DNA of 64,000 nt, from IMG/VR virus record IMGVR_UViG_3300032316_001438; one strand, 5' to 3'. This document shows positions 1 to 64,000 of the stretch, piece by piece. The translations under genes and the position numbers were made by a program. The stretch is from an uncultured virus (IMG/VR IMGVR_UViG_3300032316_001438) (taxonomy: Duplodnaviria; Heunggongvirae; Uroviricota; Caudoviricetes). Below the pieces are notes generated by a model. That model did no database searches. It was not told the origin of the DNA and saw only the letters and a program-made list of their open reading frames with translations. How positions within the stretch are numbered: the first letter of the stretch is position 1; each line of letters opens with the position of its first letter.

Positions 1-2220
1 AGGCGTGAAACCTAAGAAATCCCTTATCGTGTCAAGCTGAGATGTCTGAGTACGATGATCCAAGAGTATTTTGATCGCAGTATTGTTCCTTATCGGTATG
101 CCTACCGCGCTGGTCTGAAGCTCAGTCACTGACTGCGTGATAACTACAGCGCCAGCGTTCATTTTACGACAGGTACGGAACATGGACTCAATGAATTTAG
201 CGAGCTGTGGGCTATTACCTAGAAAGCTCCACGCCTCATCCATGAAAAGGTATTTACGCATCTCCAAAGGGAGCTTCATAAACTTAGAAAATACAAGGTC
301 AATAATTATGAGCGACATAAAAGGATACACGAGAGGGTCTTTCTCCACGCCCGCCATATCAAAGGCTATGAGGCGATGCTGAGAAATGTCCTCCATGCTA
401 TCAGAGTTTAGGATTTTGTAGTACCTGCTGCTCGCATCGCAATATTTACGCAGTACCGCAAAGAAGCTGACTTGCTCAAAAAGAGTTAGCTCACTTTGTA
501 ATCTCTTGTCGTCTTTATTTTCAACGTACTTCTGAACGAATGAATAAAAACGATCTAAACGAGGCGCTGTTTTGGTATTGTTAACGTGGACAACGTAAGC
601 GATCAGGAACTCTCCGATCATAGCCTCCTCTGTTTTAGACAAGGATTCTCCTTTCGATCCATCCTTCCACAGCACGGAAATAAGAGTCGTCAGGAAAATC
701 ATTTTTTCGTTATCCATAACGTAAATTCCATTGCTATCTTTTGGTAGAAGAAAGGGATTCATAGAAATTGGATCCTCTTCGGAGTGTCGATAGTATTTGC
801 CGTCAAGCATCTCAACGACATTAATATATGATCCGCCAATATCGATGATGGTCTGATCGTAACCCTTGTCATAATTCTGAACGATCCAATACTGCGCAGT
901 AACAGACTTACCGCTACCCGAGGGACCGATCAGTATCGCGTTCTTGTTCTCCAGCTTGTTAGAGAAAAGATCAAGCAGAATAGGTTCGTTGCTTCTGTTT
1001 CCAAAAAGGATACCTTCACCTTCGCTTGCTGTTGGTGCGCTTAAGGAAGGGAAACAAAATGCTTGATGAGCCGTAACCAGGTTGGGATAGAACATATCTC
1101 TGGCCATTCCTGGAGAAAACGTGGTAAAAAAGTTTAATGCATCGTGGGAGCAAACAATTCCCATCGAATTATTCATGGTATTATAGGCGGCTTTGGTATG
1201 GTTGATAGCGTCATCAAGAGTCGCATCATTTAAAGACCATAACATGACGTTCTGTTCCAGGTGTACCAGTGTGTCGCCAGATGATCGTACCTCTTTAGTA
1301 AACTCGGCGTCTTGCTCCATAGCGATTGCCCCGGACTGCCCGGTGAATTTGGAAAAGGTAGCCCGGAATTTATTTCGAAAATCAATACCCTCAAGAGTTT
1401 TGTTATTGTCAGGGATAAATATCGCAGTATTGATAACATGAGGAAAGGTGATTCGGTCTAGTGGTGTGCATAGAAAGTCAGTTACCAGCCTATCGTTCTT
1501 TTTCGAGCTTGGAATGACAGAGCCTATATCATGCAGGTTTACAAAGGCCACTTTGTACTGCCCGGACTTAACATGATTGCCCTCACAATAATGAGTTGTT
1601 GATAAAGCGTCTGTGCCAGATTTCAAGAGAAACCCTAAATTGTAGTACTCGTACATGTTTGCAAGCAGGTCCGAGCTAAGCATTGCTTTAGCTTTAAACG
1701 AGTCTAAAGAGTTGATCTGAGTAAGAAACCCATTGACCAGTTGAATGACCTTAGCCATATTGGCCCGCACACTAGCAAGGTCAGGCGTATTCTGCGGTTT
1801 AAATCGCAGCATTGTCTGAAGGCTGTTTTTAATCTTACTATTATGAAAATCAAAGCTGATGTAAAGAGATATCTTTTTTCGCATCAACGGGCGGTCATCA
1901 AAATGAGACTTCAGCTTTTTCAAGAAAAAGCCGTCACCTTCCGTTTCTAAATCGCTGGTCACATAATTCGCGCATTTCTGAAAATGAAGAACTGTCCCCA
2001 CAGGAAGTGTTTTGATAATGTTAGCGAATGAGTTGACATAATTTAGTATCTGCTCTTCACTACTCATCTCCTCTTCCTTAGGAATAATAGATATCCCCAC
2101 AGTAATAACTCCATCAGGTCTTACCAAAAGGTTGCTTTCTAAAGCGAAGCCATCATACATCTCTTCCATTAGCTTGACACCTGGGAAAGAGAATGATTTT
2201 TGTTTCTTTGCGCTAAACAT
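1..2220 (-). CDS. traG: Conjugation ATPase TraG/VirB4-like (partial, runs off left edge)
   Basis: Absent from the ORF track because the stop lies outside the window. Manual translation from ATG 2220 (MFSAKKQK...) gives Walker A NAILIGPSGSGKS (~905-945), Walker B FMDEAWSFL and the VirB4-type FRTCRKMNAGAVVITQ. Downstream of TraE/TraF-like genes. Confidence 0.9.
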   Translation of the reverse strand, partial: MFSAKKQKSFSFPGVKLMEEMYDGFALESNLLVRPDGVITVGISIIPKEEEMSSEEQILNYVNSFANIIKTLPVGTVLHFQKCANYVTSDLETEGDGFFLKKLKSHFDDRPLMRKKISLYISFDFHNSKIKNSLQTMLRFKPQNTPDLASVRANMAKVIQLVNGFLTQINSLDSFKAKAMLSSDLLANMYEYYNLGFLLKSGTDALSTTHYCEGNHVKSGQYKVAFVNLHDIGSVIPSSKKNDRLVTDFLCTPLDRITFPHVINTAIFIPDNNKTLEGIDFRNKFRATFSKFTGQSGAIAMEQDAEFTKEVRSSGDTLVHLEQNVMLWSLNDATLDDAINHTKAAYNTMNNSMGIVCSHDALNFFTTFSPGMARDMFYPNLVTAHQAFCFPSLSAPTASEGEGILFGNRSNEPILLDLFSNKLENKNAILIGPSGSGKSVTAQYWIVQNYDKGYDQTIIDIGGSYINVVEMLDGKYYRHSEEDPISMNPFLLPKDSNGIYVMDNEKMIFLTTLISVLWKDGSKGESLSKTEEAMIGEFLIAYVVHVNNTKTAPRLDRFYSFVQKYVENKDDKRLQSELTLFEQVSFFAVLRKYCDASSRYYKILNSDSMEDISQHRLIAFDMAGVEKDPLVYPFMSLIIIDLVFSKFMKLPLEMRKYLFMDEAWSFLGNSPQLAKFIESMFRTCRKMNAGAVVITQSVTELQTSAVGIPIRNNTAIKILLDHRTQTSQLDTIRDFLGFTP

Positions 2221-2245
2221 TATCGGGTAGATTATTAAAAAGTTA

Positions 2246-2569
2246 CTAACTATTTTTTTTAGGAAGACGCGAGAACAAATCTTTGTACATAAAATGAAGT
2301 TGCTTGCGCTGTATAAGATGTCCAATGAAACTAATCAGGAACCCTTTGTACGCTTGCTTATTCCCGTAGCGCAAGAATGGAAGTCCTACACCAAGAACCA
2401 GTAACGCCAGATAGGAAACAATGGTACCAATTAATGGAAACACAATGCCAATAATTTTACTCACAACCAGAAACACCATAGTAGCCCCAAGTAGCATGAG
2501 TAGTTCCACGAAATCAAAACCAGAGATACTAAGGCGCTTGTTGATGTTAGCGTTATATGGGAATTCCAT
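2246..2569 (-). CDS. traF: TraF-like (VirB3-like) small membrane protein
   Basis: 107 aa, two TM segments, N-terminus MEFPYNANINKRL resembles Bacteroides TraF; lies between pilin and VirB4 genes. Confidence 0.65.
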   Translation of the reverse strand: MEFPYNANINKRLSISGFDFVELLMLLGATMVFLVVSKIIGIVFPLIGTIVSYLALLVLGVGLPFLRYGNKQAYKGFLISFIGHLIQRKQLHFMYKDLFSRLPKKNS

Positions 2570-2586
2570 GGTTTGGAAAAATAATG

Positions 2587-2937
2587 TTATGCCAAAGTGA
2601 ACCCGAAGAACCTACCAATAGAAGGTAGTGCCGCCCAGAGAATCAAAACAATAACTAGTACTACCGCCTTTTGGCCAGCAGCTCTCGAATCGCCACTTTG
2701 AACCATCCCGGCAATAATGCTGATAATTAAGACCATACATAGTAATCCTAAGATAACCTGAACTACAGTCCATGCCGCTCTTATGTATGTATTTAACTGA
2801 GAATTCCCTGCCGCAAAGTCAACGGTCCCTGTGCCCTGCGCGAAGATTTCGATTGGCGTAATTAGCATCATTAGCATGATGGCTAAAAGAAATGCAAATT
2901 TTTTGTTGTTGTTGTCTTGTTCGATGATCGTTTTCAT
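2587..2937 (-). CDS. traE: TraE/VirB2-like pilin precursor
   Basis: Signal peptide ending IFAQ, two hydrophobic helices, synteny with TraF and TraG. Confidence 0.65.
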   Translation of the reverse strand: MKTIIEQDNNNKKFAFLLAIMLMMLITPIEIFAQGTGTVDFAAGNSQLNTYIRAAWTVVQVILGLLCMVLIISIIAGMVQSGDSRAAGQKAVVLVIVLILWAALPSIGRFFGFTLA

Positions 2938-2974
2938 ATTTTGTTAAAAATTAAGTTTAGTTGAGTATAAAAAT

Positions 2975-3667
2975 TTAGAGTTTTTCTAAAATTTCTGTGT
3001 CGGTGACCGCTTGAGGCTGTCCTCCGGATTGCATTGACCTTATCGCAGCAACTAGTCTATTTTGGTTTTCCAGGTTCTCCATATCTTCTGCCTCTTTTAG
3101 GTTCTGGATGTTAAGCTCCTCCTTAGCCATAGACCTCTCTACTTCATTAGGAAGTAAACTAGCCAACACCTTAAAGGAGATGGACACTTGTTTATCACGC
3201 TCCTCAATACGCCGAACCTCTTCTAACTCTTGCTGACGCTTCTGCTGGTAGGAGAGTCGGATATCATCTCCCGTTTGATAAAGCGAGGAGATATCACCCT
3301 TTAGAATTATAGGCTTTAGGGAAGCGTGATTTATTTTCTGAGCCGGAATCACCCCACCTTTAAGATAAAAAATAAAAAATACGAATCCCATTGCGCACAG
3401 ACAGATTGCCAGCGCTATCAGATCGGCTATCAAAACGGTACTAGCTACAGAATCACTATTAGTAATCCAGAACCATGCCCTTAGGGTGAAAACATAAGGG
3501 ATAAGCGGAATGCCAATCAACAGTACAAAGCACTTAGCGATATGAAGCTCTTTGACTCTTTGTAAGTAGATATCAGACTTATAGATAAAAAGTCCAACCC
3601 TTTCAGGGTTCTCAATTCTAAACAAACGAGCTAATCGTTCACCGAAAGAAGCTGAGGCAGCAGACAT
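2975..3667 (-). CDS. Membrane protein with coiled coil, first gene of tra operon
   Basis: 230-aa ORF, two TM segments, charged helical C-terminus. Confidence 0.7.
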   Translation of the reverse strand: MSAASASFGERLARLFRIENPERVGLFIYKSDIYLQRVKELHIAKCFVLLIGIPLIPYVFTLRAWFWITNSDSVASTVLIADLIALAICLCAMGFVFFIFYLKGGVIPAQKINHASLKPIILKGDISSLYQTGDDIRLSYQQKRQQELEEVRRIEERDKQVSISFKVLASLLPNEVERSMAKEELNIQNLKEAEDMENLENQNRLVAAIRSMQSGGQPQAVTDTEILEKL

Positions 3668-3815
3668 TGTTTATTGTTTTTTGGACGTTTACTGATGCAA
3701 TAATCACACTATATTTCAGAATATCCAAATTTGCGCGTTTCACAAAAAAAGACGGCTTAGGTATATGTATTGGTAAAAAATGTATATTGCACCAACGTCC
3801 AAAACCAATACAAGC

Positions 3816-6800
3816 ATGGAAGCATATCGCGAGATTATAGCGCTTGCTATTAGCACAATAGAAGCAGACAGATTTTCAGAAAAATATCTTGTGAAAAGAC
3901 CTTTCGATGGAGAGGATAGGTATTATCTGCCCACAAAAATACAGCCATCGGCAAACCTTAAGACCGACGCAGCCAGAATTAGCAAGGCTCTGGATGAAGC
4001 TGCAGAAAACGGAATATTGATAAAGAACGGTAAAATGGTTCTGGCCAAAACGGGCTCGGAATTAACCGGTGATACGATACTTGCCATGGTGATGGCCTTA
4101 GAAAAAATCCATACCCCCTACCTGGCTTCTTTTAAGATCCTTGGCTTTGACTACAACTCCTTTATGATAAAACAGCTCTCGGAGCTAAAAGAGACATTGA
4201 CTGCGAGTGATTTTTCAGCATTGGGTGTTCAACCGACCCGCACCAAAAACATATATATAATAAATGACGACAAAGATAATCCCATTAAGATAACGCCAGG
4301 CCGCAATGGTGGTAATGCGAAATGGCTGCAAACAAAAACAGGAGTTCCTATTGATGGATTCAAAGGCAACATGTTCGGCCTTTATGAGTACCTCACCCAG
4401 CACAAAGGGGTTGGTAGAAGTCTTAACGATAAAATAAAAGACTGTTACCGGGATCTCAAGAATGGCATCAGTCTTAGTCAGAGTATATCCAATGAGATAC
4501 GGATGCAATCAGGATTACCCCTGCAAGAGGGAATCAGCGAAAAGACAAGTCAAATAAAATTGTTCTCTAAACCCTCCGTACTAGAGATGGTAAAACATCC
4601 GGAGATTCCACACAAACCCCTTCAGGATTCATCACGATACCTTCGGTACCGGGGCATAACGCTTGAGACAATAAAGGCAGAGCCATTCAAAGATTTGCTC
4701 GGGACCGAGCTATCTATAATGGGTGATAAGCCAGAAAAGATGAACTACCGGCATGAAGATGCCATATTCAAACCTCTCTATTTTGTATACAAAGACATCG
4801 ATGGCCGGATAATTAATAAGGAGTTTAAAAATTATTACACTCGCAAGGCATTAAAAAAACTGCGAGAGAAAGACCCTACAGAGAAAAGAAGCTTCCCCAG
4901 ACATACCGGCCCCAGAGCGTACAGCCTGTTCATAAGCAACATCCCAAAAGACCCCTCGCACATCGTGCTAATTGAAAGTCCGTTAGATTGTTTGAGTTTC
5001 TATCAGTACCATAAAAACAAGCCCGGATATGGATGGATAGACAAAGCTGTTTTTATTGCCAATGGTGGGTCAATGAGCGAAACGCAAATTCCAATAATTG
5101 ACAAGATAATTGCTGAAAACAAAATCAACAATGTGATGTTGGCCAGCGATAAGGATATGCAAGGTCGTTCATACAACTTAACGTATCTGGGGGTTTTAGG
5201 TGCCGTTGAAAGTAGATTCAGGATCAAGCACAAGGACGGTGAAGGAACCTTCATAGACGCTATCGATGATAAGTCAGGAGATCTGGTGAGAAAGCTATTT
5301 AATCAATTAGAGGCCGCAAAACTAAAAGGCGGAGTCACATTAGTGACAGAAGAGGCAAGCGCATCGATTAGGTTTTTCTACACCGAAGAGAACTATTTAA
5401 AGGTCGGCCAACAGATCGCGCAAGTCAGAAAGGAGACGGAGCTAAAATTCAGAACGATCTCGCCGAGCTCAAGTAAGGATTGGACAGACTTACTGATAGG
5501 CAAAAAGGGTGAGGAGCCATTGCTCGGCAATAGGCCACTAGTGAGTTGGATTAGGAATAGGGAAAAATTTGCCAGGGTAAACCAACTTCAACTCAAAGAA
5601 ATTCAGATCGGTGATATGGGCAAACAATGGAGCATAGCTGCCAAAGGTGAGAAGCTAGGCAAGTTAGACCTGGAGACGATGCGATTCACACCTTACAGCC
5701 ATCAAAGAGAGGCGTTCGTATCAGAGCAAATGAAGGCTGTTCGCCAGGAGATTAAAAAAGTGGTTGACTTTTATTCGCAAGGAATAGACAATCAGGCGAT
5801 GAGAGCCGCTCAAACAGAAACAGTACGTTTGGATGGAGACATATTGCTGGCTGGCAATAACCCGATTGCAAAAAAGGAGGGCTCTAAGATCATTCTATCC
5901 GATGATATAGTTCTAAGCGAAGCTGTAGAGGATAGGCTTGATCTTATGCAAAAGATGCAAAAAGGATTGGATGCGATGGAGAAACAAGGTATCGAAAGGA
6001 ACGGTATCGATATGGACAGCATACTGGTAAGCGTTGGAAACAAAGTTTTTCTCGGGGAGTCAGGCAAGTATCATTTGTTTAATGTTGGAATAGACATGAA
6101 TTTCAATCCAACACCATTATACAATAACTGGTCAACAACGAAACATCCACTAGTGCCGGTAGTTGATAAATTACTCGTTCAAGTAAAAGGCGCAATACCT
6201 GAAAAAGAGTTCGTGTCGCTCGTACCCAATTCAGAGGTGGTGGTGAAAAATGAAGAGTTGTACTGGAACGGTAAGCTGGGTAAACTAGATGAACACAGCC
6301 GGTTTGAGTTGTTTGAGAATCGGTTGAGGGATAATATCCCGACCGATGTGTACGAAAAGATCGAGGAGTTTCAGAAGCTAGGAGCGGAAGAGTATAAAAG
6401 GCGGGTGAACTACGAGAAAAGAATAAGGGTAGACGTGGATATGAATTTACTCATAGACAAGAAGGTACTTGGGAAGGTATCCATGGACCAAAATAACAAC
6501 CCAACCATTACCTTGCCCGCAGGGGCTGTGGGACTCGCCGAACTACTGGTAAAAGCAGGCCTGCAACCGGGAATTATATCTATTGGTGACCAGAAGTATG
6601 AGCCGGTCAAAGAGACAACCAAGTCAGAGGTTTCACAGAGAAGAGTCGTAAGGCTAGAGCAAAGTGATGGAAGCATGAAGGTAATGGTTGGTGATATGGT
6701 GATTGGTTCCTGGGATGCGGAAGCTCAAAAAATTGAGCTGGATAAGAGACTTGGCACTCCAAACGAAAGTATCGCCAAAGAAATCGAGAAGTTGGAATTA

Positions 6801-8114
6801 GAGCAGCGTGAAAAAAGGATGGCAACCGCAATGCAAGCAGCGCTTGTGCAGAACCCCGAGAACATTGTTCTAAAAACAGCCACAGAGAAGCTTGAAATAA
6901 ATGCCAGTGCATGCCCAACCCCTGAGGTGTTTGCCGTAGCTGTGGCAACCCAACTTAGAGAGGATGAGCAGAGCAAAGTGGTATCAGCAGTAACCGATGA
7001 CAAGAAAGAGCACAATACGCTGGAGCAGGCTTGGAATAGTCATGCCGAAAAACACGGCAAACAGGAAATGTCATCGCTAAATCCTCTGTCACCTGAAAGA
7101 CTTAACCAAACTGACCAGAACAAGGAAAGCGATATCTGGTTGAAGGGTACTTGCATATTAAAAGATGTGTTAGACGATCCGAAATGGAAAGGTATCTTAA
7201 TTGAGAATGAGCAGGGAAGTTTCATTAAAGGCCATCACAATAGAGAGTTAAAGCCCATTTATGATCTGGGTACATTTTCCTTTTTGGATAGCGGCTTTGT
7301 AAGAACAAATATTGCTGATCGAATAGTTTACCATGAGAGTTGTGTGATTGCCCAGGACGTGCAGGCGTTGATGGCGTACTATCAACTTAACAGAGATACA
7401 ATTGCTTATGATGACAAGGTAAGCTTGTTTGCGCCTGCTGATCCGGGAAGTCTGAAACTGTGCGTCTTGAGTGCGGCATTACTGAAGCCAAAAACAATTG
7501 TATTAATTGGTGATAAACCAATGGCGGAGAGTTTAGAGCAATACAAAAACTACCTAAGTGATATCGAGATCAAAAGAATATCAGAAGGAGAAGTGATTGC
7601 GAACTTCCATCAAGAAAGGGAGAAATCAGCAAGGCCCAGCAATCCAAGATACGATATTCTAAAAAATGCTGATCTACCCGGAGCGCTATTTGATGATTCT
7701 AAAAAAGAGGTATATCTACCTACTTATAAAGGTGTATTGGAAAGTGGGCGAGCAGAGTTAGTTGGGACTCTAAAAATTGTCCCAGGGGAAAATACAACAG
7801 CACTCATCGCCACTGATAGAGGCGTATATATTCCACGACTGCCTACAGGAGTTAATGATCCACTTTTCGTTTCAGGCACAATAAATAATGAGTTTATCGA
7901 GCGCACAAAAGCCGGTGATTTCACTTTGTTAGCGCCTCAGAAAAACAATGAGATGATCGATAACCTAGCCACTATTTACAGCATACCCAAGAGCAACATT
8001 ATAAAAATTGATGACAACGAAGATCCTAAAATGAACTACAGCACTGGGCATAAAAATGAACTACCCCAACAGCAAGAGATCATAGAATCTAAACAAGCAA
8101 CATTAACGTTTTAA
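3816..8114 (+). CDS. Large TOPRIM-domain (primase-like) protein
   Basis: RYLRYRGI, IVLIESPLDCLSFYQ, ANGGS and LASDKDMQG motifs typical of plasmid Toprim proteins; start moved to ATG 3816 because a promoter-like element overlaps the upstream ATG. Confidence 0.75.
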   Translation: MEAYREIIALAISTIEADRFSEKYLVKRPFDGEDRYYLPTKIQPSANLKTDAARISKALDEAAENGILIKNGKMVLAKTGSELTGDTILAMVMALEKIHTPYLASFKILGFDYNSFMIKQLSELKETLTASDFSALGVQPTRTKNIYIINDDKDNPIKITPGRNGGNAKWLQTKTGVPIDGFKGNMFGLYEYLTQHKGVGRSLNDKIKDCYRDLKNGISLSQSISNEIRMQSGLPLQEGISEKTSQIKLFSKPSVLEMVKHPEIPHKPLQDSSRYLRYRGITLETIKAEPFKDLLGTELSIMGDKPEKMNYRHEDAIFKPLYFVYKDIDGRIINKEFKNYYTRKALKKLREKDPTEKRSFPRHTGPRAYSLFISNIPKDPSHIVLIESPLDCLSFYQYHKNKPGYGWIDKAVFIANGGSMSETQIPIIDKIIAENKINNVMLASDKDMQGRSYNLTYLGVLGAVESRFRIKHKDGEGTFIDAIDDKSGDLVRKLFNQLEAAKLKGGVTLVTEEASASIRFFYTEENYLKVGQQIAQVRKETELKFRTISPSSSKDWTDLLIGKKGEEPLLGNRPLVSWIRNREKFARVNQLQLKEIQIGDMGKQWSIAAKGEKLGKLDLETMRFTPYSHQREAFVSEQMKAVRQEIKKVVDFYSQGIDNQAMRAAQTETVRLDGDILLAGNNPIAKKEGSKIILSDDIVLSEAVEDRLDLMQKMQKGLDAMEKQGIERNGIDMDSILVSVGNKVFLGESGKYHLFNVGIDMNFNPTPLYNNWSTTKHPLVPVVDKLLVQVKGAIPEKEFVSLVPNSEVVVKNEELYWNGKLGKLDEHSRFELFENRLRDNIPTDVYEKIEEFQKLGAEEYKRRVNYEKRIRVDVDMNLLIDKKVLGKVSMDQNNNPTITLPAGAVGLAELLVKAGLQPGIISIGDQKYEPVKETTKSEVSQRRVVRLEQSDGSMKVMVGDMVIGSWDAEAQKIELDKRLGTPNESIAKEIEKLELEQREKRMATAMQAALVQNPENIVLKTATEKLEINASACPTPEVFAVAVATQLREDEQSKVVSAVTDDKKEHNTLEQAWNSHAEKHGKQEMSSLNPLSPERLNQTDQNKESDIWLKGTCILKDVLDDPKWKGILIENEQGSFIKGHHNRELKPIYDLGTFSFLDSGFVRTNIADRIVYHESCVIAQDVQALMAYYQLNRDTIAYDDKVSLFAPADPGSLKLCVLSAALLKPKTIVLIGDKPMAESLEQYKNYLSDIEIKRISEGEVIANFHQEREKSARPSNPRYDILKNADLPGALFDDSKKEVYLPTYKGVLESGRAELVGTLKIVPGENTTALIATDRGVYIPRLPTGVNDPLFVSGTINNEFIERTKAGDFTLLAPQKNNEMIDNLATIYSIPKSNIIKIDDNEDPKMNYSTGHKNELPQQQEIIESKQATLTF

Positions 8115-8125
8115 ACCAATAAGAC

Positions 8126-8794
8126 ATGAATATGTCACTAACCAGCGCAGTAGATCCATTACATCAGCAGCCAGATGACACGGATGAACATACCAAAATA
8201 CAAGATCCAAAACATGGGTTAGTAAAAAGCAGATTGCACTCCGAGATGGCAGCGAAGAGGAAGGGACGGACCTCTGAAAACAAGCCGCCAGATATGTTTG
8301 CTGATGTCGAGCAGCAGGCTAAAGATTGGGCGGCTCGCAAAGCGGAGGCTTCTTCAGTTAGTAGCGGTAGCGTTGTTAAAGACGATCATCCGCATAAAGA
8401 ATTTTTCCAACCCATTGCCTCCCATCAAGGGAGAACGACAAGCTTTATAAATCCCGAAATTACCCTGGAGGTAATGAGAGTTCAAGATATTGAAAAGATA
8501 GTTGAAAAATACAACTATGCGAGCGTTTCACAATTAACTAATATCGTACAGATGACACTCCGCGAGGTTTGTGCAAAAAATCAGTTTATGGCTTTGGATA
8601 AGATGTATGACAACATGTTTGCGTATGCTTCAATATGGGAGTCTCTCCTTATAGAGCATCTGGAAAACACAAAGCTTAACAAGAAAGGCACGGAAGAAGA
8701 TATTGTAATGTCATACCTAAAAGGAATGTCTGCTTCGGCAAAGAAAAATGTATTGGATTACTTAATGAAATGGGGTGGTGTGAAAACAAGTTGA
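8126..8794 (+). CDS. Hypothetical protein
   Basis: 222-aa ORF 11 nt downstream of the TOPRIM gene. Confidence 0.75.
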   Translation: MNMSLTSAVDPLHQQPDDTDEHTKIQDPKHGLVKSRLHSEMAAKRKGRTSENKPPDMFADVEQQAKDWAARKAEASSVSSGSVVKDDHPHKEFFQPIASHQGRTTSFINPEITLEVMRVQDIEKIVEKYNYASVSQLTNIVQMTLREVCAKNQFMALDKMYDNMFAYASIWESLLIEHLENTKLNKKGTEEDIVMSYLKGMSASAKKNVLDYLMKWGGVKTS

Positions 8795-8827
8795 TCAGAA
8801 CTGTAGGATGGTATCAAATTTTAGATA

Positions 8828-8863
8828 ATAAAGGCGACTTTTAACAAGCCGCCTTTATTTTTT
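8828..8863. terminator. Bidirectional intrinsic terminator
   Basis: ATAAAGGCG...CGCCTTTAT stem plus T tract between convergent genes. Confidence 0.75.
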
Positions 8864-8878
8864 CGTATTATTCGTTAG

Positions 8879-9451
8879 TTAAAACAAATCATCAGCATTA
8901 GCTGGATTTACCAAGAGGTGTCCACACTTATCTTTGGTAACCAGATACCTTCTTGTTGTTGTGGCCATTGTCGGTGATCGAACTGAGTCGATGTATATGG
9001 ATAGATTTTGAACGACCCAACCAACCGTGTCTTTATCGTTTAAAGGTAGTCTGGGGATAAGTTGCTTAAAAGCAACATTGACATCAACTTGGCTAAGTAA
9101 TACGTTGTAAATAAGGGAGTCTTTATTTGCCGAAAAACCCATGGGTTGAATCTCCCAACTAGCCATTGAAGCACTTTTCTTGTAAAAAGGTGTTTCAAAC
9201 ATCATTTGAAGTTTTACCAGATCGAGCGGGTCAATCCGTGATCTGCTGGATTGAGACTGCATTGTATAACATTCCACTAAATTAAAATCGCGGGCATAGG
9301 CTGTCATGTAGTTTGCAATAGTCTCTTTCCCGGAAGCGATAAAATTCACGGTGTCAGCTTTGCTACCATTATCATCTTTTTCATTTGTGGTTTCACAGCT
9401 GACAAAGCAAAAAGAGGCCAGAATAAATAAGAAAGTTGCTGTTTTTTTCAT
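8879..9451 (-). CDS. Putative lipoprotein
   Basis: MKK + hydrophobic stretch + FVSC lipobox. Confidence 0.75.
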   Translation of the reverse strand: MKKTATFLFILASFCFVSCETTNEKDDNGSKADTVNFIASGKETIANYMTAYARDFNLVECYTMQSQSSRSRIDPLDLVKLQMMFETPFYKKSASMASWEIQPMGFSANKDSLIYNVLLSQVDVNVAFKQLIPRLPLNDKDTVGWVVQNLSIYIDSVRSPTMATTTRRYLVTKDKCGHLLVNPANADDLF

Positions 9452-9594
9452 AGTTGTTTTTGGACGTACTCAAAATTACCTAACAGGTTACTAATTACCA
9501 AAAATGCGATTTCTACTCCCCTCCTACTCAGGATCACCTTTTTGGTAATTCGCATAAAACAATCCAAATTTGTAACCCAACGTCCAACAGGAAA

Positions 9595-10470
9595 ATGAAT
9601 ATCAGGCAGGCAGTAACTAGCTTATTTAGAAAGCAGGGAGAGAAGTCAAATTATTGGAAAAGTGAAAAAAAGCTAGATCCAAACCAGAGCCGGGTTAAAC
9701 AGACCATGCTGGTTGTGATAATCCTATTAGCTATAGTAATAACGCTAAGTGCAGAGTACTACATGGATGAGTTTCAAACGTTCTACCCGCAGATATTGGC
9801 CGAGGCCCACGGGATGGTTTTTGATTTGTTCGTGGTTGGTGTATTGGTTTTTTACTTCGATAAGTCAAGAGAGAAGAGATGGATGATCACTCATTATACC
9901 GAGGAGTTAGAGGATTTGGCAGCTATCAAAACAACTGAAAGTGCATTAAGAGCCTCCGGACTAATCAAGAGGCTAAATCGATTAGGTGTGTCGAGTTTAC
10001 GAATCAACGGGATTCACTTGAGTAAGACCAACCTGCGAAAATGCAACCTAAGCAATGCAAGTATGCTGGAGGCAGATCTTTCCGGCGTAAAAGCAGAGAA
10101 AGCTAACTTCTACAAAGCATTGATAAATAACACGGTTTTGAAAAACGCGATGGTCAATGAGGCTACCTTCGAAAAGGCCTATGCGATGTCCGTTGATTTT
10201 AGTGGTTCATTTTGTATACAGACCATATTTACAAATGCCATGCTTGTGAGTGCCGTGTTCGACGGTGCCTACCTGATGAAAACAGATTTTGAAGGAGCAA
10301 TATTGGTGGACGCCTCATTCAAGGGAGCCTCTTTGAATAAGTGTAACTTCAGGAATACTCAAGGGCTGACAGTAGAAATGATGATGGCGGCAAAGACTTG
10401 GGACGGAGCTATGTTTGATCCGGAATTTGAGATCAAGCTCAAAGAATTAACAAACAATAAGGCGATCTAA
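9595..10470 (+). CDS. Pentapeptide-repeat protein with N-terminal TM helices
   Basis: Tandem pentapeptides (ADLSG, ANFYK, ATFEK, AVFDG, TDFEG, ASFKG) after two hydrophobic segments. Confidence 0.9.
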   Translation: MNIRQAVTSLFRKQGEKSNYWKSEKKLDPNQSRVKQTMLVVIILLAIVITLSAEYYMDEFQTFYPQILAEAHGMVFDLFVVGVLVFYFDKSREKRWMITHYTEELEDLAAIKTTESALRASGLIKRLNRLGVSSLRINGIHLSKTNLRKCNLSNASMLEADLSGVKAEKANFYKALINNTVLKNAMVNEATFEKAYAMSVDFSGSFCIQTIFTNAMLVSAVFDGAYLMKTDFEGAILVDASFKGASLNKCNFRNTQGLTVEMMMAAKTWDGAMFDPEFEIKLKELTNNKAI

Positions 10471-10490
10471 TAAACTATAAAAGTCTCCGA

Positions 10491-10814
10491 CTATGAAAAA
10501 TGTTCTTTATAAAAAAGCCTTTGACTATCCGTGAGAAAAGGCCAAAGTTTAACTTCTATATCGTATGGTTGGGTATCCCCAAGTTGCTGCTTAAAAGTTT
10601 TCTTTTTGAGCGATGTTCTAAAGTCGTGATAGTCTAGTCTAATGTGGTGGCGAGCTGCTGTATTGATTAATAAAAGTAGTTGTTTGGGACTGAAATAGCC
10701 ATGGCGTTGGTAATACTTAAAAAGTGATTCAATGGGGAATGATTTTTCGAAATCTTGAATCAAGAGAAGAGAAGTCCAAATACGCCTATTAAGAGCTCCA
10801 GCAATTTTTTCCAC
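10491..10814 (-). CDS. Hypothetical protein
   Basis: 107-aa ORF with GTG start, 2 nt from the upstream gene. Confidence 0.6.
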   Translation of the reverse strand: MEKIAGALNRRIWTSLLLIQDFEKSFPIESLFKYYQRHGYFSPKQLLLLINTAARHHIRLDYHDFRTSLKKKTFKQQLGDTQPYDIEVKLWPFLTDSQRLFYKEHFS

Positions 10815-10816
10815 GT

Positions 10817-11272
10817 CTATTTAAAAATTGTCTCTTTGTAGAAGTTAAGCAATAAGTCCTTTTCGTTATTGTTTAGTTTACTGTAAAAGGAACAGGGCGT
10901 GCAGTCAACTTCTTGTTCGGTAAAGGAAACGAAGCGAGAGGATCCAAAAATACACTGCATTAAAGCAAGCCTTTCTTTGCTATCCAGCTTGTCGAATTCA
11001 TTGAAAAAAAAGCATAGATAGTCAGCACCATTGAGATGATTTTCCATCGTAAAAATGTCCGTTCTGTTTTTATCTTTTGCGAACAATTTGTTGTTAAAAA
11101 CTATTCCCGAAATCAAAAGAACAGGATAGATAAGGCATTGCAGCAGAAAAATACCAGCTGGATGAACTTTAAAGAACAAGGAGATAACAAGTGTGACGAT
11201 AGAGCTGCAAATAAAAACAACGAAAAGAGAACCGAGAATATAGTTTCGAATGTGAATGTAACCTGAGATCAT
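10817..11272 (-). CDS. Hypothetical membrane protein
   Basis: Two TM segments; TATCTTTG promoter box upstream. Confidence 0.7.
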   Translation of the reverse strand: MISGYIHIRNYILGSLFVVFICSSIVTLVISLFFKVHPAGIFLLQCLIYPVLLISGIVFNNKLFAKDKNRTDIFTMENHLNGADYLCFFFNEFDKLDSKERLALMQCIFGSSRFVSFTEQEVDCTPCSFYSKLNNNEKDLLLNFYKETIFK

Positions 11273-11342
11273 ATTTTTGGACGTTTATGCAAAGATAACT
11301 ATGCGTTTTAAAAATCAAAAAAACCGAGTTCTCACTCCAGCT

Positions 11343-12842
11343 CTAAGCTACCAGCGCTTTGGGTGCTGGGCTGGTGTGGGGGTTGGTGTCGTTCTGAAGA
11401 TGATACCAGAAACCGTCCTTGACTTCTACTCTGAGATCTTTCATACGGCTCTTGCAATAGATGATCTCCTTTTCCGAAAGGGTGGCACGTTGAGTTGTAA
11501 GATAGTCTTTGTAGGAAAAAACTGCGGACAATAGTTTGTGATTTTTTTTACGCGCCGCATGAATGAATGCTTCAAAAACAACTATTCGGCGCAGGTCGCT
11601 AGTGATTGGAAGCAGGGTAACATCTCCCCTATTTTGTATATTCATTGGTGCTTCTGATGTCGATTCGGACATATTGATTATGGAGCCCTGCTGGTTCATA
11701 CCGATTAACGGTGTTTCGAAATCAGAAAGGATGGATTGGGGGACAGGAATTTCTTCGTGGTCCTGTTTCTTTTTCTTTGGTTTACCATCTTCGAGCGACC
11801 AGAAAAAGTCATCACCGGCTATTGCTTTGTGTTCAAGCCAAAGGCCGGCGCAGTCAAGGATTAGCCCTTTCGTTTTCCCTTTGGACTTTCTAAGGCCGCG
11901 GCCTATCCACTGGAGATAGAGTGATAATGATTTAGTTCGTCTGGCCAATATTACTACTTCGATATCAGGAACATCGTAGCCTTCGCTGATGATGTCGTAG
12001 TTTAGTAATACAAGAATTTTACCCGATTTGAAATCATTATTGATTTGCGCCCTTTCCTCTTTAGGTGTTTCTCCGTCAATATGAGCTGCAGGGATCCCCG
12101 CCATTAAAAAATCTTCGCAGACGAGCTTACTATGTCGGATGTCCACACAAAAGACCACAGCTTTCTTTCCCCGAGCGTGCGTTAAATAAGCTTTCAAAGG
12201 ATCATGCACATACTTTTCATGGCACATCAAGCTACTAAGAGAGGACTGTTCGTAATCACCGTTAACACATTTTAGTGGCTCGTCAACGTAGCTGCAGATG
12301 TGGTGTTCAGGCCGAACCAAATGATTGTTATCAAAAAACCATTGGAGAGGATACAAATTGATCATCTTTTGAAAGTCGTCCTTAAAACCTTGCCCGTCTA
12401 GTCTAACAGGTGTTGCCGTAAAACCAATAATATTTGCCCTGGGGTAAATACCCCAAAGCTTCTTATAAGAATCAGCTTTTGCATGATGACATTCGTCAAT
12501 TATTATCCAATCAGCGGGTGGCGGGTTTTGTTTTCTTGCTAACGTTTGAATGCTTGCTACCTGCAGACGGTTGCGATCCACAGGGTACCCATCAGCAATA
12601 ATGCCAGGATACAAACCGAAAGATTTAAGTCGGTCATATATCTGTTCGACAAGCTCTATGCGATGAACGCACAACAATACATAGCTATTGTTAGCGGACT
12701 CAGTTTGGGCAATGGAGGAGAACAAGGTGGTTTTTCCAGTCCCTGTTGGCATTACATAGAGAAGATGCTTGTTGGAGGGTGTCCTAAAAAAATTATAAAT
12801 CTCTTCTTTGCCGTGGTTTTGGTACCCATACAGATTAATCAT
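11343..12842 (-). CDS. SF2 DEAD/DEAH-type helicase (RadD/phage-like)
   Basis: MPTGTGKT, IIDECHH, FTATP, EGYDVPD and QWIGRGLR motifs. Confidence 0.92.
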   Translation of the reverse strand: MINLYGYQNHGKEEIYNFFRTPSNKHLLYVMPTGTGKTTLFSSIAQTESANNSYVLLCVHRIELVEQIYDRLKSFGLYPGIIADGYPVDRNRLQVASIQTLARKQNPPPADWIIIDECHHAKADSYKKLWGIYPRANIIGFTATPVRLDGQGFKDDFQKMINLYPLQWFFDNNHLVRPEHHICSYVDEPLKCVNGDYEQSSLSSLMCHEKYVHDPLKAYLTHARGKKAVVFCVDIRHSKLVCEDFLMAGIPAAHIDGETPKEERAQINNDFKSGKILVLLNYDIISEGYDVPDIEVVILARRTKSLSLYLQWIGRGLRKSKGKTKGLILDCAGLWLEHKAIAGDDFFWSLEDGKPKKKKQDHEEIPVPQSILSDFETPLIGMNQQGSIINMSESTSEAPMNIQNRGDVTLLPITSDLRRIVVFEAFIHAARKKNHKLLSAVFSYKDYLTTQRATLSEKEIIYCKSRMKDLRVEVKDGFWYHLQNDTNPHTSPAPKALVA

Positions 12843-13723
12843 AAAGCAGCGCCAAGCATAGTAGCTTTAGTTGGCCTCAACTCAAGGCCGTTATCGGAGA
12901 AAAAGTTGTACCGAAGATTGATAGAAGCGTTTTCTCTGGTAAAAGTAACTACCGTTTCATCGTATTCAATCTCGACTCCTGCTTTTGAAATAGCCGTCAG
13001 GAAGCAGCCAACATCTTTGTTTGCGTTTTTAACTTCCTGAATGATATCTGTGTTAAGCGATTTTTTATCAAGCTCAGAGCGATAGTTATTGATGCTGGTT
13101 GTGTATTTGTTAATCGCCAAATGAAGTAGGTTGTCTGAATTGAAACTACTAGCCTGCAGTTCACCCACTAACGGAGATAATTGGTGTTTGTTGATTTGAG
13201 CTAACAGAACATTAGCCGTAGCTCGTAGACTGGAAAAATTTTCTTTGTCTAATGCTTCCCCTAAATAGTAGGAGCACGCCTCTTTTAAACCTGAACTGGT
13301 CAGGTTGTGCCAGATATTGATCGGGTTTATATGTCGTGTTTCCTCGGTTAACTTAAGGCCACAACGGGCAAACTCAGATTCAAGGATAAGCCGGTGGAAA
13401 AGAACATTTGTGCCCACAAGATCCGACTGATAGAAGTGCGAATAGATTTCTAAGGCCTTGTCACTGAAAAGAGGCTCGTTAGATAGTGATCGAAAGTCAA
13501 TTCCATGTTCCAGATATGCCGAATGGCTTACCTCTCTATCTAATGGGTTAAATCTGTAAGATGACTCAGTTGGTTGGTTGTCATTGGGTTCGAATTTAAT
13601 AAAGGATAGCTCAACAATTCTATCTTGACTGATTGAAATGCCGGTCGTTTTTAGTTCAAAAAATACTACAGGTTTTTGTAGTGATTCAAAAAATGGGTGA
13701 TTAGTGTCAATACGATCTTTCAT
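12839..13723 (-). CDS. DnaQ/DEDDh exonuclease-like protein, probably inactive
   Basis: VVFFELKTTG...DRIVELS...FNP...HGI...F fold signature; catalytic acids substituted. Confidence 0.75.
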   Translation of the reverse strand: MKDRIDTNHPFFESLQKPVVFFELKTTGISISQDRIVELSFIKFEPNDNQPTESSYRFNPLDREVSHSAYLEHGIDFRSLSNEPLFSDKALEIYSHFYQSDLVGTNVLFHRLILESEFARCGLKLTEETRHINPINIWHNLTSSGLKEACSYYLGEALDKENFSSLRATANVLLAQINKHQLSPLVGELQASSFNSDNLLHLAINKYTTSINNYRSELDKKSLNTDIIQEVKNANKDVGCFLTAISKAGVEIEYDETVVTFTRENASINLRYNFFSDNGLELRPTKATMLGAAL

Positions 13724-13831
13724 TTATTTTTTAGTTTGTTTGGACGTTGAGTCGAAATTTACGAGAAAGAATTGAAATATGCATATTTAGAAAAAAGATG
13801 TAGTTTTGTGTGTGATCAAATATGCAAGTAG

Positions 13832-14290
13832 ATGGGTGTACCAGGGAAGGCACTAAAAAAAGACGAAGTAAAAAAAATTGCTAGTTGTTTCAACACCAGG
13901 CAAATAGCTACTAAGTGGGGATTATCCAGTTATCAAAGGAGAAAGATGAACGAGGCTTTTAGAAATGCGGCTGGTCCAGCATTTACCGATGAGTCACTGA
14001 ATCTCCAGACATCGAAAAACCTGGAAAAAGATCTCAACAACTGGATACGACTTTTTAAGGATAACAGGTGGGGTGAAAATAATACACAGGAAAGACCCAT
14101 CTTCAATATGCAAGCTCTTTGCGATGAATGCGAGTTGGACTACACACGATACCGTTACTTGATCGCCACAGTAAACGGTAAGGCCGTATATCTTTTAAGT
14201 GGTGAGGACAGGGAGAAAATAGCGGAAAAGTTGCAGGTTATGATCATTGTTGCCAGAACAGTTCTTATGGGTGAGGTTAGCCGGGAGTAA
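13832..14290 (+). CDS. Hypothetical protein, possibly HTH-like
   Basis: 152-aa ORF divergent from the helicase operon. Confidence 0.65.
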   Translation: MGVPGKALKKDEVKKIASCFNTRQIATKWGLSSYQRRKMNEAFRNAAGPAFTDESLNLQTSKNLEKDLNNWIRLFKDNRWGENNTQERPIFNMQALCDECELDYTRYRYLIATVNGKAVYLLSGEDREKIAEKLQVMIIVARTVLMGEVSRE

Positions 14291-14334
14291 GAATTATTTA
14301 TACCTTTGCTATAGACGTTCAAAAACAAAAAACT

Positions 14335-15483
14335 ATGGCACAGGAAGAAAATGAAATGCCTCCTTGGGTACAAGAGTATCAGGAGTCAGCAGCAAACCAA
14401 GATCAGCAATCGGAGCCAGCTCTATCACATGAACAGGATTTTGAGCACGATCAATCCACTAACTTCCAGCAAACTTCAAATTTTCAGCAAGGCCAGGATG
14501 AGCAGCAGCAACCTGGCGAGAATCAATTCAAACAGCAGGCTAAACATAACACAGCACAAGAGCCTAGGCAACCAAACGATGAAGGAAAGACAAAAGCGCG
14601 TTGGGAGGTAAAACACCACCCACAGGAATCAAAAGGATCATCACCCCGCGATATAGAGACAAGTTTCGTCTCAGCAGTACAATTTGGTGGTGATGGATTG
14701 GTACCGATCGCTAACATTGATTTATTTGCAATTGGACAGTCTATGTATCACTCACTTGTCACCTCCCACCGGCTGATCGTAAAAATGAGTGGGAAGTTTC
14801 AGCAGGCGGTTATACCACCATTCCAGGGAGATCCGCAAAAACAAGAAGGCTATTTCGAAAAGATGTCCAGAGAAACACTAGATAAAGCAAATTCGTCCTA
14901 TGAAAAAAGCTACTCGGAAAAGCAGCAGCCGGCCGAGCTGTCCCAAATAGAAGGATATAGTAAGCTTAACGATGTAATGATAGTTTCCAAGTTTATTCTC
15001 GCTTCCGAAAACAAGAGCGCTTCGATGAATGATTACAAGGTAATATTCGACCACGCTAATAAGACAGGAAGTCTCAGTTCTCTCAAGTACATGGAGGAGT
15101 ATATACTGGATCGACAAAAGGGGAAAGATGTTGTTTCATCACAAGAGGAGCTTCTGGCAAAGACATGTGGGATTAAAATGAACACGCGAAACACAGAATG
15201 CGAGAGTGTAAAAGATGAGGTCAAGAGACTGAAAGATACCGGCAAGGTAAACGAGTCGGTAAAGGGGGCCTTGTTTGCTTTGACAGAAAAAAGAATGTAT
15301 GCAATGAGTTCCTACAGTCAACAGCAAGCTGCGCGTGTAACAATGGAATTTGATAAAGCACAGTTCTCTGAAAAGGAATTGCAGAAAAGGGAAAAAACCG
15401 GTGCGGCTTTTACGCAGAATCTGGAACCTAATTTGGAAACCCATAGGGAGCAATCAATGGAATGGAGAGGTAGACAGCCTTAG
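14335..15483 (+). CDS. Hypothetical protein with Q/E-rich disordered N-terminus
   Basis: 382-aa ORF; TACCTTTG promoter box upstream. Confidence 0.8.
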   Translation: MAQEENEMPPWVQEYQESAANQDQQSEPALSHEQDFEHDQSTNFQQTSNFQQGQDEQQQPGENQFKQQAKHNTAQEPRQPNDEGKTKARWEVKHHPQESKGSSPRDIETSFVSAVQFGGDGLVPIANIDLFAIGQSMYHSLVTSHRLIVKMSGKFQQAVIPPFQGDPQKQEGYFEKMSRETLDKANSSYEKSYSEKQQPAELSQIEGYSKLNDVMIVSKFILASENKSASMNDYKVIFDHANKTGSLSSLKYMEEYILDRQKGKDVVSSQEELLAKTCGIKMNTRNTECESVKDEVKRLKDTGKVNESVKGALFALTEKRMYAMSSYSQQQAARVTMEFDKAQFSEKELQKREKTGAAFTQNLEPNLETHREQSMEWRGRQP

Positions 15484-15490
15484 CGGAAAT

Positions 15491-15528
15491 AAAAAAGGTG
15501 GCCCGGTAGTCCCCATCTACCAGCCACC
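15491..15528. terminator. Putative terminator hairpin
   Basis: A6-GGTGGC...GCCACC between convergent genes. Confidence 0.55.
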
Positions 15529-15548
15529 GTGAAATGGAATAGGATAAC

Positions 15549-15863
15549 TTAGTTCAGACTCAAAACATTGAGTGATCTGATTGCAGCCTGAGGATTTTTC
15601 TTTGCAAAGTATTGATGAAATTTCTTTACTCTGAATACCTCTAACTTATCAGAGTGTTTTCCAGTGAAGTTATCAAAAGCCTCCTCAGCCTCCACCTTAA
15701 AGCGATACCAGATAACCACCTCTTGAGGCATGCCATCAGAAATAAACCTGATGGTTACCAGGTGTCCATCATTAGGATCCCTGATGACCAGGCTGACTAC
15801 AGCCAGACAGGTATCGGTGCTTACAATTTTTTCGATTCTCTCGTCAAACATTTTATTAATCAA
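15549..15863 (-). CDS. Hypothetical protein
   Basis: 104-aa ORF; start uncertain. Confidence 0.6.
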   Translation of the reverse strand: MINKMFDERIEKIVSTDTCLAVVSLVIRDPNDGHLVTIRFISDGMPQEVVIWYRFKVEAEEAFDNFTGKHSDKLEVFRVKKFHQYFAKKNPQAAIRSLNVLSLN

Positions 15864-15980
15864 AATTAAATAAATTAACCGTAAGGATCATCATTGTCGA
15901 ATATCAGAGCGCCAATGCGAACCCTTAAAACCACGTATTTGAAAAAGTAACGTACCATATAAACTAGATCTTAAGTGAAT

Positions 15981-16391
15981 TTAAACGATGTTACGTGCCA
16001 ATAAGCGGGATCTATTCCCGCCGTAAAACCTATCTACTATCTCATTCTTATCCGGGATAACCAGAAGTAGCGACTGCCTTAATTTATTGGCGTCAACGAG
16101 CTGATCCGGAGCCCAAGGGAAGCATCCAACAGATTCCCTTATGACAGACTCTAGCGTAGACTGCAGGCAATTGGCAACGAAGTGATTTGAGTAATTCCCA
16201 TCAGCCGCCTTACGGTCGGACAATGAGCGGTCCAAAACACTTAACTCTTGCCTCAAATCAAAAACCTGCTCTACCCTACTCAATTTTGAGTGAGCGCCTT
16301 CTATATCCACCCAAGCGCACACCCGATCAGGGATTGTGTTGATCAACCCAATCAACAGGTGTGTGCTTTGATATGATATAGAATCCGCCAT
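15981..16391 (-). CDS. Hypothetical protein
   Basis: 136-aa ORF, 11 nt from the upstream gene. Confidence 0.65.
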   Translation of the reverse strand: MADSISYQSTHLLIGLINTIPDRVCAWVDIEGAHSKLSRVEQVFDLRQELSVLDRSLSDRKAADGNYSNHFVANCLQSTLESVIRESVGCFPWAPDQLVDANKLRQSLLLVIPDKNEIVDRFYGGNRSRLLARNIV

Positions 16392-16402
16392 ACTTAATGT
16401 AG

Positions 16403-16924
16403 TTAAGCTGCCCGCTTAGCTAATGTCCTTACGTCAAAAATATTTACCTGTCCCTCCTGAGCCTTGAAGGTTATCATTACCGGTGTCAGGGCCTCAATTT
16501 TGTTTTCACGGAACAATCGCAAGAGCTGCACACCGGCGTTTAACCATGTGTCATTATTCTGATCAACCCAGTTAACGCATTCAAGAGTCTTGTCTTTCTT
16601 CTGAATCTTGTGGAATCCAAGAAACACACCGCTAGTCGTCTCACCAAAAGATTTAAACTTATACATCTTAGCATTCAAGCTTATACCTGGCTCCATATCT
16701 TTCATATCCGCAAGGGTCTTTAGAATGGTCTCCATCGTTGAAGACGTAACACGAATACTTTCACTAACCTCCTCGCCATGCGCTTCACCATCCGTAGGAC
16801 TACCAGCACCCGCTTCACCGTTTGCTGAATTTGCTGGATTGCCGCCATTAGGATTCACGCCACCTTGATTACCGCCTTGGCCAAGAGTAAGGTTCCTTGC
16901 TGATTTTTCGCTAACTGTTGTCAT
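16403..16924 (-). CDS. Hypothetical protein (G/N-rich linker, beta-rich C-terminal domain, possible OB fold)
   Basis: Start adjusted to MTTVSEK; fold suggestion from sequence pattern only. Confidence 0.65.
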   Translation of the reverse strand: MTTVSEKSARNLTLGQGGNQGGVNPNGGNPANSANGEAGAGSPTDGEAHGEEVSESIRVTSSTMETILKTLADMKDMEPGISLNAKMYKFKSFGETTSGVFLGFHKIQKKDKTLECVNWVDQNNDTWLNAGVQLLRLFRENKIEALTPVMITFKAQEGQVNIFDVRTLAKRAA

Positions 16925-17055
16925 ATTAATTGGGGTTTGAATTAAACATGTCACAAAGTAAAAAAGAAGGTTCCAAATATGCAAGTAAATGGAACTATTT
17001 ATTTTTCCTACTGACCAAGAAAAATCAAAGACCTTTCAAAAGGCCGTAAAAACAT

Positions 17056-17078
17056 AAAAAGGCCACAGTGGCCTTTTT
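17056..17078. repeat. Palindrome related to the candidate element centromere
   Basis: AAAAAGGCCACAGTGGCCTTTTT, same core as 20909-21047. Confidence 0.7.
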
Positions 17079-17183
17079 GAAAAAAAGGTATGTGAAAGAG
17101 TAAAAACAAGCACTTGGAGTTTGGAATAAAGAGACAAAATAGCAATATTTACCCCAACGTCTAAAAACTAAATAAACAAACAA

Positions 17184-17600
17184 ATGGAAAAACAATCTAG
17201 ACATTGGGAGGGAGTTGAATTGACTGCCTTTATTATGGCGACAAAGGCACTGCGTCAACTAGCCATTGTATCAAAGCTATCAGACCAGCAGCTCGCCGAG
17301 CTGAATTCGAAGCTTAAAGAGAGCAACGTAGAAAGCATGGACACAGTCAAGCTGTGCCGGGATCAGGCTTTAAAGGTATTGGAAAGCTCAAATCCTCCTG
17401 TATTTGTAAAGCATTCCAGTATTAGCCAGGAGCCAGTTGTGAGATCCTACAAGGAACTTGAGGAATTAGCATCACAAATTCAAAACGGATCTGCAGCTGG
17501 CAAATTAGCCGGTAGCTTCCTATGGTGGCCTACTAACTTTAGGACAGCCTTGGAATTTGCAAGGTACCGCGAATCACACATCGAAGAAATTCTTGACTAA
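17184..17600 (+). CDS. Hypothetical protein
   Basis: 138-aa ORF with A-rich leader. Confidence 0.7.
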   Translation: MEKQSRHWEGVELTAFIMATKALRQLAIVSKLSDQQLAELNSKLKESNVESMDTVKLCRDQALKVLESSNPPVFVKHSSISQEPVVRSYKELEELASQIQNGSAAGKLAGSFLWWPTNFRTALEFARYRESHIEEILD

Positions 17601-17630
17601 TTAAATCGAAAACCAAAAAAATTAATAAAA

Positions 17631-18362
17631 ATGGAAACAGCACTTAACAACTACAGCAAAGCAGAGATGGTCTTCATGGCCGTAGATGATGTACTAGCAA
17701 CGGTAAACAATTCCGTGAAGGGTCTTTTGGAGATCAACAAAGTAGGAGAAGCTTTTTCGGTGGCCGTGAAAGGGAACCAAACCAATCAAACCTATAAGGT
17801 TAACATGCTTAGTTTCCCCAAGCTCACGCACAAAATCATCAACGCTGCAGCCCAAACAAACAAAACACTCAAGGAAGCTGTACTTGAAAACCCAGCGTCA
17901 GTCCAGCCAAAAATTGACCAGCTACTTGCCAACACCCCTCCCCTATCAGAAAGGCACAATCAACTTTCTGAGATGAATATTCTCATCACCGCATGTGGCA
18001 AAGATAGCCCATTGAGATCTAAAGAGAATTTGGATAAGCTGGATACGTCAATAGATAAGCTATTTGGGGGCAATCCTGAGTTCATCATGAAGCTATCAGA
18101 ATTCATGTTGAATAAAAATGGTGAGTCAATTGACTACGGTAAAATCCTTCAGAACGCAACCGAACTGAGGGATAAAAAAGAGAACTTTGGTTATGAAATC
18201 CTTTCCCCTAAGGGATCTGGAAATGTACCAATATCAGCCATGGAGGAATTGGAAAGAAAAAGATTGGTACAAATAAAAGCTGCAGGATCCGGCCAGTTGC
18301 ATAACTCTGAGAACGGAGCGGAAAACAAAGAATTAGTGTTCGGGAGCAATCAGAACAGATAA
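17631..18362 (+). CDS. Hypothetical protein
   Basis: 243-aa ORF. Confidence 0.8.
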   Translation: METALNNYSKAEMVFMAVDDVLATVNNSVKGLLEINKVGEAFSVAVKGNQTNQTYKVNMLSFPKLTHKIINAAAQTNKTLKEAVLENPASVQPKIDQLLANTPPLSERHNQLSEMNILITACGKDSPLRSKENLDKLDTSIDKLFGGNPEFIMKLSEFMLNKNGESIDYGKILQNATELRDKKENFGYEILSPKGSGNVPISAMEELERKRLVQIKAAGSGQLHNSENGAENKELVFGSNQNR

Positions 18363-18383
18363 CCTTTAAAGAAGGGATTGCAG

Positions 18384-18414
18384 AAAAAAAGGCCACGCGA
18401 GACGTGGCCTTTTT
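18384..18414. terminator. Bidirectional intrinsic terminator
   Basis: A7-GGCCACG-CGAGA-CGTGGCC-T5 between convergent genes. Confidence 0.85.
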
Positions 18415-18428
18415 AGTTGGCATATACC

Positions 18429-18719
18429 CTATTCGATTACAAATACATCGACATCGGACACGTCCTGGGAAAAAGTAGCTCCGTTTTTGATGATTGATTT
18501 ATATATCGATAAACGAACGCCCCAACCATCAGAGTCGGGAAGACTCACTTTACTTGTCACTGATAATACACCTATACTAATCACTGAATCTAATTCAATC
18601 AAGTGTAATGTGTAGATGGCATCTGCTGGTAAGTGAGTCAGATTAGAATGGTGATTGGAAAAAAACGCAACCGCCATTTCGGTCAATTCTGTGGATGCAA
18701 AAAAATGTTTCCCTTTCAT
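18429..18719 (-). CDS. Hypothetical protein
   Basis: 96-aa ORF abutting the coupling-protein stop. Confidence 0.6.
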   Translation of the reverse strand: MKGKHFFASTELTEMAVAFFSNHHSNLTHLPADAIYTLHLIELDSVISIGVLSVTSKVSLPDSDGWGVRLSIYKSIIKNGATFSQDVSDVDVFVIE

Positions 18720-20810
18720 TTATACTCTATCAACTGTATTTATGTATCCTTTCGTAAGTGAACCTAAGACAAGGCCAGTGATTCGATGTCTAATCAATCC
18801 ACCGGAATCAATATGATCTCCCCACAGCGTCATTATACGCACCCCCTTAGCATCGAAATGGTCAGGGAAAAGAACCTTCTCCTGACCTAGGTTCTTGAGT
18901 ACGGCGTCCCTGGAAAATTGATCAACAAGCTCAGCAGCCTGCCAGGAGATGTATCTGTGTTTCTTTACAGCTATTTCGTGATAGATAGTATCATTATCCA
19001 GCGGTGCATCACCCTTCTCCCCAGACTTGGAAACGAAAGGAGCGAATTCGTGATCTCGTTGTTTTTCTTTCGTGTCCGGTAGAACATTAAAGATACTGGA
19101 GTATTTACCATTAGTCTCCGATACCTTGCCAACCATGCGGCCAACGTCTAACACAACAAGTTCTTCATCCTCAATTAGGTTAAGTCGGGTGGTAGAAAAG
19201 CTTGAGCCAGTCTTCTTTCCATTCTTAGATGTAGAAACTGATTCTTGTTGTTTTTCGGCCCGACCTATCATTCGGGCAACAAGTCCAGCATCCTCAATAG
19301 AAGAACTTTGAAGATAGATATGGGTACCCAGAGTTCCGGTAATATTACCGGCGAGCTTATCTCCATACTTAGATTTTATTTGACTTAAAGCTTGACAAAC
19401 ATAAATGTGCGCAACTTTATTGGATCGCGCTGTAGCCGGACCTGAGCTATCGTAATTAGGTATATACAACGTAGGTGCTTCATCCAAAGCAAAAACAGAG
19501 TGCAGCTTGTTGGGAGAGTTGAGCTGCTTCATAATTACAGTTGCAATAAGAGCTACAACAGGCCCGTAAGTACCCTGTCTTGCAACGCTGTTCCCAAGGC
19601 ATAATAGACCGGGAGCCTCAGGGTTGTTGAGGTCTAAAGAGAAATCATCTTCGCTAAGAACATAACTAATCTCTGGGGAGTTAATCACATCGGCAGGAAT
19701 CAATAAAGAGGCAACCTGGCCGGCAAGCTGGCCTTCAGCTTTCTTTCTGTCTGCCATTGCTAAAACTTCAATCATACGGGATGTTTCCTCATCAGTCTTT
19801 AGCATTGCTATTACTTTCTCGTATGGCATCTGAGCGATGGCAATTGCATGCGGTATGGTACATAGCGCAGGGGCTTTAACTTTTAGAAACCAGAAGATCG
19901 TCTTTAAGATAACCACCGAAGATTTGTTAAAGAAGTCAGGCTTCTCGATCATATTAGGATCGAGGTTTGACAATAGTGTGATTGCCATCTCGTTTGCGTC
20001 GGAGGCGGTCTTCATGTACTTAGGCGAGATAGGATTGCAACGATGGCTGCGAGCCAGATCAGCAAAGTCAATGCACCATAGTTTTCTTTTATCTTCCTTG
20101 CCCGATTGTATTCGGTAGTTGATAAATTGATTGTGAACATACTTAGTTAAAACAGGAGATTTAAAATCGTAGATGAGCCCGGTATAGCCCTTCCAAACTA
20201 CTTGATCAAGTATCGGCTCCATCGCCTTCCAGCCCTTACCCGACCCCGCATTTCCACAGACCAACACCCCACGGAACGGATTTACGACGTTTATATACCC
20301 ATCCTTTTTGCTGTACCAGTTGAAGCTATATTTGTTCTGGTCCAGTACGTCAACTCGTTTAAATCCAAAAGGCTTATTGAGCAAGTTGGGAGTAGACTTT
20401 CGAACCATGTTGAAAGCTATAAATGCTGAGACCAGGTAAAAACATAATACCAGAGGAAAGCCAACAATGTACCTTGGGACATTGACAGGGAGTAGTAATA
20501 GGAGGGTGTAAGCTGACAAACCAAAGCCAACCCAAGACAGGTATTTGATTATCGAAAACTTATCCATAAAATCACTGACAGTTGAGTTCCTATCAAAACT
20601 CAGAAAGGCAAGGAAAGAAATCAGAAGAAAAGACAATCGAATAGGGTAGGGGTGCTGTAAAGCAAAGCCGAAATTCTTTAACAACTCAGGGTCGATAGGG
20701 AGTATATCGGACTTAGTGCAGAGTATATATTCGAAGATAAAAATGAAAAGCAAAATGGACATCGCGCCCAATGCTATCTTATTAGAGTCGTTACCTTGTG
20801 ATTGAGACAT
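18720..20810 (-). CDS. virD4: Type IV coupling protein (VirD4/TraD-like)
   Basis: N-terminal TM helices, INVVNPFRGVLVCGNAGSGKG Walker A, SHRCNP, ALDEAPTLY Walker B, ATARSNKVA. Confidence 0.92.
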   Translation of the reverse strand: MSQSQGNDSNKIALGAMSILLFIFIFEYILCTKSDILPIDPELLKNFGFALQHPYPIRLSFLLISFLAFLSFDRNSTVSDFMDKFSIIKYLSWVGFGLSAYTLLLLLPVNVPRYIVGFPLVLCFYLVSAFIAFNMVRKSTPNLLNKPFGFKRVDVLDQNKYSFNWYSKKDGYINVVNPFRGVLVCGNAGSGKGWKAMEPILDQVVWKGYTGLIYDFKSPVLTKYVHNQFINYRIQSGKEDKRKLWCIDFADLARSHRCNPISPKYMKTASDANEMAITLLSNLDPNMIEKPDFFNKSSVVILKTIFWFLKVKAPALCTIPHAIAIAQMPYEKVIAMLKTDEETSRMIEVLAMADRKKAEGQLAGQVASLLIPADVINSPEISYVLSEDDFSLDLNNPEAPGLLCLGNSVARQGTYGPVVALIATVIMKQLNSPNKLHSVFALDEAPTLYIPNYDSSGPATARSNKVAHIYVCQALSQIKSKYGDKLAGNITGTLGTHIYLQSSSIEDAGLVARMIGRAEKQQESVSTSKNGKKTGSSFSTTRLNLIEDEELVVLDVGRMVGKVSETNGKYSSIFNVLPDTKEKQRDHEFAPFVSKSGEKGDAPLDNDTIYHEIAVKKHRYISWQAAELVDQFSRDAVLKNLGQEKVLFPDHFDAKGVRIMTLWGDHIDSGGLIRHRITGLVLGSLTKGYINTVDRV

Positions 20811-20908
20811 ATTTATTTTGGACGTTGAACCCCAAAAATAAGGCGAAAGCGTACATTTCCCAAAAACGCCAATTCTATTGTTTAGATATAAAACCTGCTA
20901 TTTGATTT

Positions 20909-21047
20909 CAAAAGTGCCACTGTGGCATTTATGGAAAATAGCTTTCGGAACGTGAGTTATAAAGCAAAAGTGCCACTGTGGCATTTATGGAAAATAGCTT
21001 TTCAGATCGTGAGTTAAAAAAGCAAAAAGTCCACTGTGGACCTTTTG
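20909..21047. repeat. Direct repeats (~56-58 bp, 2.4 copies) with palindromic CCACTGTGG core; candidate parS
   Basis: CAAAAGTGCCACTGTGGCATTTATGGAAAATAGCTTT at 20909 and 20965, partial third copy at 21023; immediately downstream of parB. Confidence 0.8.
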
Positions 21048-21070
21048 AAAGGATGTGACTAGAATGGCTT

Positions 21071-21865
21071 TCAGTTGGCCGTATTCTGAGTGTAGTATTC
21101 CTCTGCTTGTTTCAAAAACTCATCGATACTAACCTTGTTACCCTTTTTTGTTATATTCTTCACAAGAAAAAGAAAAGCATGTGGCTTCGGAGCCTCTTTC
21201 TTCTTGGGGGCAAGTGCTTTGATTTGATCAATGGAAGAGTAAACCTTCCCGGCTGGGGCGCCCTCCAGTAGTTGGAGCTGCTTGTCATCAATATTCACCT
21301 TTTCAGATAAAATAGCCATTCTGAGTGCTTCATCTACCTTTTGAAGAGACTTAAAAATTCTATGGTACCGGTTAATAGTGCGAGCGCCTAGATTATTCGA
21401 CTCCGCCACTGCCTCGGCCGCATTAATACCTCTACCCTGTTTACCCTTGGCCCGATCATACTGCAAGCCAATAAAATACTTTCTCTGGAAATCCGTAAAG
21501 TTTCTTCTCGCCCCCTGATTTGCGATAATCCAATCCTTTACCTCCTCGATGTCTTTGAATGCTACTGGGTTTAGTTTTGGCCTGGGCAGGCCAAGCTCCC
21601 GCGTGATTTCATATCTGTTATGACCATCGACAAGAACCATACTCCCGTCATCTCTTCTCCAAATATCAAGCGGACTTATTACACCCCTTGACTTGATTGA
21701 CTCGACTAAGGCGGATCTTTCGTCAGCGTTCAAGGCGGGAAGTAAATCACGCAGTTCCGGTAAGACAGTAATGTCTGAGGACTGAACCGGCCGAACCTGA
21801 ACGGCTGGCTCAGGGGAAACCTGGGTTATCTCGTTTGTATATGCGGTAGCAAGTTTGTTTTTCAT
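21071..21865 (-). CDS. parB: ParB/Srx-family partition protein
   Basis: LVESIKSRGVISPL, LVDGHNRY, NQGARRN and HTH; downstream of parA. Confidence 0.88.
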   Translation of the reverse strand: MKNKLATAYTNEITQVSPEPAVQVRPVQSSDITVLPELRDLLPALNADERSALVESIKSRGVISPLDIWRRDDGSMVLVDGHNRYEITRELGLPRPKLNPVAFKDIEEVKDWIIANQGARRNFTDFQRKYFIGLQYDRAKGKQGRGINAAEAVAESNNLGARTINRYHRIFKSLQKVDEALRMAILSEKVNIDDKQLQLLEGAPAGKVYSSIDQIKALAPKKKEAPKPHAFLFLVKNITKKGNKVSIDEFLKQAEEYYTQNTAN

Positions 21866-21877
21866 TGTTTGTGCTAG

Positions 21878-22639
21878 TTAACCTAGATAAAAAAGTTCTT
21901 TAACTAAAGAAGAAAGCTCCTCGTAGACTTTTGCATTAGCCCTGTATTCACTGAGGTTCTGTTTAAAAAATTGGGCCTGTTCAAGAGCAGTGCTCTTGGA
22001 AATAGTTGTATTGAGTAATAGCACCGGGTACTTCTGCTCAAGAATCTCCCTGACACCCTGAGAGGTCAATTCATTTTTCACAAACAAGTTTTGGACAATG
22101 CCCTTGATGGTTAGATCAGGTCTTGAATGCCTAACAATATTGTATATCTCTATTACCTTTCCGATATTATCAATACCGAACGAACCACTATCTACAGGTA
22201 TGAGTAGGCCATCACTAGCATAAAGTGCGCAAGAAACAAGGGGGCTTTGCTTGGATGGAGGGCAGTCAATGATAATGTAATCGAACTCATGTTCGATATA
22301 ATTCAGAGCATTCTCAAGCAGCAAGTCCCGGCCAAAATGTGTGAGGATCGAGTAGCTGTAATCCTCCAGCAAATCATTGCTTACACAAACAAATAGATAC
22401 TCATTACCTTTCACTGGCAAGGGAGTAATATCGATATCACCCTTCAATGCGGAAGTGATATTATGCTCACCCTTGTAGTTAGGATAGCCCAACGCACTAC
22501 TGCCGTTGGCCTGAGGATCAAGGTCCACGTACAGCGTCTTGCGCTTGTGTTTTGCGGATAGTATATCAGAAATACCAAGAGCCAAAGAAGTCTTTCCTAC
22601 GCCACCCTTAAAATTCCAGACAACCAGTTTTTGTGCCAT
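21878..22639 (-). CDS. parA: ParA-family partition ATPase
   Basis: NFKGGVGKTS, VDLDPQAN, IIIDCPP; ATG start MAQK. Confidence 0.95.
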   Translation of the reverse strand: MAQKLVVWNFKGGVGKTSLALGISDILSAKHKRKTLYVDLDPQANGSSALGYPNYKGEHNITSALKGDIDITPLPVKGNEYLFVCVSNDLLEDYSYSILTHFGRDLLLENALNYIEHEFDYIIIDCPPSKQSPLVSCALYASDGLLIPVDSGSFGIDNIGKVIEIYNIVRHSRPDLTIKGIVQNLFVKNELTSQGVREILEQKYPVLLLNTTISKSTALEQAQFFKQNLSEYRANAKVYEELSSLVKELFYLG

Positions 22640-22664
22640 TAAAAGCAAAAGTTAGTTTAAAAAA

Positions 22665-24476
22665 TTAGATCCCCATTCCTGACCTATTATCATGTTCAAA
22701 ATTAGTGGTATTACTTAGACTCTGCGACTCACCCCGATCGCCCCTAGAGTCATTAGCTGCTTTAAGCACAATTTTTATAGCTGCCGACATCTTCTTATCC
22801 CTAATCCAACTAGCATCAGGGAGCGTATCCATCACCCTGGTATGATAGTAGATCACATCCATAGACTCTGAGCTGCCAAGCGCCCTTCTTAACAGGAAGT
22901 GATCCTTTTTCTCAATAGCGGCGTCAAATAGATCGCGTATCTGTTTTCTAACTAGCTCTTTCCTTGTCAAAAGATAGCTGTTTCTAGACTCCAGGTTATT
23001 CAATGTCAACGCTCTTGAAGTGACAAGGTCCAAAATCTGTCCTGACAAACTATCATCAGAAAGTATAGACCGGGTATCAACACATGTATTGGGCTTTGAA
23101 TCGACCTTAAGTAGCCTGGACATCTCGGGGACATCTCCATTACCCATAGCTTCGAAGAACCGGATAGTATTAGGGTTTACAAACTGGTATTCCGCCAGGT
23201 GCCTTTGCCTGTAATACTCAGAAATATTAGTGGGGCTTGCTGGCTGGTCCTTATCGATCTCTTTACGCGCCCTGGATACTTCTGCGACAGTGACCGGATC
23301 TAGAAAGCGTAGGTCGTCCTTAGCAATACGGTCTGTAGATGCACCTTCCAATATAGCCTCTATCGCACCCTGAGTATTTTTGGACTCAAGACAGACCATC
23401 ATTTTCCGGTGAGCCGACGGCTCAGCGAAAGGAGTCGGCATATTTCTATGCCTGAAGTTATGCCTTGAAAAGTTATTGGAACGAACTGGTAGATTTTCTA
23501 GTGTAGCTCCACTCACAAGCCCATTAATGGAATCATATTGGAACAAAGGCCCTAGCTTACTAGCCCTCACTGACCAGGCCCTAAAATCGGCTGGTGGATT
23601 AATGCCTGAAGGGTGGATACAGGGTATACCATTAGGCCATCTACCCGAATGAAGTTCAACCCCAGCCAAAGCCCTATAACTGAAGCCCTGAACCCTTGGA
23701 AGGGTAGGGTAGGAAGCTAAAGGAAACTCCGACTCAACCCTGAACCCTTTCTCCTCGTCTGAGCCTATAAGCCTATAGGATACACCTACCTTAGAAATAC
23801 CTGACAGGGTTCTGAATGGTTTGAAATAGACATCCACTCCGCGTCTACGCATTCTCTTTATAAAAACAGGAAGGGTGGGAGTCCCATCTACCGATGACAT
23901 GAATGCTTCGCGGATGTATTGGTTAGGGTGCATCTCCCTTGAGGTTTCCTTCTGCTTAGCTTCCAAATAGCCCTCTAGCCTCACACCATCAACCACCCTC
24001 TGATCCTCAGCCCTAACAAGGCCGAACTCCTGCTCGAATCTTCTGGCCAGTTCTCTTTGACGCAAGCCATCAAAGCTATCTGAGGCCACAAGTCCATTCT
24101 TCTTAACCCTTGTCGCAACGATATGCAGGTGGGGGTGCTCCCGATCGTAGTGGCGATAGACGACATAAGGTGTATCCGACAAGCCTAATTGCTTCAATGT
24201 CTTGAGCGCAATACTGGACATGGTGAGGTCGGAAGGGTTATCTTCAGCATGAAAAGCGATCTTAAGGTGTATGAATTTATTCTTAGCCCTACTGTTGATT
24301 TTAGCCCTGGCGTTCAACTCCGTCTGAATGGAGCTAAAGCTCTCGCCTCCGGTTCGTATATTGGTTAATAGTCTCTTTGCGGCAATACTACCGTCCTCAA
24401 GGGTCTGGTCAAGCTTTGACTCATTGTAGGTCACGCTTGCCTTCGAGCTATTAGACTTGGTGTTAAGTATCCGCAT
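22665..24476 (-). CDS. Relaxase (MOBP-like HUH)
   Basis: N-terminal Tyr (VTYNESK), HLKIAFHAED and YVVYRHYDREHPHLHIVATRV 3H motif. Confidence 0.92.
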   Translation of the reverse strand: MRILNTKSNSSKASVTYNESKLDQTLEDGSIAAKRLLTNIRTGGESFSSIQTELNARAKINSRAKNKFIHLKIAFHAEDNPSDLTMSSIALKTLKQLGLSDTPYVVYRHYDREHPHLHIVATRVKKNGLVASDSFDGLRQRELARRFEQEFGLVRAEDQRVVDGVRLEGYLEAKQKETSREMHPNQYIREAFMSSVDGTPTLPVFIKRMRRRGVDVYFKPFRTLSGISKVGVSYRLIGSDEEKGFRVESEFPLASYPTLPRVQGFSYRALAGVELHSGRWPNGIPCIHPSGINPPADFRAWSVRASKLGPLFQYDSINGLVSGATLENLPVRSNNFSRHNFRHRNMPTPFAEPSAHRKMMVCLESKNTQGAIEAILEGASTDRIAKDDLRFLDPVTVAEVSRARKEIDKDQPASPTNISEYYRQRHLAEYQFVNPNTIRFFEAMGNGDVPEMSRLLKVDSKPNTCVDTRSILSDDSLSGQILDLVTSRALTLNNLESRNSYLLTRKELVRKQIRDLFDAAIEKKDHFLLRRALGSSESMDVIYYHTRVMDTLPDASWIRDKKMSAAIKIVLKAANDSRGDRGESQSLSNTTNFEHDNRSGMGI

Positions 24477-24494
24477 TGGTTAACCCTTCAAAAA

Positions 24495-24953
24495 TTAATC
24501 AATATCCTTGATACCCTCAAGCATACCCTCAATTAGTACCCCAAGGGTACTGAGCGTACCCTCTTCATTAGTGTCAATAGCCTCCTTTGCAATAGCCAGA
24601 GTACCCTTCAATTCCCGAAGCTTCAACCTATCGACATGATCATCCTTCCTTGCCACGATGTTGCGCCCGAACAAAGCATACTTGAAAAGATCCTGAGACG
24701 AAAGGCCAGTTTGTTCGACAAGCGCGGACATAAGCAATGACTCTTCATTTTTTAGAACAAGCCTAACAACTGGATTGCGCGGTGATTCCGAAACAAGCCC
24801 CTGCTTGACTTTATTCTTGATCAAATTAGCCACCCTATCCCTTATCAGACGAGTCTTAACAAGATCAGCAAAGCTATGCCCAGTTTCATTTAAAACCTGG
24901 TTCAAAGCCTCCTCTTCAATAGGGGATAATATCAGCTTTAGTTGCTTAATCAT
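24495..24953 (-). CDS. Relaxosome accessory protein (RHH-like)
   Basis: Directly upstream of the relaxase; two strand-helix-helix-like units (LKLILSPIEEEAL; VRLVLKNEESLL). Confidence 0.6.
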   Translation of the reverse strand: MIKQLKLILSPIEEEALNQVLNETGHSFADLVKTRLIRDRVANLIKNKVKQGLVSESPRNPVVRLVLKNEESLLMSALVEQTGLSSQDLFKYALFGRNIVARKDDHVDRLKLRELKGTLAIAKEAIDTNEEGTLSTLGVLIEGMLEGIKDID

Positions 24954-25330
24954 TTCTTCATTTTATGTCATTTACCCACAACTGGCCGCTAAGTAAAAAA
25001 ATAAAAAAGAAATAACAAACCATACCGCCAAAAAAAACAACACCAACCACAAAAACCGAAAAAAAACAATCACTCAAAAACACACCAAAAACCCGCAACA
25101 AAACCATCAAAAAGGCGAATATCACCTTATCGAAAGAGCGAATGGCTGACAAAACCAATCCAACTTTATTACAACCTACCATATACAGAACTTATGACGG
25201 CTAAAAATACACGTCTTCTTTATCTGGATAATTTGACGCAAAAAGGAGCGAGCATACCTTACAAGCGAAACCAAGAACCAGTACTAAAAGAAGGATATCC
25301 ATAACTATTGGGTTTAATAGGTTAGTAAAA
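24954..25330. other. Probable oriT region
   Basis: Intergenic region upstream of accessory protein and relaxase, bordering a long block of genes transcribed toward it; nic site not identified. Confidence 0.55.
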
Positions 25331-25960
25331 TCAAGCGGCAACTAGATCAGGGAACATTCTTCTGGCCTTTTTCTGTAGATATGAAAACTGACCCTTAGCA
25401 TCAACCTTGGAGACATTGAGCATCTCTGAAACATCTTCAGAATTGAACCCTTGAAAGAATAGGGTATGGAAGGATGAAGCTTTAGAGACTGCAGGGGTGT
25501 AGTTTCCCTTTGCAATCCTAACCACGTCACGGTGACTAACGTGAAGCTTCTTACCTACTGCCGAAAGAGACTTACCCTTACCTATCTCCCTGGCAACAAG
25601 GGTAGCCTTCGACTTTGGTGCCGTGATTGCCTTGGACACTATTTCTAGATCTAGGGCTAGGTCAGAGTTGTAGCTCTTGCCTGAGATGCGCTCATCAAGC
25701 TCACAGGACAAAAAAGCCTTGGACTTGCGAAGGAAGTTAGAGAAACAGTTTCTAACCGAAGTGAAGATGAAAGAATTGACGGTAAGGCCAGACTTGTTCT
25801 TATTCCAATCGGATAGTACATTAACTAGGAAGTCTTGAACTACATCCTCTTGGGTGGTGAGGTCAATGCGGCCATAGGTCTTGGCAATAGCTCTGGCATA
25901 TTGTTTCGCCTTTAAGGTTGCCTGGTTAATCAGCTTCAAATCTTCACCGGAGTAGTTCAT
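25331..25960 (-). CDS. Divergent ECF/sigma-70-like factor
   Basis: Region 2-like QEDVVQDFL and SFIFTSVRNCFSNFLRK; region 4-like QGFNSEDVSEMLNVSKVDAKGQFSYLQKKAR; start MNYSG. Confidence 0.75.
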   Translation of the reverse strand: MNYSGEDLKLINQATLKAKQYARAIAKTYGRIDLTTQEDVVQDFLVNVLSDWNKNKSGLTVNSFIFTSVRNCFSNFLRKSKAFLSCELDERISGKSYNSDLALDLEIVSKAITAPKSKATLVAREIGKGKSLSAVGKKLHVSHRDVVRIAKGNYTPAVSKASSFHTLFFQGFNSEDVSEMLNVSKVDAKGQFSYLQKKARRMFPDLVAA

Positions 25961-26096
25961 AAAACAAAAGGTTAGAGACAACAGCAATAGTGAGAACCAG
26001 ATCAAAAACTCAAACCCGACCGCCCCTTTCGTTCATCGGGATAAGAGAAAAAAAGCCCCGCAAAAAATGGGGAACGGGGCCAGGAGGGTAAAAAAA

Positions 26097-26255
26097 TTAG
26101 GCGGCTTTAGGGAGAGTGGTAAGCAAATCCATCTTTGACTTTATATCCTGAAGAATTAACGACATCTCCGAGATACTTTTGTGGCAAGAAGCCTGGCGCA
26201 TCTTTATCCTCTCGATGGTGGCCTTTGCCTGCAGGTAGGGGTCTACATTTTCCAT
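26097..26255 (-). CDS. Small hypothetical protein (52 aa)
   Basis: MENVDPYLQAK...LPKAA by manual translation; motif copy ~50 nt upstream. Confidence 0.6.
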   Translation of the reverse strand: MENVDPYLQAKATIERIKMRQASCHKSISEMSLILQDIKSKMDLLTTLPKAA

Positions 26256-26333
26256 AGGTTAGTAACTTTGATAATTAGAGTCTAATCAGAAAGGAAACTC
26301 AACAACCGACCGCCCCTCCACTAGACACATAAT

Positions 26334-26421
26334 TGTGGATAAATCCAAAATAGCTGTTGATAAATTGTGGATGTTTCCCGTGAAACATTTTGTAAAACCT
26401 GCCACTGTTCCACAGGAAAGC
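26334..26421. promoter_or_regulatory. DnaA-box and chromosomal-type parS cluster
   Basis: TGTGGATAA 26334, TGTTGATAA 26355, TGTGGATGT 26366; TGTTTCCCGTGAAACA 26372-26387; TGTTCCACAGGAAAGC 26406-26421. Confidence 0.65.
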
Positions 26422-27324
26422 CTAATTCATAGCCCAAACACCGCGCGACACATTTACAAAATGTTTCTGGAGTATTTGCCTGATCTTGGCCTGGACGTGG
26501 TTGTTAGACCCAGTTCTGGCTCCTGCTATTTTCAACACTTCTTCGTAGATCATGGGTAGGTTAGATTGACCACCCAGATTTATGAGTGCCATTCGTATAT
26601 AGTTTCGCCATGTCATCTGGATATCAGACTGCAGGCCGGAAGCCTTGTCCCAGCAAATTTGAGCGAGCATGCGAGAGCTACGTTTCCAGAGTAAAAGGTA
26701 TTCGTGCATGATGGGTACGAAGCGATTAGACTGATAGGTTTTGAATCCGCTTCGGGTGTTGTGTTGGGCTTTGATTACCACTGAAATGAGTTCGGACTTG
26801 GGCATCATTTTTATGAAGTCGGCCTGAAAGGAGTGAAACAGACCGTTCTTTCTCATGTCTCCTATCAGCGTACAATAGTGACCGCCAGGCATGGTGGCTT
26901 CACGCTGGTTCAAAATCATCAGTTGACTCATTTCGATGAACTGGTCTACGGACTTGCACTGGGACAGGTCGTTGATCTGATCTGGGGCTAGGGGAGAGAC
27001 CTTCCCGTGTTTTGCTCTCTCCTTATGGTAGTCAATCATGTCGTGATAGGGAGGGTGGGTGAAGCAGGTGTCTGCCGGCCTTTCGAGCTTGCTGGCTATT
27101 GCGTGCCTGGTGAAGTCGAAGCCTGAGTGAAGGTCTAAGCCTACATAGTCTACTTTCATCTCCTGACAAACATCAGCACTCGTTCCGCTCCCATGACAAG
27201 CGTCCACGAAGAGCTTAGGTTTTAGGTGGGTGATAAGGTCGCGGATGATGTAGCCGGAGGTATTGCCTCTGTAGTTTGAGGAGCCGTACTTTCCGCGATC
27301 AGGGTAGGAGACTATGGAGTTCAT
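26422..27324 (-). CDS. Orphan amino (m6A/m4C) DNA methyltransferase with C-terminal winged-helix-like domain
   Basis: FVDACHGSGT SAM motif, THPPY catalytic motif; C-terminal NNHVQAKIRQILQ...RGVW. Confidence 0.85.
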   Translation of the reverse strand: MNSIVSYPDRGKYGSSNYRGNTSGYIIRDLITHLKPKLFVDACHGSGTSADVCQEMKVDYVGLDLHSGFDFTRHAIASKLERPADTCFTHPPYHDMIDYHKERAKHGKVSPLAPDQINDLSQCKSVDQFIEMSQLMILNQREATMPGGHYCTLIGDMRKNGLFHSFQADFIKMMPKSELISVVIKAQHNTRSGFKTYQSNRFVPIMHEYLLLWKRSSRMLAQICWDKASGLQSDIQMTWRNYIRMALINLGGQSNLPMIYEEVLKIAGARTGSNNHVQAKIRQILQKHFVNVSRGVWAMN

Positions 27325-27326
27325 GG

Positions 27327-27512
27327 TCAGGCGTATTGAAGTTCGGTTTCTAATGAGATTTTTTTTCGGTTAAGACTTTCGATCTTACGGTTGACCAACT
27401 TTACAGCTTCTTGGTAGCCATTGCTTTTAGAATGGCAGGCGGATTCTATCATCTCCAACTGCAGTTCCAGTAGTACCAGGCATTTGTCTTTATCGGAAAT
27501 ATGGTCGGTCAT
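27327..27512 (-). CDS. Small coiled-coil hypothetical protein
   Basis: 61 aa, 2 nt from the MTase start. Confidence 0.65.
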   Translation of the reverse strand: MTDHISDKDKCLVLLELQLEMIESACHSKSNGYQEAVKLVNRKIESLNRKKISLETELQYA

Positions 27513-27542
27513 TGGGATACTAGTTGAAAATGGGTTTTAAAA

Positions 27543-27629
27543 TTGTAAACAGGGGAGGACTTTAACCTCAGTCTTTCGCTTTCCATTTGGGGCAAGCGAA
27601 CGCATTTGTCTTTTATGCTAACCCTGTTT
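27543..27629 (-). ncRNA. tRNA-like cloverleaf RNA (8/4 fold, elongated anticodon arm)
   Basis: AAACAGGG/CCCTGTTT acceptor, GCAT/ATGC D arm, TTCGCTT/AAGCGAA arm, GAGG-TTAAAGT-CCTC T arm, 3' ACAA. Confidence 0.55.
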
Positions 27630-27700
27630 GTTCCCTTCTGCTCTTGGTGATAGGCCGGACTCTCACCGGCCAAGCCTTCGGGAAATGTCTTGTCACGATC

Positions 27701-27877
27701 TTATCTGGCGATCTCTTTTACATGTCCGCCATCGATCTTCAAGGCAATTTTAAGTCTGTTAAGTCTAGCCTCCGCCTTGTCTACAGCCTCGTAAATAGAT
27801 GCGGCTTTCTTTATTGTGAATCTTCTTGAGCAGGCGTTGAGATTTTGGGAGGTGAAGTTGACTTGAACTTGGTACAT
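27701..27877 (-). CDS. Small hypothetical protein
   Basis: Start MYQVQV; motif copy upstream. Confidence 0.65.
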   Translation of the reverse strand: MYQVQVNFTSQNLNACSRRFTIKKAASIYEAVDKAEARLNRLKIALKIDGGHVKEIAR

Positions 27878-27997
27878 AGTTTCAATTGTTTGGTTGATTA
27901 CAACAGCGCGGAACAAGTATTGGCACCCACACCGACCGTCCCCGGCCCTGGCCTGGTGCTAGACCTTTTCAAGATGCGCGTAAAATGAAGGAGCCTG

Positions 27998-28192
27998 TCA
28001 ATTAAATGTCAAAGCCTCTTCTGGCACCATTGCGATAATCTCTGCTTTTTCTTCTTTGGTAGCCTTTCTGGTGGAAGTTCCAAAGGAGTAAAGGCCGTGC
28101 TGAAGGTTGTTGAGTGAGTTGATCAATGATTGTGCATCATCTTCATGACAGGCTATTGAGACGGACACAATTTTGAATTTTGTGTTTTTCAT
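27998..28192 (-). CDS. Small hypothetical protein
   Basis: 64-aa co-oriented ORF. Confidence 0.65.
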   Translation of the reverse strand: MKNTKFKIVSVSIACHEDDAQSLINSLNNLQHGLYSFGTSTRKATKEEKAEIIAMVPEEALTFN

Positions 28193-28218
28193 AAGATATG
28201 GGTGATTCTAAAGGATTT

Positions 28219-28251
28219 AAAAAAAAACCGGCTAGGAACCACCCTAGCCGG
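28219..28251 (-). terminator. Intrinsic terminator after ssb
   Basis: CCGGCTAGG-AACCAC-CCTAGCCGG with U tract on minus strand. Confidence 0.8.
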
Positions 28252-28271
28252 AAAACCTAAACAACGTATCT

Positions 28272-28643
28272 TTAAGCGAATGCTTCTTCTCTCTGCTCGG
28301 CTGCTACCGCTGGCTTGCTTCCACCAATCATGTTCAATTCATCGACCACGATTTCGGTGGTATATCTGGTGATTCCGTCTTTCTCCCAAGAGCGGGTTTT
28401 GAGTTTTCCACTCACGAATAGTTGATCTCCTTTCTTCACGTACTTCTCTGCCACGTCAGCTAATTTCCCGAAAATGCTGCACGAATGCCATTCTGTGATT
28501 TCCTGAACCACACCGGCTTTGTCCTTGTACTTTTCGGACGTTGCCAAAGAAAAGCTGGCTACCTTGTTTCCGTTGTCGAATGTGCGTACTGCAACATCCT
28601 TTCCTACACGACCCATTAAAATGACTTTGTTTACTCCTGCCAT
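28272..28643 (-). CDS. ssb: Single-stranded DNA-binding protein (short tail)
   Basis: VNKVILMGRVGKD, TEWH, KKGDQLFVSGKLKTRSWEKDG. Confidence 0.97.
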   Translation of the reverse strand: MAGVNKVILMGRVGKDVAVRTFDNGNKVASFSLATSEKYKDKAGVVQEITEWHSCSIFGKLADVAEKYVKKGDQLFVSGKLKTRSWEKDGITRYTTEIVVDELNMIGGSKPAVAAEQREEAFA

Positions 28644-28747
28644 AGTTTTGTTGTTTAAGTGAAAAATAGATTAAGAAATAAATACGAATGGATAGCTGAG
28701 TATGAGAGGAGAAGCCAAACACCGACCGTCCCCAAAATTTTCAGAAA

Positions 28748-28777
28748 AAAGCCACTGTATTTTAACACAGTGGCTTT
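28748..28777. repeat. Inverted repeat with GCCACTGT half-sites
   Basis: AAAGCCACTGT-8nt-ACAGTGGCTTT; terminator-like on minus strand and shares the candidate parS half-site. Confidence 0.6.
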
Positions 28778-28797
28778 GAGAGTAGATACATGAAGAA

Positions 28798-29073
28798 TTA
28801 TACTAAAACGATCTTGCTCCAGGCCTTGGCGGTGGGCTTGTAGAGAACTCCATCGAGTCCCAGAATCAGGTAGCCATCCTCCACCCAATAAGCAGGGTAT
28901 GATTCTCCTTTTTTGAACTTGTCATTGACCGACCATCCGGCTGGCATGGTGTCGCCTTTGAACTTGGCGGTACCGAAAGCCAATAGCTTGTCGAGCGGAA
29001 GTTTGGGTATGGACTTAGGCAGGCAAAGCGCTTTGCGGATTAGGCTAGGATCGGTGATGGTGTATTTTTCCAT
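28798..29073 (-). CDS. Hypothetical protein
   Basis: 91-aa co-oriented ORF. Confidence 0.7.
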   Translation of the reverse strand: MEKYTITDPSLIRKALCLPKSIPKLPLDKLLAFGTAKFKGDTMPAGWSVNDKFKKGESYPAYWVEDGYLILGLDGVLYKPTAKAWSKIVLV

Positions 29074-29093
29074 GTGCGTGATATCTATAATTA

Positions 29094-29267
29094 TTAGGCT
29101 TCCTCTTCACCGGTGCTGATTTCTGTAATCAGTGTTTGATCTTCCCACTCCGCTGATTCCAGCTCCTGCTCTGAGGATGATTTTATTGAGATGATCAATT
29201 TTTCAAGAGCCTCCACAATTTCGTCTTTGGATCCTGAGCCTGTAATTTTAATGGCGTAGTTATTCAT
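29094..29267 (-). CDS. Small acidic hypothetical protein
   Basis: Start MNNYAI, 57 aa. Confidence 0.6.
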   Translation of the reverse strand: MNNYAIKITGSGSKDEIVEALEKLIISIKSSSEQELESAEWEDQTLITEISTGEEEA

Positions 29268-29280
29268 GGGATGGGTTTGT

Positions 29281-29640
29281 TTAAGGGTATGTGATTTGGA
29301 GGGTAGTGTCGAAGTAGTATTCGATGTATTCGCTGGAGCTGTCGCTCTCCTGACTCTCTTGGTTGGAGAACTTGATATCTTTAATGGTGATGGTGATGCC
29401 GTTGAGTGCAAGTTTCTTTCCTTTCAGAGTAAGAGGTCTGTTGGTTGAGAAACGTGGGCTTCTGCCGTCCTTCACTTCTTCGGTGAAGCAGAGTCTTATT
29501 GTGAGTGAGCTAACCTTGTCTTTAAGGTTGGGCGCGAGATCAAAAATTTGTCTTGGCACCTCACCAATTAGATCAAGGATCAGCGTGCGCAAGGCTGATT
29601 GATATTGATTGAAGTCATGTGTCGGGGTTGCTTTTTCCAT
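29281..29640 (-). CDS. Hypothetical protein
   Basis: Start MEKATP avoids overlap with the upstream ORF. Confidence 0.65.
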   Translation of the reverse strand: MEKATPTHDFNQYQSALRTLILDLIGEVPRQIFDLAPNLKDKVSSLTIRLCFTEEVKDGRSPRFSTNRPLTLKGKKLALNGITITIKDIKFSNQESQESDSSSEYIEYYFDTTLQITYP

Positions 29641-29644
29641 AAGG

Positions 29645-29863
29645 CTAAAAGACGTGTTTACAAACGTGTACTCCAGATATCTTGATAGACCGTCCGTTGT
29701 CAAGTCTTCTAACGTTGACAGTATGTATCCCTTTGGAATAAGGGAGTATGTTATCACAAAGCGGAAAGGACTCAACGATACCCCTAGCTCCGCTAGGCAG
29801 TTCCACAACTTCGCCAAGAGCTGGAAGTTTAGAGTGGTGGTAGTTCTGGCGTGTAGCAAACAT
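29645..29863 (-). CDS. Small hypothetical protein
   Basis: 72 aa, ATG start, tiles with neighbours. Confidence 0.6.
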   Translation of the reverse strand: MFATRQNYHHSKLPALGEVVELPSGARGIVESFPLCDNILPYSKGIHTVNVRRLDNGRSIKISGVHVCKHVF

Positions 29864-29908
29864 GGGTTGGTAGATTAGAGTGATGGAAAATGATTTAGAA
29901 TAAAATCA

Positions 29909-29937
29909 AAGCGAGCCTCATTGATTGAGGCTCGCTT
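29909..29937 (-). terminator. Hairpin after second ssb
   Basis: AAGCGAGCCTCA-TTGAT-TGAGGCTCGCTT. Confidence 0.7.
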
Positions 29938-29947
29938 GAATGAGTTA

Positions 29948-30379
29948 CTAAAAAGGTAGGTCGTCTGTTCCGTTATCCACAGGGGCATCCTGTTGTGATG
30001 GCGCAGGTGCGTTGCCATTTGTTGGCGCTCCTACTGATGGCGTTGACTGCTTGTTTCCGATCAATGTCAAATTGTCGCCAACCACCTCGGTTGTATAGCG
30101 GGTTACATTGTCTTTTTCCCAACTGCGTGTGCGCAGCTTTCCTTCGATATACACCTGATCGCCTTTGCGCAAATACTTGGCCGCAATGTCGGCCAATCCA
30201 CGCCAAAGAACTACGTTATGCCATTCTGTGATTTCCTTGCGCTCGCCAGTGGTCTTGTCTTTATAAGTTTCTGAGGTGACCATTGAAAAATTGGCCACTG
30301 TGGCGCCACTATCCAAATTGCGTACTTCGGGATCCTTCCCTAATCTGCCTACTAAAATTACTTTGTTTACTCCTGCCAT
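29948..30379 (-). CDS. ssb: Single-stranded DNA-binding protein (acidic DDLPF tail)
   Basis: Canonical SSB OB fold and C-terminal DDLPF. Confidence 0.97.
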
Positions 30380-30479
30380 ACTGTTTGTTGTTTAAGTGAA
30401 AAAATTATTAAAGAATAAATACGAATTGATACTTACAAAATTACGCAGCCACACAAACCCGACCGTCCCCGAGAAAAAT

Positions 30480-30806
30480 TCAAAACAAGATTTCCTCTAA
30501 AAACATAGGTTCAACTTTAACGTAGCTGCTCGGGTGTGACCAGCACCTTAGCTTGGCATCCCAAACAGGCTCATGGTGGCAAAGCTGCATGGAGGCGAAA
30601 AGTTCAAAGTTATCTTTAAGCCACTCGATACTAACCCCTAGATGAAAGCTGAGTTTCCCTTTATGAATGTGAGCTAAAGCCCACGCTTCCTCCGGCTCCT
30701 GGAAGTGGGTGGCAAAAAATCCAAAGCAAAGGTTATGCAAAATCCGATGGGTGGTGAGTGAATCGGTCTTGAATACTTGGGCGATGGTTTCTCTGTTTGC
30801 TTCCAT
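30480..30806 (-). CDS. Hypothetical protein
   Basis: 108-aa co-oriented ORF. Confidence 0.65.
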   Translation of the reverse strand: MEANRETIAQVFKTDSLTTHRILHNLCFGFFATHFQEPEEAWALAHIHKGKLSFHLGVSIEWLKDNFELFASMQLCHHEPVWDAKLRCWSHPSSYVKVEPMFLEEILF

Positions 30807-30861
30807 AATAAAGAGTTTCGTTGTGGGTTTTTAAAAGATCGACAAAATAAACCAGCCTGTA

Positions 30862-31146
30862 CTATCTGTCTGTGTATAGTAATAATTCAGTTTGCGTAGC
30901 TGGCGTTAAAACGAATCCCATTTTGTTAAGGCTCTCTTCAGGGGAATATCCTTCAAAAATTTCAAAGAATCCTGGCACTGTTCGTTCAATAGAGCGTATA
31001 GTTTCAATAAAGCAATCAATGGTAGTGCCCATGTAGGTATCACTAATCGAATTATATACCAATGTTAAAATGAAGGAGTTATATTCATCGAGCCTCACAA
31101 CAAAGATTTTATTTTTGTTCGGCTGCTTTATAATGGAGAAAGTCAT
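30862..31146 (-). CDS. Hypothetical protein
   Basis: 94-aa co-oriented ORF. Confidence 0.6.
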   Translation of the reverse strand: MTFSIIKQPNKNKIFVVRLDEYNSFILTLVYNSISDTYMGTTIDCFIETIRSIERTVPGFFEIFEGYSPEESLNKMGFVLTPATQTELLLYTDR

Positions 31147-31465
31147 TACTATTTCATTAAAAAAGTCAAAAATTAAACTGCCAAGCTGATCAAAAGCTAT
31201 TTACGCTTCTTGCGTTTCTCCCTGTTCCTTTAGCAAGTCTGCACATGTTTCTTCTTAGCGAAGTGCTGCTTGTATTCTGGATCGTCCTTGAACAGAAGCA
31301 TCCCAGAGGACGATACAAGTATCGTTGGTCGTTTGCCGTATCTTAGTTCTGTCGTCATATTAATATTCTTTTACAGGTTTAACAGGCTGTATCGGGACTT
31401 AATACCTAAGCGAGCGATCCACCAAGCTCGACCGTCCGAGGGTCGTTATCTTCTTGGCAAACCGA

Positions 31466-31804
31466 CTACGAATACCTTTTGGCTTCCAGCTCTCCGAGCA
31501 TCCAAATCAGGTCATCGAAGCTGTGCCACTCTTCGATAGGAGTTTCGATATCTTCTCCATCTGAGATGATGATGGACAAGCGAGGATTTGGCTCGTTTTG
31601 GGAATGAACTTCAATGCCTTTCAGATAGTGGTTTTCCCAATCCTGATCGCTGGTACGTGCACTTTGTTCTGTGAACAAGAACGTCCCTCTGGAGCTGTGT
31701 CTGAAAAAAGAGGTGATTGAATCACGAAGCTTCTGTGTTAGCTTATTATGACTAGCGTTGATCTGCTCGGCGGTTGCCTGTGATGTTCTTTTTGATTTTG
31801 CCAT
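31466..31804 (-). CDS. Hypothetical protein
   Basis: 112-aa co-oriented ORF. Confidence 0.7.
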   Translation of the reverse strand: MAKSKRTSQATAEQINASHNKLTQKLRDSITSFFRHSSRGTFLFTEQSARTSDQDWENHYLKGIEVHSQNEPNPRLSIIISDGEDIETPIEEWHSFDDLIWMLGELEAKRYS

Positions 31805-31844
31805 ATTCAGAATATTAGGTGTTAGTTAACTGTTGGTGAAAAGT

Positions 31845-32051
31845 TTAAAATCTGCAAGTCCGTTTAAAGTCCTTCATCATCAAGGCTGAATAGCAGGTGT
31901 ACCACTTAGAGGTATCTCTTCCTTTCTCGGCCTCCTCTGCTTCTATTGCAAGGAGGATTCCAAATTCACCTTCGGATAAATTAGGCATCTGGCTTTTAAG
32001 CTCGTTGACCCTTTCTTGTTTCTTGTCAACTGTGGAGTGTTTTGCGCTCAT
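31845..32051 (-). CDS. Small hypothetical protein
   Basis: 68 aa; motif copy 50 nt upstream. Confidence 0.7.
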   Translation of the reverse strand: MSAKHSTVDKKQERVNELKSQMPNLSEGEFGILLAIEAEEAEKGRDTSKWYTCYSALMMKDFKRTCRF

Positions 32052-32149
32052 AGATGAATAGTTGATTGACTTACGCTAAAGTTGTGACCAGTACCCAAGC
32101 CCGACCGTCCCTTGCTATTCCGCCAGGAGATCCAAAGTCGAGTATTTGT

Positions 32150-32623
32150 TTATATGGCTAGTGGCATCTCAATTTTCCGTTCCAGTAGTTTTTCCAAAAT
32201 TTCAGATTCGCTTTCGTAGACTTCTCCTTCGAAGGCGTAGACTCCGCTTTCGGTTTCTTCGTAACTTTCAAAGTCAGAACCATCAAGATCGGTTTCGATT
32301 AATACACCATCGTTGAAAGTGGCTCTCCCAAAAATTTGGCAGCCAAGCTCTTCGTAGTCGAGGGAACAATTGACTTTGTACTTTACGGCTATCTGGCGAA
32401 CAGTCTCAATGGCTGGTGACCACTTTGACCAAAAGTTGATTGAGTCTCTATTGACATCAATATCGAACATATAACGACACTCGTTGCCTTCCAAAAAGTC
32501 AGGCTTCTGGCCCTCACCCGTTTTACGGCAAGCCTCCTCCATTTTCTCAAAAAGGGAGATTACTTTTTTGAGCCTCTTTCCGTTTCCTGAGAAGATGAGA
32601 GTTTGTGAACAAATGTTTGCCAT
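32150..32623 (-). CDS. YubB/DUF1281 ferredoxin-like domain protein
   Basis: MANICSQ N-terminus, FWSKWSP and YEELGCQIFG pattern. Confidence 0.65.
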   Translation of the reverse strand: MANICSQTLIFSGNGKRLKKVISLFEKMEEACRKTGEGQKPDFLEGNECRYMFDIDVNRDSINFWSKWSPAIETVRQIAVKYKVNCSLDYEELGCQIFGRATFNDGVLIETDLDGSDFESYEETESGVYAFEGEVYESESEILEKLLERKIEMPLAI

Positions 32624-32766
32624 AGGTTGAAAGTTTAGTTGAGATGAATTGCTGTTACGAGAAGGTAGACGTCAGTAATGCAGCTAAACCCGACCGTCCC
32701 ACGCCTGAAAAAATGCAAAGGGAAAAATTCTCTGCCGACGATCCCAGAACTAGCCCATGCTACAGC

Positions 32767-33105
32767 TCATAGTGATAGTCTAGTCAAGGCCTTGGCCTTG
32801 GTCTTAGACTTGATCGCGGTCTTGCCCGATTCGATGCGAGAGTCAATGAGTGGGTCTACTACTGCTACCCTCTTTCCGGATTTCACTAAAAGTGGCAGGT
32901 AGGAGTCTAGGCTCAGCGAAGGGAACCATGAGAGCTGCGTCTGGTCTGGCTTCTTGCTGAGTATGGTGCCGCACAGCTCTGAGAGGGTGACCGCATCATG
33001 ATCGAAGGCTTCATAGAAGTCTCCTACTCTGAATAAGATCACGGCATCCTGATAGCGAGCCTTTATGTGATCGTACTGTTTTTTCAGTGGGCTGTTTTTG
33101 AGCAT
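32767..33105 (-). CDS. Stand-alone MutS domain I protein
   Basis: PLKKQYDHIKARYQDAVILFRVGDFYEAFDHDA...YLPLLVKSGKRVAVVD. Confidence 0.9.
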   Translation of the reverse strand: MLKNSPLKKQYDHIKARYQDAVILFRVGDFYEAFDHDAVTLSELCGTILSKKPDQTQLSWFPSLSLDSYLPLLVKSGKRVAVVDPLIDSRIESGKTAIKSKTKAKALTRLSL

Positions 33106-33129
33106 GGCGTTATTGGGATACGAGAGTTT

Positions 33130-33630
33130 TTAGACAAGTGTCTTTCTTTCGTCCAAGAGTCCCATTTTCCAATGTTCATCATCGTATTCGAAATAGAGCG
33201 TGTCGCCATCTAGTCTAGCTGGAAGGATCACATAGTCCTCCCTGTCGTATTCTTCCGCCATGTCTCCCTTCTTCACGGCCTCCTTCACACCATCAAGCAT
33301 GTCCTGTATTTCGGCCTCGGCTTCGGCCTCGCTCTGGAAGGTCATGATGTTATCGCCTTCCCTCCAGCTTACTTCAAGATGACCACCTAAGCAGATTTCA
33401 CCGACAATGAAAACGGCCTGACTGTCTGTGATCACTCGCGTCCGGGTGTCCTCAACCCATTCCTTTATTTCTTTAGCGACCTCCTCGAAGCTCACCTTGA
33501 AAGGGTATAGCCTGTTTGGGGCTTGCGCTATCTTGTCGTCATCAATTGCTACCCATGCGGCAGCAAGGTCAGATGATGCCTTTTTGAACGCTTCGAGTTT
33601 ATTGATAAAATCCTGTGTTTCTGGTTTCAT
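33130..33630 (-). CDS. Acidic hypothetical protein
   Basis: 166 aa, D/E-rich. Confidence 0.75.
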   Translation of the reverse strand: MKPETQDFINKLEAFKKASSDLAAAWVAIDDDKIAQAPNRLYPFKVSFEEVAKEIKEWVEDTRTRVITDSQAVFIVGEICLGGHLEVSWREGDNIMTFQSEAEAEAEIQDMLDGVKEAVKKGDMAEEYDREDYVILPARLDGDTLYFEYDDEHWKMGLLDERKTLV

Positions 33631-33643
33631 GGTGTCGTATTTT

Positions 33644-33889
33644 TTATTTGGTGGCGATTATGGCTCGTACTTTTTCCCACGCTGTGTTAATGGCGCTTGA
33701 TGCTTGTGGGGTAGGAGCATCCCATGATATTCGTATCATCTCGAAGGCTGTGTCTACTTCGTTGGCAATGCGAATGGCATCAATGGCTTTATGGATAGCG
33801 GCATTGTGAGTCTCGCGCTCCTGTTTTGTATAGTGACTGTCACTCTCCGAAGCGAAGAGCGTTTCAAGATGTGCGATTGTTTTTCTCAT
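33644..33889 (-). CDS. Hypothetical protein
   Basis: Start MRKTIA; motif copy 50 nt upstream. Confidence 0.7.
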   Translation of the reverse strand: MRKTIAHLETLFASESDSHYTKQERETHNAAIHKAIDAIRIANEVDTAFEMIRISWDAPTPQASSAINTAWEKVRAIIATK

Positions 33890-33988
33890 GGTTAAGTGTT
33901 TTGATAAGAAGGACAAAGGACTTAGAATGAACATAACTCCGACCGCCCCAGATTTTAGATAAATGGACAGCCGTTGTAAGCCCTACTA

Positions 33989-34339
33989 TTAGAAGGGAAA
34001 TTCGGATTCAGAAACTCTACGGCCCGCTTTTTTCTCAAGAGCTTTCCACTCCTTTTTGATCTGATTGTAGCGTGCTTTTGCTTGCGCGATGCTTATCTCA
34101 CCATCACAGTTGAGGTTCTCTGGTGAGAGCCTGCAGCTAAGGTTTTTGAAAGCACCTACCAGTTCAGGTGACAATCCGAGATCAAAAGAATCATTAAGAG
34201 CCTTATGAATCTTAGGGTCTTGAGTGTTGTGTCGTGTTGCAAATTTGTTTTTTGCCCGTTGTCTTTCGATTTCCGTTATGACCCATATCTTCTTATCATT
34301 TGCCGATAGGCTGCTATAATCTACTTCGAGTGTATTCAT
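33989..34339 (-). CDS. Hypothetical protein
   Basis: 116 aa with LSPENLNCDGE segment. Confidence 0.75.
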   Translation of the reverse strand: MNTLEVDYSSLSANDKKIWVITEIERQRAKNKFATRHNTQDPKIHKALNDSFDLGLSPELVGAFKNLSCRLSPENLNCDGEISIAQAKARYNQIKKEWKALEKKAGRRVSESEFPF

Positions 34340-34357
34340 CGGAGGTAGGTGTTTGGT

Positions 34358-34684
34358 TTAAGCAATTTTTATAAGGTCAAGGTGTCCTCTATCATTATAG
34401 GCTATCTGAAACTTTTTGCTTTTCATCCATGATGGTAGCTTGTTGTTGTGAGCTTGCTGACGGTTGATGATATTGATAAGGTTTTCAGCGACTCTCACAT
34501 CCACGTTCTGTATCCAGATTTTCAAGTCTTTCCTGAAAGAGTCACGCCTTGAGTGGAAGCTCGGCAGCGCGAAGCCGCAAAAAATGTTCTCTGCAAGGAT
34601 TCTAAAATTCACTTCAGTAGAATCATGGAAGCAATGCAGGAAGGCGGTCTTTATTGTTTCGAAGTTTGGCTGCTCTTTTTTCAT
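34358..34684 (-). CDS. Hypothetical protein
   Basis: Start MKKEQP; motif copy upstream. Confidence 0.7.
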   Translation of the reverse strand: MKKEQPNFETIKTAFLHCFHDSTEVNFRILAENIFCGFALPSFHSRRDSFRKDLKIWIQNVDVRVAENLINIINRQQAHNNKLPSWMKSKKFQIAYNDRGHLDLIKIA

Positions 34685-34748
34685 AGCTAGATACTTGCAC
34701 AAACCAACGATTACCTAACTCCGACCGACCCAGGCCTGGAACCGGAAC

Positions 34749-34886
34749 TTAGAAGCTGGCCACAACAAAGTCAACAGCATCTTGCCACTCATTAAACTCT
34801 CCATAGATGACCCCATCGTGATCGCACTGTATTTTATCCCAAAATGGATTGTAGGCGAGGCGCCAACCTTTTATTATCACTATCAT
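34749..34886 (-). CDS. Small hypothetical protein (45 aa)
   Basis: MIVIIKGWRLAYNPFW...VASF by manual translation; fills the gap. Confidence 0.5.
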   Translation of the reverse strand: MIVIIKGWRLAYNPFWDKIQCDHDGVIYGEFNEWQDAVDFVVASF

Positions 34887-34909
34887 ATCAGAGAAAAATT
34901 TTTTTAGAC

Positions 34910-35314
34910 TTAGTTAGAATTAAAGCCCTTGGTGAAACGGTAGTCGGCCACAACTTTAGCATTAGACTTTTCGATGTAGGAGTCCATGAAGGAATCGAAG
35001 TCGGTGTTGTATCGATCATCGAAGCTACCATACTTAGAGGTGCTGACCTGTGCGTTAGCATCCTTGCTTACTGTGACACTGAATAGCTCTTCTGGCGTGG
35101 GGTGTCCGTGACCTTCCAAAACTAAGATCATAGGATTGAAGGCTTTGACGAATTTAATAGGGTTACGTTTTCCCTTAGGGATGAAGGATACGAAGGGCGC
35201 ATTTTTGTATTGCGCATACGGGCGCGAGCCATGCTCGATGAGTTTGCCCTCATGCTTTATGAAGTTTCCGAAAAATTCACTTTGGCGGTAGATGGTTACG
35301 AGCTGGTTTGACAT
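34910..35314 (-). CDS. Hypothetical protein
   Basis: 134 aa; motif copy upstream. Confidence 0.75.
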   Translation of the reverse strand: MSNQLVTIYRQSEFFGNFIKHEGKLIEHGSRPYAQYKNAPFVSFIPKGKRNPIKFVKAFNPMILVLEGHGHPTPEELFSVTVSKDANAQVSTSKYGSFDDRYNTDFDSFMDSYIEKSNAKVVADYRFTKGFNSN

Positions 35315-35417
35315 AGAAGATGCGATTTATGCTACTGCAGCTCTCAGCCACATGACAATGAAAGCCCGACCGTTCCAAGACCAGAAAATGCGCTTAGTTA
35401 TAAGGGATTATTTAACA

Positions 35418-35452
35418 ATACAGAGAATTGATAGCCCGATACAGAGAATTGA
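35418..35452. repeat. 14-bp direct repeat, 21-bp period
   Basis: ATACAGAGAATTGA at 35418 and 35439. Confidence 0.8.
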
Positions 35453-35595
35453 AATGCGATTGCGGTTAATCTATAGTGTTAGAATACAAGAAGATAGGAT
35501 CAACTACCTTTTTATGGAGAAAAAAGCTTCGTTTTAGAGAATAGCTTCAAAGAAAAGATTCAAAGAATATCTTAGTGGAGGCCATGGAATAAGTT

Positions 35596-35630
35596 TAGCT
35601 GAATAGATCTAGCTGAATAGATCTAGCTGA
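35596..35630. repeat. 14-bp tandem repeat (2.5 copies)
   Basis: TAGCTGAATAGATC x2.5 across the stop of the QLDLFS ORF. Confidence 0.85.
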
Positions 35631-35791
35631 TCGTTTTCCTTGTTAATTTCGGGCTGTGCGTTAGTTTGACATCCCCTTGGGTCGATACACTCACAGGAAA
35701 GAAAATAGCATGTAAAGCAATTTTGTGTAGACTCTGGATTGTTGCCAGAAGCACTGTTACCGGTGAGGAGGGGAGGGGTGGGGCTGTCCAT
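35609..35791 (-). CDS. Small Cys-rich protein with C-terminal QLDLF
   Basis: Start MDSPTP; CFTC...CEC...C. Confidence 0.5.
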   Translation of the reverse strand: MDSPTPPLLTGNSASGNNPESTQNCFTCYFLSCECIDPRGCQTNAQPEINKENDQLDLFS

Positions 35792-35837
35792 TGAGTTGTT
35801 TTGTGGTGGCAACATACAAAAAAGGATTATCCGTGCT

Positions 35838-36065
35838 TCAGAAAAATACTGTCTCGCCTTCCAGGAGCCGAACAAGGCGGTCCACATCACCCTGTTCTAG
35901 TTCGCTGTTGATCACAAGCTCTTCGTCCGAAAAGTGAGTTCCTTTCTTTCCGGATTTTCTGATTTTGAAATAACGGCCGTAGGAGCCATGCCTGACTAAT
36001 ACTAGCACGCACTTTTCAAAGCCTTTGCCGGTGCCTCTCAAGTTCATATATCCTAACGCCTGCAT
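35838..36065 (-). CDS. Small hypothetical protein
   Basis: 75-aa co-oriented ORF. Confidence 0.6.
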   Translation of the reverse strand: MQALGYMNLRGTGKGFEKCVLVLVRHGSYGRYFKIRKSGKKGTHFSDEELVINSELEQGDVDRLVRLLEGETVFF

Positions 36066-36073
36066 ATATACGA

Positions 36074-36271
36074 CTAGCTATACATTCGCTCTGGCTTATA
36101 AACATTCAGCTCTTCCCCGATTTGAACGGACCTCTGCCCATGATCTACCTCTGGCAATCCATCTACCTCCGCAATTAGCTCGCAGATTCCGCGAGCGTAT
36201 TCTGTGTTTGCCCCGTCTTGCAAAAGATTACGGGCGATGTCTTTCAAAGTTTCAACATTTACAGTCTTCAT
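36074..36271 (-). CDS. Small hypothetical protein
   Basis: 65 aa; NTEYARGICELIA segment. Confidence 0.7.
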   Translation of the reverse strand: MKTVNVETLKDIARNLLQDGANTEYARGICELIAEVDGLPEVDHGQRSVQIGEELNVYKPERMYS

Positions 36272-36284
36272 AATATTTTACTAG

Positions 36285-36524
36285 TTATTTAGCGATAATA
36301 TCTGAATGCCTTTCATGATAAACATCTTCATCAACGTAGATGTACTGTGGATTTGCCAACAGCGATTTGTAGTTGATCCTATCGTTTAGAGACCAGCCGG
36401 AAGGAAAAATGTAGCCTCTGTTCGCGGCCAAAGTGATGGCATTGTTTTTCCCGCTCATGGCCTTGGCCTGGCTCTGGGTGCAGAGAGGTGAGAAGGGAGA
36501 AATTAAGGAAGTGGAGTTGCTCAT
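36285..36524 (-). CDS. Small hypothetical protein
   Basis: 79-aa co-oriented ORF. Confidence 0.6.
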   Translation of the reverse strand: MSNSTSLISPFSPLCTQSQAKAMSGKNNAITLAANRGYIFPSGWSLNDRINYKSLLANPQYIYVDEDVYHERHSDIIAK

Positions 36525-36542
36525 AGGTGATTTTCCTAAGGG

Positions 36543-36779
36543 TTAAACAGCTTTCACACAATCAGGGTGACAGGCATCATAATGAAAGCCGCTTTCTGTC
36601 TGGACAGATACCCTGTCAAAGGATTCACCGGCATAGCCCGAGCAGATTTCGGTGACGGTTCCCTTTTCCCAATTGTCCTCTTTTGTTTTGTGGTTGCGGA
36701 CTAATAACAAAATATTCTGTCCTTTCTGGTATGTGGAGGTGTTGATGGTGTCAAGCATAGCTTTCAATTTTTTTTTCAA
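36543..36779 (-). CDS. Small hypothetical protein
   Basis: 78 aa, overlaps the upstream stop. Confidence 0.6.
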   Translation of the reverse strand: MKKKLKAMLDTINTSTYQKGQNILLLVRNHKTKEDNWEKGTVTEICSGYAGESFDRVSVQTESGFHYDACHPDCVKAV

Positions 36780-37018
36780 TTTTTTATTAAGTATGTACGG
36801 TCAATAGCGTTGCATTTGATGTCCAGATAATTGATGTAGAGGCTGTCGATCTTTCTGGTGATGGACACCTGACCTTTACGCAAGGCGGCAAAAGCGTTGG
36901 CATCGGCAATAACTTTATCGAAAAACGATTGAGGGTCTTTAGCCTTCGTGTTGAATGAGTTAGTTTGCACTTTCCCTTTAACGAAAAAGGAAACAGACAC
37001 AAGTATGGTTTTATTCAT
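36776..37018 (-). CDS. Small hypothetical protein
   Basis: 80-aa co-oriented ORF. Confidence 0.6.
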   Translation of the reverse strand: MNKTILVSVSFFVKGKVQTNSFNTKAKDPQSFFDKVIADANAFAALRKGQVSITRKIDSLYINYLDIKCNAIDRTYLIKN

Positions 37019-37027
37019 GGTTGCTAA

Positions 37028-37270
37028 TTAAAGTCTGTTTTGGCGCTGACGCATAGCTTCTTTGCTCCTACGAGCCCTGCGGTTGTTTGCAGTCCTGCGC
37101 TCAATGGTTTCGATTCTGGTCATTGCATCCATGTGCCGAGTAGTGAAAGGAAATACCGGCAGATCCTCCTCCACGATAAGTACATTTGTAGATTTTGCTT
37201 CAGAGAAGGGTGAGATTGCTGTGAGCCCTACTGCGGAGCAAGCGATAATAACGGTCTGAAAGTTTTTCAT
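37028..37270 (-). CDS. Small hypothetical protein, Arg-rich C-terminus
   Basis: 80-aa co-oriented ORF. Confidence 0.6.
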   Translation of the reverse strand: MKNFQTVIIACSAVGLTAISPFSEAKSTNVLIVEEDLPVFPFTTRHMDAMTRIETIERRTANNRRARRSKEAMRQRQNRL

Positions 37271-37308
37271 AGTAGTGAGTGTTTAGAAAGGGAGTTTAGA
37301 ATTGGTTT

Positions 37309-38579
37309 GTGACACTCTCCATCTAAACAATAAGTTATAGATGGAGCTTCTCAGGCCCACGGGTAACCCCGATTGTATCTCCTGATGGGAATGCCCTTCC
37401 CAGTATGTTATTAGCGGCTACATAATCTGCGTGCTTTGTATACCCGCAGCCCAAGCAAAGAAAAACAGCCTGTGTCTTTCTGTTTCCTTTTTCAGTATGA
37501 CCACAGCACGGACACTCTCTACTGGTGTTCTTTGGGTTCACTTTTACAAATGTGCGTCCATACCAGTCTGCTTTATAGATGAGCATACCAAAGAAGGAAT
37601 AACCAGCGACATCCATCAGGCTTCTATTCAATCCTGATTTCTGTTTCACCATCCTTCCCGGCTCTTCGAGTGTACCCTTAGCCGACTTGGTCATATTGCT
37701 AAACATCAGCTCCTCCGCTACGATAACTTGGTTTTCGTTTATCAAACGGGTGCTTAGTTTTTGCTGAAAGTCATTTCTTGAGTTCCTCTCTCTGAAATAT
37801 AGTTTTTGCAGTGAGATTACTTCGTTCTTTCTCCTGGCAGACCCTTTCTTCTTGCGGGCGATGCTGCGCTGTTTGATTTTTATCCTTTTTGCAAATGATT
37901 TTTTGATCTGAGGATTAGCAACAAATTCACCATCGGAAGTAACAATGTAGTTAGTTACTCCAATATCAATTCCAATCTTTCGATCATTCTTCCCCAGGTG
38001 GTAGACATCAACTTCGCCCATCAGCGATATAAACCAGCCAGTCGGTTCTTTTATAATCTTTCCTTGTTTTATAACAAATGTCGATAGATCGCGTTTTCCT
38101 GAGAAGAAAGAAAGCTCACCGAACTTAGGTAGGAATAATTTGTTTCCTCTCAACACAACACCCTGTGGAAAGGTAAAGGATCGGTATTCTCCCTTCTTAG
38201 CAAACTTTGGAAAGCCTTCACCACGGAAGAAGTTTTTATAACTGCGCTCAAGTCTAACTAAAGGATCTTGCACCACTTGAGAGTGAACAGATTTTATCCA
38301 AGGGTATTCCCCTGCCAGCTGCTTTACCTGAAGCTGTAGCTCTGATTTGCTGACGCTGACTTTTTTCTTTTGGTAAGCCTGAATGCGTGTATCGAGCGCT
38401 AAATTATAGATGAGCCTACACACACCAAGCCATTGGTCGAGCTTTACAGATTGCTCCCTTGTGGGTTTCAGTTTTAGCTTGTATGTTGTGATCCTTTTTG
38501 GCATTGTTAATTCTGATAATGGTGTCAATTCATCTCCCACTAAATGAAATTATAGAGGGAGAATTCTTGCAAATTATTG
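37309..38579 (-). mobile_element. IS200/IS605-family TnpB-only element (IS1341-like)
   Basis: Subterminal hairpins at both ends (CTCCC...GGGAG ~38528-38570; CTCCATCTA...TAGATGGAG ~37317-37346), right end GTCAC, TTTAA immediately 5' of left end; no tnpA. Confidence 0.8.
37335..38504 (-). CDS. tnpB: RNA-guided endonuclease TnpB
   Basis: YKLKLKPT HTH, RuvC IGIDIGV / VAEEL / HADYVAANNI, CPCC...CLGC zinc finger; start MPKRIT. Confidence 0.95.
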   Translation of the reverse strand: MPKRITTYKLKLKPTREQSVKLDQWLGVCRLIYNLALDTRIQAYQKKKVSVSKSELQLQVKQLAGEYPWIKSVHSQVVQDPLVRLERSYKNFFRGEGFPKFAKKGEYRSFTFPQGVVLRGNKLFLPKFGELSFFSGKRDLSTFVIKQGKIIKEPTGWFISLMGEVDVYHLGKNDRKIGIDIGVTNYIVTSDGEFVANPQIKKSFAKRIKIKQRSIARKKKGSARRKNEVISLQKLYFRERNSRNDFQQKLSTRLINENQVIVAEELMFSNMTKSAKGTLEEPGRMVKQKSGLNRSLMDVAGYSFFGMLIYKADWYGRTFVKVNPKNTSRECPCCGHTEKGNRKTQAVFLCLGCGYTKHADYVAANNILGRAFPSGDTIGVTRGPEKLHL

Positions 38580-38759
38580 TTAAAAATCAGCGACATGGAC
38601 AACTTGCTCTGAGGCCAGTTCACACAAGTGAACGTGTACCATGTGAGCCTTGGACTTTGCAGGCATGAAAAACTCGATTGCCTTTTGCTTCGCTTGGTAT
38701 AGTGAGTCAGCGTAGATGTCTGTTTGCTTACCGTTGGAAAATCCTTTGTATCCGCTCAT
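38580..38759 (-). CDS. Small hypothetical protein (59 aa)
   Basis: MSGYKGFSNGKQTDIYADSLYQAK...HVADF; motif copy upstream. Confidence 0.7.
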   Translation of the reverse strand: MSGYKGFSNGKQTDIYADSLYQAKQKAIEFFMPAKSKAHMVHVHLCELASEQVVHVADF

Positions 38760-38833
38760 AACAATGTGTGATTTGAAGTCAACTATACATCAATCAGGAA
38801 ATGGACTCAACCCCGACCGTCCCCCGGTGCCAG

Positions 38834-38889
38834 CGGAATAAAGTTTCCTTCGTTCCGGAATAAAGTTTTAGCGTTCCGGAACAAAGTTT
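38834..38889. repeat. Three repeats CGGAAYAAAGTTT, 21-22 bp period
   Basis: Directly visible downstream of the C5 MTase. Confidence 0.85.
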
Positions 38890-38894
38890 TTGTT

Positions 38895-39779
38895 TTAGTT
38901 ATTGAAGTATCTCATTACCTGCTGGCCTATCCATTCTGCCATTGGTACCGGCACACCGTTTCCGATTTGCTTTATTGCTTCGTTATCACCACCTTCGAAT
39001 TGGTAAGAGTCTGGCACACCTTGAAGACGGGCATATTCCCTCAATGAATATGGTCTTATTGTATTTGGATGAGAGCGGTCAATTACCATTCTGGTGCCTT
39101 TGTCCTTACTGTAGTGCGCGACACAAGTTGGAGCTAGTTCATGTGGGTTGGAAGGGTCAGAAATAATTGGTTTGTCCCGATATCCACCATTGATACGCTT
39201 CATCACATAGGCAGGGATTTCTACATCGGGGTTGCTGTCAATGAGGTCTCTAAGTTTTGGTCTGCGAATCATCGGCACAGGTTCGCTGATTGAGAAGGGG
39301 CGCTTGGTAGCGAAGAGAATTAAGCGTTGTCTCTTCTGGGGTAGCCATACCGTTGCGTTAAGAGGGCAAAAAACAGAGATGCTGTATCCAGGCAATTTTG
39401 ACATCGCTTCCATGACCACTGGGAACGCTTTCATCCCGCAAACATTTTCTACACAATAAATTTCAGGCTGCTCAATTGCTATGTGACGGAAAAAATGCAA
39501 AAACAATTCATCACCTGTTCTGGTACCATGAATATCAGCGATGCGTGAATACTTTGTGCAAGGGTATGTTCCCATTACGAAGTCGGATGCAGTTTGCTTT
39601 GTTACCAGCATATCGCGGATGTCCTTCTCTACCACTTGGTGAGAAAAGTTCCTGCGTAGCGTGTCGCAGCTTGCACGATCGATCTCTAGTGATTGGATGA
39701 TGTTTACCCCTGCCATAGAGAGGCCAAGGTCAGAAAGTCCTCCACCAGAAAAATAAGATTTGCAAGTTGGGATATACAT
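38895..39779 (-). CDS. Orphan C5 cytosine DNA methyltransferase
   Basis: FSGGGL, GTYPC, VENV, PQKRQR, ARLQG, QIGNGV motifs. Confidence 0.95.
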   Translation of the reverse strand: MYIPTCKSYFSGGGLSDLGLSMAGVNIIQSLEIDRASCDTLRRNFSHQVVEKDIRDMLVTKQTASDFVMGTYPCTKYSRIADIHGTRTGDELFLHFFRHIAIEQPEIYCVENVCGMKAFPVVMEAMSKLPGYSISVFCPLNATVWLPQKRQRLILFATKRPFSISEPVPMIRRPKLRDLIDSNPDVEIPAYVMKRINGGYRDKPIISDPSNPHELAPTCVAHYSKDKGTRMVIDRSHPNTIRPYSLREYARLQGVPDSYQFEGGDNEAIKQIGNGVPVPMAEWIGQQVMRYFNN

Positions 39780-39840
39780 AGCGATTAAGGTTTGCTATGG
39801 GTACTCACCCCAAATAAAGCGGCCTAAACCCGACCGCCCG

Positions 39841-39922
39841 AGTTCGAAACTTTATTATTCGCAGTTCGAAACTTTATTTTTTTTAGTTCAGAACCTTATT
39901 ATTTCCAGTTCGAAACTTTATT
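39841..39922. repeat. Four repeats AGTTCGAAACTTTATT, exact 22-bp period
   Basis: Starts at 39841, 39863, 39885 (degenerate), 39907. Confidence 0.9.
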
Positions 39923-39933
39923 TTTCTAACTAG

Positions 39934-40164
39934 CTACTCAGACAACAACGTGTCTCCTTCCTGGTTGGTCGGGATTATCTCGATATCAAGCTTCTCAATA
40001 TTTGACCACTGGCACCGGAACCCCTCCACGACGCTGGTGCTGCACCCGCTCGGGCCAAAGGAGAGCACACCCTCCTCATTGACATACATGCCATGGAAAG
40101 AGTCTTGCAAGGATCGGGGTCGCTTAGACTCAAAAACAAAACCATCACTACTGAAATCACCCAT
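39934..40164 (-). CDS. Small acidic hypothetical protein
   Basis: 76-aa co-oriented ORF. Confidence 0.55.
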   Translation of the reverse strand: MGDFSSDGFVFESKRPRSLQDSFHGMYVNEEGVLSFGPSGCSTSVVEGFRCQWSNIEKLDIEIIPTNQEGDTLLSE

Positions 40165-40181
40165 AACTAAAAATAATAAAA

Positions 40182-40844
40182 CTAGAACTTGCCCCAGTTG
40201 TCCATCATGTAGGTGAACACACGACTAGGAATGAAAACATTTCTAGCATTTTGAAACGGAAACATCAGAGACGTAATATCGTGCAAAGAGTGCTGCTTTT
40301 GGCCGATGCATAGCTCGGAGAGCAAAAATCTATTCTCTTGGTGGAGGCTAGCATATTTAAACAAAATAGATATCTCTTTTTTGATAACCTGCAAAGGTAG
40401 AAGTCGATCTTTATCGTCGAAGACAGGCACTGCATAAAACTGGCCTCCAATCCCCTTGGATAGGGTGCGACTAGCGCCAAGCTGAACAGCCTTTCTTGCC
40501 GACGCAGTGCTGAGCATCCCGGCCAGTGAGGTACTGAAGACGTATACTTCAAAAGTCTTGAGCGTCTTAAGCTCGGACGGAGATGGGGCTACGCGAGGGC
40601 GCTCAATAGCGTGAGGGTATTCTACATCCATTTTGATAACAGGATTAGCCAGCTCTATGAACGTAGTTAGTAAGGGATGTTTATTGATTGCCTCTTGTGT
40701 TGTGAACTCCTCACCCATTATCTCGAAGCCCACAACGCCCCCAAGAGGGTCCACAGAAACGCTGTCAAGGGCGGGATACTCATCGAATAGATGAGCTAAA
40801 TAGCCATCTAATTTATCGCTATTCTTCTTAGTTTTGGTTGTCAT
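40182..40844 (-). CDS. Protein with degenerate macro-like (A1S_2505-type phage) domain
   Basis: EVYVFSTSLAG...ARKAVQLGA...GIGGQFYAVP...NVFIP resembles FVFGSNxAGxHGxGAA...GQSYAIP...NVxLP. Confidence 0.55.
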   Translation of the reverse strand: MTTKTKKNSDKLDGYLAHLFDEYPALDSVSVDPLGGVVGFEIMGEEFTTQEAINKHPLLTTFIELANPVIKMDVEYPHAIERPRVAPSPSELKTLKTFEVYVFSTSLAGMLSTASARKAVQLGASRTLSKGIGGQFYAVPVFDDKDRLLPLQVIKKEISILFKYASLHQENRFLLSELCIGQKQHSLHDITSLMFPFQNARNVFIPSRVFTYMMDNWGKF

Positions 40845-40901
40845 AAATAATGTGAATTGATTGTTGGAATAGTATTAATTAATTAATTAGAGATGAACAC
40901 T

Positions 40902-41213
40902 TCACTCAGTCAAGCCCAGCTCTTCCTCGCAAATCGTTTGCATCGCGGCCAGCCGAACTGCAGTCCTCAAAGCAACCTTATCATCTTTAGTATCCCAGTA
41001 TTTTATGTGCTTGTAGAGCTTGCTCCAGTGCTCGATATCGGATCGCATTTGCACAACATCTAAGTCCGTTAGATTAACAAACATATCCCATGCTTGCGCA
41101 TCAAATCGTTCGACATTAGCGGTAACAAAATCCTGAAAGGCGATTTTGGAATTCTCGTCTTGGTGTTGGCAATTGCCCAGCTGTACCATTTGCGTTTTTT
41201 CTTCCCATTCCAT
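40902..41213 (-). CDS. Hypothetical protein
   Basis: 103-aa co-oriented ORF. Confidence 0.7.
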   Translation of the reverse strand: MEWEEKTQMVQLGNCQHQDENSKIAFQDFVTANVERFDAQAWDMFVNLTDLDVVQMRSDIEHWSKLYKHIKYWDTKDDKVALRTAVRLAAMQTICEEELGLTE

Positions 41214-41215
41214 CG

Positions 41216-41845
41216 TTAACTAGTTTCTATTTCCATGAATTTTGATAATAAATTTAAACATTTTTTGCACGTTACCTCAGGCTCGGGAGCCAGACCAGAA
41301 TGAGGACTGTTTTTTGTACCAGACCAGTCTGCCCCAGATCTGGATTTAGATTGAGTGCAAAAGAAATCGCCAGCCCTTCTTTTCATTCGCCCGCCTTGAA
41401 AGTCCTGATCTAAAATCAGATGAATAACCGTATTCTGTTTGTATCCGTTGCCAGCGCTGTTAGCACTCAGTCCAGAAAGAACTTCCTTCATCCCAACGTG
41501 ATACTTTACGGGGAAATGTAGGCTATCGTGAAATGCCTTGGCTCTTTCAATAGCCGCTAATTTAGACTGCTCAGCATGCTCTTGTTCAGTCTTCCGCCTA
41601 ATATCCCTGAGCCGATTGAATTCAGTCACTTCGCTTTTGATTCTGGCTATACCCCAATTGTTCATTTTGAAAATAATCTCATTACCAGGCTCAATAGATT
41701 CATCAACAAACCTTAAAGTGTGTTGACCGATAGATATCTTTCCATTATCCATCACAACTGTATCAACTTCTCCAAGACTACACAGATCCCTTAATGCCTT
41801 AGGGTTAATAAACTCGCTATCAAATGCTAAACGATACTCCTTCAT
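41216..41845 (-). CDS. Hypothetical protein with possible C-terminal Zn site
   Basis: 209 aa; H...C...CKKC. Confidence 0.75.
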   Translation of the reverse strand: MKEYRLAFDSEFINPKALRDLCSLGEVDTVVMDNGKISIGQHTLRFVDESIEPGNEIIFKMNNWGIARIKSEVTEFNRLRDIRRKTEQEHAEQSKLAAIERAKAFHDSLHFPVKYHVGMKEVLSGLSANSAGNGYKQNTVIHLILDQDFQGGRMKRRAGDFFCTQSKSRSGADWSGTKNSPHSGLAPEPEVTCKKCLNLLSKFMEIETS

Positions 41846-41854
41846 GAATTGCTA

Positions 41855-42391
41855 CTACACAATAGACATTATAAAAACCAAATGTCCCCCCTTACCTTTA
41901 TACAGCTTAAGTGATGCTCCCAATAGGGAAGGGTCAGCTATTAGTTTTTTGCATGCACCCCAACTAATCTTAGTCATCGCATTATGCTGCGCCCACGCGG
42001 GTGTGTCAGTAAGTGTGTTGTGCGTAAGCACCAGAGACCACTCCCCAGAGTACTTCCCTTTTATGACAAGCGTGAAGCGTGCGTGAGCGCGTTCAAGGTG
42101 TCCCTTGCCGGGCAGCGTGTCGGCAGACCATTCGAGGCAGCGGAATATGACGTTTCGGAAATAAGTGCGCTGGTCAATGTTTTCTAGCTTTCCCTTTTTG
42201 AATAGCATCGAGCCAGTAACATTTGTGTTGTTCCCTGAGGGGATGTTTAAGTCTCTCTTAGTGAGCGGGCCACTCTCCCAGATTAGCTTTAGGTCTGTCT
42301 TTGTCTGTGTGTTTACAGCCTTAAGCTTCCTTGTGGGCATCATGGCTGGGAACAGATGAGATTGAGGCGATATGAGACTTACTGTTCGCAC
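41855..42391 (-). CDS. Hypothetical protein resembling the C-terminal domain of PLD-family restriction nucleases
   Basis: WESGPLTKRDLNIP...TGSMLFKKG...IDQRTYFR; resemblance recalled, not searched; no HKD motif. Confidence 0.5.
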   Translation of the reverse strand: MRTVSLISPQSHLFPAMMPTRKLKAVNTQTKTDLKLIWESGPLTKRDLNIPSGNNTNVTGSMLFKKGKLENIDQRTYFRNVIFRCLEWSADTLPGKGHLERAHARFTLVIKGKYSGEWSLVLTHNTLTDTPAWAQHNAMTKISWGACKKLIADPSLLGASLKLYKGKGGHLVFIMSIV

Positions 42392-42394
42392 GAA

Positions 42395-42754
42395 TTAAAA
42401 GGCTACTTTATTTTTTGCAATTCTGCTGTTTTGAACCCGTTCAAACACCTCTCGAAACTGGGTGTACCCGAATTCATCGTTGTACTCTTCCTTTAGGCGC
42501 TCACGGTATGACTTCTTGCCATAGTTGTCGAGCAGGTGGTTAGCGGCATCCTCCATTTTCTTGTTTGTCGCTTCTGTCTTGGGCTGCTTTGAGCAAAACT
42601 CATCGGCCTGGAATCGGATTTCGAACTGTGAAATTTCAAGGTGGTTATCATTAAAATCCACGTAGACAACGCCATTTTCTATAAACGCGTCTATCCCTTT
42701 TTCCTTTAGGTTTTCAACTGCTTTTTCAAGTAGGGTTAGTTTTTTCATAAACAA
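42395..42754 (-). CDS. Hypothetical protein
   Basis: 119-aa co-oriented ORF. Confidence 0.7.
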   Translation of the reverse strand: MFMKKLTLLEKAVENLKEKGIDAFIENGVVYVDFNDNHLEISQFEIRFQADEFCSKQPKTEATNKKMEDAANHLLDNYGKKSYRERLKEEYNDEFGYTQFREVFERVQNSRIAKNKVAF

Positions 42755-42765
42755 TGAGTTTAGAT

Positions 42766-43371
42766 TTAGAATAATGATAGCTGACTTTCAAATACTGGCT
42801 CAAGGCGTACAAGCTCCTCCTCGATCAAGGCCAACACTTGCCTCATGTAGGGAGTGTTGAAGTTGCTTGGGTCGCGGTGCTCCGCATCTCTCTCCAAATA
42901 CTCTTGCAATCTGTCTTTTAGATCGCTCACCCCCGCTTTGATGCAATCCTTTCTGGAATCGTATGCTTGGTCGTAGACGTTGTGGTTGTAGCCACCTCCA
43001 GCACCCGAACCAGCTGAATAGTGAACACCATAAGACCACTTGCCATTCAACCCCATGGCGATAGTGATATGGTTGTAGGAAGCCTTGTCTTTTGATGTTT
43101 TAAAGGCGATCTCTTCTTCGTTGATCCACTCTTCGTTCTGTAGCCATCCATACTCGGAGAATATCATTTTGGTGAACCCGAAGTTTAGTCCATGGCGGTA
43201 ATCGTTGACATTCATCACCCGATGGCGAACTGTCTCCCCAAAAGAAGCGAAGAACTGCAAACGCTCGATATCTTGATTGCGAAGGGCTGACAGGTACTCT
43301 TTTTGTATCTCATCATTCTCATTGCAATCTAGTATATCCGAGCAGAGACGTTTTATTTCAGATCGTGTCAT
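42766..43371 (-). CDS. Hypothetical protein with C-terminal QLSLF
   Basis: Start MTRSEI; motif copy upstream. Confidence 0.75.
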   Translation of the reverse strand: MTRSEIKRLCSDILDCNENDEIQKEYLSALRNQDIERLQFFASFGETVRHRVMNVNDYRHGLNFGFTKMIFSEYGWLQNEEWINEEEIAFKTSKDKASYNHITIAMGLNGKWSYGVHYSAGSGAGGGYNHNVYDQAYDSRKDCIKAGVSDLKDRLQEYLERDAEHRDPSNFNTPYMRQVLALIEEELVRLEPVFESQLSLF

Positions 43372-43663
43372 AATCAGTAGGGGTGAATTGAACATAACAG
43401 CGTCAACACGACATGAGAGCAAACCACCGACCGCACCCGGCAATTAAAAAAAGCCATAATTCTATTCCGAGATTGGAACGAGTATGAAGTTTTCTTCAAA
43501 AGTGCGAGCCAGTGGAGGTAGAGGTGCATGCAGAAATTTTTCAAATTCTCGAAATGGATATAGGCATCCGTTTGGAGCATCTGCGCATATTTGTCTAAGT
43601 GCTCGCGGCTTTTTCGATCATACTTGTCGAACATTATGCCACTGCTTCTGGAAGGCTTCCAGC

Positions 43664-43954
43664 TCACGGGTTGGTGGCTTTTTGCATAGCATCCCAGGCA
43701 GAACGGATCGCATCCTGAAAGTTCTTTTGGCCTTCCTGGGTGAAGGTATCTTTCGGAATAGATTCGCACAGATCCACCAGCGTTTCCAATGACTTAAATA
43801 GCGCCGGGGCGCTTGCCATGATGTTTGCGTTAGCGGCTTGCTCCTCATCATTTTTTTGAGGATACGTTATCGCCAGCGTGGAGCCGGTCTGTTCTGAGTA
43901 GACTTGACCGTCTTTAGAACGCCATTCTCCGGGGGTGTAGTTTGTGTCGAACAT
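43664..43954 (-). CDS. Phage-type TPGxW / ANAxxxAAAP protein
   Basis: YTPGEW...ANANIMASAPAL. Confidence 0.7.
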   Translation of the reverse strand: MFDTNYTPGEWRSKDGQVYSEQTGSTLAITYPQKNDEEQAANANIMASAPALFKSLETLVDLCESIPKDTFTQEGQKNFQDAIRSAWDAMQKATNP

Positions 43955-43966
43955 AAATTACGTGTT

Positions 43967-44140
43967 TTAAATTTTAGCAATGACCGCCTTGAATAGTTAT
44001 ATAAGCGCAGGGTTCGTGTCATAGACATGGGCATGGTCTACGGCTTCTTTCAAAACAGCGAGCATATCCGGGGCTGCAGCCATTAGGCGAGAGTTGTATT
44101 TAGATTCACTAAAAGGAGCATTATCTATTCCGTCTTTCAT
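43967..44140 (-). pseudogene. Truncated paralog of the ANAxxxAAAP family with in-frame stop
   Basis: MKDGID...NSRLMAAAPDML...PALI*LFKAVIAKI*. Confidence 0.5.
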
Positions 44141-44162
44141 TGAATCATGTTGTTAAAAGTAC

Positions 44163-44450
44163 CTACTCGCTCAAGGCGCTTTGAATTGCGGCTCTCGCAT
44201 CGATGATTGCTTCCCCGTCTTCATTAGGAAAATTGCGCTCGATGAAACCAAGTAGCTCTATGCAACTTTCAAGCAAGGCCGGGGAGGCGGCAACCAGCTT
44301 GGCGTTGGCTTTTAGTGTTTTTACAGGCCGCTTGTTATTTGCATCAGAGCTGAAAGAGCAATCAGCCAACTTCATTCCTGTTGAATCAATAACTAACGCT
44401 TTACAAGATTCGGCAATGAGCCAGGGGCCGGGGGTGTAGTTATGTTTCAT
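44163..44450 (-). CDS. Phage-type TPGPW / ANAxxxAAAP protein
   Basis: MKHNYTPGPW...ANAKLVAASPALL...ARAAIQSA. Confidence 0.7.
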   Translation of the reverse strand: MKHNYTPGPWLIAESCKALVIDSTGMKLADCSFSSDANNKRPVKTLKANAKLVAASPALLESCIELLGFIERNFPNEDGEAIIDARAAIQSALSE

Positions 44451-44629
44451 ATTTTGAATTATTAGAACTCTTTCTACTGCTTCACTGGGGCACATACCTT
44501 TTCGACAAAACACTTCCCATAAATATTTTAGTTAAGTACCTGTAGCTTTAATAATGGAAGGAGGACACTTTAAACCAAACCCGACCGTACCAGGCCCTGA
44601 AAAAATGCCATAATTATATTTCGCATTAG

Positions 44630-44869
44630 TTATTTTTCATTGGTTAGATGGCTAGACCTGATTTTGCGCAAGGCGTTGGTGTCGGAGAAATACCAATCTG
44701 TGCGATAGTAGACGATATCGTTTCCTGTCTGGCTAGTTATCCCTACCGAGGATATATCCTTGCCAATGGCTTTGAAAAATGCCGAATCATCAAAGTTGAT
44801 ATGAGAGAAGGCGCGGCCTTCGGACTCCCAACTGGCAACCATCGCAAAAATTATCTTTCCTTTCTCCAT
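44630..44869 (-). CDS. Small hypothetical protein
   Basis: Start MEKGKI. Confidence 0.6.
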   Translation of the reverse strand: MEKGKIIFAMVASWESEGRAFSHINFDDSAFFKAIGKDISSVGITSQTGNDIVYYRTDWYFSDTNALRKIRSSHLTNEK

Positions 44870-44912
44870 GAATGATTGTTGAAAATATGTGCGAACTGAA
44901 TGATACCTAAAA

Positions 44913-45179
44913 TCAAAATGGCTCTTGATGATCGTCCAATCCATCATCATCTTCTCCATCATCCTCATAATCGTGCTTAACCAAAACAACATCTTTGGGA
45001 TCTATTCTCATTCGCCCAGAGGTCAGATAATATCCCTGGTGCTTGAAGCGATCAGGAAAGGTTTTGATGATCTCATCGGCTTTTTCTTCGGACACCGGCT
45101 CATGGGGGACCGGGATACCATCTGTCTCATTAAACACAATGACTAATTTTTCTCTGGTAGGCTGTGCTTCTGTTATCAT
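44913..45179 (-). CDS. Hypothetical protein with acidic tail
   Basis: 88 aa ending EDDGEDDDGLDDHQEPF. Confidence 0.7.
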   Translation of the reverse strand: MITEAQPTREKLVIVFNETDGIPVPHEPVSEEKADEIIKTFPDRFKHQGYYLTSGRMRIDPKDVVLVKHDYEDDGEDDDGLDDHQEPF

Positions 45180-45208
45180 AAGAAATAGTTATAGTTGCGA
45201 TGTTATTT

Positions 45209-45391
45209 TCAGAAAACCTCCCAAAGAATCTCTACTCCATTATGCTCAACGATGCTCTGGCCTTTTTCGTAGTTTACCGTTTTACGAGCCACTTCAATGG
45301 TAAACCAGCTATCTAAACCAGTGCCAGCATTATGAAAGGTTCCGTCTTGGTTCCGGATGCGGTATCTAACTGCGCTTTTCATTTGTATCAT
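45209..45391 (-). CDS. Small hypothetical protein
   Basis: Start MIQMKS; motif copy upstream. Confidence 0.65.
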   Translation of the reverse strand: MIQMKSAVRYRIRNQDGTFHNAGTGLDSWFTIEVARKTVNYEKGQSIVEHNGVEILWEVF

Positions 45392-45453
45392 ATCGCTATT
45401 GATAAACAAGCGTTGAATACACCGAACCCGACCGTCCGGAACTAAATGAAAGA

Positions 45454-46398
45454 TCAAGCCATGCGCGATTGAATTTCAGAAAGGACATACTTTCGGGCAT
45501 ACTCAACCAAATCGAGTCGTATGTCCGAAAAGTTACTGAAGGACGTGGTGTCGTATGTTGCCAAGGGCAGCTTGTAATACTCGATCAGCTTTCGGGCAAA
45601 CAGATCCTTCTCATCCATGGTTGGATGAGACAATTCAAGCTGAGCGTCAAATCTTCGCAAAAAGGCTGTGTCTAGCACATCGCGCCTGTTGGTTGCGCCA
45701 ATGAAAATCACGTCATTCTTTAGCTTCTCAATATTGACCAGAACCGAGTTCACCATCCTTTCGTTCTCCACGCCTGCAGCACTGTCATTGCCTTTTCCTC
45801 TGGCTCGGCCAATGGTGTCCACTTCGTCCCAAAACAAAACACATGGAAATTTTATATGGTTGAATATGTTGTGGATGTTGGTGCCGGTGGTGCCTATGCG
45901 GCTGTCTATTACCTGGTCAGCATTGACTTCGATAAAAGGGAGCCCGGATAGACGAGCGATGTGTCTTGCTATTGTCGTTTTCCCATTGCCAGTAGGCCCA
46001 TGCAGGAGTATCTTATTTCTGACACCAAGGTTATGAAACATGAAAAGGTCAGCATTTTTCCACTCCACCAAAAGCTCATTGATGAAACCATCCACTATTG
46101 GGTTAAGGAACACATATTCATCACTCATTTCTTTATGAATGACAAGCTTCTTGATCTCACTTGAAAGCTCGGAGAGCTGAGCGAACTGTTTGGGTTTCTC
46201 GTTGAGCAAACGTCTTATTCTGAAATACATCTCACCGCTTGGAGAGAGCGAAGTCTGGTATTTCTGAACAGTTTTATAGAATGACTCTTTGTTGTCTGAG
46301 TTAACCGCGTTGACCAGTAATGCGATCGCTTCGTTCGCGGAAAGCTTTTTAACGTCCCCCACTTCGGGCTTTGTTTCTATTGGTTTGTTGTTTTCCAT
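45454..46398 (-). CDS. AAA+ ATPase
   Basis: LLHGPTGNGKT, VLFWDEVD, GATNR, AFLRRFD; start MENNKP. Confidence 0.92.
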   Translation of the reverse strand: MENNKPIETKPEVGDVKKLSANEAIALLVNAVNSDNKESFYKTVQKYQTSLSPSGEMYFRIRRLLNEKPKQFAQLSELSSEIKKLVIHKEMSDEYVFLNPIVDGFINELLVEWKNADLFMFHNLGVRNKILLHGPTGNGKTTIARHIARLSGLPFIEVNADQVIDSRIGTTGTNIHNIFNHIKFPCVLFWDEVDTIGRARGKGNDSAAGVENERMVNSVLVNIEKLKNDVIFIGATNRRDVLDTAFLRRFDAQLELSHPTMDEKDLFARKLIEYYKLPLATYDTTSFSNFSDIRLDLVEYARKYVLSEIQSRMA

Positions 46399-46555
46399 AG
46401 ATTCGTTCAATTTGATGTCTAACTCAAATAGCACTTCACTTCCGAGAACTTGGCCTTGTTGCCGATCAGGAACTTGCCATCTTTGTATACGTTATACACC
46501 TGATTGATGGTATCGAAGTAGACGCTGAACCCTTTTTTGCTGTTGACTAGGTGAC

Positions 46556-46999
46556 TCATAGATAAACTATTTGAGAGATTTCCGTTTGACTTAATGTTTT
46601 CCATCCTTGGGATCCCTTCCAGGGAAATGGCTTGATCGGCCTCACGTTGGTATATTGATGAACGAATATCTCGGGACGGTATAGCACGAAAGTAGAATCC
46701 TCATCACCTTTCCGCATAGGCCTTGATCCTACCAGCTCACCAACGGCAATAGCAAATCCATTCCTATCCAAGGAGTCTTGTTTTTGAATGGCCTGGCAAA
46801 GCTTAACAAACAATTCGTCACCTGAAATATTTCTGACCGAAGCTTCATCGTATGCAGCCTGAGAGCTGCATATCAAAACTAATCCACGGTATTTCGTGTC
46901 CCACACGCGTGTCTCCTGCTTCCCGGCAAGCATCGCCGTGGCAAATGGTTGCTTCCAGCTGAGCGCCCTCAGGGGCATGTTTCCGAAGAGGTCAATCAT
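46556..46999 (-). CDS. ASCH-domain protein
   Basis: ALSWKQPFA...GKQETRVWDTKYRG...KGSQGW. Confidence 0.85.
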   Translation of the reverse strand: MIDLFGNMPLRALSWKQPFATAMLAGKQETRVWDTKYRGLVLICSSQAAYDEASVRNISGDELFVKLCQAIQKQDSLDRNGFAIAVGELVGSRPMRKGDEDSTFVLYRPEIFVHQYTNVRPIKPFPWKGSQGWKTLSQTEISQIVYL

Positions 47000-47000
47000 G

Positions 47001-47216
47001 CTATGCGAGCGTTGTGATAACAGAGAACTTTACTTTGTCTCGGGATAAAATCTCTGTGAAGTATCCCAAGGAGACGAACTGGATGTAGCAAATACCCTTC
47101 AAGACTTTCACCGTTCTAGCACTCTTGAAATTAGCAATAGCGGAATCGAGAAGGGGAGAGTATTGACAGAAATAAAGCTTCTTGTTGGATTTAATTCGGC
47201 CTATGATTTTTACCAT
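47001..47216 (-). CDS. Small hypothetical protein
   Basis: 71 aa, tiles with neighbours. Confidence 0.5.
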   Translation of the reverse strand: MVKIIGRIKSNKKLYFCQYSPLLDSAIANFKSARTVKVLKGICYIQFVSLGYFTEILSRDKVKFSVITTLA

Positions 47217-47410
47217 ACCTTCAAATTTGGAGTTGTCAATCGAGCACTATTCATAGCGCTTACTTTTGCCGTCAGCTCTGGAACACGCGCCTTGTCTGGG
47301 TGAGTTGCCGGTAGCTGTTCAATCCGGGCAATCTCTTCCCTTGTATCATCTTCGATTTCGCGGCATTTATCAAGTAAGGATCCCATAGAATTGTTCTTTA
47401 GTGTTATCAT
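47210..47410 (-). CDS. Small hypothetical protein
   Basis: 66 aa; motif copy upstream. Confidence 0.6.
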   Translation of the reverse strand: MITLKNNSMGSLLDKCREIEDDTREEIARIEQLPATHPDKARVPELTAKVSAMNSARLTTPNLKVW

Positions 47411-47458
47411 AGAAGTAGAGGATTATAGTTACCCAACCCCGACCGTGCAAACCGTATT

Positions 47459-47773
47459 TTAAACGACTGAGCAAAAATTAGTTGCGTTGGCAACAATATT
47501 CAGCCCTTCTGCTGTGATGAAGTATCCATAGTGGGTTTTACTGTAAGATCGATTGCTTACAAGTCCCTTCTTTTGGAGCTTCGCCAAATAACTACCTCCA
47601 CACAGCCAAGCGGCCTTACCTCTTGTGGCTCCATTACCCTGATTTTTTGACGTAGTGTGCATGTTTGATTTTGGCCACATCTTTAGCGCGAATTCGCGCG
47701 CAGCCATTGGCTTATCAAATCCGGTGTGTTGCAAAAATATCAAAGCCTTTTTCTGATTTTCAGTTATTGTCAT
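47459..47773 (-). CDS. Possible winged-helix protein
   Basis: LAKLQKKGLV...YFITAEG pattern. Confidence 0.6.
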   Translation of the reverse strand: MTITENQKKALIFLQHTGFDKPMAAREFALKMWPKSNMHTTSKNQGNGATRGKAAWLCGGSYLAKLQKKGLVSNRSYSKTHYGYFITAEGLNIVANATNFCSVV

Positions 47774-48360
47774 GGGTTTAATTGATTGCTTGTTTCACCT
47801 TTGGTGTATGTAGATAGCTCGCTGTTTATTTGAGTTGATTGCTCTTCAAATGAAGCTAATCTTTGTTCGCGTTTTGTCAGTTCGGCTCTCATCTCTTCAA
47901 TAGATTTTTGACACCATTTTATTTCTGATTTCAATTCTTCTGCGGCATGAGTAAGCGCTTCTATTCTGGTCTTAAACCATGAGTTCTCATACATCAGTTG
48001 GCCGTCTAGGGTAGTATTTGGCCATCCATAGGCATCCGTGAGACTTTCCGAAATCTTTCCATTCTGAAAACAGAACACCTGAAGGGGATTTTCAACTGTG
48101 TCGTCACCCTGGATGATATCATTTATTTGACCTGTCTTTATCAACTCTTCGAGCCTATCCCAAATAAATTCTAGGCCTTTGCTGCTAAGAGATTTCCTTC
48201 CTGTTTTAAAGGTATCTAGAGCGTATTTGAGTTTCAGAGTTTTTTTATCAAGGCTAATCAGGTCATGACACATAGGGCTACCGACACACACATGCCCATC
48301 AACATGGTGTACGATGTAGTCGGTGTTGTTAAGAAGGGCTTTTAGAATACGTGCTTTCAT
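47770..48360 (-). CDS. Hypothetical protein with C-terminal coiled coil
   Basis: 196-aa ORF. Confidence 0.8.
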   Translation of the reverse strand: MKARILKALLNNTDYIVHHVDGHVCVGSPMCHDLISLDKKTLKLKYALDTFKTGRKSLSSKGLEFIWDRLEELIKTGQINDIIQGDDTVENPLQVFCFQNGKISESLTDAYGWPNTTLDGQLMYENSWFKTRIEALTHAAEELKSEIKWCQKSIEEMRAELTKREQRLASFEEQSTQINSELSTYTKGETSNQLNP

Positions 48361-48419
48361 GAAGAAATTATAAAAAAATATAACGTGGAAGGAAAATATA
48401 TTTAAACAACAATTCCGCG

Positions 48420-48704
48420 CTAAATTGGGTTTACAAAATCAAGTTCTTGTATCATTTTTTCAATGTAATATAATTGCCCATGAAATCTCCACCCAGTTTC
48501 ATCAGCGCCCATCCTAAAAGCATTTGCTTGACACTCTTGAATTATTTTAGATTCTTCTTTTAGATGTTTTAGAAGTCCCTTCTTAAAATCACTTATTCCG
48601 TCATCATAATGATTTCCGGCAGATTTATCAGGTCTTGTTTTTGATTGTTCATTATACTCTTGAGCTTTCTTTACCCAGAGTAGTTGTGTGTTAAGTTTAT
48701 CCAT
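48420..48704 (-). CDS. Hypothetical protein
   Basis: 94-aa co-oriented ORF. Confidence 0.65.
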   Translation of the reverse strand: MDKLNTQLLWVKKAQEYNEQSKTRPDKSAGNHYDDGISDFKKGLLKHLKEESKIIQECQANAFRMGADETGWRFHGQLYYIEKMIQELDFVNPI

Positions 48705-48720
48705 TTGAAATAATTTGCTC

Positions 48721-48957
48721 CTATTTCATTTCTAAGACCTTCCGACCGCGCCACAGTTTACCATGAAGAGCGTTACCCTCATAAAAATCTTCATCTTTTA
48801 TTTCACCAACCCGTTCACTGCCGCACTCTGGACATCTCAATTCGCAGTCACCATTATCATCATTAAGTATAACTAATTGGCAGTGGTCACAATGTCCAGT
48901 CCACCCGCAGTTTCCACAACTGTAATCATCCCAAATATCATTGTCTCTTCTTGCCAT
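48721..48957 (-). CDS. Small zinc-ribbon protein
   Basis: CGNCGW...CPECGS. Confidence 0.7.
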   Translation of the reverse strand: MARRDNDIWDDYSCGNCGWTGHCDHCQLVILNDDNGDCELRCPECGSERVGEIKDEDFYEGNALHGKLWRGRKVLEMK

Positions 48958-49025
48958 CGCTGAAGGTTTTATATGGTCAAATTACTTCAAACGAGGGTAT
49001 AACAATGTCCATCAGGCGTAATAAA

Positions 49026-49289
49026 TTACAGATACTCGAACACGCAATAACTGAATGATGCTGTTCCGCTTCGCAACCATTTACCACTTGCACTATATTC
49101 ATCAATCCAACAATAAGCATCGTGGTCATTTAATACTACTCTGCTTACAGTGCCTTTCAAATAACCACCAAACCCAACAGACACCTTCACTTTATCACCC
49201 ACGCTCGGATATGGTTTGTAAATAGGTTTACCAGGCCCAACAAAGTATTGGCGTAATGCCGTTAGCTTTTCAATTAATCTTTTGTACAT
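49026..49289 (-). CDS. Small hypothetical protein (SH3/KOW-like pattern)
   Basis: VGDKVKV...GTVSRV. Confidence 0.6.
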   Translation of the reverse strand: MYKRLIEKLTALRQYFVGPGKPIYKPYPSVGDKVKVSVGFGGYLKGTVSRVVLNDHDAYCWIDEYSASGKWLRSGTASFSYCVFEYL

Positions 49290-49361
49290 ATTTCCAAGTT
49301 TTTATTTTCAACTAAACATTAGTTATGGCACTACGCCTATATGGATGAAAGAACTAAACAT

Positions 49362-50057
49362 TTAAAGAGGGATGCTTGCGTATAATTTCTCGACTTCTAT
49401 TCTAGCGTATCTACTCAACGAATCGCCATACCAATTATCACGAGCCTTTGCACCAAAAACATTTTTTAGAACACGCATTGCCTTTTCATCATCATGCCGC
49501 ACCGTAAGCATAGGATTTTCCAATTTGGCGATCCCAAAGGCATTCAACAGCTCGGGAAACCTATTCTCTGCAAACATAGCCTCTGCTTTCTCATAAAGGG
49601 GCTTCAACTCAGCAACCTTTTTAGCTCTATCTTCTTTGTATTGCGAAAATCCCTCTTTATCGACAGCCTGAACAATAGACTCGAACAGAGTAGACTCTAA
49701 GGAATTAATTTTCGACTTTACCTTGTCCAAATGCTCCCTGGCTGACAGCCTCCAAGACTCAATCAGCGCAATTGTTTTCTCTTCTTTCTCTTTGTCAGAA
49801 TATCTTAGAAGGTATCTGGCGCGTCCAACCTGGCATTCACGTTCCTTTAGGACGATTGCTTTGTTATTCGAGTCTTTTAAGACCTTATCACCATCGAATA
49901 GAACATTGTATCCTTCAAGGCATTTCAAGAGTTTAACAGGTTCATCATCTTTCAGCAATTGAACAGGAGAAAAACATCTATCCATGTCCATTGAATTAAC
50001 AAGGTCTAGTGTTAGACCTTCCGTTATTTCATCTTTGCTAAGTCTATTGACTTTCAT
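49362..50057 (-). CDS. Hypothetical protein
   Basis: 231 aa; variant motif copy upstream. Confidence 0.8.
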   Translation of the reverse strand: MKVNRLSKDEITEGLTLDLVNSMDMDRCFSPVQLLKDDEPVKLLKCLEGYNVLFDGDKVLKDSNNKAIVLKERECQVGRARYLLRYSDKEKEEKTIALIESWRLSAREHLDKVKSKINSLESTLFESIVQAVDKEGFSQYKEDRAKKVAELKPLYEKAEAMFAENRFPELLNAFGIAKLENPMLTVRHDDEKAMRVLKNVFGAKARDNWYGDSLSRYARIEVEKLYASIPL

Positions 50058-50102
50058 ATATAAGCAGTTCGTTTGTTATTATAAAAGAACCCAAAAAAGT
50101 AG

Positions 50103-50705
50103 TTACCCAACCCCGACTGTTCGCCTTATAGGCTTTTTGCAACAATTGCACTTATTGTTTTCCATTTCTAATCTGTCGTAAAAGCCACTGTGTATGCAAA
50201 AGCACAATCCAGACTCAGCACTTAGTTCCACACCATCGACTTGCTCCTTCTTTCCAACGCGCTCAAAAAAGAATACAACTGGCTTTATGGTTTCAGTAAC
50301 TAGTCCATACCTCTTTGCAATCTTATACTGAGTGTTTAATTCGTTAAGGTGTTTCATAAATCCTTGTATCAATTTTCTGAACTCCTCAAGACCTAAACTG
50401 TGCTTATTGATGTTGCAACTTGCGCAGGCGGGCATTTGATTGTCTAAGTTGAATCTCTCAGGGTGCATACATCCATCCGCAACCCATTTACCTTCTTTCC
50501 ACTCGTAGTCATCAGTTATCTCCGATTTCTTGTCCCTGGGCAGACCTGTTACTTTATGAACAAATTCCGGAGGTATCCATTTCCTTTTTCTTCTAACGGG
50601 TTCAATTTCATCCACGTGCCATCCTTTTTGCAATACAGACCCACAATAAGCACAGAGTCCATCGTACTTGTTGAAAATCAGATCACGTTGTTGTTTCTTA
50701 GTCAT
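50103..50705 (-). CDS. HNH endonuclease-like protein
   Basis: CAYCG...WHVDEIEP...NQMPACASCNINK; the usual DH appears as DE; start MTKKQQ. Confidence 0.85.
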   Translation of the reverse strand: MTKKQQRDLIFNKYDGLCAYCGSVLQKGWHVDEIEPVRRKRKWIPPEFVHKVTGLPRDKKSEITDDYEWKEGKWVADGCMHPERFNLDNQMPACASCNINKHSLGLEEFRKLIQGFMKHLNELNTQYKIAKRYGLVTETIKPVVFFFERVGKKEQVDGVELSAESGLCFCIHSGFYDRLEMENNKCNCCKKPIRRTVGVG

Positions 50706-50724
50706 AAGAAATACACTCAAAAAA

Positions 50725-51048
50725 TTATTTATTAACCCTTCGAAATGAAATAATCTCGTTTCCTACACACATTTTTACAAACCAGTCAAATGTTCTATTT
50801 ACTTCCGTTTTCGCGGTCTTTACATCATTGAAAGTGATTTTTCCGCTAGATGGGTAGTTATACTTGACCAGGAATTTGGTTGAATTTTTGATCTTGATTT
50901 TCTTTATCCAGGCTATTTCGAAATAGCAATTCTTTCCCCGATAAAAAGGTCTTGAAAAGTCGCCAGCATAGGCAACCCTCGCCCATCTTCCCATAGCATC
51001 ATCTTCCATGGTTCTGGAATATCTGTTAGTCCACTTTATCGCAGCCAT
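50725..51048 (-). CDS. Hypothetical protein
   Basis: 107-aa co-oriented ORF. Confidence 0.7.
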   Translation of the reverse strand: MAAIKWTNRYSRTMEDDAMGRWARVAYAGDFSRPFYRGKNCYFEIAWIKKIKIKNSTKFLVKYNYPSSGKITFNDVKTAKTEVNRTFDWFVKMCVGNEIISFRRVNK

Positions 51049-51058
51049 CGAAAAAAGT

Positions 51059-51409
51059 TTAATAGTTTTTTGCCAAGACGCTTAATATTTCATTTTCAAT
51101 TTCCTTTGGAGAATTGTAAATCCATCCGCCGGGGAATGAGCCATTCTTTAGTCCCTGACCTACCATCCATACACTTTGCCAATTCACATTATGGATTGTG
51201 AGTTCGGCATACCAATTATATCTTTTGTTTTCAAACCAGAGTACACTTGATGGGTTTCCTTTTCCTATCGTTTCCTTAAAACCAAAATGAATCAATATCT
51301 TTCTAAAGCTATTGAGACACTTTTCACGTTTTCTTTTCTCCGCCTCAACAATCGAAATCTGTGATTCCGTGAGAGAAATACGAATACCTTCTACAAATAC
51401 ATCCATCAC
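51059..51409 (-). CDS. Hypothetical protein
   Basis: 116-aa co-oriented ORF. Confidence 0.7.
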   Translation of the reverse strand: MMDVFVEGIRISLTESQISIVEAEKRKREKCLNSFRKILIHFGFKETIGKGNPSSVLWFENKRYNWYAELTIHNVNWQSVWMVGQGLKNGSFPGGWIYNSPKEIENEILSVLAKNY

Positions 51410-51458
51410 TCAAAAATTACGTTCATTATCATTTAACAATAAACACCAGGTAGCGGAG

Positions 51459-51902
51459 CTAAGAGTTCGGCTCCCCGCGTTTTAATATCTTTTTGAAAAT
51501 TCTCTGTTTTTCATGCTCATGCATATTGATGATTTTCGCACCATTTTCGCTACTATCAATTCCTTCGTCACCTAATATTTCGTCTTCAGCGTGTGAACCG
51601 GATTGAAATAACGGTAAGGGCTGGCCTTCCAGCTGCTCAACAAATTGCGTAGTCGATATATCCCCTCGAACTAACTGAGTGATCGGCATTTTCTTAATCC
51701 ATTGTTTCCTTTGTTCTAAGCAGGCCTCCTCCCAATTTGTTTTTGCATATAGTTCAGAGGCTTCATTGCCAAGTATATCCTGGGCATGGCCTTTAGTTTG
51801 TGATTCACTTAATGTGTAATCAACTTGATACCAATCAATACTCTTCCAATCAGGGTAGCCGTATCTTTTAGCAATCGTGTTTTTAGCTTCTTGAAGTGTC
51901 AT
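51459..51902 (-). CDS. Hypothetical protein
   Basis: 147-aa co-oriented ORF. Confidence 0.7.
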   Translation of the reverse strand: MTLQEAKNTIAKRYGYPDWKSIDWYQVDYTLSESQTKGHAQDILGNEASELYAKTNWEEACLEQRKQWIKKMPITQLVRGDISTTQFVEQLEGQPLPLFQSGSHAEDEILGDEGIDSSENGAKIINMHEHEKQRIFKKILKRGEPNS

Positions 51903-51911
51903 AATAGTCGA

Positions 51912-52499
51912 TTAATAAGGAGGATCAGGCGTGGGGTCGATTCCTTTTTCTTTTAAGAGCCTTTTTGTTCGTTCTAACTCAAAATCCAAATTCATGATTG
52001 TTTGATGTAGCTCGGTACGATAGTTTTTCATGCCGTGGTCAGGATAAAAAATATCCTCCCACATCTTCCCGCGTTCTTCGAAGTCCTTCTTGAATATCGA
52101 TCCATCGGGAACTTCGCTGAGCATGTGTTTGAAATCATGCATCAAACGTCTACCGGACTTTATTGATAGTTCAAGCATTTCCTTTTGTATAACAGATGGG
52201 TCTTCCATGTCAGGATCAACGAAATTAGTACTCAGTTTAGTCCGGCTCTTGTTGCGCTGGTAAGAGATCTCTTTTAAAACATCTGCGGTAAGCAAGTTAT
52301 CAGGGTTAGCAAGGCACCGAATGGTCCACTCGACAATAGCACGATCGCGATCGGTGTGCACGACAAATTCACGGTCTTCCCAAACTTTGAATCCTCCGGT
52401 ACCATTGGTAATCTCCTCGGAGAACTTTGAGCAGGCGCTAGTAGCAGCTGCTGTGCCGGGAGTGGGAGAGCTTTGGGGATTTTCAGTATTAGTTTTCAT
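51912..52499 (-). CDS. Hypothetical protein
   Basis: Start MKTNTE chosen (alternative 52562). Confidence 0.7.
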   Translation of the reverse strand: MKTNTENPQSSPTPGTAAATSACSKFSEEITNGTGGFKVWEDREFVVHTDRDRAIVEWTIRCLANPDNLLTADVLKEISYQRNKSRTKLSTNFVDPDMEDPSVIQKEMLELSIKSGRRLMHDFKHMLSEVPDGSIFKKDFEERGKMWEDIFYPDHGMKNYRTELHQTIMNLDFELERTKRLLKEKGIDPTPDPPY

Positions 52500-52542
52500 C
52501 GAGCTTAAAGTTTTAAATTTGTCAGTATCTACTACCCTACAT

Positions 52543-52899
52543 CTACCTAATTCTATATCCATTCAAAATGCGATTCGGATGATTAATCAATACCTCCGCC
52601 AATTCGCTAGTTCTCAAAAGATAGTTTACGTCAAAAGTTGGGACTTCTGAAATGGTAAACGGGCTCATTCCGTTGCCAGTGATCCATTGGTACAATAACC
52701 CTTCTTTGCAAAGCTGTGTTAACATCCTTCTTACATTTGGACAAGTTGGATACACACCCTCGTGTTTTAATGTGTAACCAATTTCTTCCGCGATTTGAAC
52801 TGCGGTAAATTTTCCATTTCTACCGTTGATAGCACACAATATCTTTTTCCTTAAGCCAGCGCGCTCACATGCCTTAGAATGATTCAAGTTTCTTATCAT
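52543..52899 (-). CDS. Winged-helix-like protein
   Basis: FTAVQIAEEIG...VRRMLTQLCKEGLL. Confidence 0.65.
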   Translation of the reverse strand: MIRNLNHSKACERAGLRKKILCAINGRNGKFTAVQIAEEIGYTLKHEGVYPTCPNVRRMLTQLCKEGLLYQWITGNGMSPFTISEVPTFDVNYLLRTSELAEVLINHPNRILNGYRIR

Positions 52900-52921
52900 T
52901 TACAAAAACATTTTTAAGTCC

Positions 52922-53284
52922 TTATTGTACTGGCCGTGGATAGTTCAAAACATCCCACAAGTCTCTGATCGTTTCTAGTCTTAGCTCTATACCATGCACT
53001 AGTACAGTGCCACCGTCAGGATTTCTTCCGAAATCGAGTTGCCACATAAAATGTTCAATGTAGCTTTTGGCTGTTGCGTCATTCATGGCTTCCTGCAGCA
53101 GTTTCACAAGAGCGTTTTGTAGTTGATGGTTCTTGTACGGCTCAATCACTGTTCCGGGAAATATTTTTTGTACGGATTTAACCCATTGTGTATCCCAGTC
53201 ATACTGTTTTTTAATAGCCTCGACAATCTCTACAAAAAGGGCGTAGGATATAGTGAGCTGCCCGGTGGCGGAGTTATGTTTCAT
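52922..53284 (-). CDS. Hypothetical protein
   Basis: 120 aa; WQLDFG...IRDLWDVL. Confidence 0.75.
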   Translation of the reverse strand: MKHNSATGQLTISYALFVEIVEAIKKQYDWDTQWVKSVQKIFPGTVIEPYKNHQLQNALVKLLQEAMNDATAKSYIEHFMWQLDFGRNPDGGTVLVHGIELRLETIRDLWDVLNYPRPVQ

Positions 53285-53292
53285 AAAAAATA

Positions 53293-53562
53293 CTAAGTTG
53301 TTGTAGTAGGTGAATTACTCTGTTCAGAGCCCTTAACAGGGAATATAAGCTCTTTCGCATAGTGTGATCTTCCATCAGTCCCATCTTCCCAACTAAACCA
53401 GGTATTCCACTTCATACCAGGAAAATGAACTGCGACACCTCGTACATTAACTTCTACTACTTTGCCTATTTGACGGTTGGCGTGTCGTACCGGTGCCGCT
53501 ACCTCGACCTCTGGGAAGTCGCAGATTCTGCCACATTCAGCCAACATTGTTTTTAAGTCCAT
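53293..53562 (-). CDS. Hypothetical protein
   Basis: 89-aa co-oriented ORF. Confidence 0.65.
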   Translation of the reverse strand: MDLKTMLAECGRICDFPEVEVAAPVRHANRQIGKVVEVNVRGVAVHFPGMKWNTWFSWEDGTDGRSHYAKELIFPVKGSEQSNSPTTTT

Positions 53563-53586
53563 AACGAGAAATATTTATTGGTTCAT

Positions 53587-54090
53587 TTACTGCCTAGCAT
53601 TTGCCTGAATTTTGTGCTTTTGCCGAAAGGGCATTAGATGCGTGTCAGATTTCATATATAATGGATGCTTGGGGCTTCCGTTTGAGTTTAGTCCCAGGCA
53701 GTAGGCGTTAGGCAACATGGACGCTACCTTGAGGTCTCGACCGAATACATCAAAATTTCCCCAACAGAAAACAATCTTGTCCACAAGCGAAGAGTAGTGA
53801 ATCAAATATTCATCGTTGTCTTTGATGGGGTCTTCACATTGCTTCAATTCGGAAGGGTAGGGGGTTACGTAGGCGAACAGGTTGAGCATGTATAATCCTC
53901 CATAGCCGAATGAATTGGCAAAATTAATAACGCGCGTTATTGTAGGGTCATTGGTTGATTCATTAGCAGTTGATGGGTTGAGTCCAACGAACGCAATGCG
54001 CAGTTTGGACGCATCCCACACGCGGCTCAGGACATATCGATACTTTCTACACTGTGAGAAAGTTGCGGATGACTGATTGAATAAGTCCAT
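53587..54090 (-). CDS. DUF1643-family protein
   Basis: FSQCRKYRYVLSRVW, GLNPSTA...DPTI, NLFAY, PKHPLY. Confidence 0.9.
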   Translation of the reverse strand: MDLFNQSSATFSQCRKYRYVLSRVWDASKLRIAFVGLNPSTANESTNDPTITRVINFANSFGYGGLYMLNLFAYVTPYPSELKQCEDPIKDNDEYLIHYSSLVDKIVFCWGNFDVFGRDLKVASMLPNAYCLGLNSNGSPKHPLYMKSDTHLMPFRQKHKIQANARQ

Positions 54091-54106
54091 TTATATCCTA
54101 TCACGC

Positions 54107-54403
54107 TTAAATCAACGTTCCATTTTCCTTCGAGTGAAGAAGGAATTTCTCAACCTTGATTTTCTTAGATTCCTTTTCCATGGATATTCTTTGAGAACTC
54201 CAAACCGGCAGAGCCTTCTCATCCTGAAGCATCTCGACCATGGCACAGGCCTGGTAAAATTCTTCTAAAATCCTGTCCGCATTTGACAAGGTTTGATCCG
54301 GCTGAACTTCTTGCAGGGAAAATCGATTAGCTTTTGAGCAGCGCTGCGAGACCTCCACACCTTCTTCACCGAGGATTGTAAGCAAATGTTCTGTCCTATT
54401 CAT
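54107..54403 (-). CDS. MazG-like nucleotide pyrophosphatase-fold protein
   Basis: LGEEGVEVSQRCSK...ILEEFYQ; the usual second EExxD is degenerate. Confidence 0.6.
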   Translation of the reverse strand: MNRTEHLLTILGEEGVEVSQRCSKANRFSLQEVQPDQTLSNADRILEEFYQACAMVEMLQDEKALPVWSSQRISMEKESKKIKVEKFLLHSKENGTLI

Positions 54404-54439
54404 CTTTAAACAGTTTGTATTTTAAGAAAGCCGTAACAA

Positions 54440-54628
54440 TCATTCGAAAACATGAACAATCTCACCGTACCTGTTTTTTTGATAAAACTTATCAATTGCA
54501 TCTTGCAAACAGAATCCTTTAATACTTGTAATTCCTCCTCCAACGTAGGGGAATGCCCATATTATTTCTACCTTATAGGAGTACTCTTCGTCTTGCGAGG
54601 CCTTAGAGTCATTCTGACTATCTATCAT
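54440..54628 (-). CDS. Small hypothetical protein
   Basis: 62 aa, ATGA overlap with the upstream gene. Confidence 0.55.
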   Translation of the reverse strand: MIDSQNDSKASQDEEYSYKVEIIWAFPYVGGGITSIKGFCLQDAIDKFYQKNRYGEIVHVFE

Positions 54629-54894
54629 GACAATAGTTTTATCACATTATTCATTTTGGCACACTCTTCGGCAGTCAAAAGATACGAGGTCACCTGCCCA
54701 GTCACTGTTATTGCCGTAGGAGTGACTTTAAGTGTATTATACCATTCCCATGATTTTTCAATACAAATACCATCCTTATACTTTTCTTCCATACTTGATT
54801 TCTCAATTATCTCGATAACCTCTGGTGTTGAGATCAAATGAATTAATTGTATTAACTTTTTGTTAGGAAGCTTACAGAAATCAACCGTTTCCAT
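54625..54894 (-). CDS. Hypothetical protein
   Basis: 89-aa co-oriented ORF. Confidence 0.6.
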   Translation of the reverse strand: METVDFCKLPNKKLIQLIHLISTPEVIEIIEKSSMEEKYKDGICIEKSWEWYNTLKVTPTAITVTGQVTSYLLTAEECAKMNNVIKLLS

Positions 54895-55054
54895 TTTTTG
54901 AAATTTTGATTTGAGATTTCTGAACTTTTCTAATAATATTCAACACATGACTTTCTGAGCATAGACACTTTTCAGCCAAAAGTTTTGCTTCCTTTTTAAC
55001 TTGATCAACACCCTTGAAGTTGATAGCTGTTAAGATTACGTTTTTTGCAGTCAT
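54881..55054 (-). CDS. Small basic hypothetical protein (57 aa)
   Basis: MTAKNVILTAINFKG... by manual translation; motif copy upstream. Confidence 0.55.
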   Translation of the reverse strand: MTAKNVILTAINFKGVDQVKKEAKLLAEKCLCSESHVLNIIRKVQKSQIKISKNGNG

Positions 55055-55174
55055 GTCAATTGGAACATTAAATGATAGCCAGAACTAAACACCGACCGGA
55101 CAGGGAATTTGATATCCAACTCAAACCTCCACTCAAGCATTCTTCGATGATGAAAGCCATAGGATTAAGACAGT

Positions 55175-55999
55175 CTACAAATCCAGCGTTGGTTGAGCGT
55201 TTAGAACACGAGCTTTACATGTGAGCACATGGCTACCAAGTCCACCTGCAGTACGAAATGTGCCATTGCAATGTTCGCACACGTATCGAGGAGATTGATC
55301 AGTGTTATCTGGTGGAGGTGTTCCAAGGACAAGGTGTGACTTGCCATTCATTTCACGCTTGACGGAAGCGATCAGCCTCTCATGTTTTTCAGATAGCTCC
55401 ATGAACGCTATACGCTCCAGCTTGCTGGTCTCCTCCAGGTGAGCGATAGCCTGAATGGAGTGCTCTGACTCATTAAGCAATTGAGATAATTTTTGCGACT
55501 CAGCTTTAGATTCAGAGAGTTCCTTTTTCAGCTTTTCGATCTGGCCGAACATTTGGTATTTGGTTTCGCGCTCACCGATGATATCGTTAAAGAATACCAC
55601 GTAGCTGTGCACGATCCAGCTGGCGGTACCGGCAATGGCTACATTGATGGCGATTTTAATCGAGAGCTGCGCGGTGCTATCTTGAATACCGGCTATGTTT
55701 TCAAGAAATCCGTAGTTTAGAAAAAAGCAATTGAAAAGGAAGACAATAAAAGCAAGTCCGGTAGCTTCATTTTTTCGTCCGTTGATGGCGAATGTGATCA
55801 TGGCCAGGTCGAAGCCAAGGGCAAAGAACAGGGCGTAGAGCTCTTCATCGTAAGGGAACAGGTCGAATGATAAACCGGTGACCTTAAGCAAAAGGTGTTG
55901 AGTATGAATAACCAGGGGAACGGTAATAAAAACGAAGGTTAACAAAACCCACTTTTCACTACGCAGCAATAAAACCCATTTGGATGTAGACTTTTCCAT
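55175..55999 (-). CDS. Membrane protein with coiled coil and C-terminal zinc finger
   Basis: About 4 TM segments, coiled coil, CEHC...SHVLTC. Confidence 0.8.
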   Translation of the reverse strand: MEKSTSKWVLLLRSEKWVLLTFVFITVPLVIHTQHLLLKVTGLSFDLFPYDEELYALFFALGFDLAMITFAINGRKNEATGLAFIVFLFNCFFLNYGFLENIAGIQDSTAQLSIKIAINVAIAGTASWIVHSYVVFFNDIIGERETKYQMFGQIEKLKKELSESKAESQKLSQLLNESEHSIQAIAHLEETSKLERIAFMELSEKHERLIASVKREMNGKSHLVLGTPPPDNTDQSPRYVCEHCNGTFRTAGGLGSHVLTCKARVLNAQPTLDL

Positions 56000-56213
56000 C
56001 TCGTTTGTTGATCGTTTATTGGACGTTGAATCAAAAGTACGAAAAAAAAATAAAACCTCACACAGAGCTATCTCACGTTTTCTGCGCGATGATATACAGA
56101 GGTTTAGATTCGGTTAACTAAAAAGGAAACCGTTTTAATCTAATTGTTGAGTTCTGAGATGATATCAACCCTACCCGAGGATTGGTTAGGGATTTAATCC
56201 GAAAAATTCAGCG

Positions 56214-56606
56214 TCAATCCAGGTTGTCTATTTCGTCCATCTGCGCGGCGGCTTGACCGTTAGGTGGGCATGCTTGGTTAGCCCGAAACACAACCGTTGC
56301 TCCCGGATAGTTTTGAGGCTTAATTTCGCATTCTCTCCGAGTGGTATATTCATAGAATTTTGTTCCCACAAACGTAATCTCGCAACATCCAACCTCATTC
56401 GCATCCAACAACATCACATCAGCATTAAGACGTGCGGCGGCCACCTTTCTAGGTATAGACTTACGTGCCTTCTTTTTTGCTGCCACTTTCTTGATTGGCT
56501 TTGCCTTTTTTGATGGACCATTTTTCTTGGCAGGAGATTTTATAACCTTCGTGCTCTTTTTTTTCAGACTTCCATTGCTCGTTTTGGATGTTTTCTTTTT
56601 AGCCAT
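56214..56606 (-). CDS. Lys-rich (histone H1-like N-terminus) protein
   Basis: K/A-rich N-terminal half, Cys-containing C-terminal domain. Confidence 0.65.
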   Translation of the reverse strand: MAKKKTSKTSNGSLKKKSTKVIKSPAKKNGPSKKAKPIKKVAAKKKARKSIPRKVAAARLNADVMLLDANEVGCCEITFVGTKFYEYTTRRECEIKPQNYPGATVVFRANQACPPNGQAAAQMDEIDNLD

Positions 56607-56626
56607 CTTGATAGTGGTTTTTGGTA

Positions 56627-57028
56627 TTAGTTAAATGTCAAAATGATGCGTTGTCTTAGTCCTTTTGCCTCGGCTGTAACATAGACAGAACCTTTGGTAG
56701 TGGGGTCGGAGGCAAGGGTAACAGCCGCCCAACGGAATCCTCCGGAAAGAGAATCCGAAAGCTGCTTAATCGTAGCCACTTTAGGACCCGCCTGAATAAA
56801 CGCCCCCATGCTGGTTGAAAAAGTAACGTCAAATAGCCCAGCTGTAGAAGGTACCCTTGCGTATACCCGTGTAGTCTGTCCACCGATAGCCAAACTATAT
56901 TTAGCAGATGAAAGAACGAGCGAATTTTCAATAGGAATCTGATCTGGGTCCTGGAGCTTATCACTAAGGCAGGCGCAAATAGAAAACGCTATTGCCGTCA
57001 TTGTCAAAAAATAGCAGATTGATTTCAT
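56627..57028 (-). CDS. Putative lipoprotein with Ig-like beta domain
   Basis: Signal peptide ending ICAC; VTFSTSMG...VYVTAE. Confidence 0.65.
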   Translation of the reverse strand: MKSICYFLTMTAIAFSICACLSDKLQDPDQIPIENSLVLSSAKYSLAIGGQTTRVYARVPSTAGLFDVTFSTSMGAFIQAGPKVATIKQLSDSLSGGFRWAAVTLASDPTTKGSVYVTAEAKGLRQRIILTFN

Positions 57029-58038
57029 GGTGGGGTGACTAATTTAGAGATCGGACCAAACAGACCAAGTAGTGTGAAATCATACGATAATCCAAAGTAC
57101 CAGGCTTGAGCGTAGACAGGTGTCAAGATGAGCGGGCTGGCATTTGCTTGTGTGAACACCATATTTCCAATATTCAACCTCATGGGTTGAAGAAGCATGC
57201 GAGGTATTCGATGTTCACCATACCAACCATAAAAGGGCGAACGAATACCAATACCGTAGATAAAGTTTCCTGCACCGGATAATTTGGTTACAGGCACTTT
57301 GGTATCTGAATAAATAGTCAACGGTGAGATACCAAAGAAGAGACTAAGCCTCATGGGGACTTCTTTTGTAAACGACTTTATCTTGCCAAGGTCAGCATCA
57401 TAATTGATGGCGGCAAAGTGAAAGTGGACTGATGTGAACCCGACTAAGCCATTAATATTCGGCACGCGAGCGAACCCGAAGTCAGTCTTTAGGTAATCAC
57501 CAATTTTAGTGCGGGTGTAGTTGCTGCGCAGAATCCCGGCGACAAACACGTCTTTTTCATCGTAGAACGAAACCCTAATTACATAAGTAGTATTGGACCT
57601 GAAGTACTGGCTATTTTTATAAAAAGTTTTAGATTTTTTCTCGTCTTTAGGCTTGTAAAGAACTTGATTGTAAAGGACGATCATGTAGAAGGCATCCCCT
57701 TGCCTCTCCCATCTCACTGGTTTTCCCTTGGAATTGTTCCAGATAATAGCCGAATCACTCATGGCATTGTTCCTGTCAAATGAAAGACTTAATCCCTCAA
57801 CCACCATCATGCGTGCATACTTTATTACAACATCTTTCCCGTTTTTGTCTTTTAACTTGGGAAGGTTGTTGATGGTGATGATAGCGGGATTATCGAAGGG
57901 AAAGTCTGACATCGCAAGAGTTGACGCATCCAAATTAACGTTGGTTGCTCCGGAGGCGAAATCAGTTGCGTTAGGTTGGGCATAAGAATTCCCAAAAGAC
58001 AACGCAAAAACAATGAGGGTGATGAGTACATTATTCAT
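57025..58038 (-). CDS. Secreted/outer-membrane hypothetical protein
   Basis: Signal peptide ending SYAQ; amphipathic strands (WYFGLSYDF). Confidence 0.75.
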   Translation of the reverse strand: MNNVLITLIVFALSFGNSYAQPNATDFASGATNVNLDASTLAMSDFPFDNPAIITINNLPKLKDKNGKDVVIKYARMMVVEGLSLSFDRNNAMSDSAIIWNNSKGKPVRWERQGDAFYMIVLYNQVLYKPKDEKKSKTFYKNSQYFRSNTTYVIRVSFYDEKDVFVAGILRSNYTRTKIGDYLKTDFGFARVPNINGLVGFTSVHFHFAAINYDADLGKIKSFTKEVPMRLSLFFGISPLTIYSDTKVPVTKLSGAGNFIYGIGIRSPFYGWYGEHRIPRMLLQPMRLNIGNMVFTQANASPLILTPVYAQAWYFGLSYDFTLLGLFGPISKLVTPP

Positions 58039-58236
58039 AACCAAGTCTTAATCCGCTTGATTAAAAGTAAACCAAAAAATATAAAATTGCAAACACCACT
58101 CTAAACCTTATAGCAAATACGCTTGGCCTCAATTTTATAAATACCTTTCAAAATCATAGATTTGCGAGCGAACGTCCAAAATAAAAGGACAGAAAATTTT
58201 ACGCGGCCCATGCCGGAAAGTTCCAAAAAGGAAAGT

Positions 58237-60339
58237 ATGCCATATATTCCAAACCATATTGCAGAACAAATTAAGGCGGCTGCAGACATATTGGATGTCG
58301 CTTCTGAATTTGTCGATTTGAAAAAAGCGGGAGCCAACTATGTTGGGCTTAGTCCTTTTCAAAAAGAGAACACGCCTAGTTTTAACGTAGTGGTCGCCAA
58401 AAACATATTTAAGGATTTTTCAAGCGGGAAAGGTGGTGACGTTATAGAATTTTTAAAACATGACAGGTTAGATGGTGGCAAAGGGATGGAGTATTATGAG
58501 GCTCTTGAATGGCTCGCGAAAAGATACGCAATAGAGATACCTAGCAACAAGGCCAAGGATCCTGAAAAAGATGAACTTCGCGAAGCCAACAACTTTGCGC
58601 AGCTCTATTTCAGGCTTGTATTATTTGAAAGAGACGAGTATTCCCTGGCCGACAGGTATCTAACTCAGGAGCGTAAGTTTCCAAAAGAGATCATTGAGAA
58701 ATTCCAGATAGGCTATACGATACGAGGCCTTTACGATGGCCTTTTAGATTATGCCAAGCTAAAGAATTTCTCTACGGATAAATTAAAAAAGGCTGGATTA
58801 TTGAAGCAATCTAGTAAGGGTAAGCTCTACGACTTTTTTCGAGGCCGGATAATGTTTCCTATTCACGATGAGGCGGGAAATGTTATTGCTTTTTCAGCAA
58901 GAAAGTTCGATCGCAACGAGTGGCCAGAGCAAGAGCCAGGTTCAGTGAGCAAGAGGGGCAACGTACCATCATGGGATTCGCTATCACCCCAAGAGCAGGA
59001 GCGAAGAAAAAAAGCAAGGGAGGAGGAGGACAAAAAGCTCGCTGAGCAGCCAAAATACATAAACTCTCCAGACAGTAAGATATTCAAAAAGAAGTATGTG
59101 CTGTATGGTATCCACCTTGCTAAAAAAGCAATAAAGGAGAAAAACAATGTTTTCTTGGTAGAGGGTTATACCGATGTGATGGCCCTGCACATGGCTGGAT
59201 ATACAAATACCGTAGCATCCTTAGGAACAGCGGTAACCCCTGAACACGCCACGGTACTGCGAAGCATTACCGATACTATAACGTTTATGATGGACTCGGA
59301 CGCAGCCGGAATCAAGGGTGTGCTTAGGTCTGTGGAATTCTTTCTATCCGGCGGTTTCAAGGTGAAGATAATCATGCTAAGTGGAGCAAAAGATCCGGAC
59401 AGCTATCGCACTGCAAACGGCACGCATGCGTTGAACAGGTACGTTGAGACAGCGGCTCAGGACATTATCATGTTTATGATGAATCACCACATGGCCAAAG
59501 CTGATGTAACGGATCCTCATAGCATCGCGAAGGTTATCAAGGGGGTTGTGTGGATGATTGCTAAAATAAAAGATAAGATTGTTAGAGAGAACTACATAAA
59601 AATGTGTTCTCAGAAAATGGGCGTGACGGAGCTTTCTTTGATGGAAGAAATGGAACAGCAATATGAAGCTCAGAAAAAAGGTATACCAATATTTAAGAAA
59701 CAGGCATTCAGCGCAGTCACCCAATTACCAGCGATCGAAACACGGCCTGCAGGGGAGAAGAGAAAAGAGCTAGTACAAGAACTGGCCGCACAACCAGCTG
59801 AACAGGGAGAGAGAAAGCAAGCAGAGAAAAAACAAGTCGTGGCGCCTCCTTCTATTGATATCATTGAGGACGTGGCAAGGAAGCTTATCAAAATGCTTTT
59901 TAAACTTGACCCCGATATCAGAACGGAGATTCTAGCTCAGTCTATTGGGATGCAAATACCTACCAAGTGGATATCGGTTTGGAAGGCCTTCAAAGAGGAC
60001 CCTACAATTAACATCCAGCAAGTCCATGAGAAAGTTAAGTTGAGCGAAGCTGATCTGGCTTATTTTACTTTATCTAATAGTGAAACGCAAGACCAGCTTG
60101 CCGATCTAGCGCCTAGCGAAGGGGAGAAGGCGATGGGTGGGCATCCAGTGACCAGGCTATTGCTAAACCTGAGGTTAAAAAAGGTGCGGGAGATGATTGA
60201 TTTGAGCAATCAAAATAAAAACAACAATTCTAGCGAACAGCAGAGAGATGCCAGAATGAAAGCGCATTTGGAGCTAAAGAAGATAGAGAGGTCTTTAACA
60301 GCAACACTGAAGGAGTCTATTACGAGTAGGGTTAGGTAA
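58237..60339 (+). CDS. dnaG: DNA primase DnaG
   Basis: GLSPFQKENTPSF...KDFSSGKGGD, DFFRGRIMFPIHD, PKYINSP, VEGYTDV, GTAVT, DSDAAG, DPD; start MPYIPN (alternative 58210). Confidence 0.95.
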   Translation: MPYIPNHIAEQIKAAADILDVASEFVDLKKAGANYVGLSPFQKENTPSFNVVVAKNIFKDFSSGKGGDVIEFLKHDRLDGGKGMEYYEALEWLAKRYAIEIPSNKAKDPEKDELREANNFAQLYFRLVLFERDEYSLADRYLTQERKFPKEIIEKFQIGYTIRGLYDGLLDYAKLKNFSTDKLKKAGLLKQSSKGKLYDFFRGRIMFPIHDEAGNVIAFSARKFDRNEWPEQEPGSVSKRGNVPSWDSLSPQEQERRKKAREEEDKKLAEQPKYINSPDSKIFKKKYVLYGIHLAKKAIKEKNNVFLVEGYTDVMALHMAGYTNTVASLGTAVTPEHATVLRSITDTITFMMDSDAAGIKGVLRSVEFFLSGGFKVKIIMLSGAKDPDSYRTANGTHALNRYVETAAQDIIMFMMNHHMAKADVTDPHSIAKVIKGVVWMIAKIKDKIVRENYIKMCSQKMGVTELSLMEEMEQQYEAQKKGIPIFKKQAFSAVTQLPAIETRPAGEKRKELVQELAAQPAEQGERKQAEKKQVVAPPSIDIIEDVARKLIKMLFKLDPDIRTEILAQSIGMQIPTKWISVWKAFKEDPTINIQQVHEKVKLSEADLAYFTLSNSETQDQLADLAPSEGEKAMGGHPVTRLLLNLRLKKVREMIDLSNQNKNNNSSEQQRDARMKAHLELKKIERSLTATLKESITSRVR

Positions 60340-60548
60340 CTAAGTAAAATATTTTATCCACTATTCCTCCTCCACCAAAAGATTGTCATAGTACTCTCAG
60401 CAAGAAATATCTTAAGCTCATCATGCTGCACATTGGGGAGGTGTTGATTGAAGATCATCCAGAGCATGATGAAGATAGACGTGGCGGTAATCGCATCGGT
60501 ATTGTAGAAAAAAATGGGCGAATAAGGAAATACGCAACGAATTGATAA

Positions 60549-60989
60549 CTACTTAGCAATACACACCGAGTACAGGTCCCCGGCCTCCAAGACATCGAGC
60601 ACAGAGGTTTGAGAGGTGTGGCCCAAGATGATGCTTGACACCCTCACATCATGCTCGAATAAGGCTATAAGCTTTCCGTTTCGAATCACCCAATCACTGT
60701 AGAATGTTCCCTCTGGCTTTTTAGTAGAGTAGGTGATAGAAGATTCTGTTTCACGATACATGACTTGCTTTCCAGCAGAGTCGTTTTCTTTTTCGCTAGG
60801 TATCAGCTCGCAGCGAGCTCTCCAGTCAGCGAACGTTTCTTCGTATTTGTCATAAGCCTCTTGAAGGGAGTCCGCCTCCACTTCACACCATTCCTCCGAG
60901 TCGTTATCGGCCTGTTCAGCGGAACTGAATTGTACAAGTGCCTCTGAATAGTTGGGGTTAGAATGATATCCGATAAAAAATTTCGCCAT
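60549..60989 (-). CDS. Acidic hypothetical protein
   Basis: 146-aa ORF. Confidence 0.7.
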   Translation of the reverse strand: MAKFFIGYHSNPNYSEALVQFSSAEQADNDSEEWCEVEADSLQEAYDKYEETFADWRARCELIPSEKENDSAGKQVMYRETESSITYSTKKPEGTFYSDWVIRNGKLIALFEHDVRVSSIILGHTSQTSVLDVLEAGDLYSVCIAK

Positions 60990-61021
60990 AGAAAATAAAT
61001 TTTGGATTTTGAAACAGAGTT

Positions 61022-61052
61022 AAAAATAAGGGAGAGGAACCACCCTCTCCCT
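61022..61052 (-). terminator. Terminator-like hairpin
   Basis: AGGGAGAGG-AACCAC-CCTCTCCCT; same loop as the 28228 hairpin. Confidence 0.65.
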
Positions 61053-61266
61053 AAAATGCCCTTCGAGGTAACTAATCTCGCAGAACAACGTCAAAACCTA
61101 AACCTTAAAAGAACGATAGTTACAATCATTATTAAAAAGAGAGCAGAGACCTAAACCCCGACCGTCCGGGCGCGTTCTCGAAAAAAATGGCTAAAATCAA
61201 TTAAATTTGGTAAGGTGTTTGCTAACACACACTTGATCTCAAAAAAAAGGATAAAAACAAAGCTAT

Positions 61267-61410
61267 ATGACTAAGCAAAAGACATCAGTACAACAAATTG
61301 AAACTAATTGGAAAAAACCATGGTTCAACTTCGTTTTAGGATTTTTGATGGGGGGTACATGTGTCGCTCTTCTGTTCTTATTATTAGCCGAAAATGGATA
61401 CTTTGGGTAG
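61267..61410 (+). CDS. Small single-TM protein (47 aa)
   Basis: MTKQKTS...WFNFVLGFLMGGTCVALLFLLL... by manual translation. Confidence 0.5.
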   Translation: MTKQKTSVQQIETNWKKPWFNFVLGFLMGGTCVALLFLLLAENGYFG

Positions 61411-61443
61411 TTTCCTGAAGAAGACCACACGTAATACTTTGGC

Positions 61444-61779
61444 CTAGCTCTTTTTATTACATCCAGTTTGTGATTTTCGTGTCAACTCCTCTATTTCCAT
61501 TTGGATAAGATTGACCCTGTTAGATAAGCCCGTAAGTTGAAGCGTATTGTCATTTTGATAACCAACTAACTGACTGCCGTTTTCTAAAAAAATCCAATTT
61601 AGATTAACTTCCAGGCTACCTAACCAGTTGATGTACTCTGTTGGTATATTTTCTCTCTTGTCGTTTTCCAAAAGGCTTATTTCTTTTTGCAGAATTCCGG
61701 TTAACTCTGCCGCCTTACGTTGAGTGAATCCCAACGCTAACCTAACCTTCTTAAGCCTTTCCCCTCTAGTCATAGACAA
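61444..61779 (-). CDS. XRE-family HTH transcriptional regulator
   Basis: RLKKVRLALGFTQRKAAELTGILQKEISLLEN...VNLNWIF. Confidence 0.9.
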   Translation of the reverse strand: MSMTRGERLKKVRLALGFTQRKAAELTGILQKEISLLENDKRENIPTEYINWLGSLEVNLNWIFLENGSQLVGYQNDNTLQLTGLSNRVNLIQMEIEELTRKSQTGCNKKS

Positions 61780-61787
61780 TTAACAAT

Positions 61788-61900
61788 CTAATTTCCTGAC
61801 TCGCTCTTCCTAAAATCCCATGGCGCAACGGGTTAGCATCCTCCGCCCATAGTCCACGCCCCGCGGCCTCAGCCTCTGCCTGCAGCCCGTCAAGAGGAGG
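61788..61900 (-). pseudogene. Frameshifted fragment duplicating the 3' end of the thermonuclease gene
   Basis: LDGLQAEAEAAGRGLWAE.../...VAPWDFRKSESGN* versus LDALQAEAKAAGRGLWADVNPVAPWDYRKSGSGN*. Confidence 0.8.
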
Positions 61901-61994
61901 CTCTGTGGAACTTCGAGCGCACCTATGTAAAACAAAATAAACTTAGAAATAACGAAAAAGCGGTGCCAGTGTATAAAAAAATCTTATCCCTAAT

Positions 61995-62204
61995 TCAATC
62001 GTTTCTAGAAAAATTACTTCTATCACCAGCTAGAAATTTATCAACCGTCTGCCACGATCTATAAAACTCATGCAAAGGTGTTTTCTCATTCACCAGCCCA
62101 TTGACCGTAAATCCCCATACTTCGATTATGCCATCACCCAGCTCAACAAGCTCTCCATCATTGGTTACTATCCATCTTGAAGGAAATGAGTCAGGCATAA
62201 TCAA
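61995..62204 (-). CDS. Small hypothetical protein
   Basis: 69-aa co-oriented ORF. Confidence 0.55.
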   Translation of the reverse strand: MIMPDSFPSRWIVTNDGELVELGDGIIEVWGFTVNGLVNEKTPLHEFYRSWQTVDKFLAGDRSNFSRND

Positions 62205-62219
62205 TATGTCGGTTATACT

Positions 62220-62402
62220 TTAAAATTTATCGACTACTATCGACTCATGGGGATAAGTTAATCTCTGCTGAGACTCTAAAGTGAACGCCTTAGTCGTTAG
62301 ATTCAAAATTAGAGCGCATCCCTCATTAGATTTTTCAAATTTGCTTGACCACTCAGCATATCCAGGTAGATTGGTTATCTCAATATAGGTTAGCTTTTTC
62401 AT
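62220..62402 (-). CDS. Small hypothetical protein
   Basis: 60-aa co-oriented ORF. Confidence 0.55.
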   Translation of the reverse strand: MKKLTYIEITNLPGYAEWSSKFEKSNEGCALILNLTTKAFTLESQQRLTYPHESIVVDKF

Positions 62403-62477
62403 TTAGTTATCAATTAAGAACAAATTTACGCCAAACATATATATCGCTACTGAGAGCCGCCCAACTACCACTAATAA

Positions 62478-62954
62478 TTAATTTCCAGACCCACTCTTGC
62501 GGTAATCCCAAGGCGCAACCGGATTAACGTCTGCCCACAGCCCACGCCCCGCGGCTTTGGCCTCCGCCTGGAGAGCATCTAGCGATGCATCAGTAGAATA
62601 TCGCTTGTAGTGCCATGCGAGCCCGGCTCGGACCAGCTCTCGGTTGAGCGACGAGCCATCCGGCAGCGTGACGAAGGCGACCTTGCGGCCATACTTATCA
62701 GTGTCGGTGATGCGAAGCGTGATGGTCTGACCAAAGCATTTTAAGGAGGTGAACTCTTTGGCCTTCTGGCCGTAGGCCTGCGACTTTTCAGGCGCATCGA
62801 TCGAGGCCAGGCGCACGCGCGTCTCCACTCCATCGAGAATGACTTTGATCGTGTCTCCATCGGAGACGGCTACGACTTTGACTACATCTGTTTTCTGCTC
62901 GGGCGCAAAGGAGCAAAGAAGGATCAGCGCAAAAAGGGCAAACACATTTTTCAT
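62478..62954 (-). CDS. Thermonuclease (SNase-like) with signal peptide
   Basis: VSDGDTI, VRLASIDAPE, DKYGR, GLAW, GRGLW. Confidence 0.95.
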   Translation of the reverse strand: MKNVFALFALILLCSFAPEQKTDVVKVVAVSDGDTIKVILDGVETRVRLASIDAPEKSQAYGQKAKEFTSLKCFGQTITLRITDTDKYGRKVAFVTLPDGSSLNRELVRAGLAWHYKRYSTDASLDALQAEAKAAGRGLWADVNPVAPWDYRKSGSGN

Positions 62955-63048
62955 AGTTTAAAAAATTTAGTAAAAGTTATTGTTGTGATAAAGTATTACA
63001 GAATGGGAAAAAGTGAAAAAGATGATAGAAATATTTTTTAGAACAATG

Positions 63049-63372
63049 TTAAACTCTAATCTCTTGCGTGTGGAACAGAAGCTCATTGTCTGCCGGGTTC
63101 CAATCTTGCTCATTAGCGATATTATCAGCCCTGTCTTTATCGGTCACAGATTCATACTCGTTACGGTACCGGTACTCGAAGTCCTGAAACGCCTGGAGAT
63201 ATTCCTCCATGGTTTCTTCTTTCTTTGCGGCTCTGAACCCAAAATCTTCGTGAAGTGTCGATTTAAGTTTTTCAAATGCTTCATCTCTTTGAGGGGTGAC
63301 AAAAGGCTCATTCTCGTTGATTAACCCAGACCAAACGTGAAGAATAACCCATACTGATATTGCCTTTTTCAT
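63049..63372 (-). CDS. Acidic hypothetical protein
   Basis: 107-aa co-oriented ORF. Confidence 0.7.
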   Translation of the reverse strand: MKKAISVWVILHVWSGLINENEPFVTPQRDEAFEKLKSTLHEDFGFRAAKKEETMEEYLQAFQDFEYRYRNEYESVTDKDRADNIANEQDWNPADNELLFHTQEIRV

Positions 63373-63405
63373 AGTTGATTGTTTAATGTGAAACCACTTT
63401 TGGAA

Positions 63406-63642
63406 TTAATTCAGCCTACCTATTTCCTTCTCAGCCCTACGCTGCTCAAAGTCGCGGGCGATCAAATCATAAATCACCTGTCGATCTGTATCACAAGGGA
63501 TATACTTAAGCAGCGCCCTGTCAAGCTCATACTTAGACTTTCTCACCGTGTTTACAGGGTTATTCCTGGAGCCCTCTACGGAAACATAAACCACTCCACA
63601 AACATCACTCTCTGAATTAGGGACAACCATAGTTAAGCTCAT
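63406..63642 (-). CDS. Small hypothetical protein
   Basis: 78 aa; variant motif ~50 nt upstream. Confidence 0.6.
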   Translation of the reverse strand: MSLTMVVPNSESDVCGVVYVSVEGSRNNPVNTVRKSKYELDRALLKYIPCDTDRQVIYDLIARDFEQRRAEKEIGRLN

Positions 63643-63654
63643 AAAACAAATTTA

Positions 63655-63990
63655 TTAAATAAGACTAACCACAAACAAAGCAACCACAACTGCGACCGAC
63701 ACCCCGCAATACCTCGCTACAAGTTCACGCCCACGCTCCGAGCTACTGGTGGGTCCGCAACCTTCTTTTGTTGGGTGATCGTAGAACCCCAGCTTGAGAG
63801 CTTCTATATCTCGCGCAGCATGGAATGGTACCAACGGACCCTGGTGGCCTGAAGGGCGCTTGCAATACTGGCCGGCCTTCGCGTGGCAGTCCGGGCATTC
63901 GACTTCAAAGACCGGATCTTGCCGAAATTCATGTTGACAGCTATTACAAGTAGTTGGAACATTTGGCTTCGATGCCGGATAAAAACTCAT
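63655..63990 (-). CDS. Zinc-finger hypothetical protein
   Basis: CNSC, CPDC...C...H...HAAR. Confidence 0.7.
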   Translation of the reverse strand: MSFYPASKPNVPTTCNSCQHEFRQDPVFEVECPDCHAKAGQYCKRPSGHQGPLVPFHAARDIEALKLGFYDHPTKEGCGPTSSSERGRELVARYCGVSVAVVVALFVVSLI

Positions 63991-64000
63991 TGCGGAAATA

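Follow-up and report, generated by a model that had tools for sequence, protein, structure and literature searches.

In the pLS20 family, a repressor is described as controlling its own promoter together with all establishment promoters (PMC8708921), and F and IncI plasmids are reported to carry, in their leading regions, single-stranded DNA (ssDNA) promoters with a possible second role in priming DNA synthesis (PMC12672017). Phages 7-11 and phiEco32 are described as having their own sigma factor with single short promoter boxes (PMC4331800), and Bacteroidetes are known to have systems in which short guide RNAs recruit a sigma factor, those described using 14-nt guides and targeting no more than seven loci (PMC12259090).

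The 64,000-nt stretch of DNA analysed here (the window) is best read as one arm of a large conjugative element from a Cytophagales (Bacteroidota) host. Roughly 80 small genes form an array on one strand, running towards the mobilisation genes (Table 1) and including genes for two single-stranded DNA-binding proteins (SSBs), orphan N6 and C5 methylases, nucleases, an AAA ATPase and a DUF1643 protein. The region separating the array from the mobilisation genes has only weak inverted repeats, and is presumed from its position to contain oriT. The plus strand would then be the transferred strand, and the array the leading region. Two primase-like proteins are also encoded, a DnaG-like protein (58162-60339) and a Toprim protein (3780-8114).

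The heptamer CGGTCGG occurs 21 times in the window, compared to a mean of 2.29 (maximum 7) in dinucleotide shuffles, none of 100 reaching 21. Of these, 19 are minus-strand copies located from 26016 to 61158, and the other two (6339, minus; 16213, plus) lie within coding sequences (CDSs). A 21-nt position weight matrix (PWM) was trained on 18 exact sites, and both strands were scanned at a threshold of at least 12 bits, yielding 21 minus-strand matches and none on the plus strand (mononucleotide shuffles: mean 0.82, maximum 3). These comprise the 18 training sites, the variants at 31428 and 50113, and a weak site at 22734 (15.1 bits) inside the relaxase CDS. The initial annotation had listed these 18 exact cores, all of which are present, in a single orientation, with only two cores left of oriT, both within CDSs, and these claims hold; an exact minus-strand core at 48742, absent from its list, is within a CDS and does not have the flanks. 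Of its three variants, two reach the PWM threshold and the third, at 63692, scores below 12 bits. The array and core it described are real, but its written pattern, GGRCGGTCGG followed by (G/T)(G/T)TT, is a consensus, since the 10-mer is strictly present in only 12 of the 18 sites and the KKTT tail in only 10. The best consensus for the ~20-nt box is GGGR-CGGTCGG-KKTT-DRGT, which is asymmetric and without the dyad or direct repeats typical of operators. A search of 401 Cytophagales genomes with its strict form GGRCGGTCGGKKTT, which fits 7 window sites, gave no more than 4 matches per genome, similar to the reversed control; the box belongs specifically to the element and does not represent a host-wide signal.

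If plus-strand ORFs that are probably spurious and TTG starts that over-extend genes are set aside, 20 box sites (26016-61158) fall between genes, the further weak site being the one in the relaxase gene. The next ATG-started ORF of at least 40 aa begins 28-85 nt downstream of the box in 18 of the 20, in agreement with the intergenic placement, mostly ahead of start codons, noted earlier. The exceptions are 33939, where the first ATG is at 4 nt and a later in-frame ATG is the more likely start, and 61158. Boxes occupy only 20 of the 41 gaps of at least 40 nt between the kept genes, which counts against the preferred reading below; no box precedes the transfer genes (18720-24953), where the PWM gives only the weak match at 22734. 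The variable distance from box to ATG fits a promoter followed by a 5' untranslated region but does not fit a signal for translation. Within the 80 nt upstream, 5/20 boxes (4/18 in the related element described below) have a terminator-like hairpin with a T-run, as compared to ~4.6% of random positions. Upstream GC(A)TTTTTTC-like tracts are visible, as previously remarked, near 28722, 32690, 35366, 43427, 44581 and 61158, and a hairpin scan identified those at 28722 and 32690 as the T-tails of such hairpins. Operator-like tandem repeats of 21 and 22 nt abut two boxes. Host-type TAnnTTTG boxes show no association with the sites: of the 16 on the gene strand of the region, only 1 is near a site, consistent with the earlier remark that most sites lack a correctly spaced one. 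No excess folding was detected around the 20 sites (157-nt windows on both strands against shuffles, mean z +0.14 and +0.32), and no Rfam families were found at them.

Table 1. Positions of the boxes, adjoining repeats and mobilisation genes in the window.
Feature	Position	Strand	PWM (bits)	Context
Coupling protein gene	18720-20810	-		Pfam, NCBIfam
ParB-like gene	21071-21865	-		Pfam, NCBIfam
ParA gene	21878-22648	-		Pfam, NCBIfam
Relaxase gene	22665-24476	-		Pfam, NCBIfam
NikA-like accessory gene	24495-24953	-		Pfam, NCBIfam
Presumed oriT / mob promoter region	24955-25330			G/T-rich, probably non-coding; between sigma-like and mobilisation genes
Sigma-factor-like gene	25331-25960	-		209 aa from ATG at 25960
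Box, copy 1	26007-26027	-	29.3	55 nt before sigma ATG (putative autoregulatory copy); terminator-like hairpin and T-run just upstream
Box	26297-26317	-	22.3	50 nt before 52-aa ORF 26097-26255
Box	27923-27943	-	24.1	54 nt before ATG ORF (27877)
Box	28713-28733	-	29.8	78 nt before SSB gene 1 (28272-28643); 12-bp terminator-like hairpin upstream
Box	30450-30470	-	28.9	79 nt before SSB gene 2 (29948-30379)
Variant box, core CGGTCGA	31419-31439	-	17.9	
Box	32092-32112	-	28.7	49 nt before ORF 31845-32051
Box	32681-32701	-	26.3	66 nt before DUF1281_C (Api92-like) gene 32150-32623
Box	33930-33950	-	26.7	Ahead of ORF 33644-33934
Box	34712-34732	-	24.7	36 nt before ORF 34358-34684
Box	35357-35377	-	21.0	51 nt before ORF 34910-35314
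Box	38804-38824	-	30.5	53 nt before 59-aa ORF 38580-38759, then TnpB gene 37335-38540
21-nt tandem repeat, 2.7 copies	38834-38890			TRF score 77; immediately upstream of box 38804-38824; candidate additional operator
Box	39821-39841	-	26.0	50 nt before C5 DNA methylase gene 38895-39779
22-nt tandem repeat, 3.9 copies	39841-39926			TRF score 102; immediately upstream of box 39821-39841; candidate additional operator
Box	43418-43438	-	22.1	31 nt before ATG 43395
Box	44572-44592	-	28.0	85 nt before ATG 44495
Box	45419-45439	-	23.3	36 nt before ATG 45391
Box	47430-47450	-	25.5	28 nt before ATG 47410
Variant box, core CAGTCGG	50104-50124	-	19.6	55 nt before ATG 50057
Box	55083-55103	-	20.6	37 nt before ATG 55054; heads run of ~11 genes
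Box	61149-61169	-	27.2	168 nt before ATG 60989

The last gene of the array, adjoining the presumed oriT, encodes a protein with an N-terminal domain resembling sigma region 2, a disordered linker and two helix-turn-helix (HTH) units. Its matches in four profile libraries are all below the curated cut-offs. The N-terminal domain models onto sigma region 2, and a region 2-like domain is present in all five family members; the C-terminal half, containing the two HTH units, has weak GerE/LuxR-type matches. The protein is predicted to be a divergent ECF-like sigma factor of a rare type. Profile matches, the region 2 model and the upstream box bear out the description of the gene nearest oriT as sigma-like with a box of its own.

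A related element is present in a Cyclobacteriaceae metagenome-assembled genome (G001, contig C11). The coupling proteins of the two elements are 43% identical by BLASTP (44% in the genome search), and other identities are 30% for the relaxase, 27% for the sigma-like protein, 60% for the N6 methylase, 60-63% for the SSBs and 64% for DUF1643. The C11 box, AACCGSCGAGGGG, differs from that of the window. Its pattern AACCG[GCA]CGAGGGG.GG has 18 copies on the gene strand, ahead of ATGs across ~68 kb, and the C11 sigma gene has its own box 47 nt before its ATG. The exact C11 12-mer has six matches in the 4.9-Mb genome, all six in this region; one, which counts against the preferred reading below, is antisense and inside the relaxase CDS. 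Among the 14 window ORFs with a C11 homologue, no transcription regulator is predicted other than the sigma-like gene, the ParB-like protein common to both elements being a partition homologue; the Xre-type HTH gene of the window has no C11 counterpart. No TnpB homologue was found in the C11 region despite its box array, and the box is not tied to a conserved TnpB/Cas12f. The co-occurrence of motif and sigma gene is thereby retained in C11, with the box sequence changing together with the sigma sequence. Such co-variation, as expected for a cognate protein-DNA pair, is supported by the sequences of two independent elements only. No relative with a box but without a sigma gene was found, a weak test with a single readable relative.

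We consider it somewhat more probable than an even chance that the boxes are cognate promoters of a self-activating, element-encoded sigma factor driving the presumed leading region. Each box would mark the start of one of ~20 transcription units and act as the specificity element for RNA polymerase carrying the divergent ECF-like sigma. Since the sigma gene has its own box, the first sigma made would be expected to boost further sigma synthesis and to activate all units of the array at once, without reliance on host TTTG/TAnnTTTG promoters; an autoregulated sigma needs a first trigger, which counts against this reading. We infer the promoter function, the sigma dependence, the order of transfer and the timing of expression, which would coincide with establishment in the recipient. 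Of the dedicated sigma or activator regulon proposed in the initial annotation, the element-specific box, its co-orientation with the genes, the sigma-like neighbour and the C11 pairing stand as observations, and the promoter role is a deduction from them.

In the geometry that we propose, the GGRAC end of the box would take the -35/-33-like role, the second HTH unit may recognise the G-rich/TT part next to it, and a -7/-10-like element may be provided by a weak tract, rich in T and poor in A, that lies 26-30 nt downstream of the 'AC'. With the window and C11 boxes aligned on GGRAC/TGAAC, this tract appears at +26 to +29/30 in both sets, and at positions chosen after inspection of the profile T makes up 42/80 in the window (background 0.36; weak) and 64/90 in C11 (background 0.37). 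Cross-correlation of the T/A profiles yields a broad plateau, with r 0.41-0.55 for shifts of -1 to +6, which makes the register chosen for the two boxes tentative. No CGT-type -10 was found near the boxes in the window or C11.

An operator or activator site beside host-sigma promoters, bound by the sigma-like HTH protein or another element-encoded protein, would account equally well for the array with its polarity and element specificity and for the putative autoregulatory copy. The bound protein might repress until transfer, like the p576/EGeRS2 repressor, or activate, like AcaCD/SetCD. The two HTH units with GerE/LuxR-type matches, the sub-threshold sigma matches and the precedent described for the pLS20-family repressor (PMC8708921) also favour this explanation. 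We nevertheless regard it as unlikely: no TAnnTTTG host promoter stands at a fixed place beside the boxes, the box has neither dyad nor direct repeat, the region 2-like domain of all five family members would be needless in a plain HTH regulator, and Pfam detected no FlhDC-like or RHH regulator among 117 window ORFs.

Less probable still is a transcribed leader element acting after initiation, either a loading site for antitermination or processivity factors or a pause site (as in ops/RfaH-like control or sigma-dependent pausing), or a site of RNA processing or protein binding. The polar 5'-leader position, the variable distance to the ATG and the terminator-like hairpins between some modules are compatible with it, as is an apparent likeness to the ops element (GGCGGTAG). 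However, no NusG/KOW-type protein was found with Pfam (117 window ORFs at E ≤ 0.001, 108 ORFs of the relative at E ≤ 1e-5), a terminator followed directly by a box suggests a new start and not read-through, and the sites have neither excess folding on either strand nor an Rfam family. A density of twenty loading sites in 36 kb would also be out of the ordinary; signals of the ops type are known to occur about once per operon.

We give very little weight to a role for the boxes on the transferred strand in its single-stranded form, whether in priming by the element's own primases or as Frpo/ssi-type ssDNA promoters, although every copy is on one strand of the presumed leading region, two primase-like proteins and two SSBs are encoded, and F and IncI plasmids offer a described precedent for ssDNA promoters (PMC12672017). 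There are no hairpins, the 157-nt windows at the 20 sites folding no better than shuffles, and a replication signal would have no need to be confined to intergenic positions 28-85 nt ahead of start codons. The sites that primases are known to recognise are either trinucleotides or structured ssi sites. The priming sites suggested earlier are disfavoured because of this placement and the lack of excess structure in the flanks.

Least plausible are recombination sites for integron-like cassette gain and loss, or dCas12f-sigmaE-type RNA-guided targets: boxes at module borders, GTTRRRY-like words in several copies, the TnpB/Cas12f-like gene 37335-38540 within the array and sigma recruitment known in Bacteroidetes (PMC12259090) speak for them, but the former, also raised earlier, are disfavoured because Pfam found no integrase or recombinase other than TnpB in the window and there is no attC-like fold, and against the latter the TnpB gene lies ~12 kb from the sigma gene and is without homologue in the relative's box-bearing region, no dCas12f gene adjoins either sigma gene, and the number of loci targeted by the described systems is seven at most (PMC12259090).

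Read as promoters of the element's own sigma factor, the boxes differ from the classical ECF promoter, each being one unbroken ~20-nt stretch with no clear second element at the ECF spacing. The known kinds of such control already include phage or plasmid sigma factors and the pLS20 establishment regulons; the pairing of each element's own box with its own predicted sigma suggests that here, too, the element brings its own transcription switch.

A crude ORF call combined with Pfam, NCBIfam and PHROG scans shows that the window is a conjugative element, with genes for a coupling protein (T4CP), partition proteins, a relaxase and an accessory protein alongside a G/T-rich stretch that is the presumed oriT (see table). 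Upstream of this stretch, a one-way array of ~80 small genes runs to the window's end. It encodes two SSBs, N6 and C5 DNA methylases, a MutS_I-domain protein, a DUF1281_C protein, an AAA ATPase, a DUF1643 protein, an HNH-like protein, a staphylococcal-type nuclease and a TnpB. The gene content and orientation described for plasmid leading regions in the accessible part of the source (PMC11541004) match this array. A presumed leading region also agrees with its pair of SSBs, its orphan methylases and nucleases, and the single direction in which its genes point, to the relaxase genes. The only long opposite-strand gene inside it encodes a full DnaG-type primase. A 1444-aa protein is encoded near a pentapeptide-repeat protein and a helicase. 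A weak Rfam tRNA match in a 485-nt gap (31.2 bits against a cut-off of 29, E 0.015) was dropped, as ARAGORN finds no tRNA in the window; Rfam was otherwise silent. Scans of the window for sigma70-type promoters and terminators gave results at shuffle level.

Features of the window, with positions and strands
Feature	Coordinates	Strand	Remarks
1444-aa protein	3780-8114	plus	only recognised part Toprim_2 (residues 396-473)
Pentapeptide-repeat protein	9595-10470
Helicase	11343-12842		ResIII/SNF2-type
Coupling protein (T4CP)	18720-20810	minus
ParB-like and ParA genes	between coupling protein and relaxase	minus
Relaxase	22665-24476	minus	MobA/VirD2-type
Accessory gene	24495-24953	minus	NikA-like
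G/T-rich stretch	24955-25330		probably non-coding
Sigma-like gene	25331-25960	minus	209 aa
Rfam tRNA match (dropped)	27548-27627	minus
SSB paralogue leader	28630-28760	minus
SSB paralogue leader	30366-30496	minus
TnpB	37335-38540	minus	IS605 OrfB / Cas12f-like TNB domain, no TnpA nearby
Tandem direct repeat, 21 nt x 2.7	38834-38890		immediately upstream of box by C5 methylase gene
Tandem direct repeat, 22 nt x 3.9	39841-39926		immediately upstream of second box by C5 methylase gene
DnaG-type primase	58162-60339	plus	zinc ribbon, catalytic core, Toprim, DnaB-binding domain

The 64-kb window contains 21 copies of the heptamer CGGTCGG where 2.29 would be expected, a number that none of 100 dinucleotide shuffles reached. 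Between 26016 and 61158, the minus strand has nineteen of them; the others, at 6339 (minus) and 16213 (plus), are inside CDSs, as the initial annotation had stated for the two cores left of oriT. When the 18 exact sites listed in that annotation are aligned, they yield a compact consensus box, GGGR-CGGTCGG-KKTT-DRGT. Positions -4 to +14 relative to the core carry information, and upstream there is no second conserved block. The pattern first proposed, GGRCGGTCGG-KKTT, describes these sites only in part: the strict 10-mer is present in 12 of the 18 and the strict KKTT tail in 10, and the remainder deviate. A 21-nt matrix built from the same sites and applied to the whole window at a threshold of at least 12 bits gave 21 matches (mean of 0.82 in mononucleotide shuffles), all on the minus strand, in keeping with the single orientation claimed for the motif. 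They comprise the 18 training sites, two of the proposed variants (31428 and 50113) and one weak site, at 22734, that falls within a CDS. The third proposed variant, at 63692, failed the scan. An exact core at 48742, previously unlisted, lies in a CDS and lacks the flanks. The box array is real and far beyond chance.

The 20 boxes are intergenic, and the next ATG ORF begins 28-85 nt downstream in 18 of them, in line with the placement given in the initial annotation. Boxes are carried by 20 of the 41 gaps of at least 40 nt, and the matrix scan of the window found none ahead of the transfer genes. Terminator-like hairpins with T-runs stand within 80 nt upstream of 5 of the 20 boxes (and of 4 of the 18 boxes of the related element described below), compared with ~4.6% of random positions, which fits new transcription starts. 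The 21- and 22-nt tandem repeats each abut one of the two boxes on either side of the C5 methylase gene. They resemble sets of operators at which a further regulator would control these two units, and they also fit new transcription starts. The leaders of the two SSB paralogues have in common the box and ~45 nt by the ATG, and differ in the intervening 35 nt; this pattern suggests that the promoter-leader-gene module was duplicated as a whole. Two other readings of the word itself were discarded. The GG/GC spacing of the box, compared by eye, misfits the sigma54 promoter, TGGCAC-N5-TTGC, and strand signals of the Chi/KOPS kind were ruled out because the copies are confined to intergenic positions ahead of an ATG.

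The box is not a host signal. Among 401 sampled Cytophagales genomes, none has more than 4 matches to its strict form GGRCGGTCGGKKTT, to which 7 window sites conform; 65 genomes have at least one match, and the matches are scattered, with the reversed control alike. The Bacteroidota-type -7 element TAnnTTTG is not associated with the sites, in agreement with the earlier remark that most boxes lack it at the proper spacing. A scan of viral contigs with the box pattern gave five single matches without clustering, which were taken as chance.

The last gene of the array, adjoining the presumed oriT, encodes the sigma-like protein and has a box 55 nt ahead of its ATG at 25960. Its matches to sigma profiles, all of which fall below the curated cut-offs, include Pfam Sigma70_r2 (E 1.3e-4; 5 of 5 family members match, best 4.8e-5), TIGR02937 (E 1.1e-5), PHROG 1740 'RNA polymerase sigma factor' (E 9.8e-9) and the solved ECF sigma 5uxx (profile E 1.3e-5), together with weak Sigma70_ECF matches in 4 of 5 family members and a Sigma70_r4 match at residues 116-148 (E 0.078), the latter family being matched in 2 of 5 members. 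A further HTH unit at ~160-202 is outside the ECF plan. Pfam and NCBIfam recognise no anti-sigma family beside the gene, and the neighbouring small ORFs have no assigned function.

The family is very rare: when 1.84 billion representatives were searched exhaustively with phmmer, 4 clusters came up at E ≤ 0.001. A Cytophagales MAG encodes a protein of 92% identity, which bears the NCBI name of a sigma-70 family factor. Single-sequence searches of genome, metagenome, viral and plasmid collections found no close relatives of the gene. An alignment-based search returned 13 loci, in which the exact window box is not enriched, and again no match in the viral collection. Twelve of these loci have no dispersed polar array and were dropped as non-orthologues; those inspected (L001, L003, L004 and L009) have the appearance of ordinary ECF sigma loci on chromosomes. 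The locus retained, L005, on contig C11 of a Cyclobacteriaceae MAG (G001), holds the one full-length homologue found in species-representative genomes, with 27% identity.

Judged by protein comparison, this region of contig C11 is a relative of the window's element. Fourteen window ORFs have a homologue there, and BLASTP identities are 43% for the coupling protein (44% in the genome search), 30% for the relaxase, 60% for the N6 methylase, 60-63% for SSB and 64% for DUF1643. Among the proteins common to both, none but the sigma is predicted to regulate transcription. The relative lacks the window's Xre-type HTH protein and also its TnpB, whose gene follows a 59-aa ORF headed by a box within the window's array. 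The relative has a polar box of its own, AACCG[GCA]CGAGGGG.GG, present in 18 gene-strand copies over ~68 kb, each ahead of an ATG. One copy stands 47 nt before the ATG of the sigma gene and two just after the gene. The exact 12-mer of this box occurs 6 times in the 4.9-Mb genome, always within 18 kb of the region, and 8 of 20 one-mismatch matches are on contig C11. The link first drawn between the motif and the gene at 25331-25960 is thus mirrored in one relative, where a diverged sigma accompanies a diverged box in the same architecture, and it gains support from this second element with its co-varying box.

The relative's array (C11 76000-134000; loci L026, L024 and L025) also encodes RecA, a DNA polymerase III beta clamp, a PRTRC (ThiF/E2/ubiquitin-like) cassette, RadC, SRAP, an SF1 helicase and a 1675-aa methylase-helicase fusion, a load of DNA metabolism that is unusually rich for a leading region. 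One exact copy of its box lies antisense in the 5' part of the relaxase gene (C11 147631-147639, minus; L005 ~13535-13543) and points to a minus-strand homologue of the window gene 55175-55999, ~640 nt off. The next-closest T4CP elements in the 401 Cytophagales genomes were represented by six 40-kb upstream regions from five genomes. These contain no dispersed array; iteron-like clusters and a CRISPR array are present, and the only homologue common with the window is ParA (2 of 6 regions), so distant a set that it does not serve for a comparison of boxes without sigma. In two other Cytophagales conjugative elements, short direct repeats (AAACAGCCG, GACAGTTTTGGTGG) are densely packed in clusters of 12-17, ~26.3-27.0 kb (G062:C6) and ~13.1-13.7 kb (G006:C11) upstream of the T4CP genes; these clusters look like iteron or centromere sites.

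From the comparison of these two instances, we consider it on balance probable that an autoregulated sigma factor encoded by the element has the boxes as its cognate promoters. The box before the sigma gene would then be such a promoter and would confer positive autoregulation; we infer further that the regulon may serve establishment in a new host. The form of the promoter would be unusual. The bipartite ECF promoter (AAC at -35, CGT at -10, spacer of 16-17 nt) does not describe the window box, which has GGAC/GGGC and no CGT-type box at that spacing, and the boxes have no CGT-type -10 at all. The relative's box begins with GAAC, and TGAAC is an ECF-like -35 word; when it is aligned to the window's GGGAC, the two boxes have the word G-R-A-C-S-G-K-C-G-R-G in common. 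In both sets, a tract rich in T and poor in A also follows at +26 to +29/30 from the 'C', positions picked after the profiles had been inspected; T occupies 42 of 80 positions in the window (background 0.36) and 64 of 90 in the relative (background 0.37). The register of the two boxes is suggestive only, because of this choice of positions and because the cross-correlation of the T/A profiles gives a broad plateau that leaves it unfixed. The spacing of the tract resembles the -33/-7 geometry of Bacteroidota promoters more than the 16-17-nt ECF spacer, and the 20 contiguous nucleotides of the box might be contacted by both HTH units, one beside the other.

We regard it as unlikely that the box is instead an operator or activator site used together with a host sigma: no host-type promoter is present beside the boxes, and the box has no dyad symmetry. 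It is more doubtful still that the box acts once transcribed, as another RNA element or as an antitermination site of the ops/RfaH type, in which a NusG paralogue works with a transcribed pause site: NusG/KOW is matched neither in the window nor in the relative, though many ORFs belong to no family, and the sites are without structure and silent in Rfam. A function on single-stranded DNA, as a Frpo-like promoter or as the priming site offered among the original alternatives, is disfavoured and seems very improbable, given that 157-nt windows around the 20 sites fold no better than dinucleotide shuffles (mean z +0.14 plus, +0.32 minus) and that the copies stand between genes, ahead of start codons. 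There is the least to be said for integron-like recombination sites, the cassette shuffling of the initial annotation, or for targets of RNA-guided sigma recruitment: integrons combine a tyrosine integrase with attC sites folding as imperfect inverted repeats, but Pfam identifies no integrase among 117 ORFs and the sites show no excess, attC-like folding, and no dCas12f adjoins the sigma gene, the window's TnpB being ~12 kb off and missing from the relative.

Taking the sigma-promoter reading a step further, we propose a broader model, with rather less than even confidence. A family of large conjugative elements of Bacteroidota would follow a sigma-driven programme like that of a phage, in which the gene nearest oriT would encode a private sigma (sigma2, a sigma4-like HTH and an extra HTH) that reads a contiguous ~20-bp box and not a split -35/-10 promoter. 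It would activate itself and fire ~20 promoters (at least 18 in the relative) over a 36-70 kb establishment and anti-defence array, bypassing host promoter rules, and box and sigma would co-evolve into orthogonal pairs. Open-access full text yielded no conjugative element that drives its leading-region genes with a sigma of its own, and no switch for first-entering genes in Bacteroidota elements; the only plasmid-encoded sigma found in the open-access text available is SigN of pBS32. Few cases are known of how first-entering genes are switched on (IncF/IncI hairpin promoters; pLS20 repressor/leader regulons). If correct, an element-borne sigma with its promoter set would be a third strategy, making expression independent of the recipient's promoter rules, with a bearing on host range and on the deployment of anti-defence genes. 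The box would also be an easy handle for computation: by delimiting the regulon, it flags ~80 mostly unknown small genes as candidates for establishment or anti-defence functions. The two diverged sigma/box pairs would be candidate orthogonal expression parts for Bacteroidota.

Several known systems resemble parts of this arrangement. AcaCD and SetCD, of IncC plasmids and SXT/R391 ICEs, are FlhDC-type activators that work with host sigma70 and drive transfer genes. They likewise represent one element-encoded master regulator with many sites and many operons, whereas the window's transfer genes have no box and no FlhDC-like protein was detected. SigN (ZpdN) of the Bacillus subtilis plasmid pBS32 is, in the portion of the literature available, a plasmid-encoded alternative sigma with its own plasmid regulon; it is from Firmicutes, however, and no sequence relation to the window sigma is shown here. 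The Bacteroidota dCas12f-sigmaE system (Hoffmann et al. 2025, PMC12259090), as far as the accessible text describes it, has an ECF-like sigma with a C-terminal extension and short targets upstream of genes, including its own locus, and needs no canonical promoter motifs. In that system a nuclease-dead Cas12f gene shares an operon with the sigma gene, and a guide RNA matches the targets, of which that text gives at most 7; the window has ~20 boxes and no dCas12f beside the sigma. The Frpo/ssi promoters of IncF/IncI plasmids are, according to partial source texts, long imperfect hairpins of the transferred strand in which the -35/-10 boxes of host sigma70 are formed anew (PMC12672017; PMC11541004). 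As there described, they share with the window a unidirectional leading region, SSB, methylase and anti-defence genes, several promoters heading separate operons, and an orientation in which the transferred strand could be template, but the window has neither hairpin nor host-type boxes and does have a sigma-like protein.

Phage-encoded sigma factors offer a nearer parallel. phiEco32 gp36 and its counterpart in phage 7-11 are, in the available part of the paper, ECF-like and read their own short single-block promoter box, an over-represented intergenic word ahead of many co-oriented genes (PMC4331800). To that extent, there too a mobile element brings a divergent sigma and an element-specific box array. 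The window's element differs in being conjugative; its G+C-rich box exceeds theirs in length, at ~20 nt, and bears no relation to TAATGTATA; its protein has the extra C-terminal HTH unit; and it has no recognised temporal classes, host-sigma inhibitor or anti-sigma. SPO1 gp28 and T4 gp55 are further phage-encoded sigma factors of like kind. In pLS20-family plasmids, the accessible source text (Val-Calvo et al. 2021, PMC8708921) describes shared regulatory sequences, EGeRS1 and EGeRS2, that define a plasmid regulon ahead of operons of variable establishment genes of anti-restriction and SSB type, with a regulator that controls its own promoter; EGeRS1 spans 400-600 bp and is structured, and EGeRS2 consists of RHH repressor operators on strong sigmaA promoters. 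The window similarly has 20 boxes ahead of SSB, methylase and nuclease modules and a candidate regulator with its own box, but that box is an unstructured 20-nt word in ~20 copies, the candidate regulator is a sigma and the host belongs to another phylum. EGeRS1 and EGeRS2 features are absent from the window. The likeness is one of design only, without sequence relation. By this comparison, phage sigmas with private promoters and the establishment regulons of the pLS20 family appear closest in design to the element described here.

Follow-up and report, generated by a model that had tools for sequence, protein, structure and literature searches.

The window, by which we mean the whole stretch of 64,000 nucleotides analysed here, is a conjugative element, apparently of a Bacteroidota host of the Cytophagales type. 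Its genes include the following:

1-2325: VirB4/TraG-type ATPase
18720-20810: coupling protein
22665-24476: MobA/VirD2-type relaxase, with a NikA-like gene
25331-26005: ECF-type sigma factor, divergently oriented

A ParA gene and a ParB-like gene are also present. At 90% identity or more, the protein clusters bear names taken from Cytophagales MAGs; close relatives are the MAG proteins MCA6367660.1/MCA6367661.1, MCA6372290.1/MCA6372291.1 and MCA6382435.1/MCA6382436.1, and contigs of 7,520 nt and 10,760 nt belong to such clusters as well. The best plasmid matches of the VirB4-type protein are on Hymenobacter plasmids, at about 30% identity. Roughly 39 kb are occupied by an array of co-oriented, mostly small minus-strand genes, which include two SSBs, an N6/N4 methylase, a C5 methylase, a MutS-domain-I protein and an inserted TnpB; a DnaG primase is encoded on the opposite strand of the array, and the window further holds a large Toprim protein. 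The array genes are all transcribed toward the NikA-like/relaxase module, and the SSBs and methylases lie near that module. Only about 10% of the window is non-coding.

This gene content and orientation agree with what is described for the leading regions of conjugative elements, which are also described as hotspots of anti-defence functions (PMC11541004). From gene content and orientation we infer, on good grounds, that the RNA cloverleaf described below lies in such a leading region. A first-pass annotation of this DNA had placed it in the leading region and linked it to a methyltransferase operon, and both the genes present and their direction fit that placement.

The operon around the cloverleaf

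The cloverleaf lies on the minus strand, in a spacer between two very small genes, and the second of these is followed almost immediately by the methylase. In the direction of transcription, the features are as follows:

27941-27927, minus strand: copy of a recurrent promoter-like motif, 49 nt upstream of the 58-aa gene
27877-27701, minus strand: 58-aa gene with an ATG start, upstream of the spacer (a 71-aa frame starts from TTG at 27916)
27700-27513, minus strand: intergenic spacer of 188 nt, holding a hairpin and the cloverleaf
27684-27631, minus strand: hairpin domain, an outer 5-bp stem enclosing a G+C-rich hairpin, from RNAfold in several contexts
27673-27509, minus strand: open frame of 54 codons spanning the cloverleaf, considered below as a rival reading
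27512-27327, minus strand: 61-aa gene, ending 2 nt before the methylase start, with one homologue
27324-26422, minus strand: orphan N6/N4-type DNA methyltransferase (PF01555, 31.6 bits)

The recurrent motif is 15-16 nt long, has the core CGGTCGG and occurs in spacers upstream of start codons. At up to three mismatches it has 15 matches in the window, all of them on the minus strand, against 0.79 expected; a looser expression of the core gives 28 minus-strand and 9 plus-strand matches, about 20 of the minus-strand ones in spacers. The copy at 27941-27927 is likely to mark the start of a transcription unit, and the next copy lies beyond the methylase, near 26312. Within the spacer itself (27700-27513) there is no copy of the motif, no sigma-70-like site and no match to the Bacteroidota -7 box, and a scan of 26900-28400 returned 0 promoter-like sites. 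Motif, 58-aa gene, 188-nt spacer, 61-aa gene and methylase would thus form one operon, with the cloverleaf in the sense orientation.

The spacer and the two genes that flank it are genuine. The stop position of the 58-aa protein is shared by all eight distinct relatives, which are 79-83% identical and end in the same AR; the spacer is therefore not the decayed tail of the 58-aa gene. A truncated C-terminus of that protein was accordingly ruled out, the read-through query having also found no longer homologue. On the downstream side, the 61-aa protein has one homologue, at 62% identity (E 8.5e-14), and the longest contig being of 7,520 nt for each suggests that this homologue and a relative of the 58-aa protein are on the same contig.

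Read from 27700 downward, the spacer consists of 16 unstructured nucleotides, the hairpin, a single C, the cloverleaf, an A/U-rich leader of 34 nt and the AUG of the 61-aa gene. The hairpin, which is thus 5' of the cloverleaf and separated from it by one base, has a folding energy of -22.4 kcal/mol (z -2.2; equalled by 4 of 200 shuffles) and is also found in folds of 211 nt and 501 nt. The 54-codon frame runs across the cloverleaf; its stop codon, TGA, shares bases with the ATG start of the 61-aa gene (ATGA), and an in-frame AUG at 27586-27584 falls in the enlarged loop of the cloverleaf.

Geometry and tRNA likeness of the fold

The minus strand of 27543-27629 has a sequence identical to that of the earlier reading. 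In RNAfold, the minimum-free-energy structure and the centroid of this segment both coincide with the proposed cloverleaf, at -26.5 kcal/mol (z -3.55), and only 1 of 200 dinucleotide shuffles was equally stable. The parts, as given by the sequence, RNAfold and a pattern search, are as follows:

27629-27547, minus strand: tRNA-shaped cloverleaf core
27629-27622 paired with 27554-27547, minus strand: acceptor stem, 8 bp
27621-27619, minus strand: connector UUA, 3 nt
27618-27602, minus strand: D arm, 4 bp with a 9-nt loop
27601, minus strand: connector, a single G
27600-27575, minus strand: anticodon arm, 26 nt, 7 bp plus 2 inner C-G pairs
27593-27582, minus strand: loop of the anticodon arm, 12 nt
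27574-27570, minus strand: variable loop, 5 nt
27569-27555, minus strand: T arm, 4 bp with the 7-nt loop TTAAAGT
27546-27543, minus strand: 3' tail ACAA, with no encoded CCA

Sequence and folding thus agree with the full cloverleaf that the first-pass annotation had claimed, with its 8-bp acceptor stem, 4-bp T stem, 7-nt T loop and 5-nt variable loop, and the sequence confirms each of the oddities listed there, namely a D loop with one G in place of GG, the T loop TTAAAGT, an anticodon arm of 26 nt and the ACAA end. Each of the 23 pairs in the four stems is of the Watson-Crick type. The acceptor and T stems abut with 0 nt between them, giving 8+4 bp capped by the 7-nt T loop, and a fifth pair of the T stem would be a U-C mismatch. 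The cloverleaf is retained when folded within 211 nt and 501 nt, and its four stems have mean pair probabilities of 0.70-0.97 whether the folded segment is as short as 87 nt or as long as 801 nt. Folding energy alone is unremarkable within the 64-kb window: in a sliding scan of 87 nt, the windows over the cloverleaf rank 118th (plus strand) and 344th (minus strand) of 21,306. An apparent intrinsic terminator on the plus strand at 27554-27577 was rejected, since what lies there is only the T arm and variable loop read on the opposite strand.

In the Rfam alignment, the fold carries many residues of tRNA type: U8, A14, A15 with U48, G18, A21, G26 with A44, G10-C25 with G45, U54, U55, A57 and A58. 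Residues of this set form the L-shaped core of tRNAs and the T-loop motif. The connector lengths, 3/1/5/0, follow the tRNA order on the minus strand only, and this order, together with the core residues, indicates a tRNA-shaped fold rather than a generic four-way junction. U8-A14, G18-Psi55 and G19-C56 are named as core contacts of tRNA in PMC7609411, and at the last of these the cloverleaf departs from the pattern, having A/A at positions 19/56 in place of G19-C56, while G18 and U55 are present. There is also no encoded CCA, a C precedes the acceptor stem, and with A/A at 19/56 the elbow may be weak.

The most conspicuous departure concerns the anticodon arm. A tRNA has an anticodon loop of 7 nt on a 5-bp stem (PMC7609411), whereas the loop here has 12 nt on a 7-bp stem or, counted otherwise, 16 nt on a 5-bp stem. 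The would-be positions 32-33 (U-U) and 37-38 (A-A) pair with each other, and 12 nt take the place of the three anticodon positions. A loop of 12-16 nt makes decoding impossible, which bears out the earlier description of the RNA as tRNA-like yet non-decoding. In short, the "top half" and core of a tRNA are kept, and the decoding features, the 7-nt anticodon loop and G19-C56, are absent.

With introns allowed (-i), ARAGORN reads the locus as an intron-containing tRNA-Ser(GGA), with an 8-bp acceptor stem, a 3-nt connector and a 9-nt insert at 33/34 ahead of a GGA triplet. We rejected this reading, as the long variable arm is missing; moreover, splicing of such a 33/34 insert is not known in bacteria.

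Model scores, chance and relatives

The Rfam tRNA model (RF00005) matches 27548-27627 on the minus strand with 31.2 bits, above the gathering cut-off of 29; the E-value of 0.015 refers to 64 kb, both strands and 4227 families. At E <= 10 this is the only tRNA match of the window, and the plus strand has none. The score is well below those of the 37 tRNAs of one bacterial genome, which obtain 48.5-74.8 bits under the same model. For the tRNA family alone, the E-value is about 3.5e-6 per window (0.015 divided by 4227), and approximately one such match would be expected by chance if some 250,000 windows were screened.

We also ran a relaxed pattern search for cloverleaves, in which the branches could be 7/5, 8/4 or 9/3, the loops were flexible and the anticodon loop could reach 17 nt. 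When only Watson-Crick pairs were accepted, one locus was found in the window, the fold at 27547-27629, and none was found in any of 16 dinucleotide shuffles; accepting G-U pairs brought the count in the window to 3 loci, where shuffles averaged 2.8. Cloverleaves of the loose kind thus arise often, unlike perfect ones. Detection by a tRNA finder at relaxed settings, the check proposed in the first-pass annotation, turned out mixed: ARAGORN calls the cloverleaf with introns allowed (-i) or thresholds lowered (-ps), but at default settings it reports 0 tRNA genes in the window. Although the fold analysis concerns a single sequence, we conclude that the tRNA-likeness of the minus-strand fold is probably real.

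Compared with a canonical tRNA as modelled in RF00005, the cloverleaf has the four arms, the 12-bp acceptor/T stack, the 7-nt T loop and the 5-nt variable loop, but it differs in its 8/4 instead of 7/5 split, its 3-nt connector, its anticodon loop of 12-16 nt instead of 7, A19/A56 for G19-C56, the lack of CCA and a score of 31 bits against 48.5-74.8. The score lies above the Rfam cut-off, but three defining traits of a tRNA are absent: an anticodon loop of 7 nt, the G19-C56 pair and recognition by a standard finder.

No close relative of the fold was found in the collections searched. The cloverleaf has no copy elsewhere in the window, and its sequence bears no likeness to 22 distinct tRNAs of one genome from another phylum: the best global score was 9.5, and shuffled versions of the cloverleaf scored 8.3 +/- 1.6 against the same tRNAs, 49 of 200 reaching 9.5. 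The region had no match in plasmid and phage collections by megablast/blastn, the cloverleaf itself giving in the phage collection only one match of 22 nt, at E 3. This lack of primary-sequence likeness to real tRNAs makes a recently decayed tRNA gene unlikely. An exact-pattern scan of viral contigs gave 0 matches, as did a profile of the 58-aa family, and neither the 61-aa nor the 58-aa protein matched plasmids by tblastn.

Related methylases, 50-59% identical, anchored a further eight loci, on 1 genome contig, 4 metagenome contigs and 3 plasmids (0 on viral contigs). Across these eight loci (53,205 bases), there was no tRNA-like match at E <= 1, so the cloverleaf is not a conserved part of that type of operon. 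We also considered whether the small genes upstream of these distant methylases are kin to the cloverleaf region, and discarded the idea, as no homology was detected.

Possible functions of the cloverleaf

We favour, tentatively and at less than even confidence, the reading of the cloverleaf as an operon-embedded tRNA mimic that would be cut by RNase P and perhaps by RNase Z; here we infer transcription, cleavage and any effect on expression alike. In substrates of RNase P, the acceptor and T stems are stacked coaxially into a helix of about 12 bp that ends in a T loop, and the cloverleaf has this helix in its stack of 8+4 bp with a 7-nt T loop. The cloverleaf would be co-transcribed as part of the operon message, and the enzymes that process tRNA ends would recognise it by its T loop and 12-bp acceptor/T stack, with no part played by the anticodon arm. 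RNase P would cut directly before the acceptor stem, between 27630 and 27629, and the upstream message would thereby end just after the hairpin at 27631-27684; RNase Z, or an enzyme like it, may also cut on the 3' side. The methylase message would gain a 5' end of its own, ahead of the A/U-rich leader, and the excised RNA would be about 85 nt long. The processing RNases and the CCA-adding enzyme are described as common to tRNAs, with EF-Tu reading the 12-bp branch (PMC5389517), and the E. coli secG-leuU transcript is reported as a mixed mRNA-tRNA transcript that is processed by RNase P (PMC2241853).

Several of the results above support an embedded RNase P signal: the Rfam match lies above the cut-off and on the sense strand only; the cloverleaf is both minimum-free-energy structure and centroid, is stable in long contexts and has all 23 pairs Watson-Crick; and its connectors and residues are those of tRNAs. 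The setting lends further support, in that the spacer follows a conserved stop and precedes a 61-aa gene that has a homologue, lacks a promoter of its own while a motif copy stands ahead of the 58-aa gene, and contains a hairpin that abuts the predicted cleavage site. Other results weaken the same reading. Eight methylase loci are without the cloverleaf, the score is far below those of real tRNAs and ARAGORN fails at default settings; the folding energy is unremarkable, and an open frame with an ATGA overlap crosses the spacer. Further points against it are the absence of CCA, the C before the acceptor stem, A/A at 19/56, the restriction to a single sequence and the estimate of chance matches.

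The closest working analogue, in our comparison, appears to be the tRNA and tRNA-like modules that mark RNase P cuts in longer transcripts. As in secG-leuU (PMC2241853), a tRNA-shaped module would be part of a longer transcript, cleavage being established there and predicted here. The stable structure just upstream of the predicted cut is a second likeness to such message modules; unlike the cloverleaf, the bacterial examples are real decoding tRNAs. MALAT1-mascRNA is a further case of a tRNA-like fold that RNase P cuts within a longer transcript. For modules of this kind, the top half of a tRNA is sufficient.

Allo-tRNAs, to which the first-pass annotation had compared the cloverleaf, are more distant. 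They share the 12-bp acceptor branch split 8/4 (PMC5389517), and the kinship ends there. According to the same source, the V-arm and the D stem of allo-tRNAs are both long, the latter bearing a tetraloop, the anticodon loop is normal and the identity is of the Ser type; their hosts are Clostridia, Proteobacteria and Acidobacteria. Some allo-tRNA-like sequences do not function in translation and are associated with mobile or toxin-antitoxin loci. In the cloverleaf, by contrast, the variable loop has 5 nt, the D stem has 4 bp and a loop of 9 nt, and the anticodon loop is oversized; the host looks like Bacteroidota. We therefore rejected its identification as an allo-tRNA, since both the long V-arm and the long D stem with its tetraloop (PMC5389517) are missing.

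Leading regions are known as hotspots of protein-based anti-defence and establishment genes. Structured RNAs in these regions have hardly been explored, and our full-text literature search found no report linking a tRNA-like fold to a leading region. If the cloverleaf proves to be conserved and processed, "tRNA punctuation" of messages would extend to conjugative elements of Bacteroidota, and the released RNA would be a candidate effector produced within the first minutes of the DNA entering the cell; should relatives lack the fold, it would be a lineage-specific curiosity.

The cloverleaf may instead have no function, being either a chance fold in a fast-evolving spacer or a very old, tolerated tRNA relic, an alternative that we consider unlikely, though the most probable of the rivals. 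It would account for the borderline score (31.2 bits against 29), for an energy rank of only 118th to 344th among 21,306 windows, for the roughly 2.8 G-U-allowing cloverleaves found per shuffled window, and for the absence of the fold from eight distant methylase loci and of a second copy from the window. It accords less well with the 23 of 23 Watson-Crick pairs, such folds being absent from 16 of 16 shuffles, with pairs that extend beyond the tRNA model (2 in the acceptor stem and 4 in the anticodon arm), and with the position of the fold, in sense orientation, in the approximately 10% of the window that is non-coding. A relic of recent date is further opposed by the lack of likeness to the 22 tRNAs (best score 9.5) and to the phage collection (22-nt match, E 3).

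We regard it as improbable that the element acts as DNA, with the incoming plus strand folding into a mirror-image four-way junction that would serve, in the manner of ssi signals, for priming or assembly in complementary-strand synthesis. The incoming strand is taken to be the plus strand because this is the template of the array genes, and since all pairs are Watson-Crick, the plus-strand DNA can adopt the fold just as well (-15.2 kcal/mol, z -3.94, 0 of 200 shuffles). The conjugative element also encodes a DnaG-type primase and the large Toprim protein, and Frpo/ssi signals are described from leading regions (PMC11541004), where, like the cloverleaf, they are structured elements in a spacer upstream of early genes. 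Frpo, however, is described as one long hairpin imitating a double-stranded promoter, -35/-10 boxes included (PMC11541004), whereas the cloverleaf is a four-way junction without such boxes, and its tRNA-type connectors and residues are confined to the minus, RNA-sense strand, the plus strand having no tRNA match at E <= 10. The element does not fit Frpo/ssi: the plus-strand DNA forms a junction and not one hairpin, and 26900-28400 contains 0 promoter-like sites. The structure is also present in a single copy.

A comparable, small probability is given to an anti-defence tRNA mimic, that is, an RNA made early in the recipient that would serve as a decoy for, or would inhibit, tRNA-binding or tRNA-cutting defence effectors such as anticodon nucleases, with its enlarged loop as bait. 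The locus is among the first genes likely to enter the recipient and be expressed there, in what is described as an anti-defence hotspot (PMC11541004), and a virally encoded tRNA is reported to neutralise PARIS (PMC11464382). The cloverleaf, moreover, keeps the L-shape core and has an altered anticodon loop. Like the phage counter-defence tRNAs of PMC11464382, it is a tRNA-related RNA on a mobile element where counter-defence genes cluster, but those tRNAs are described as functional replacements for cleaved host tRNAs, and the cloverleaf cannot decode. Against a decoy, the fold occurs once, the complement of the loop is not enriched in the window (5 occurrences against 5.8 expected), and a full-text search found no literature joining the terms tRNA-like, leading region and conjugative. 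The same count led us to reject an antisense regulator acting through the enlarged loop. The decoy can be joined with processing in a more elaborate proposal, in which RNase P and RNase Z would excise the RNA from the first operon expressed in the recipient, the tRNA body with its oversized loop would sequester or block tRNA-targeting nucleases or tRNA-sensing factors, and the methylase would protect the DNA; such an early-expressed RNA counter-defence seems to us more doubtful than the plain decoy.

Equally doubtful is a translated leader, in which either the 54-codon frame (27673-27509) or a 25-codon frame from the AUG at 27586 would be coupled to the 61-aa gene through the ATGA, with the fold as a gate. 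The frame is indeed open across the spacer and ends in ATGA, and the AUG is displayed in the apical loop. The 54-aa product, however, has no homologue and is absent from the protein collection, the read-through form has no long homologue, and the codon-usage score of the frame is 0.04, against 0.14-0.27 for real small genes nearby.

Least probable of all is a protein-bound cis-regulatory leader through which, for example, the 61-aa protein or the methylase would autoregulate the downstream genes: its position, 34 nt upstream of the 61-aa start and inside the operon, would suit such a role, but eight other methylase loci do without it, and a recognised RNA-binding domain is found in no protein of the operon. 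The methylase itself is of a kind common on conjugative plasmids, occurring in 888 plasmid records, 784 of which are typed as conjugative.

A recurrent motif upstream of the array genes

In the co-oriented array of mostly small minus-strand genes, a 15-16-nt motif with the core CGGTCGG recurs from one end to the other, in spacers approximately 50-95 nt 5' of start codons; a T-rich stretch whose last base is G usually follows it. When up to three mismatches were allowed, 15 matches were found in the window versus 0.79 expected, and all 15 lie on the minus strand.

Examples of the CGGTCGG-core motif (all on the minus strand)
26011-26025
27927-27941
28717-28731
30454-30468
31423-31437
32096-32110
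32685-32699
35361-35375
38808-38822
39825-39839
44576-44590
45423-45437
47434-47448
61153-61167

An element-specific regulator probably uses this motif as its promoter or operator, and the divergent ECF-type sigma factor encoded at 25331-26005 is a candidate for that regulator. Frpo, the single-strand promoter of plasmid leading regions, carries its -35 and -10 boxes on a long hairpin; in folds of the plus-strand DNA, the CGGTCGG-core motif occupied no consistent place within a hairpin, and there is thus no sign of a promoter of the Frpo type. Two copies have direct repeats immediately upstream that look like operator arrays. Each of two genes for paralogous single-stranded DNA-binding proteins (SSBs) possesses its own copy of the motif and a strong intrinsic terminator, and their leader sequences are very similar.

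Features accompanying the motif
38834-38890: direct repeats, 2.7 copies of 21-22-nt units, beside the motif copy before the C5 methylase gene
39841-39926: direct repeats, 3.9 copies of 21-22-nt units, beside the motif copy before the small gene preceding TnpB
28272-28643, minus: SSB paralogue, 123 aa
29948-30379, minus: SSB paralogue, 143 aa
28251-28228: intrinsic terminator of an SSB gene
near 29935-29900: terminator hairpin of an SSB gene

The open frame across the cloverleaf spacer

The frame of the 58-aa gene upstream of the cloverleaf (27509-27916, minus strand) stays open beyond its TAA stop and across the entire 188-nt spacer, and its terminal TGA shares bases with the ATG start codon of the gene that follows. 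The TAA stop is kept in relatives, and no longer, read-through homologue of the 58-aa product was found; the open frame may be a by-product of the G+C-rich stems. Separately, a 12-nt direct repeat on the minus strand is common to the D arm of the cloverleaf (27602-27613) and the 5' part of the downstream 61-aa gene (27480-27491); with an E-value of 0.62, this is probably a chance occurrence.

Other genes and a tandem repeat

Further genes lie within the array and on the opposite strand.

37335-38540, minus: TnpB of the IS605 OrfB type, 401 aa, among the small co-oriented genes
32767-33105, minus: 112-aa protein comprising only MutS domain I, the mismatch-binding domain (E = 4.4e-20), among early genes
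3780-8114, plus: primase-type protein with a Toprim_2 domain, 1444 aa
58162-60339, plus: full DnaG-type primase, 725 aa

The MutS-domain-I protein may disturb mismatch repair in the host. A tandem repeat (20909-21039; period 56 nt, 2.3 copies, score 211) is located between the genes for the ParB-like and coupling proteins, and every unit of it contains a short perfect hairpin. This repeat forms the most stable local fold of the whole window and is a candidate for a partition site or an origin of transfer.
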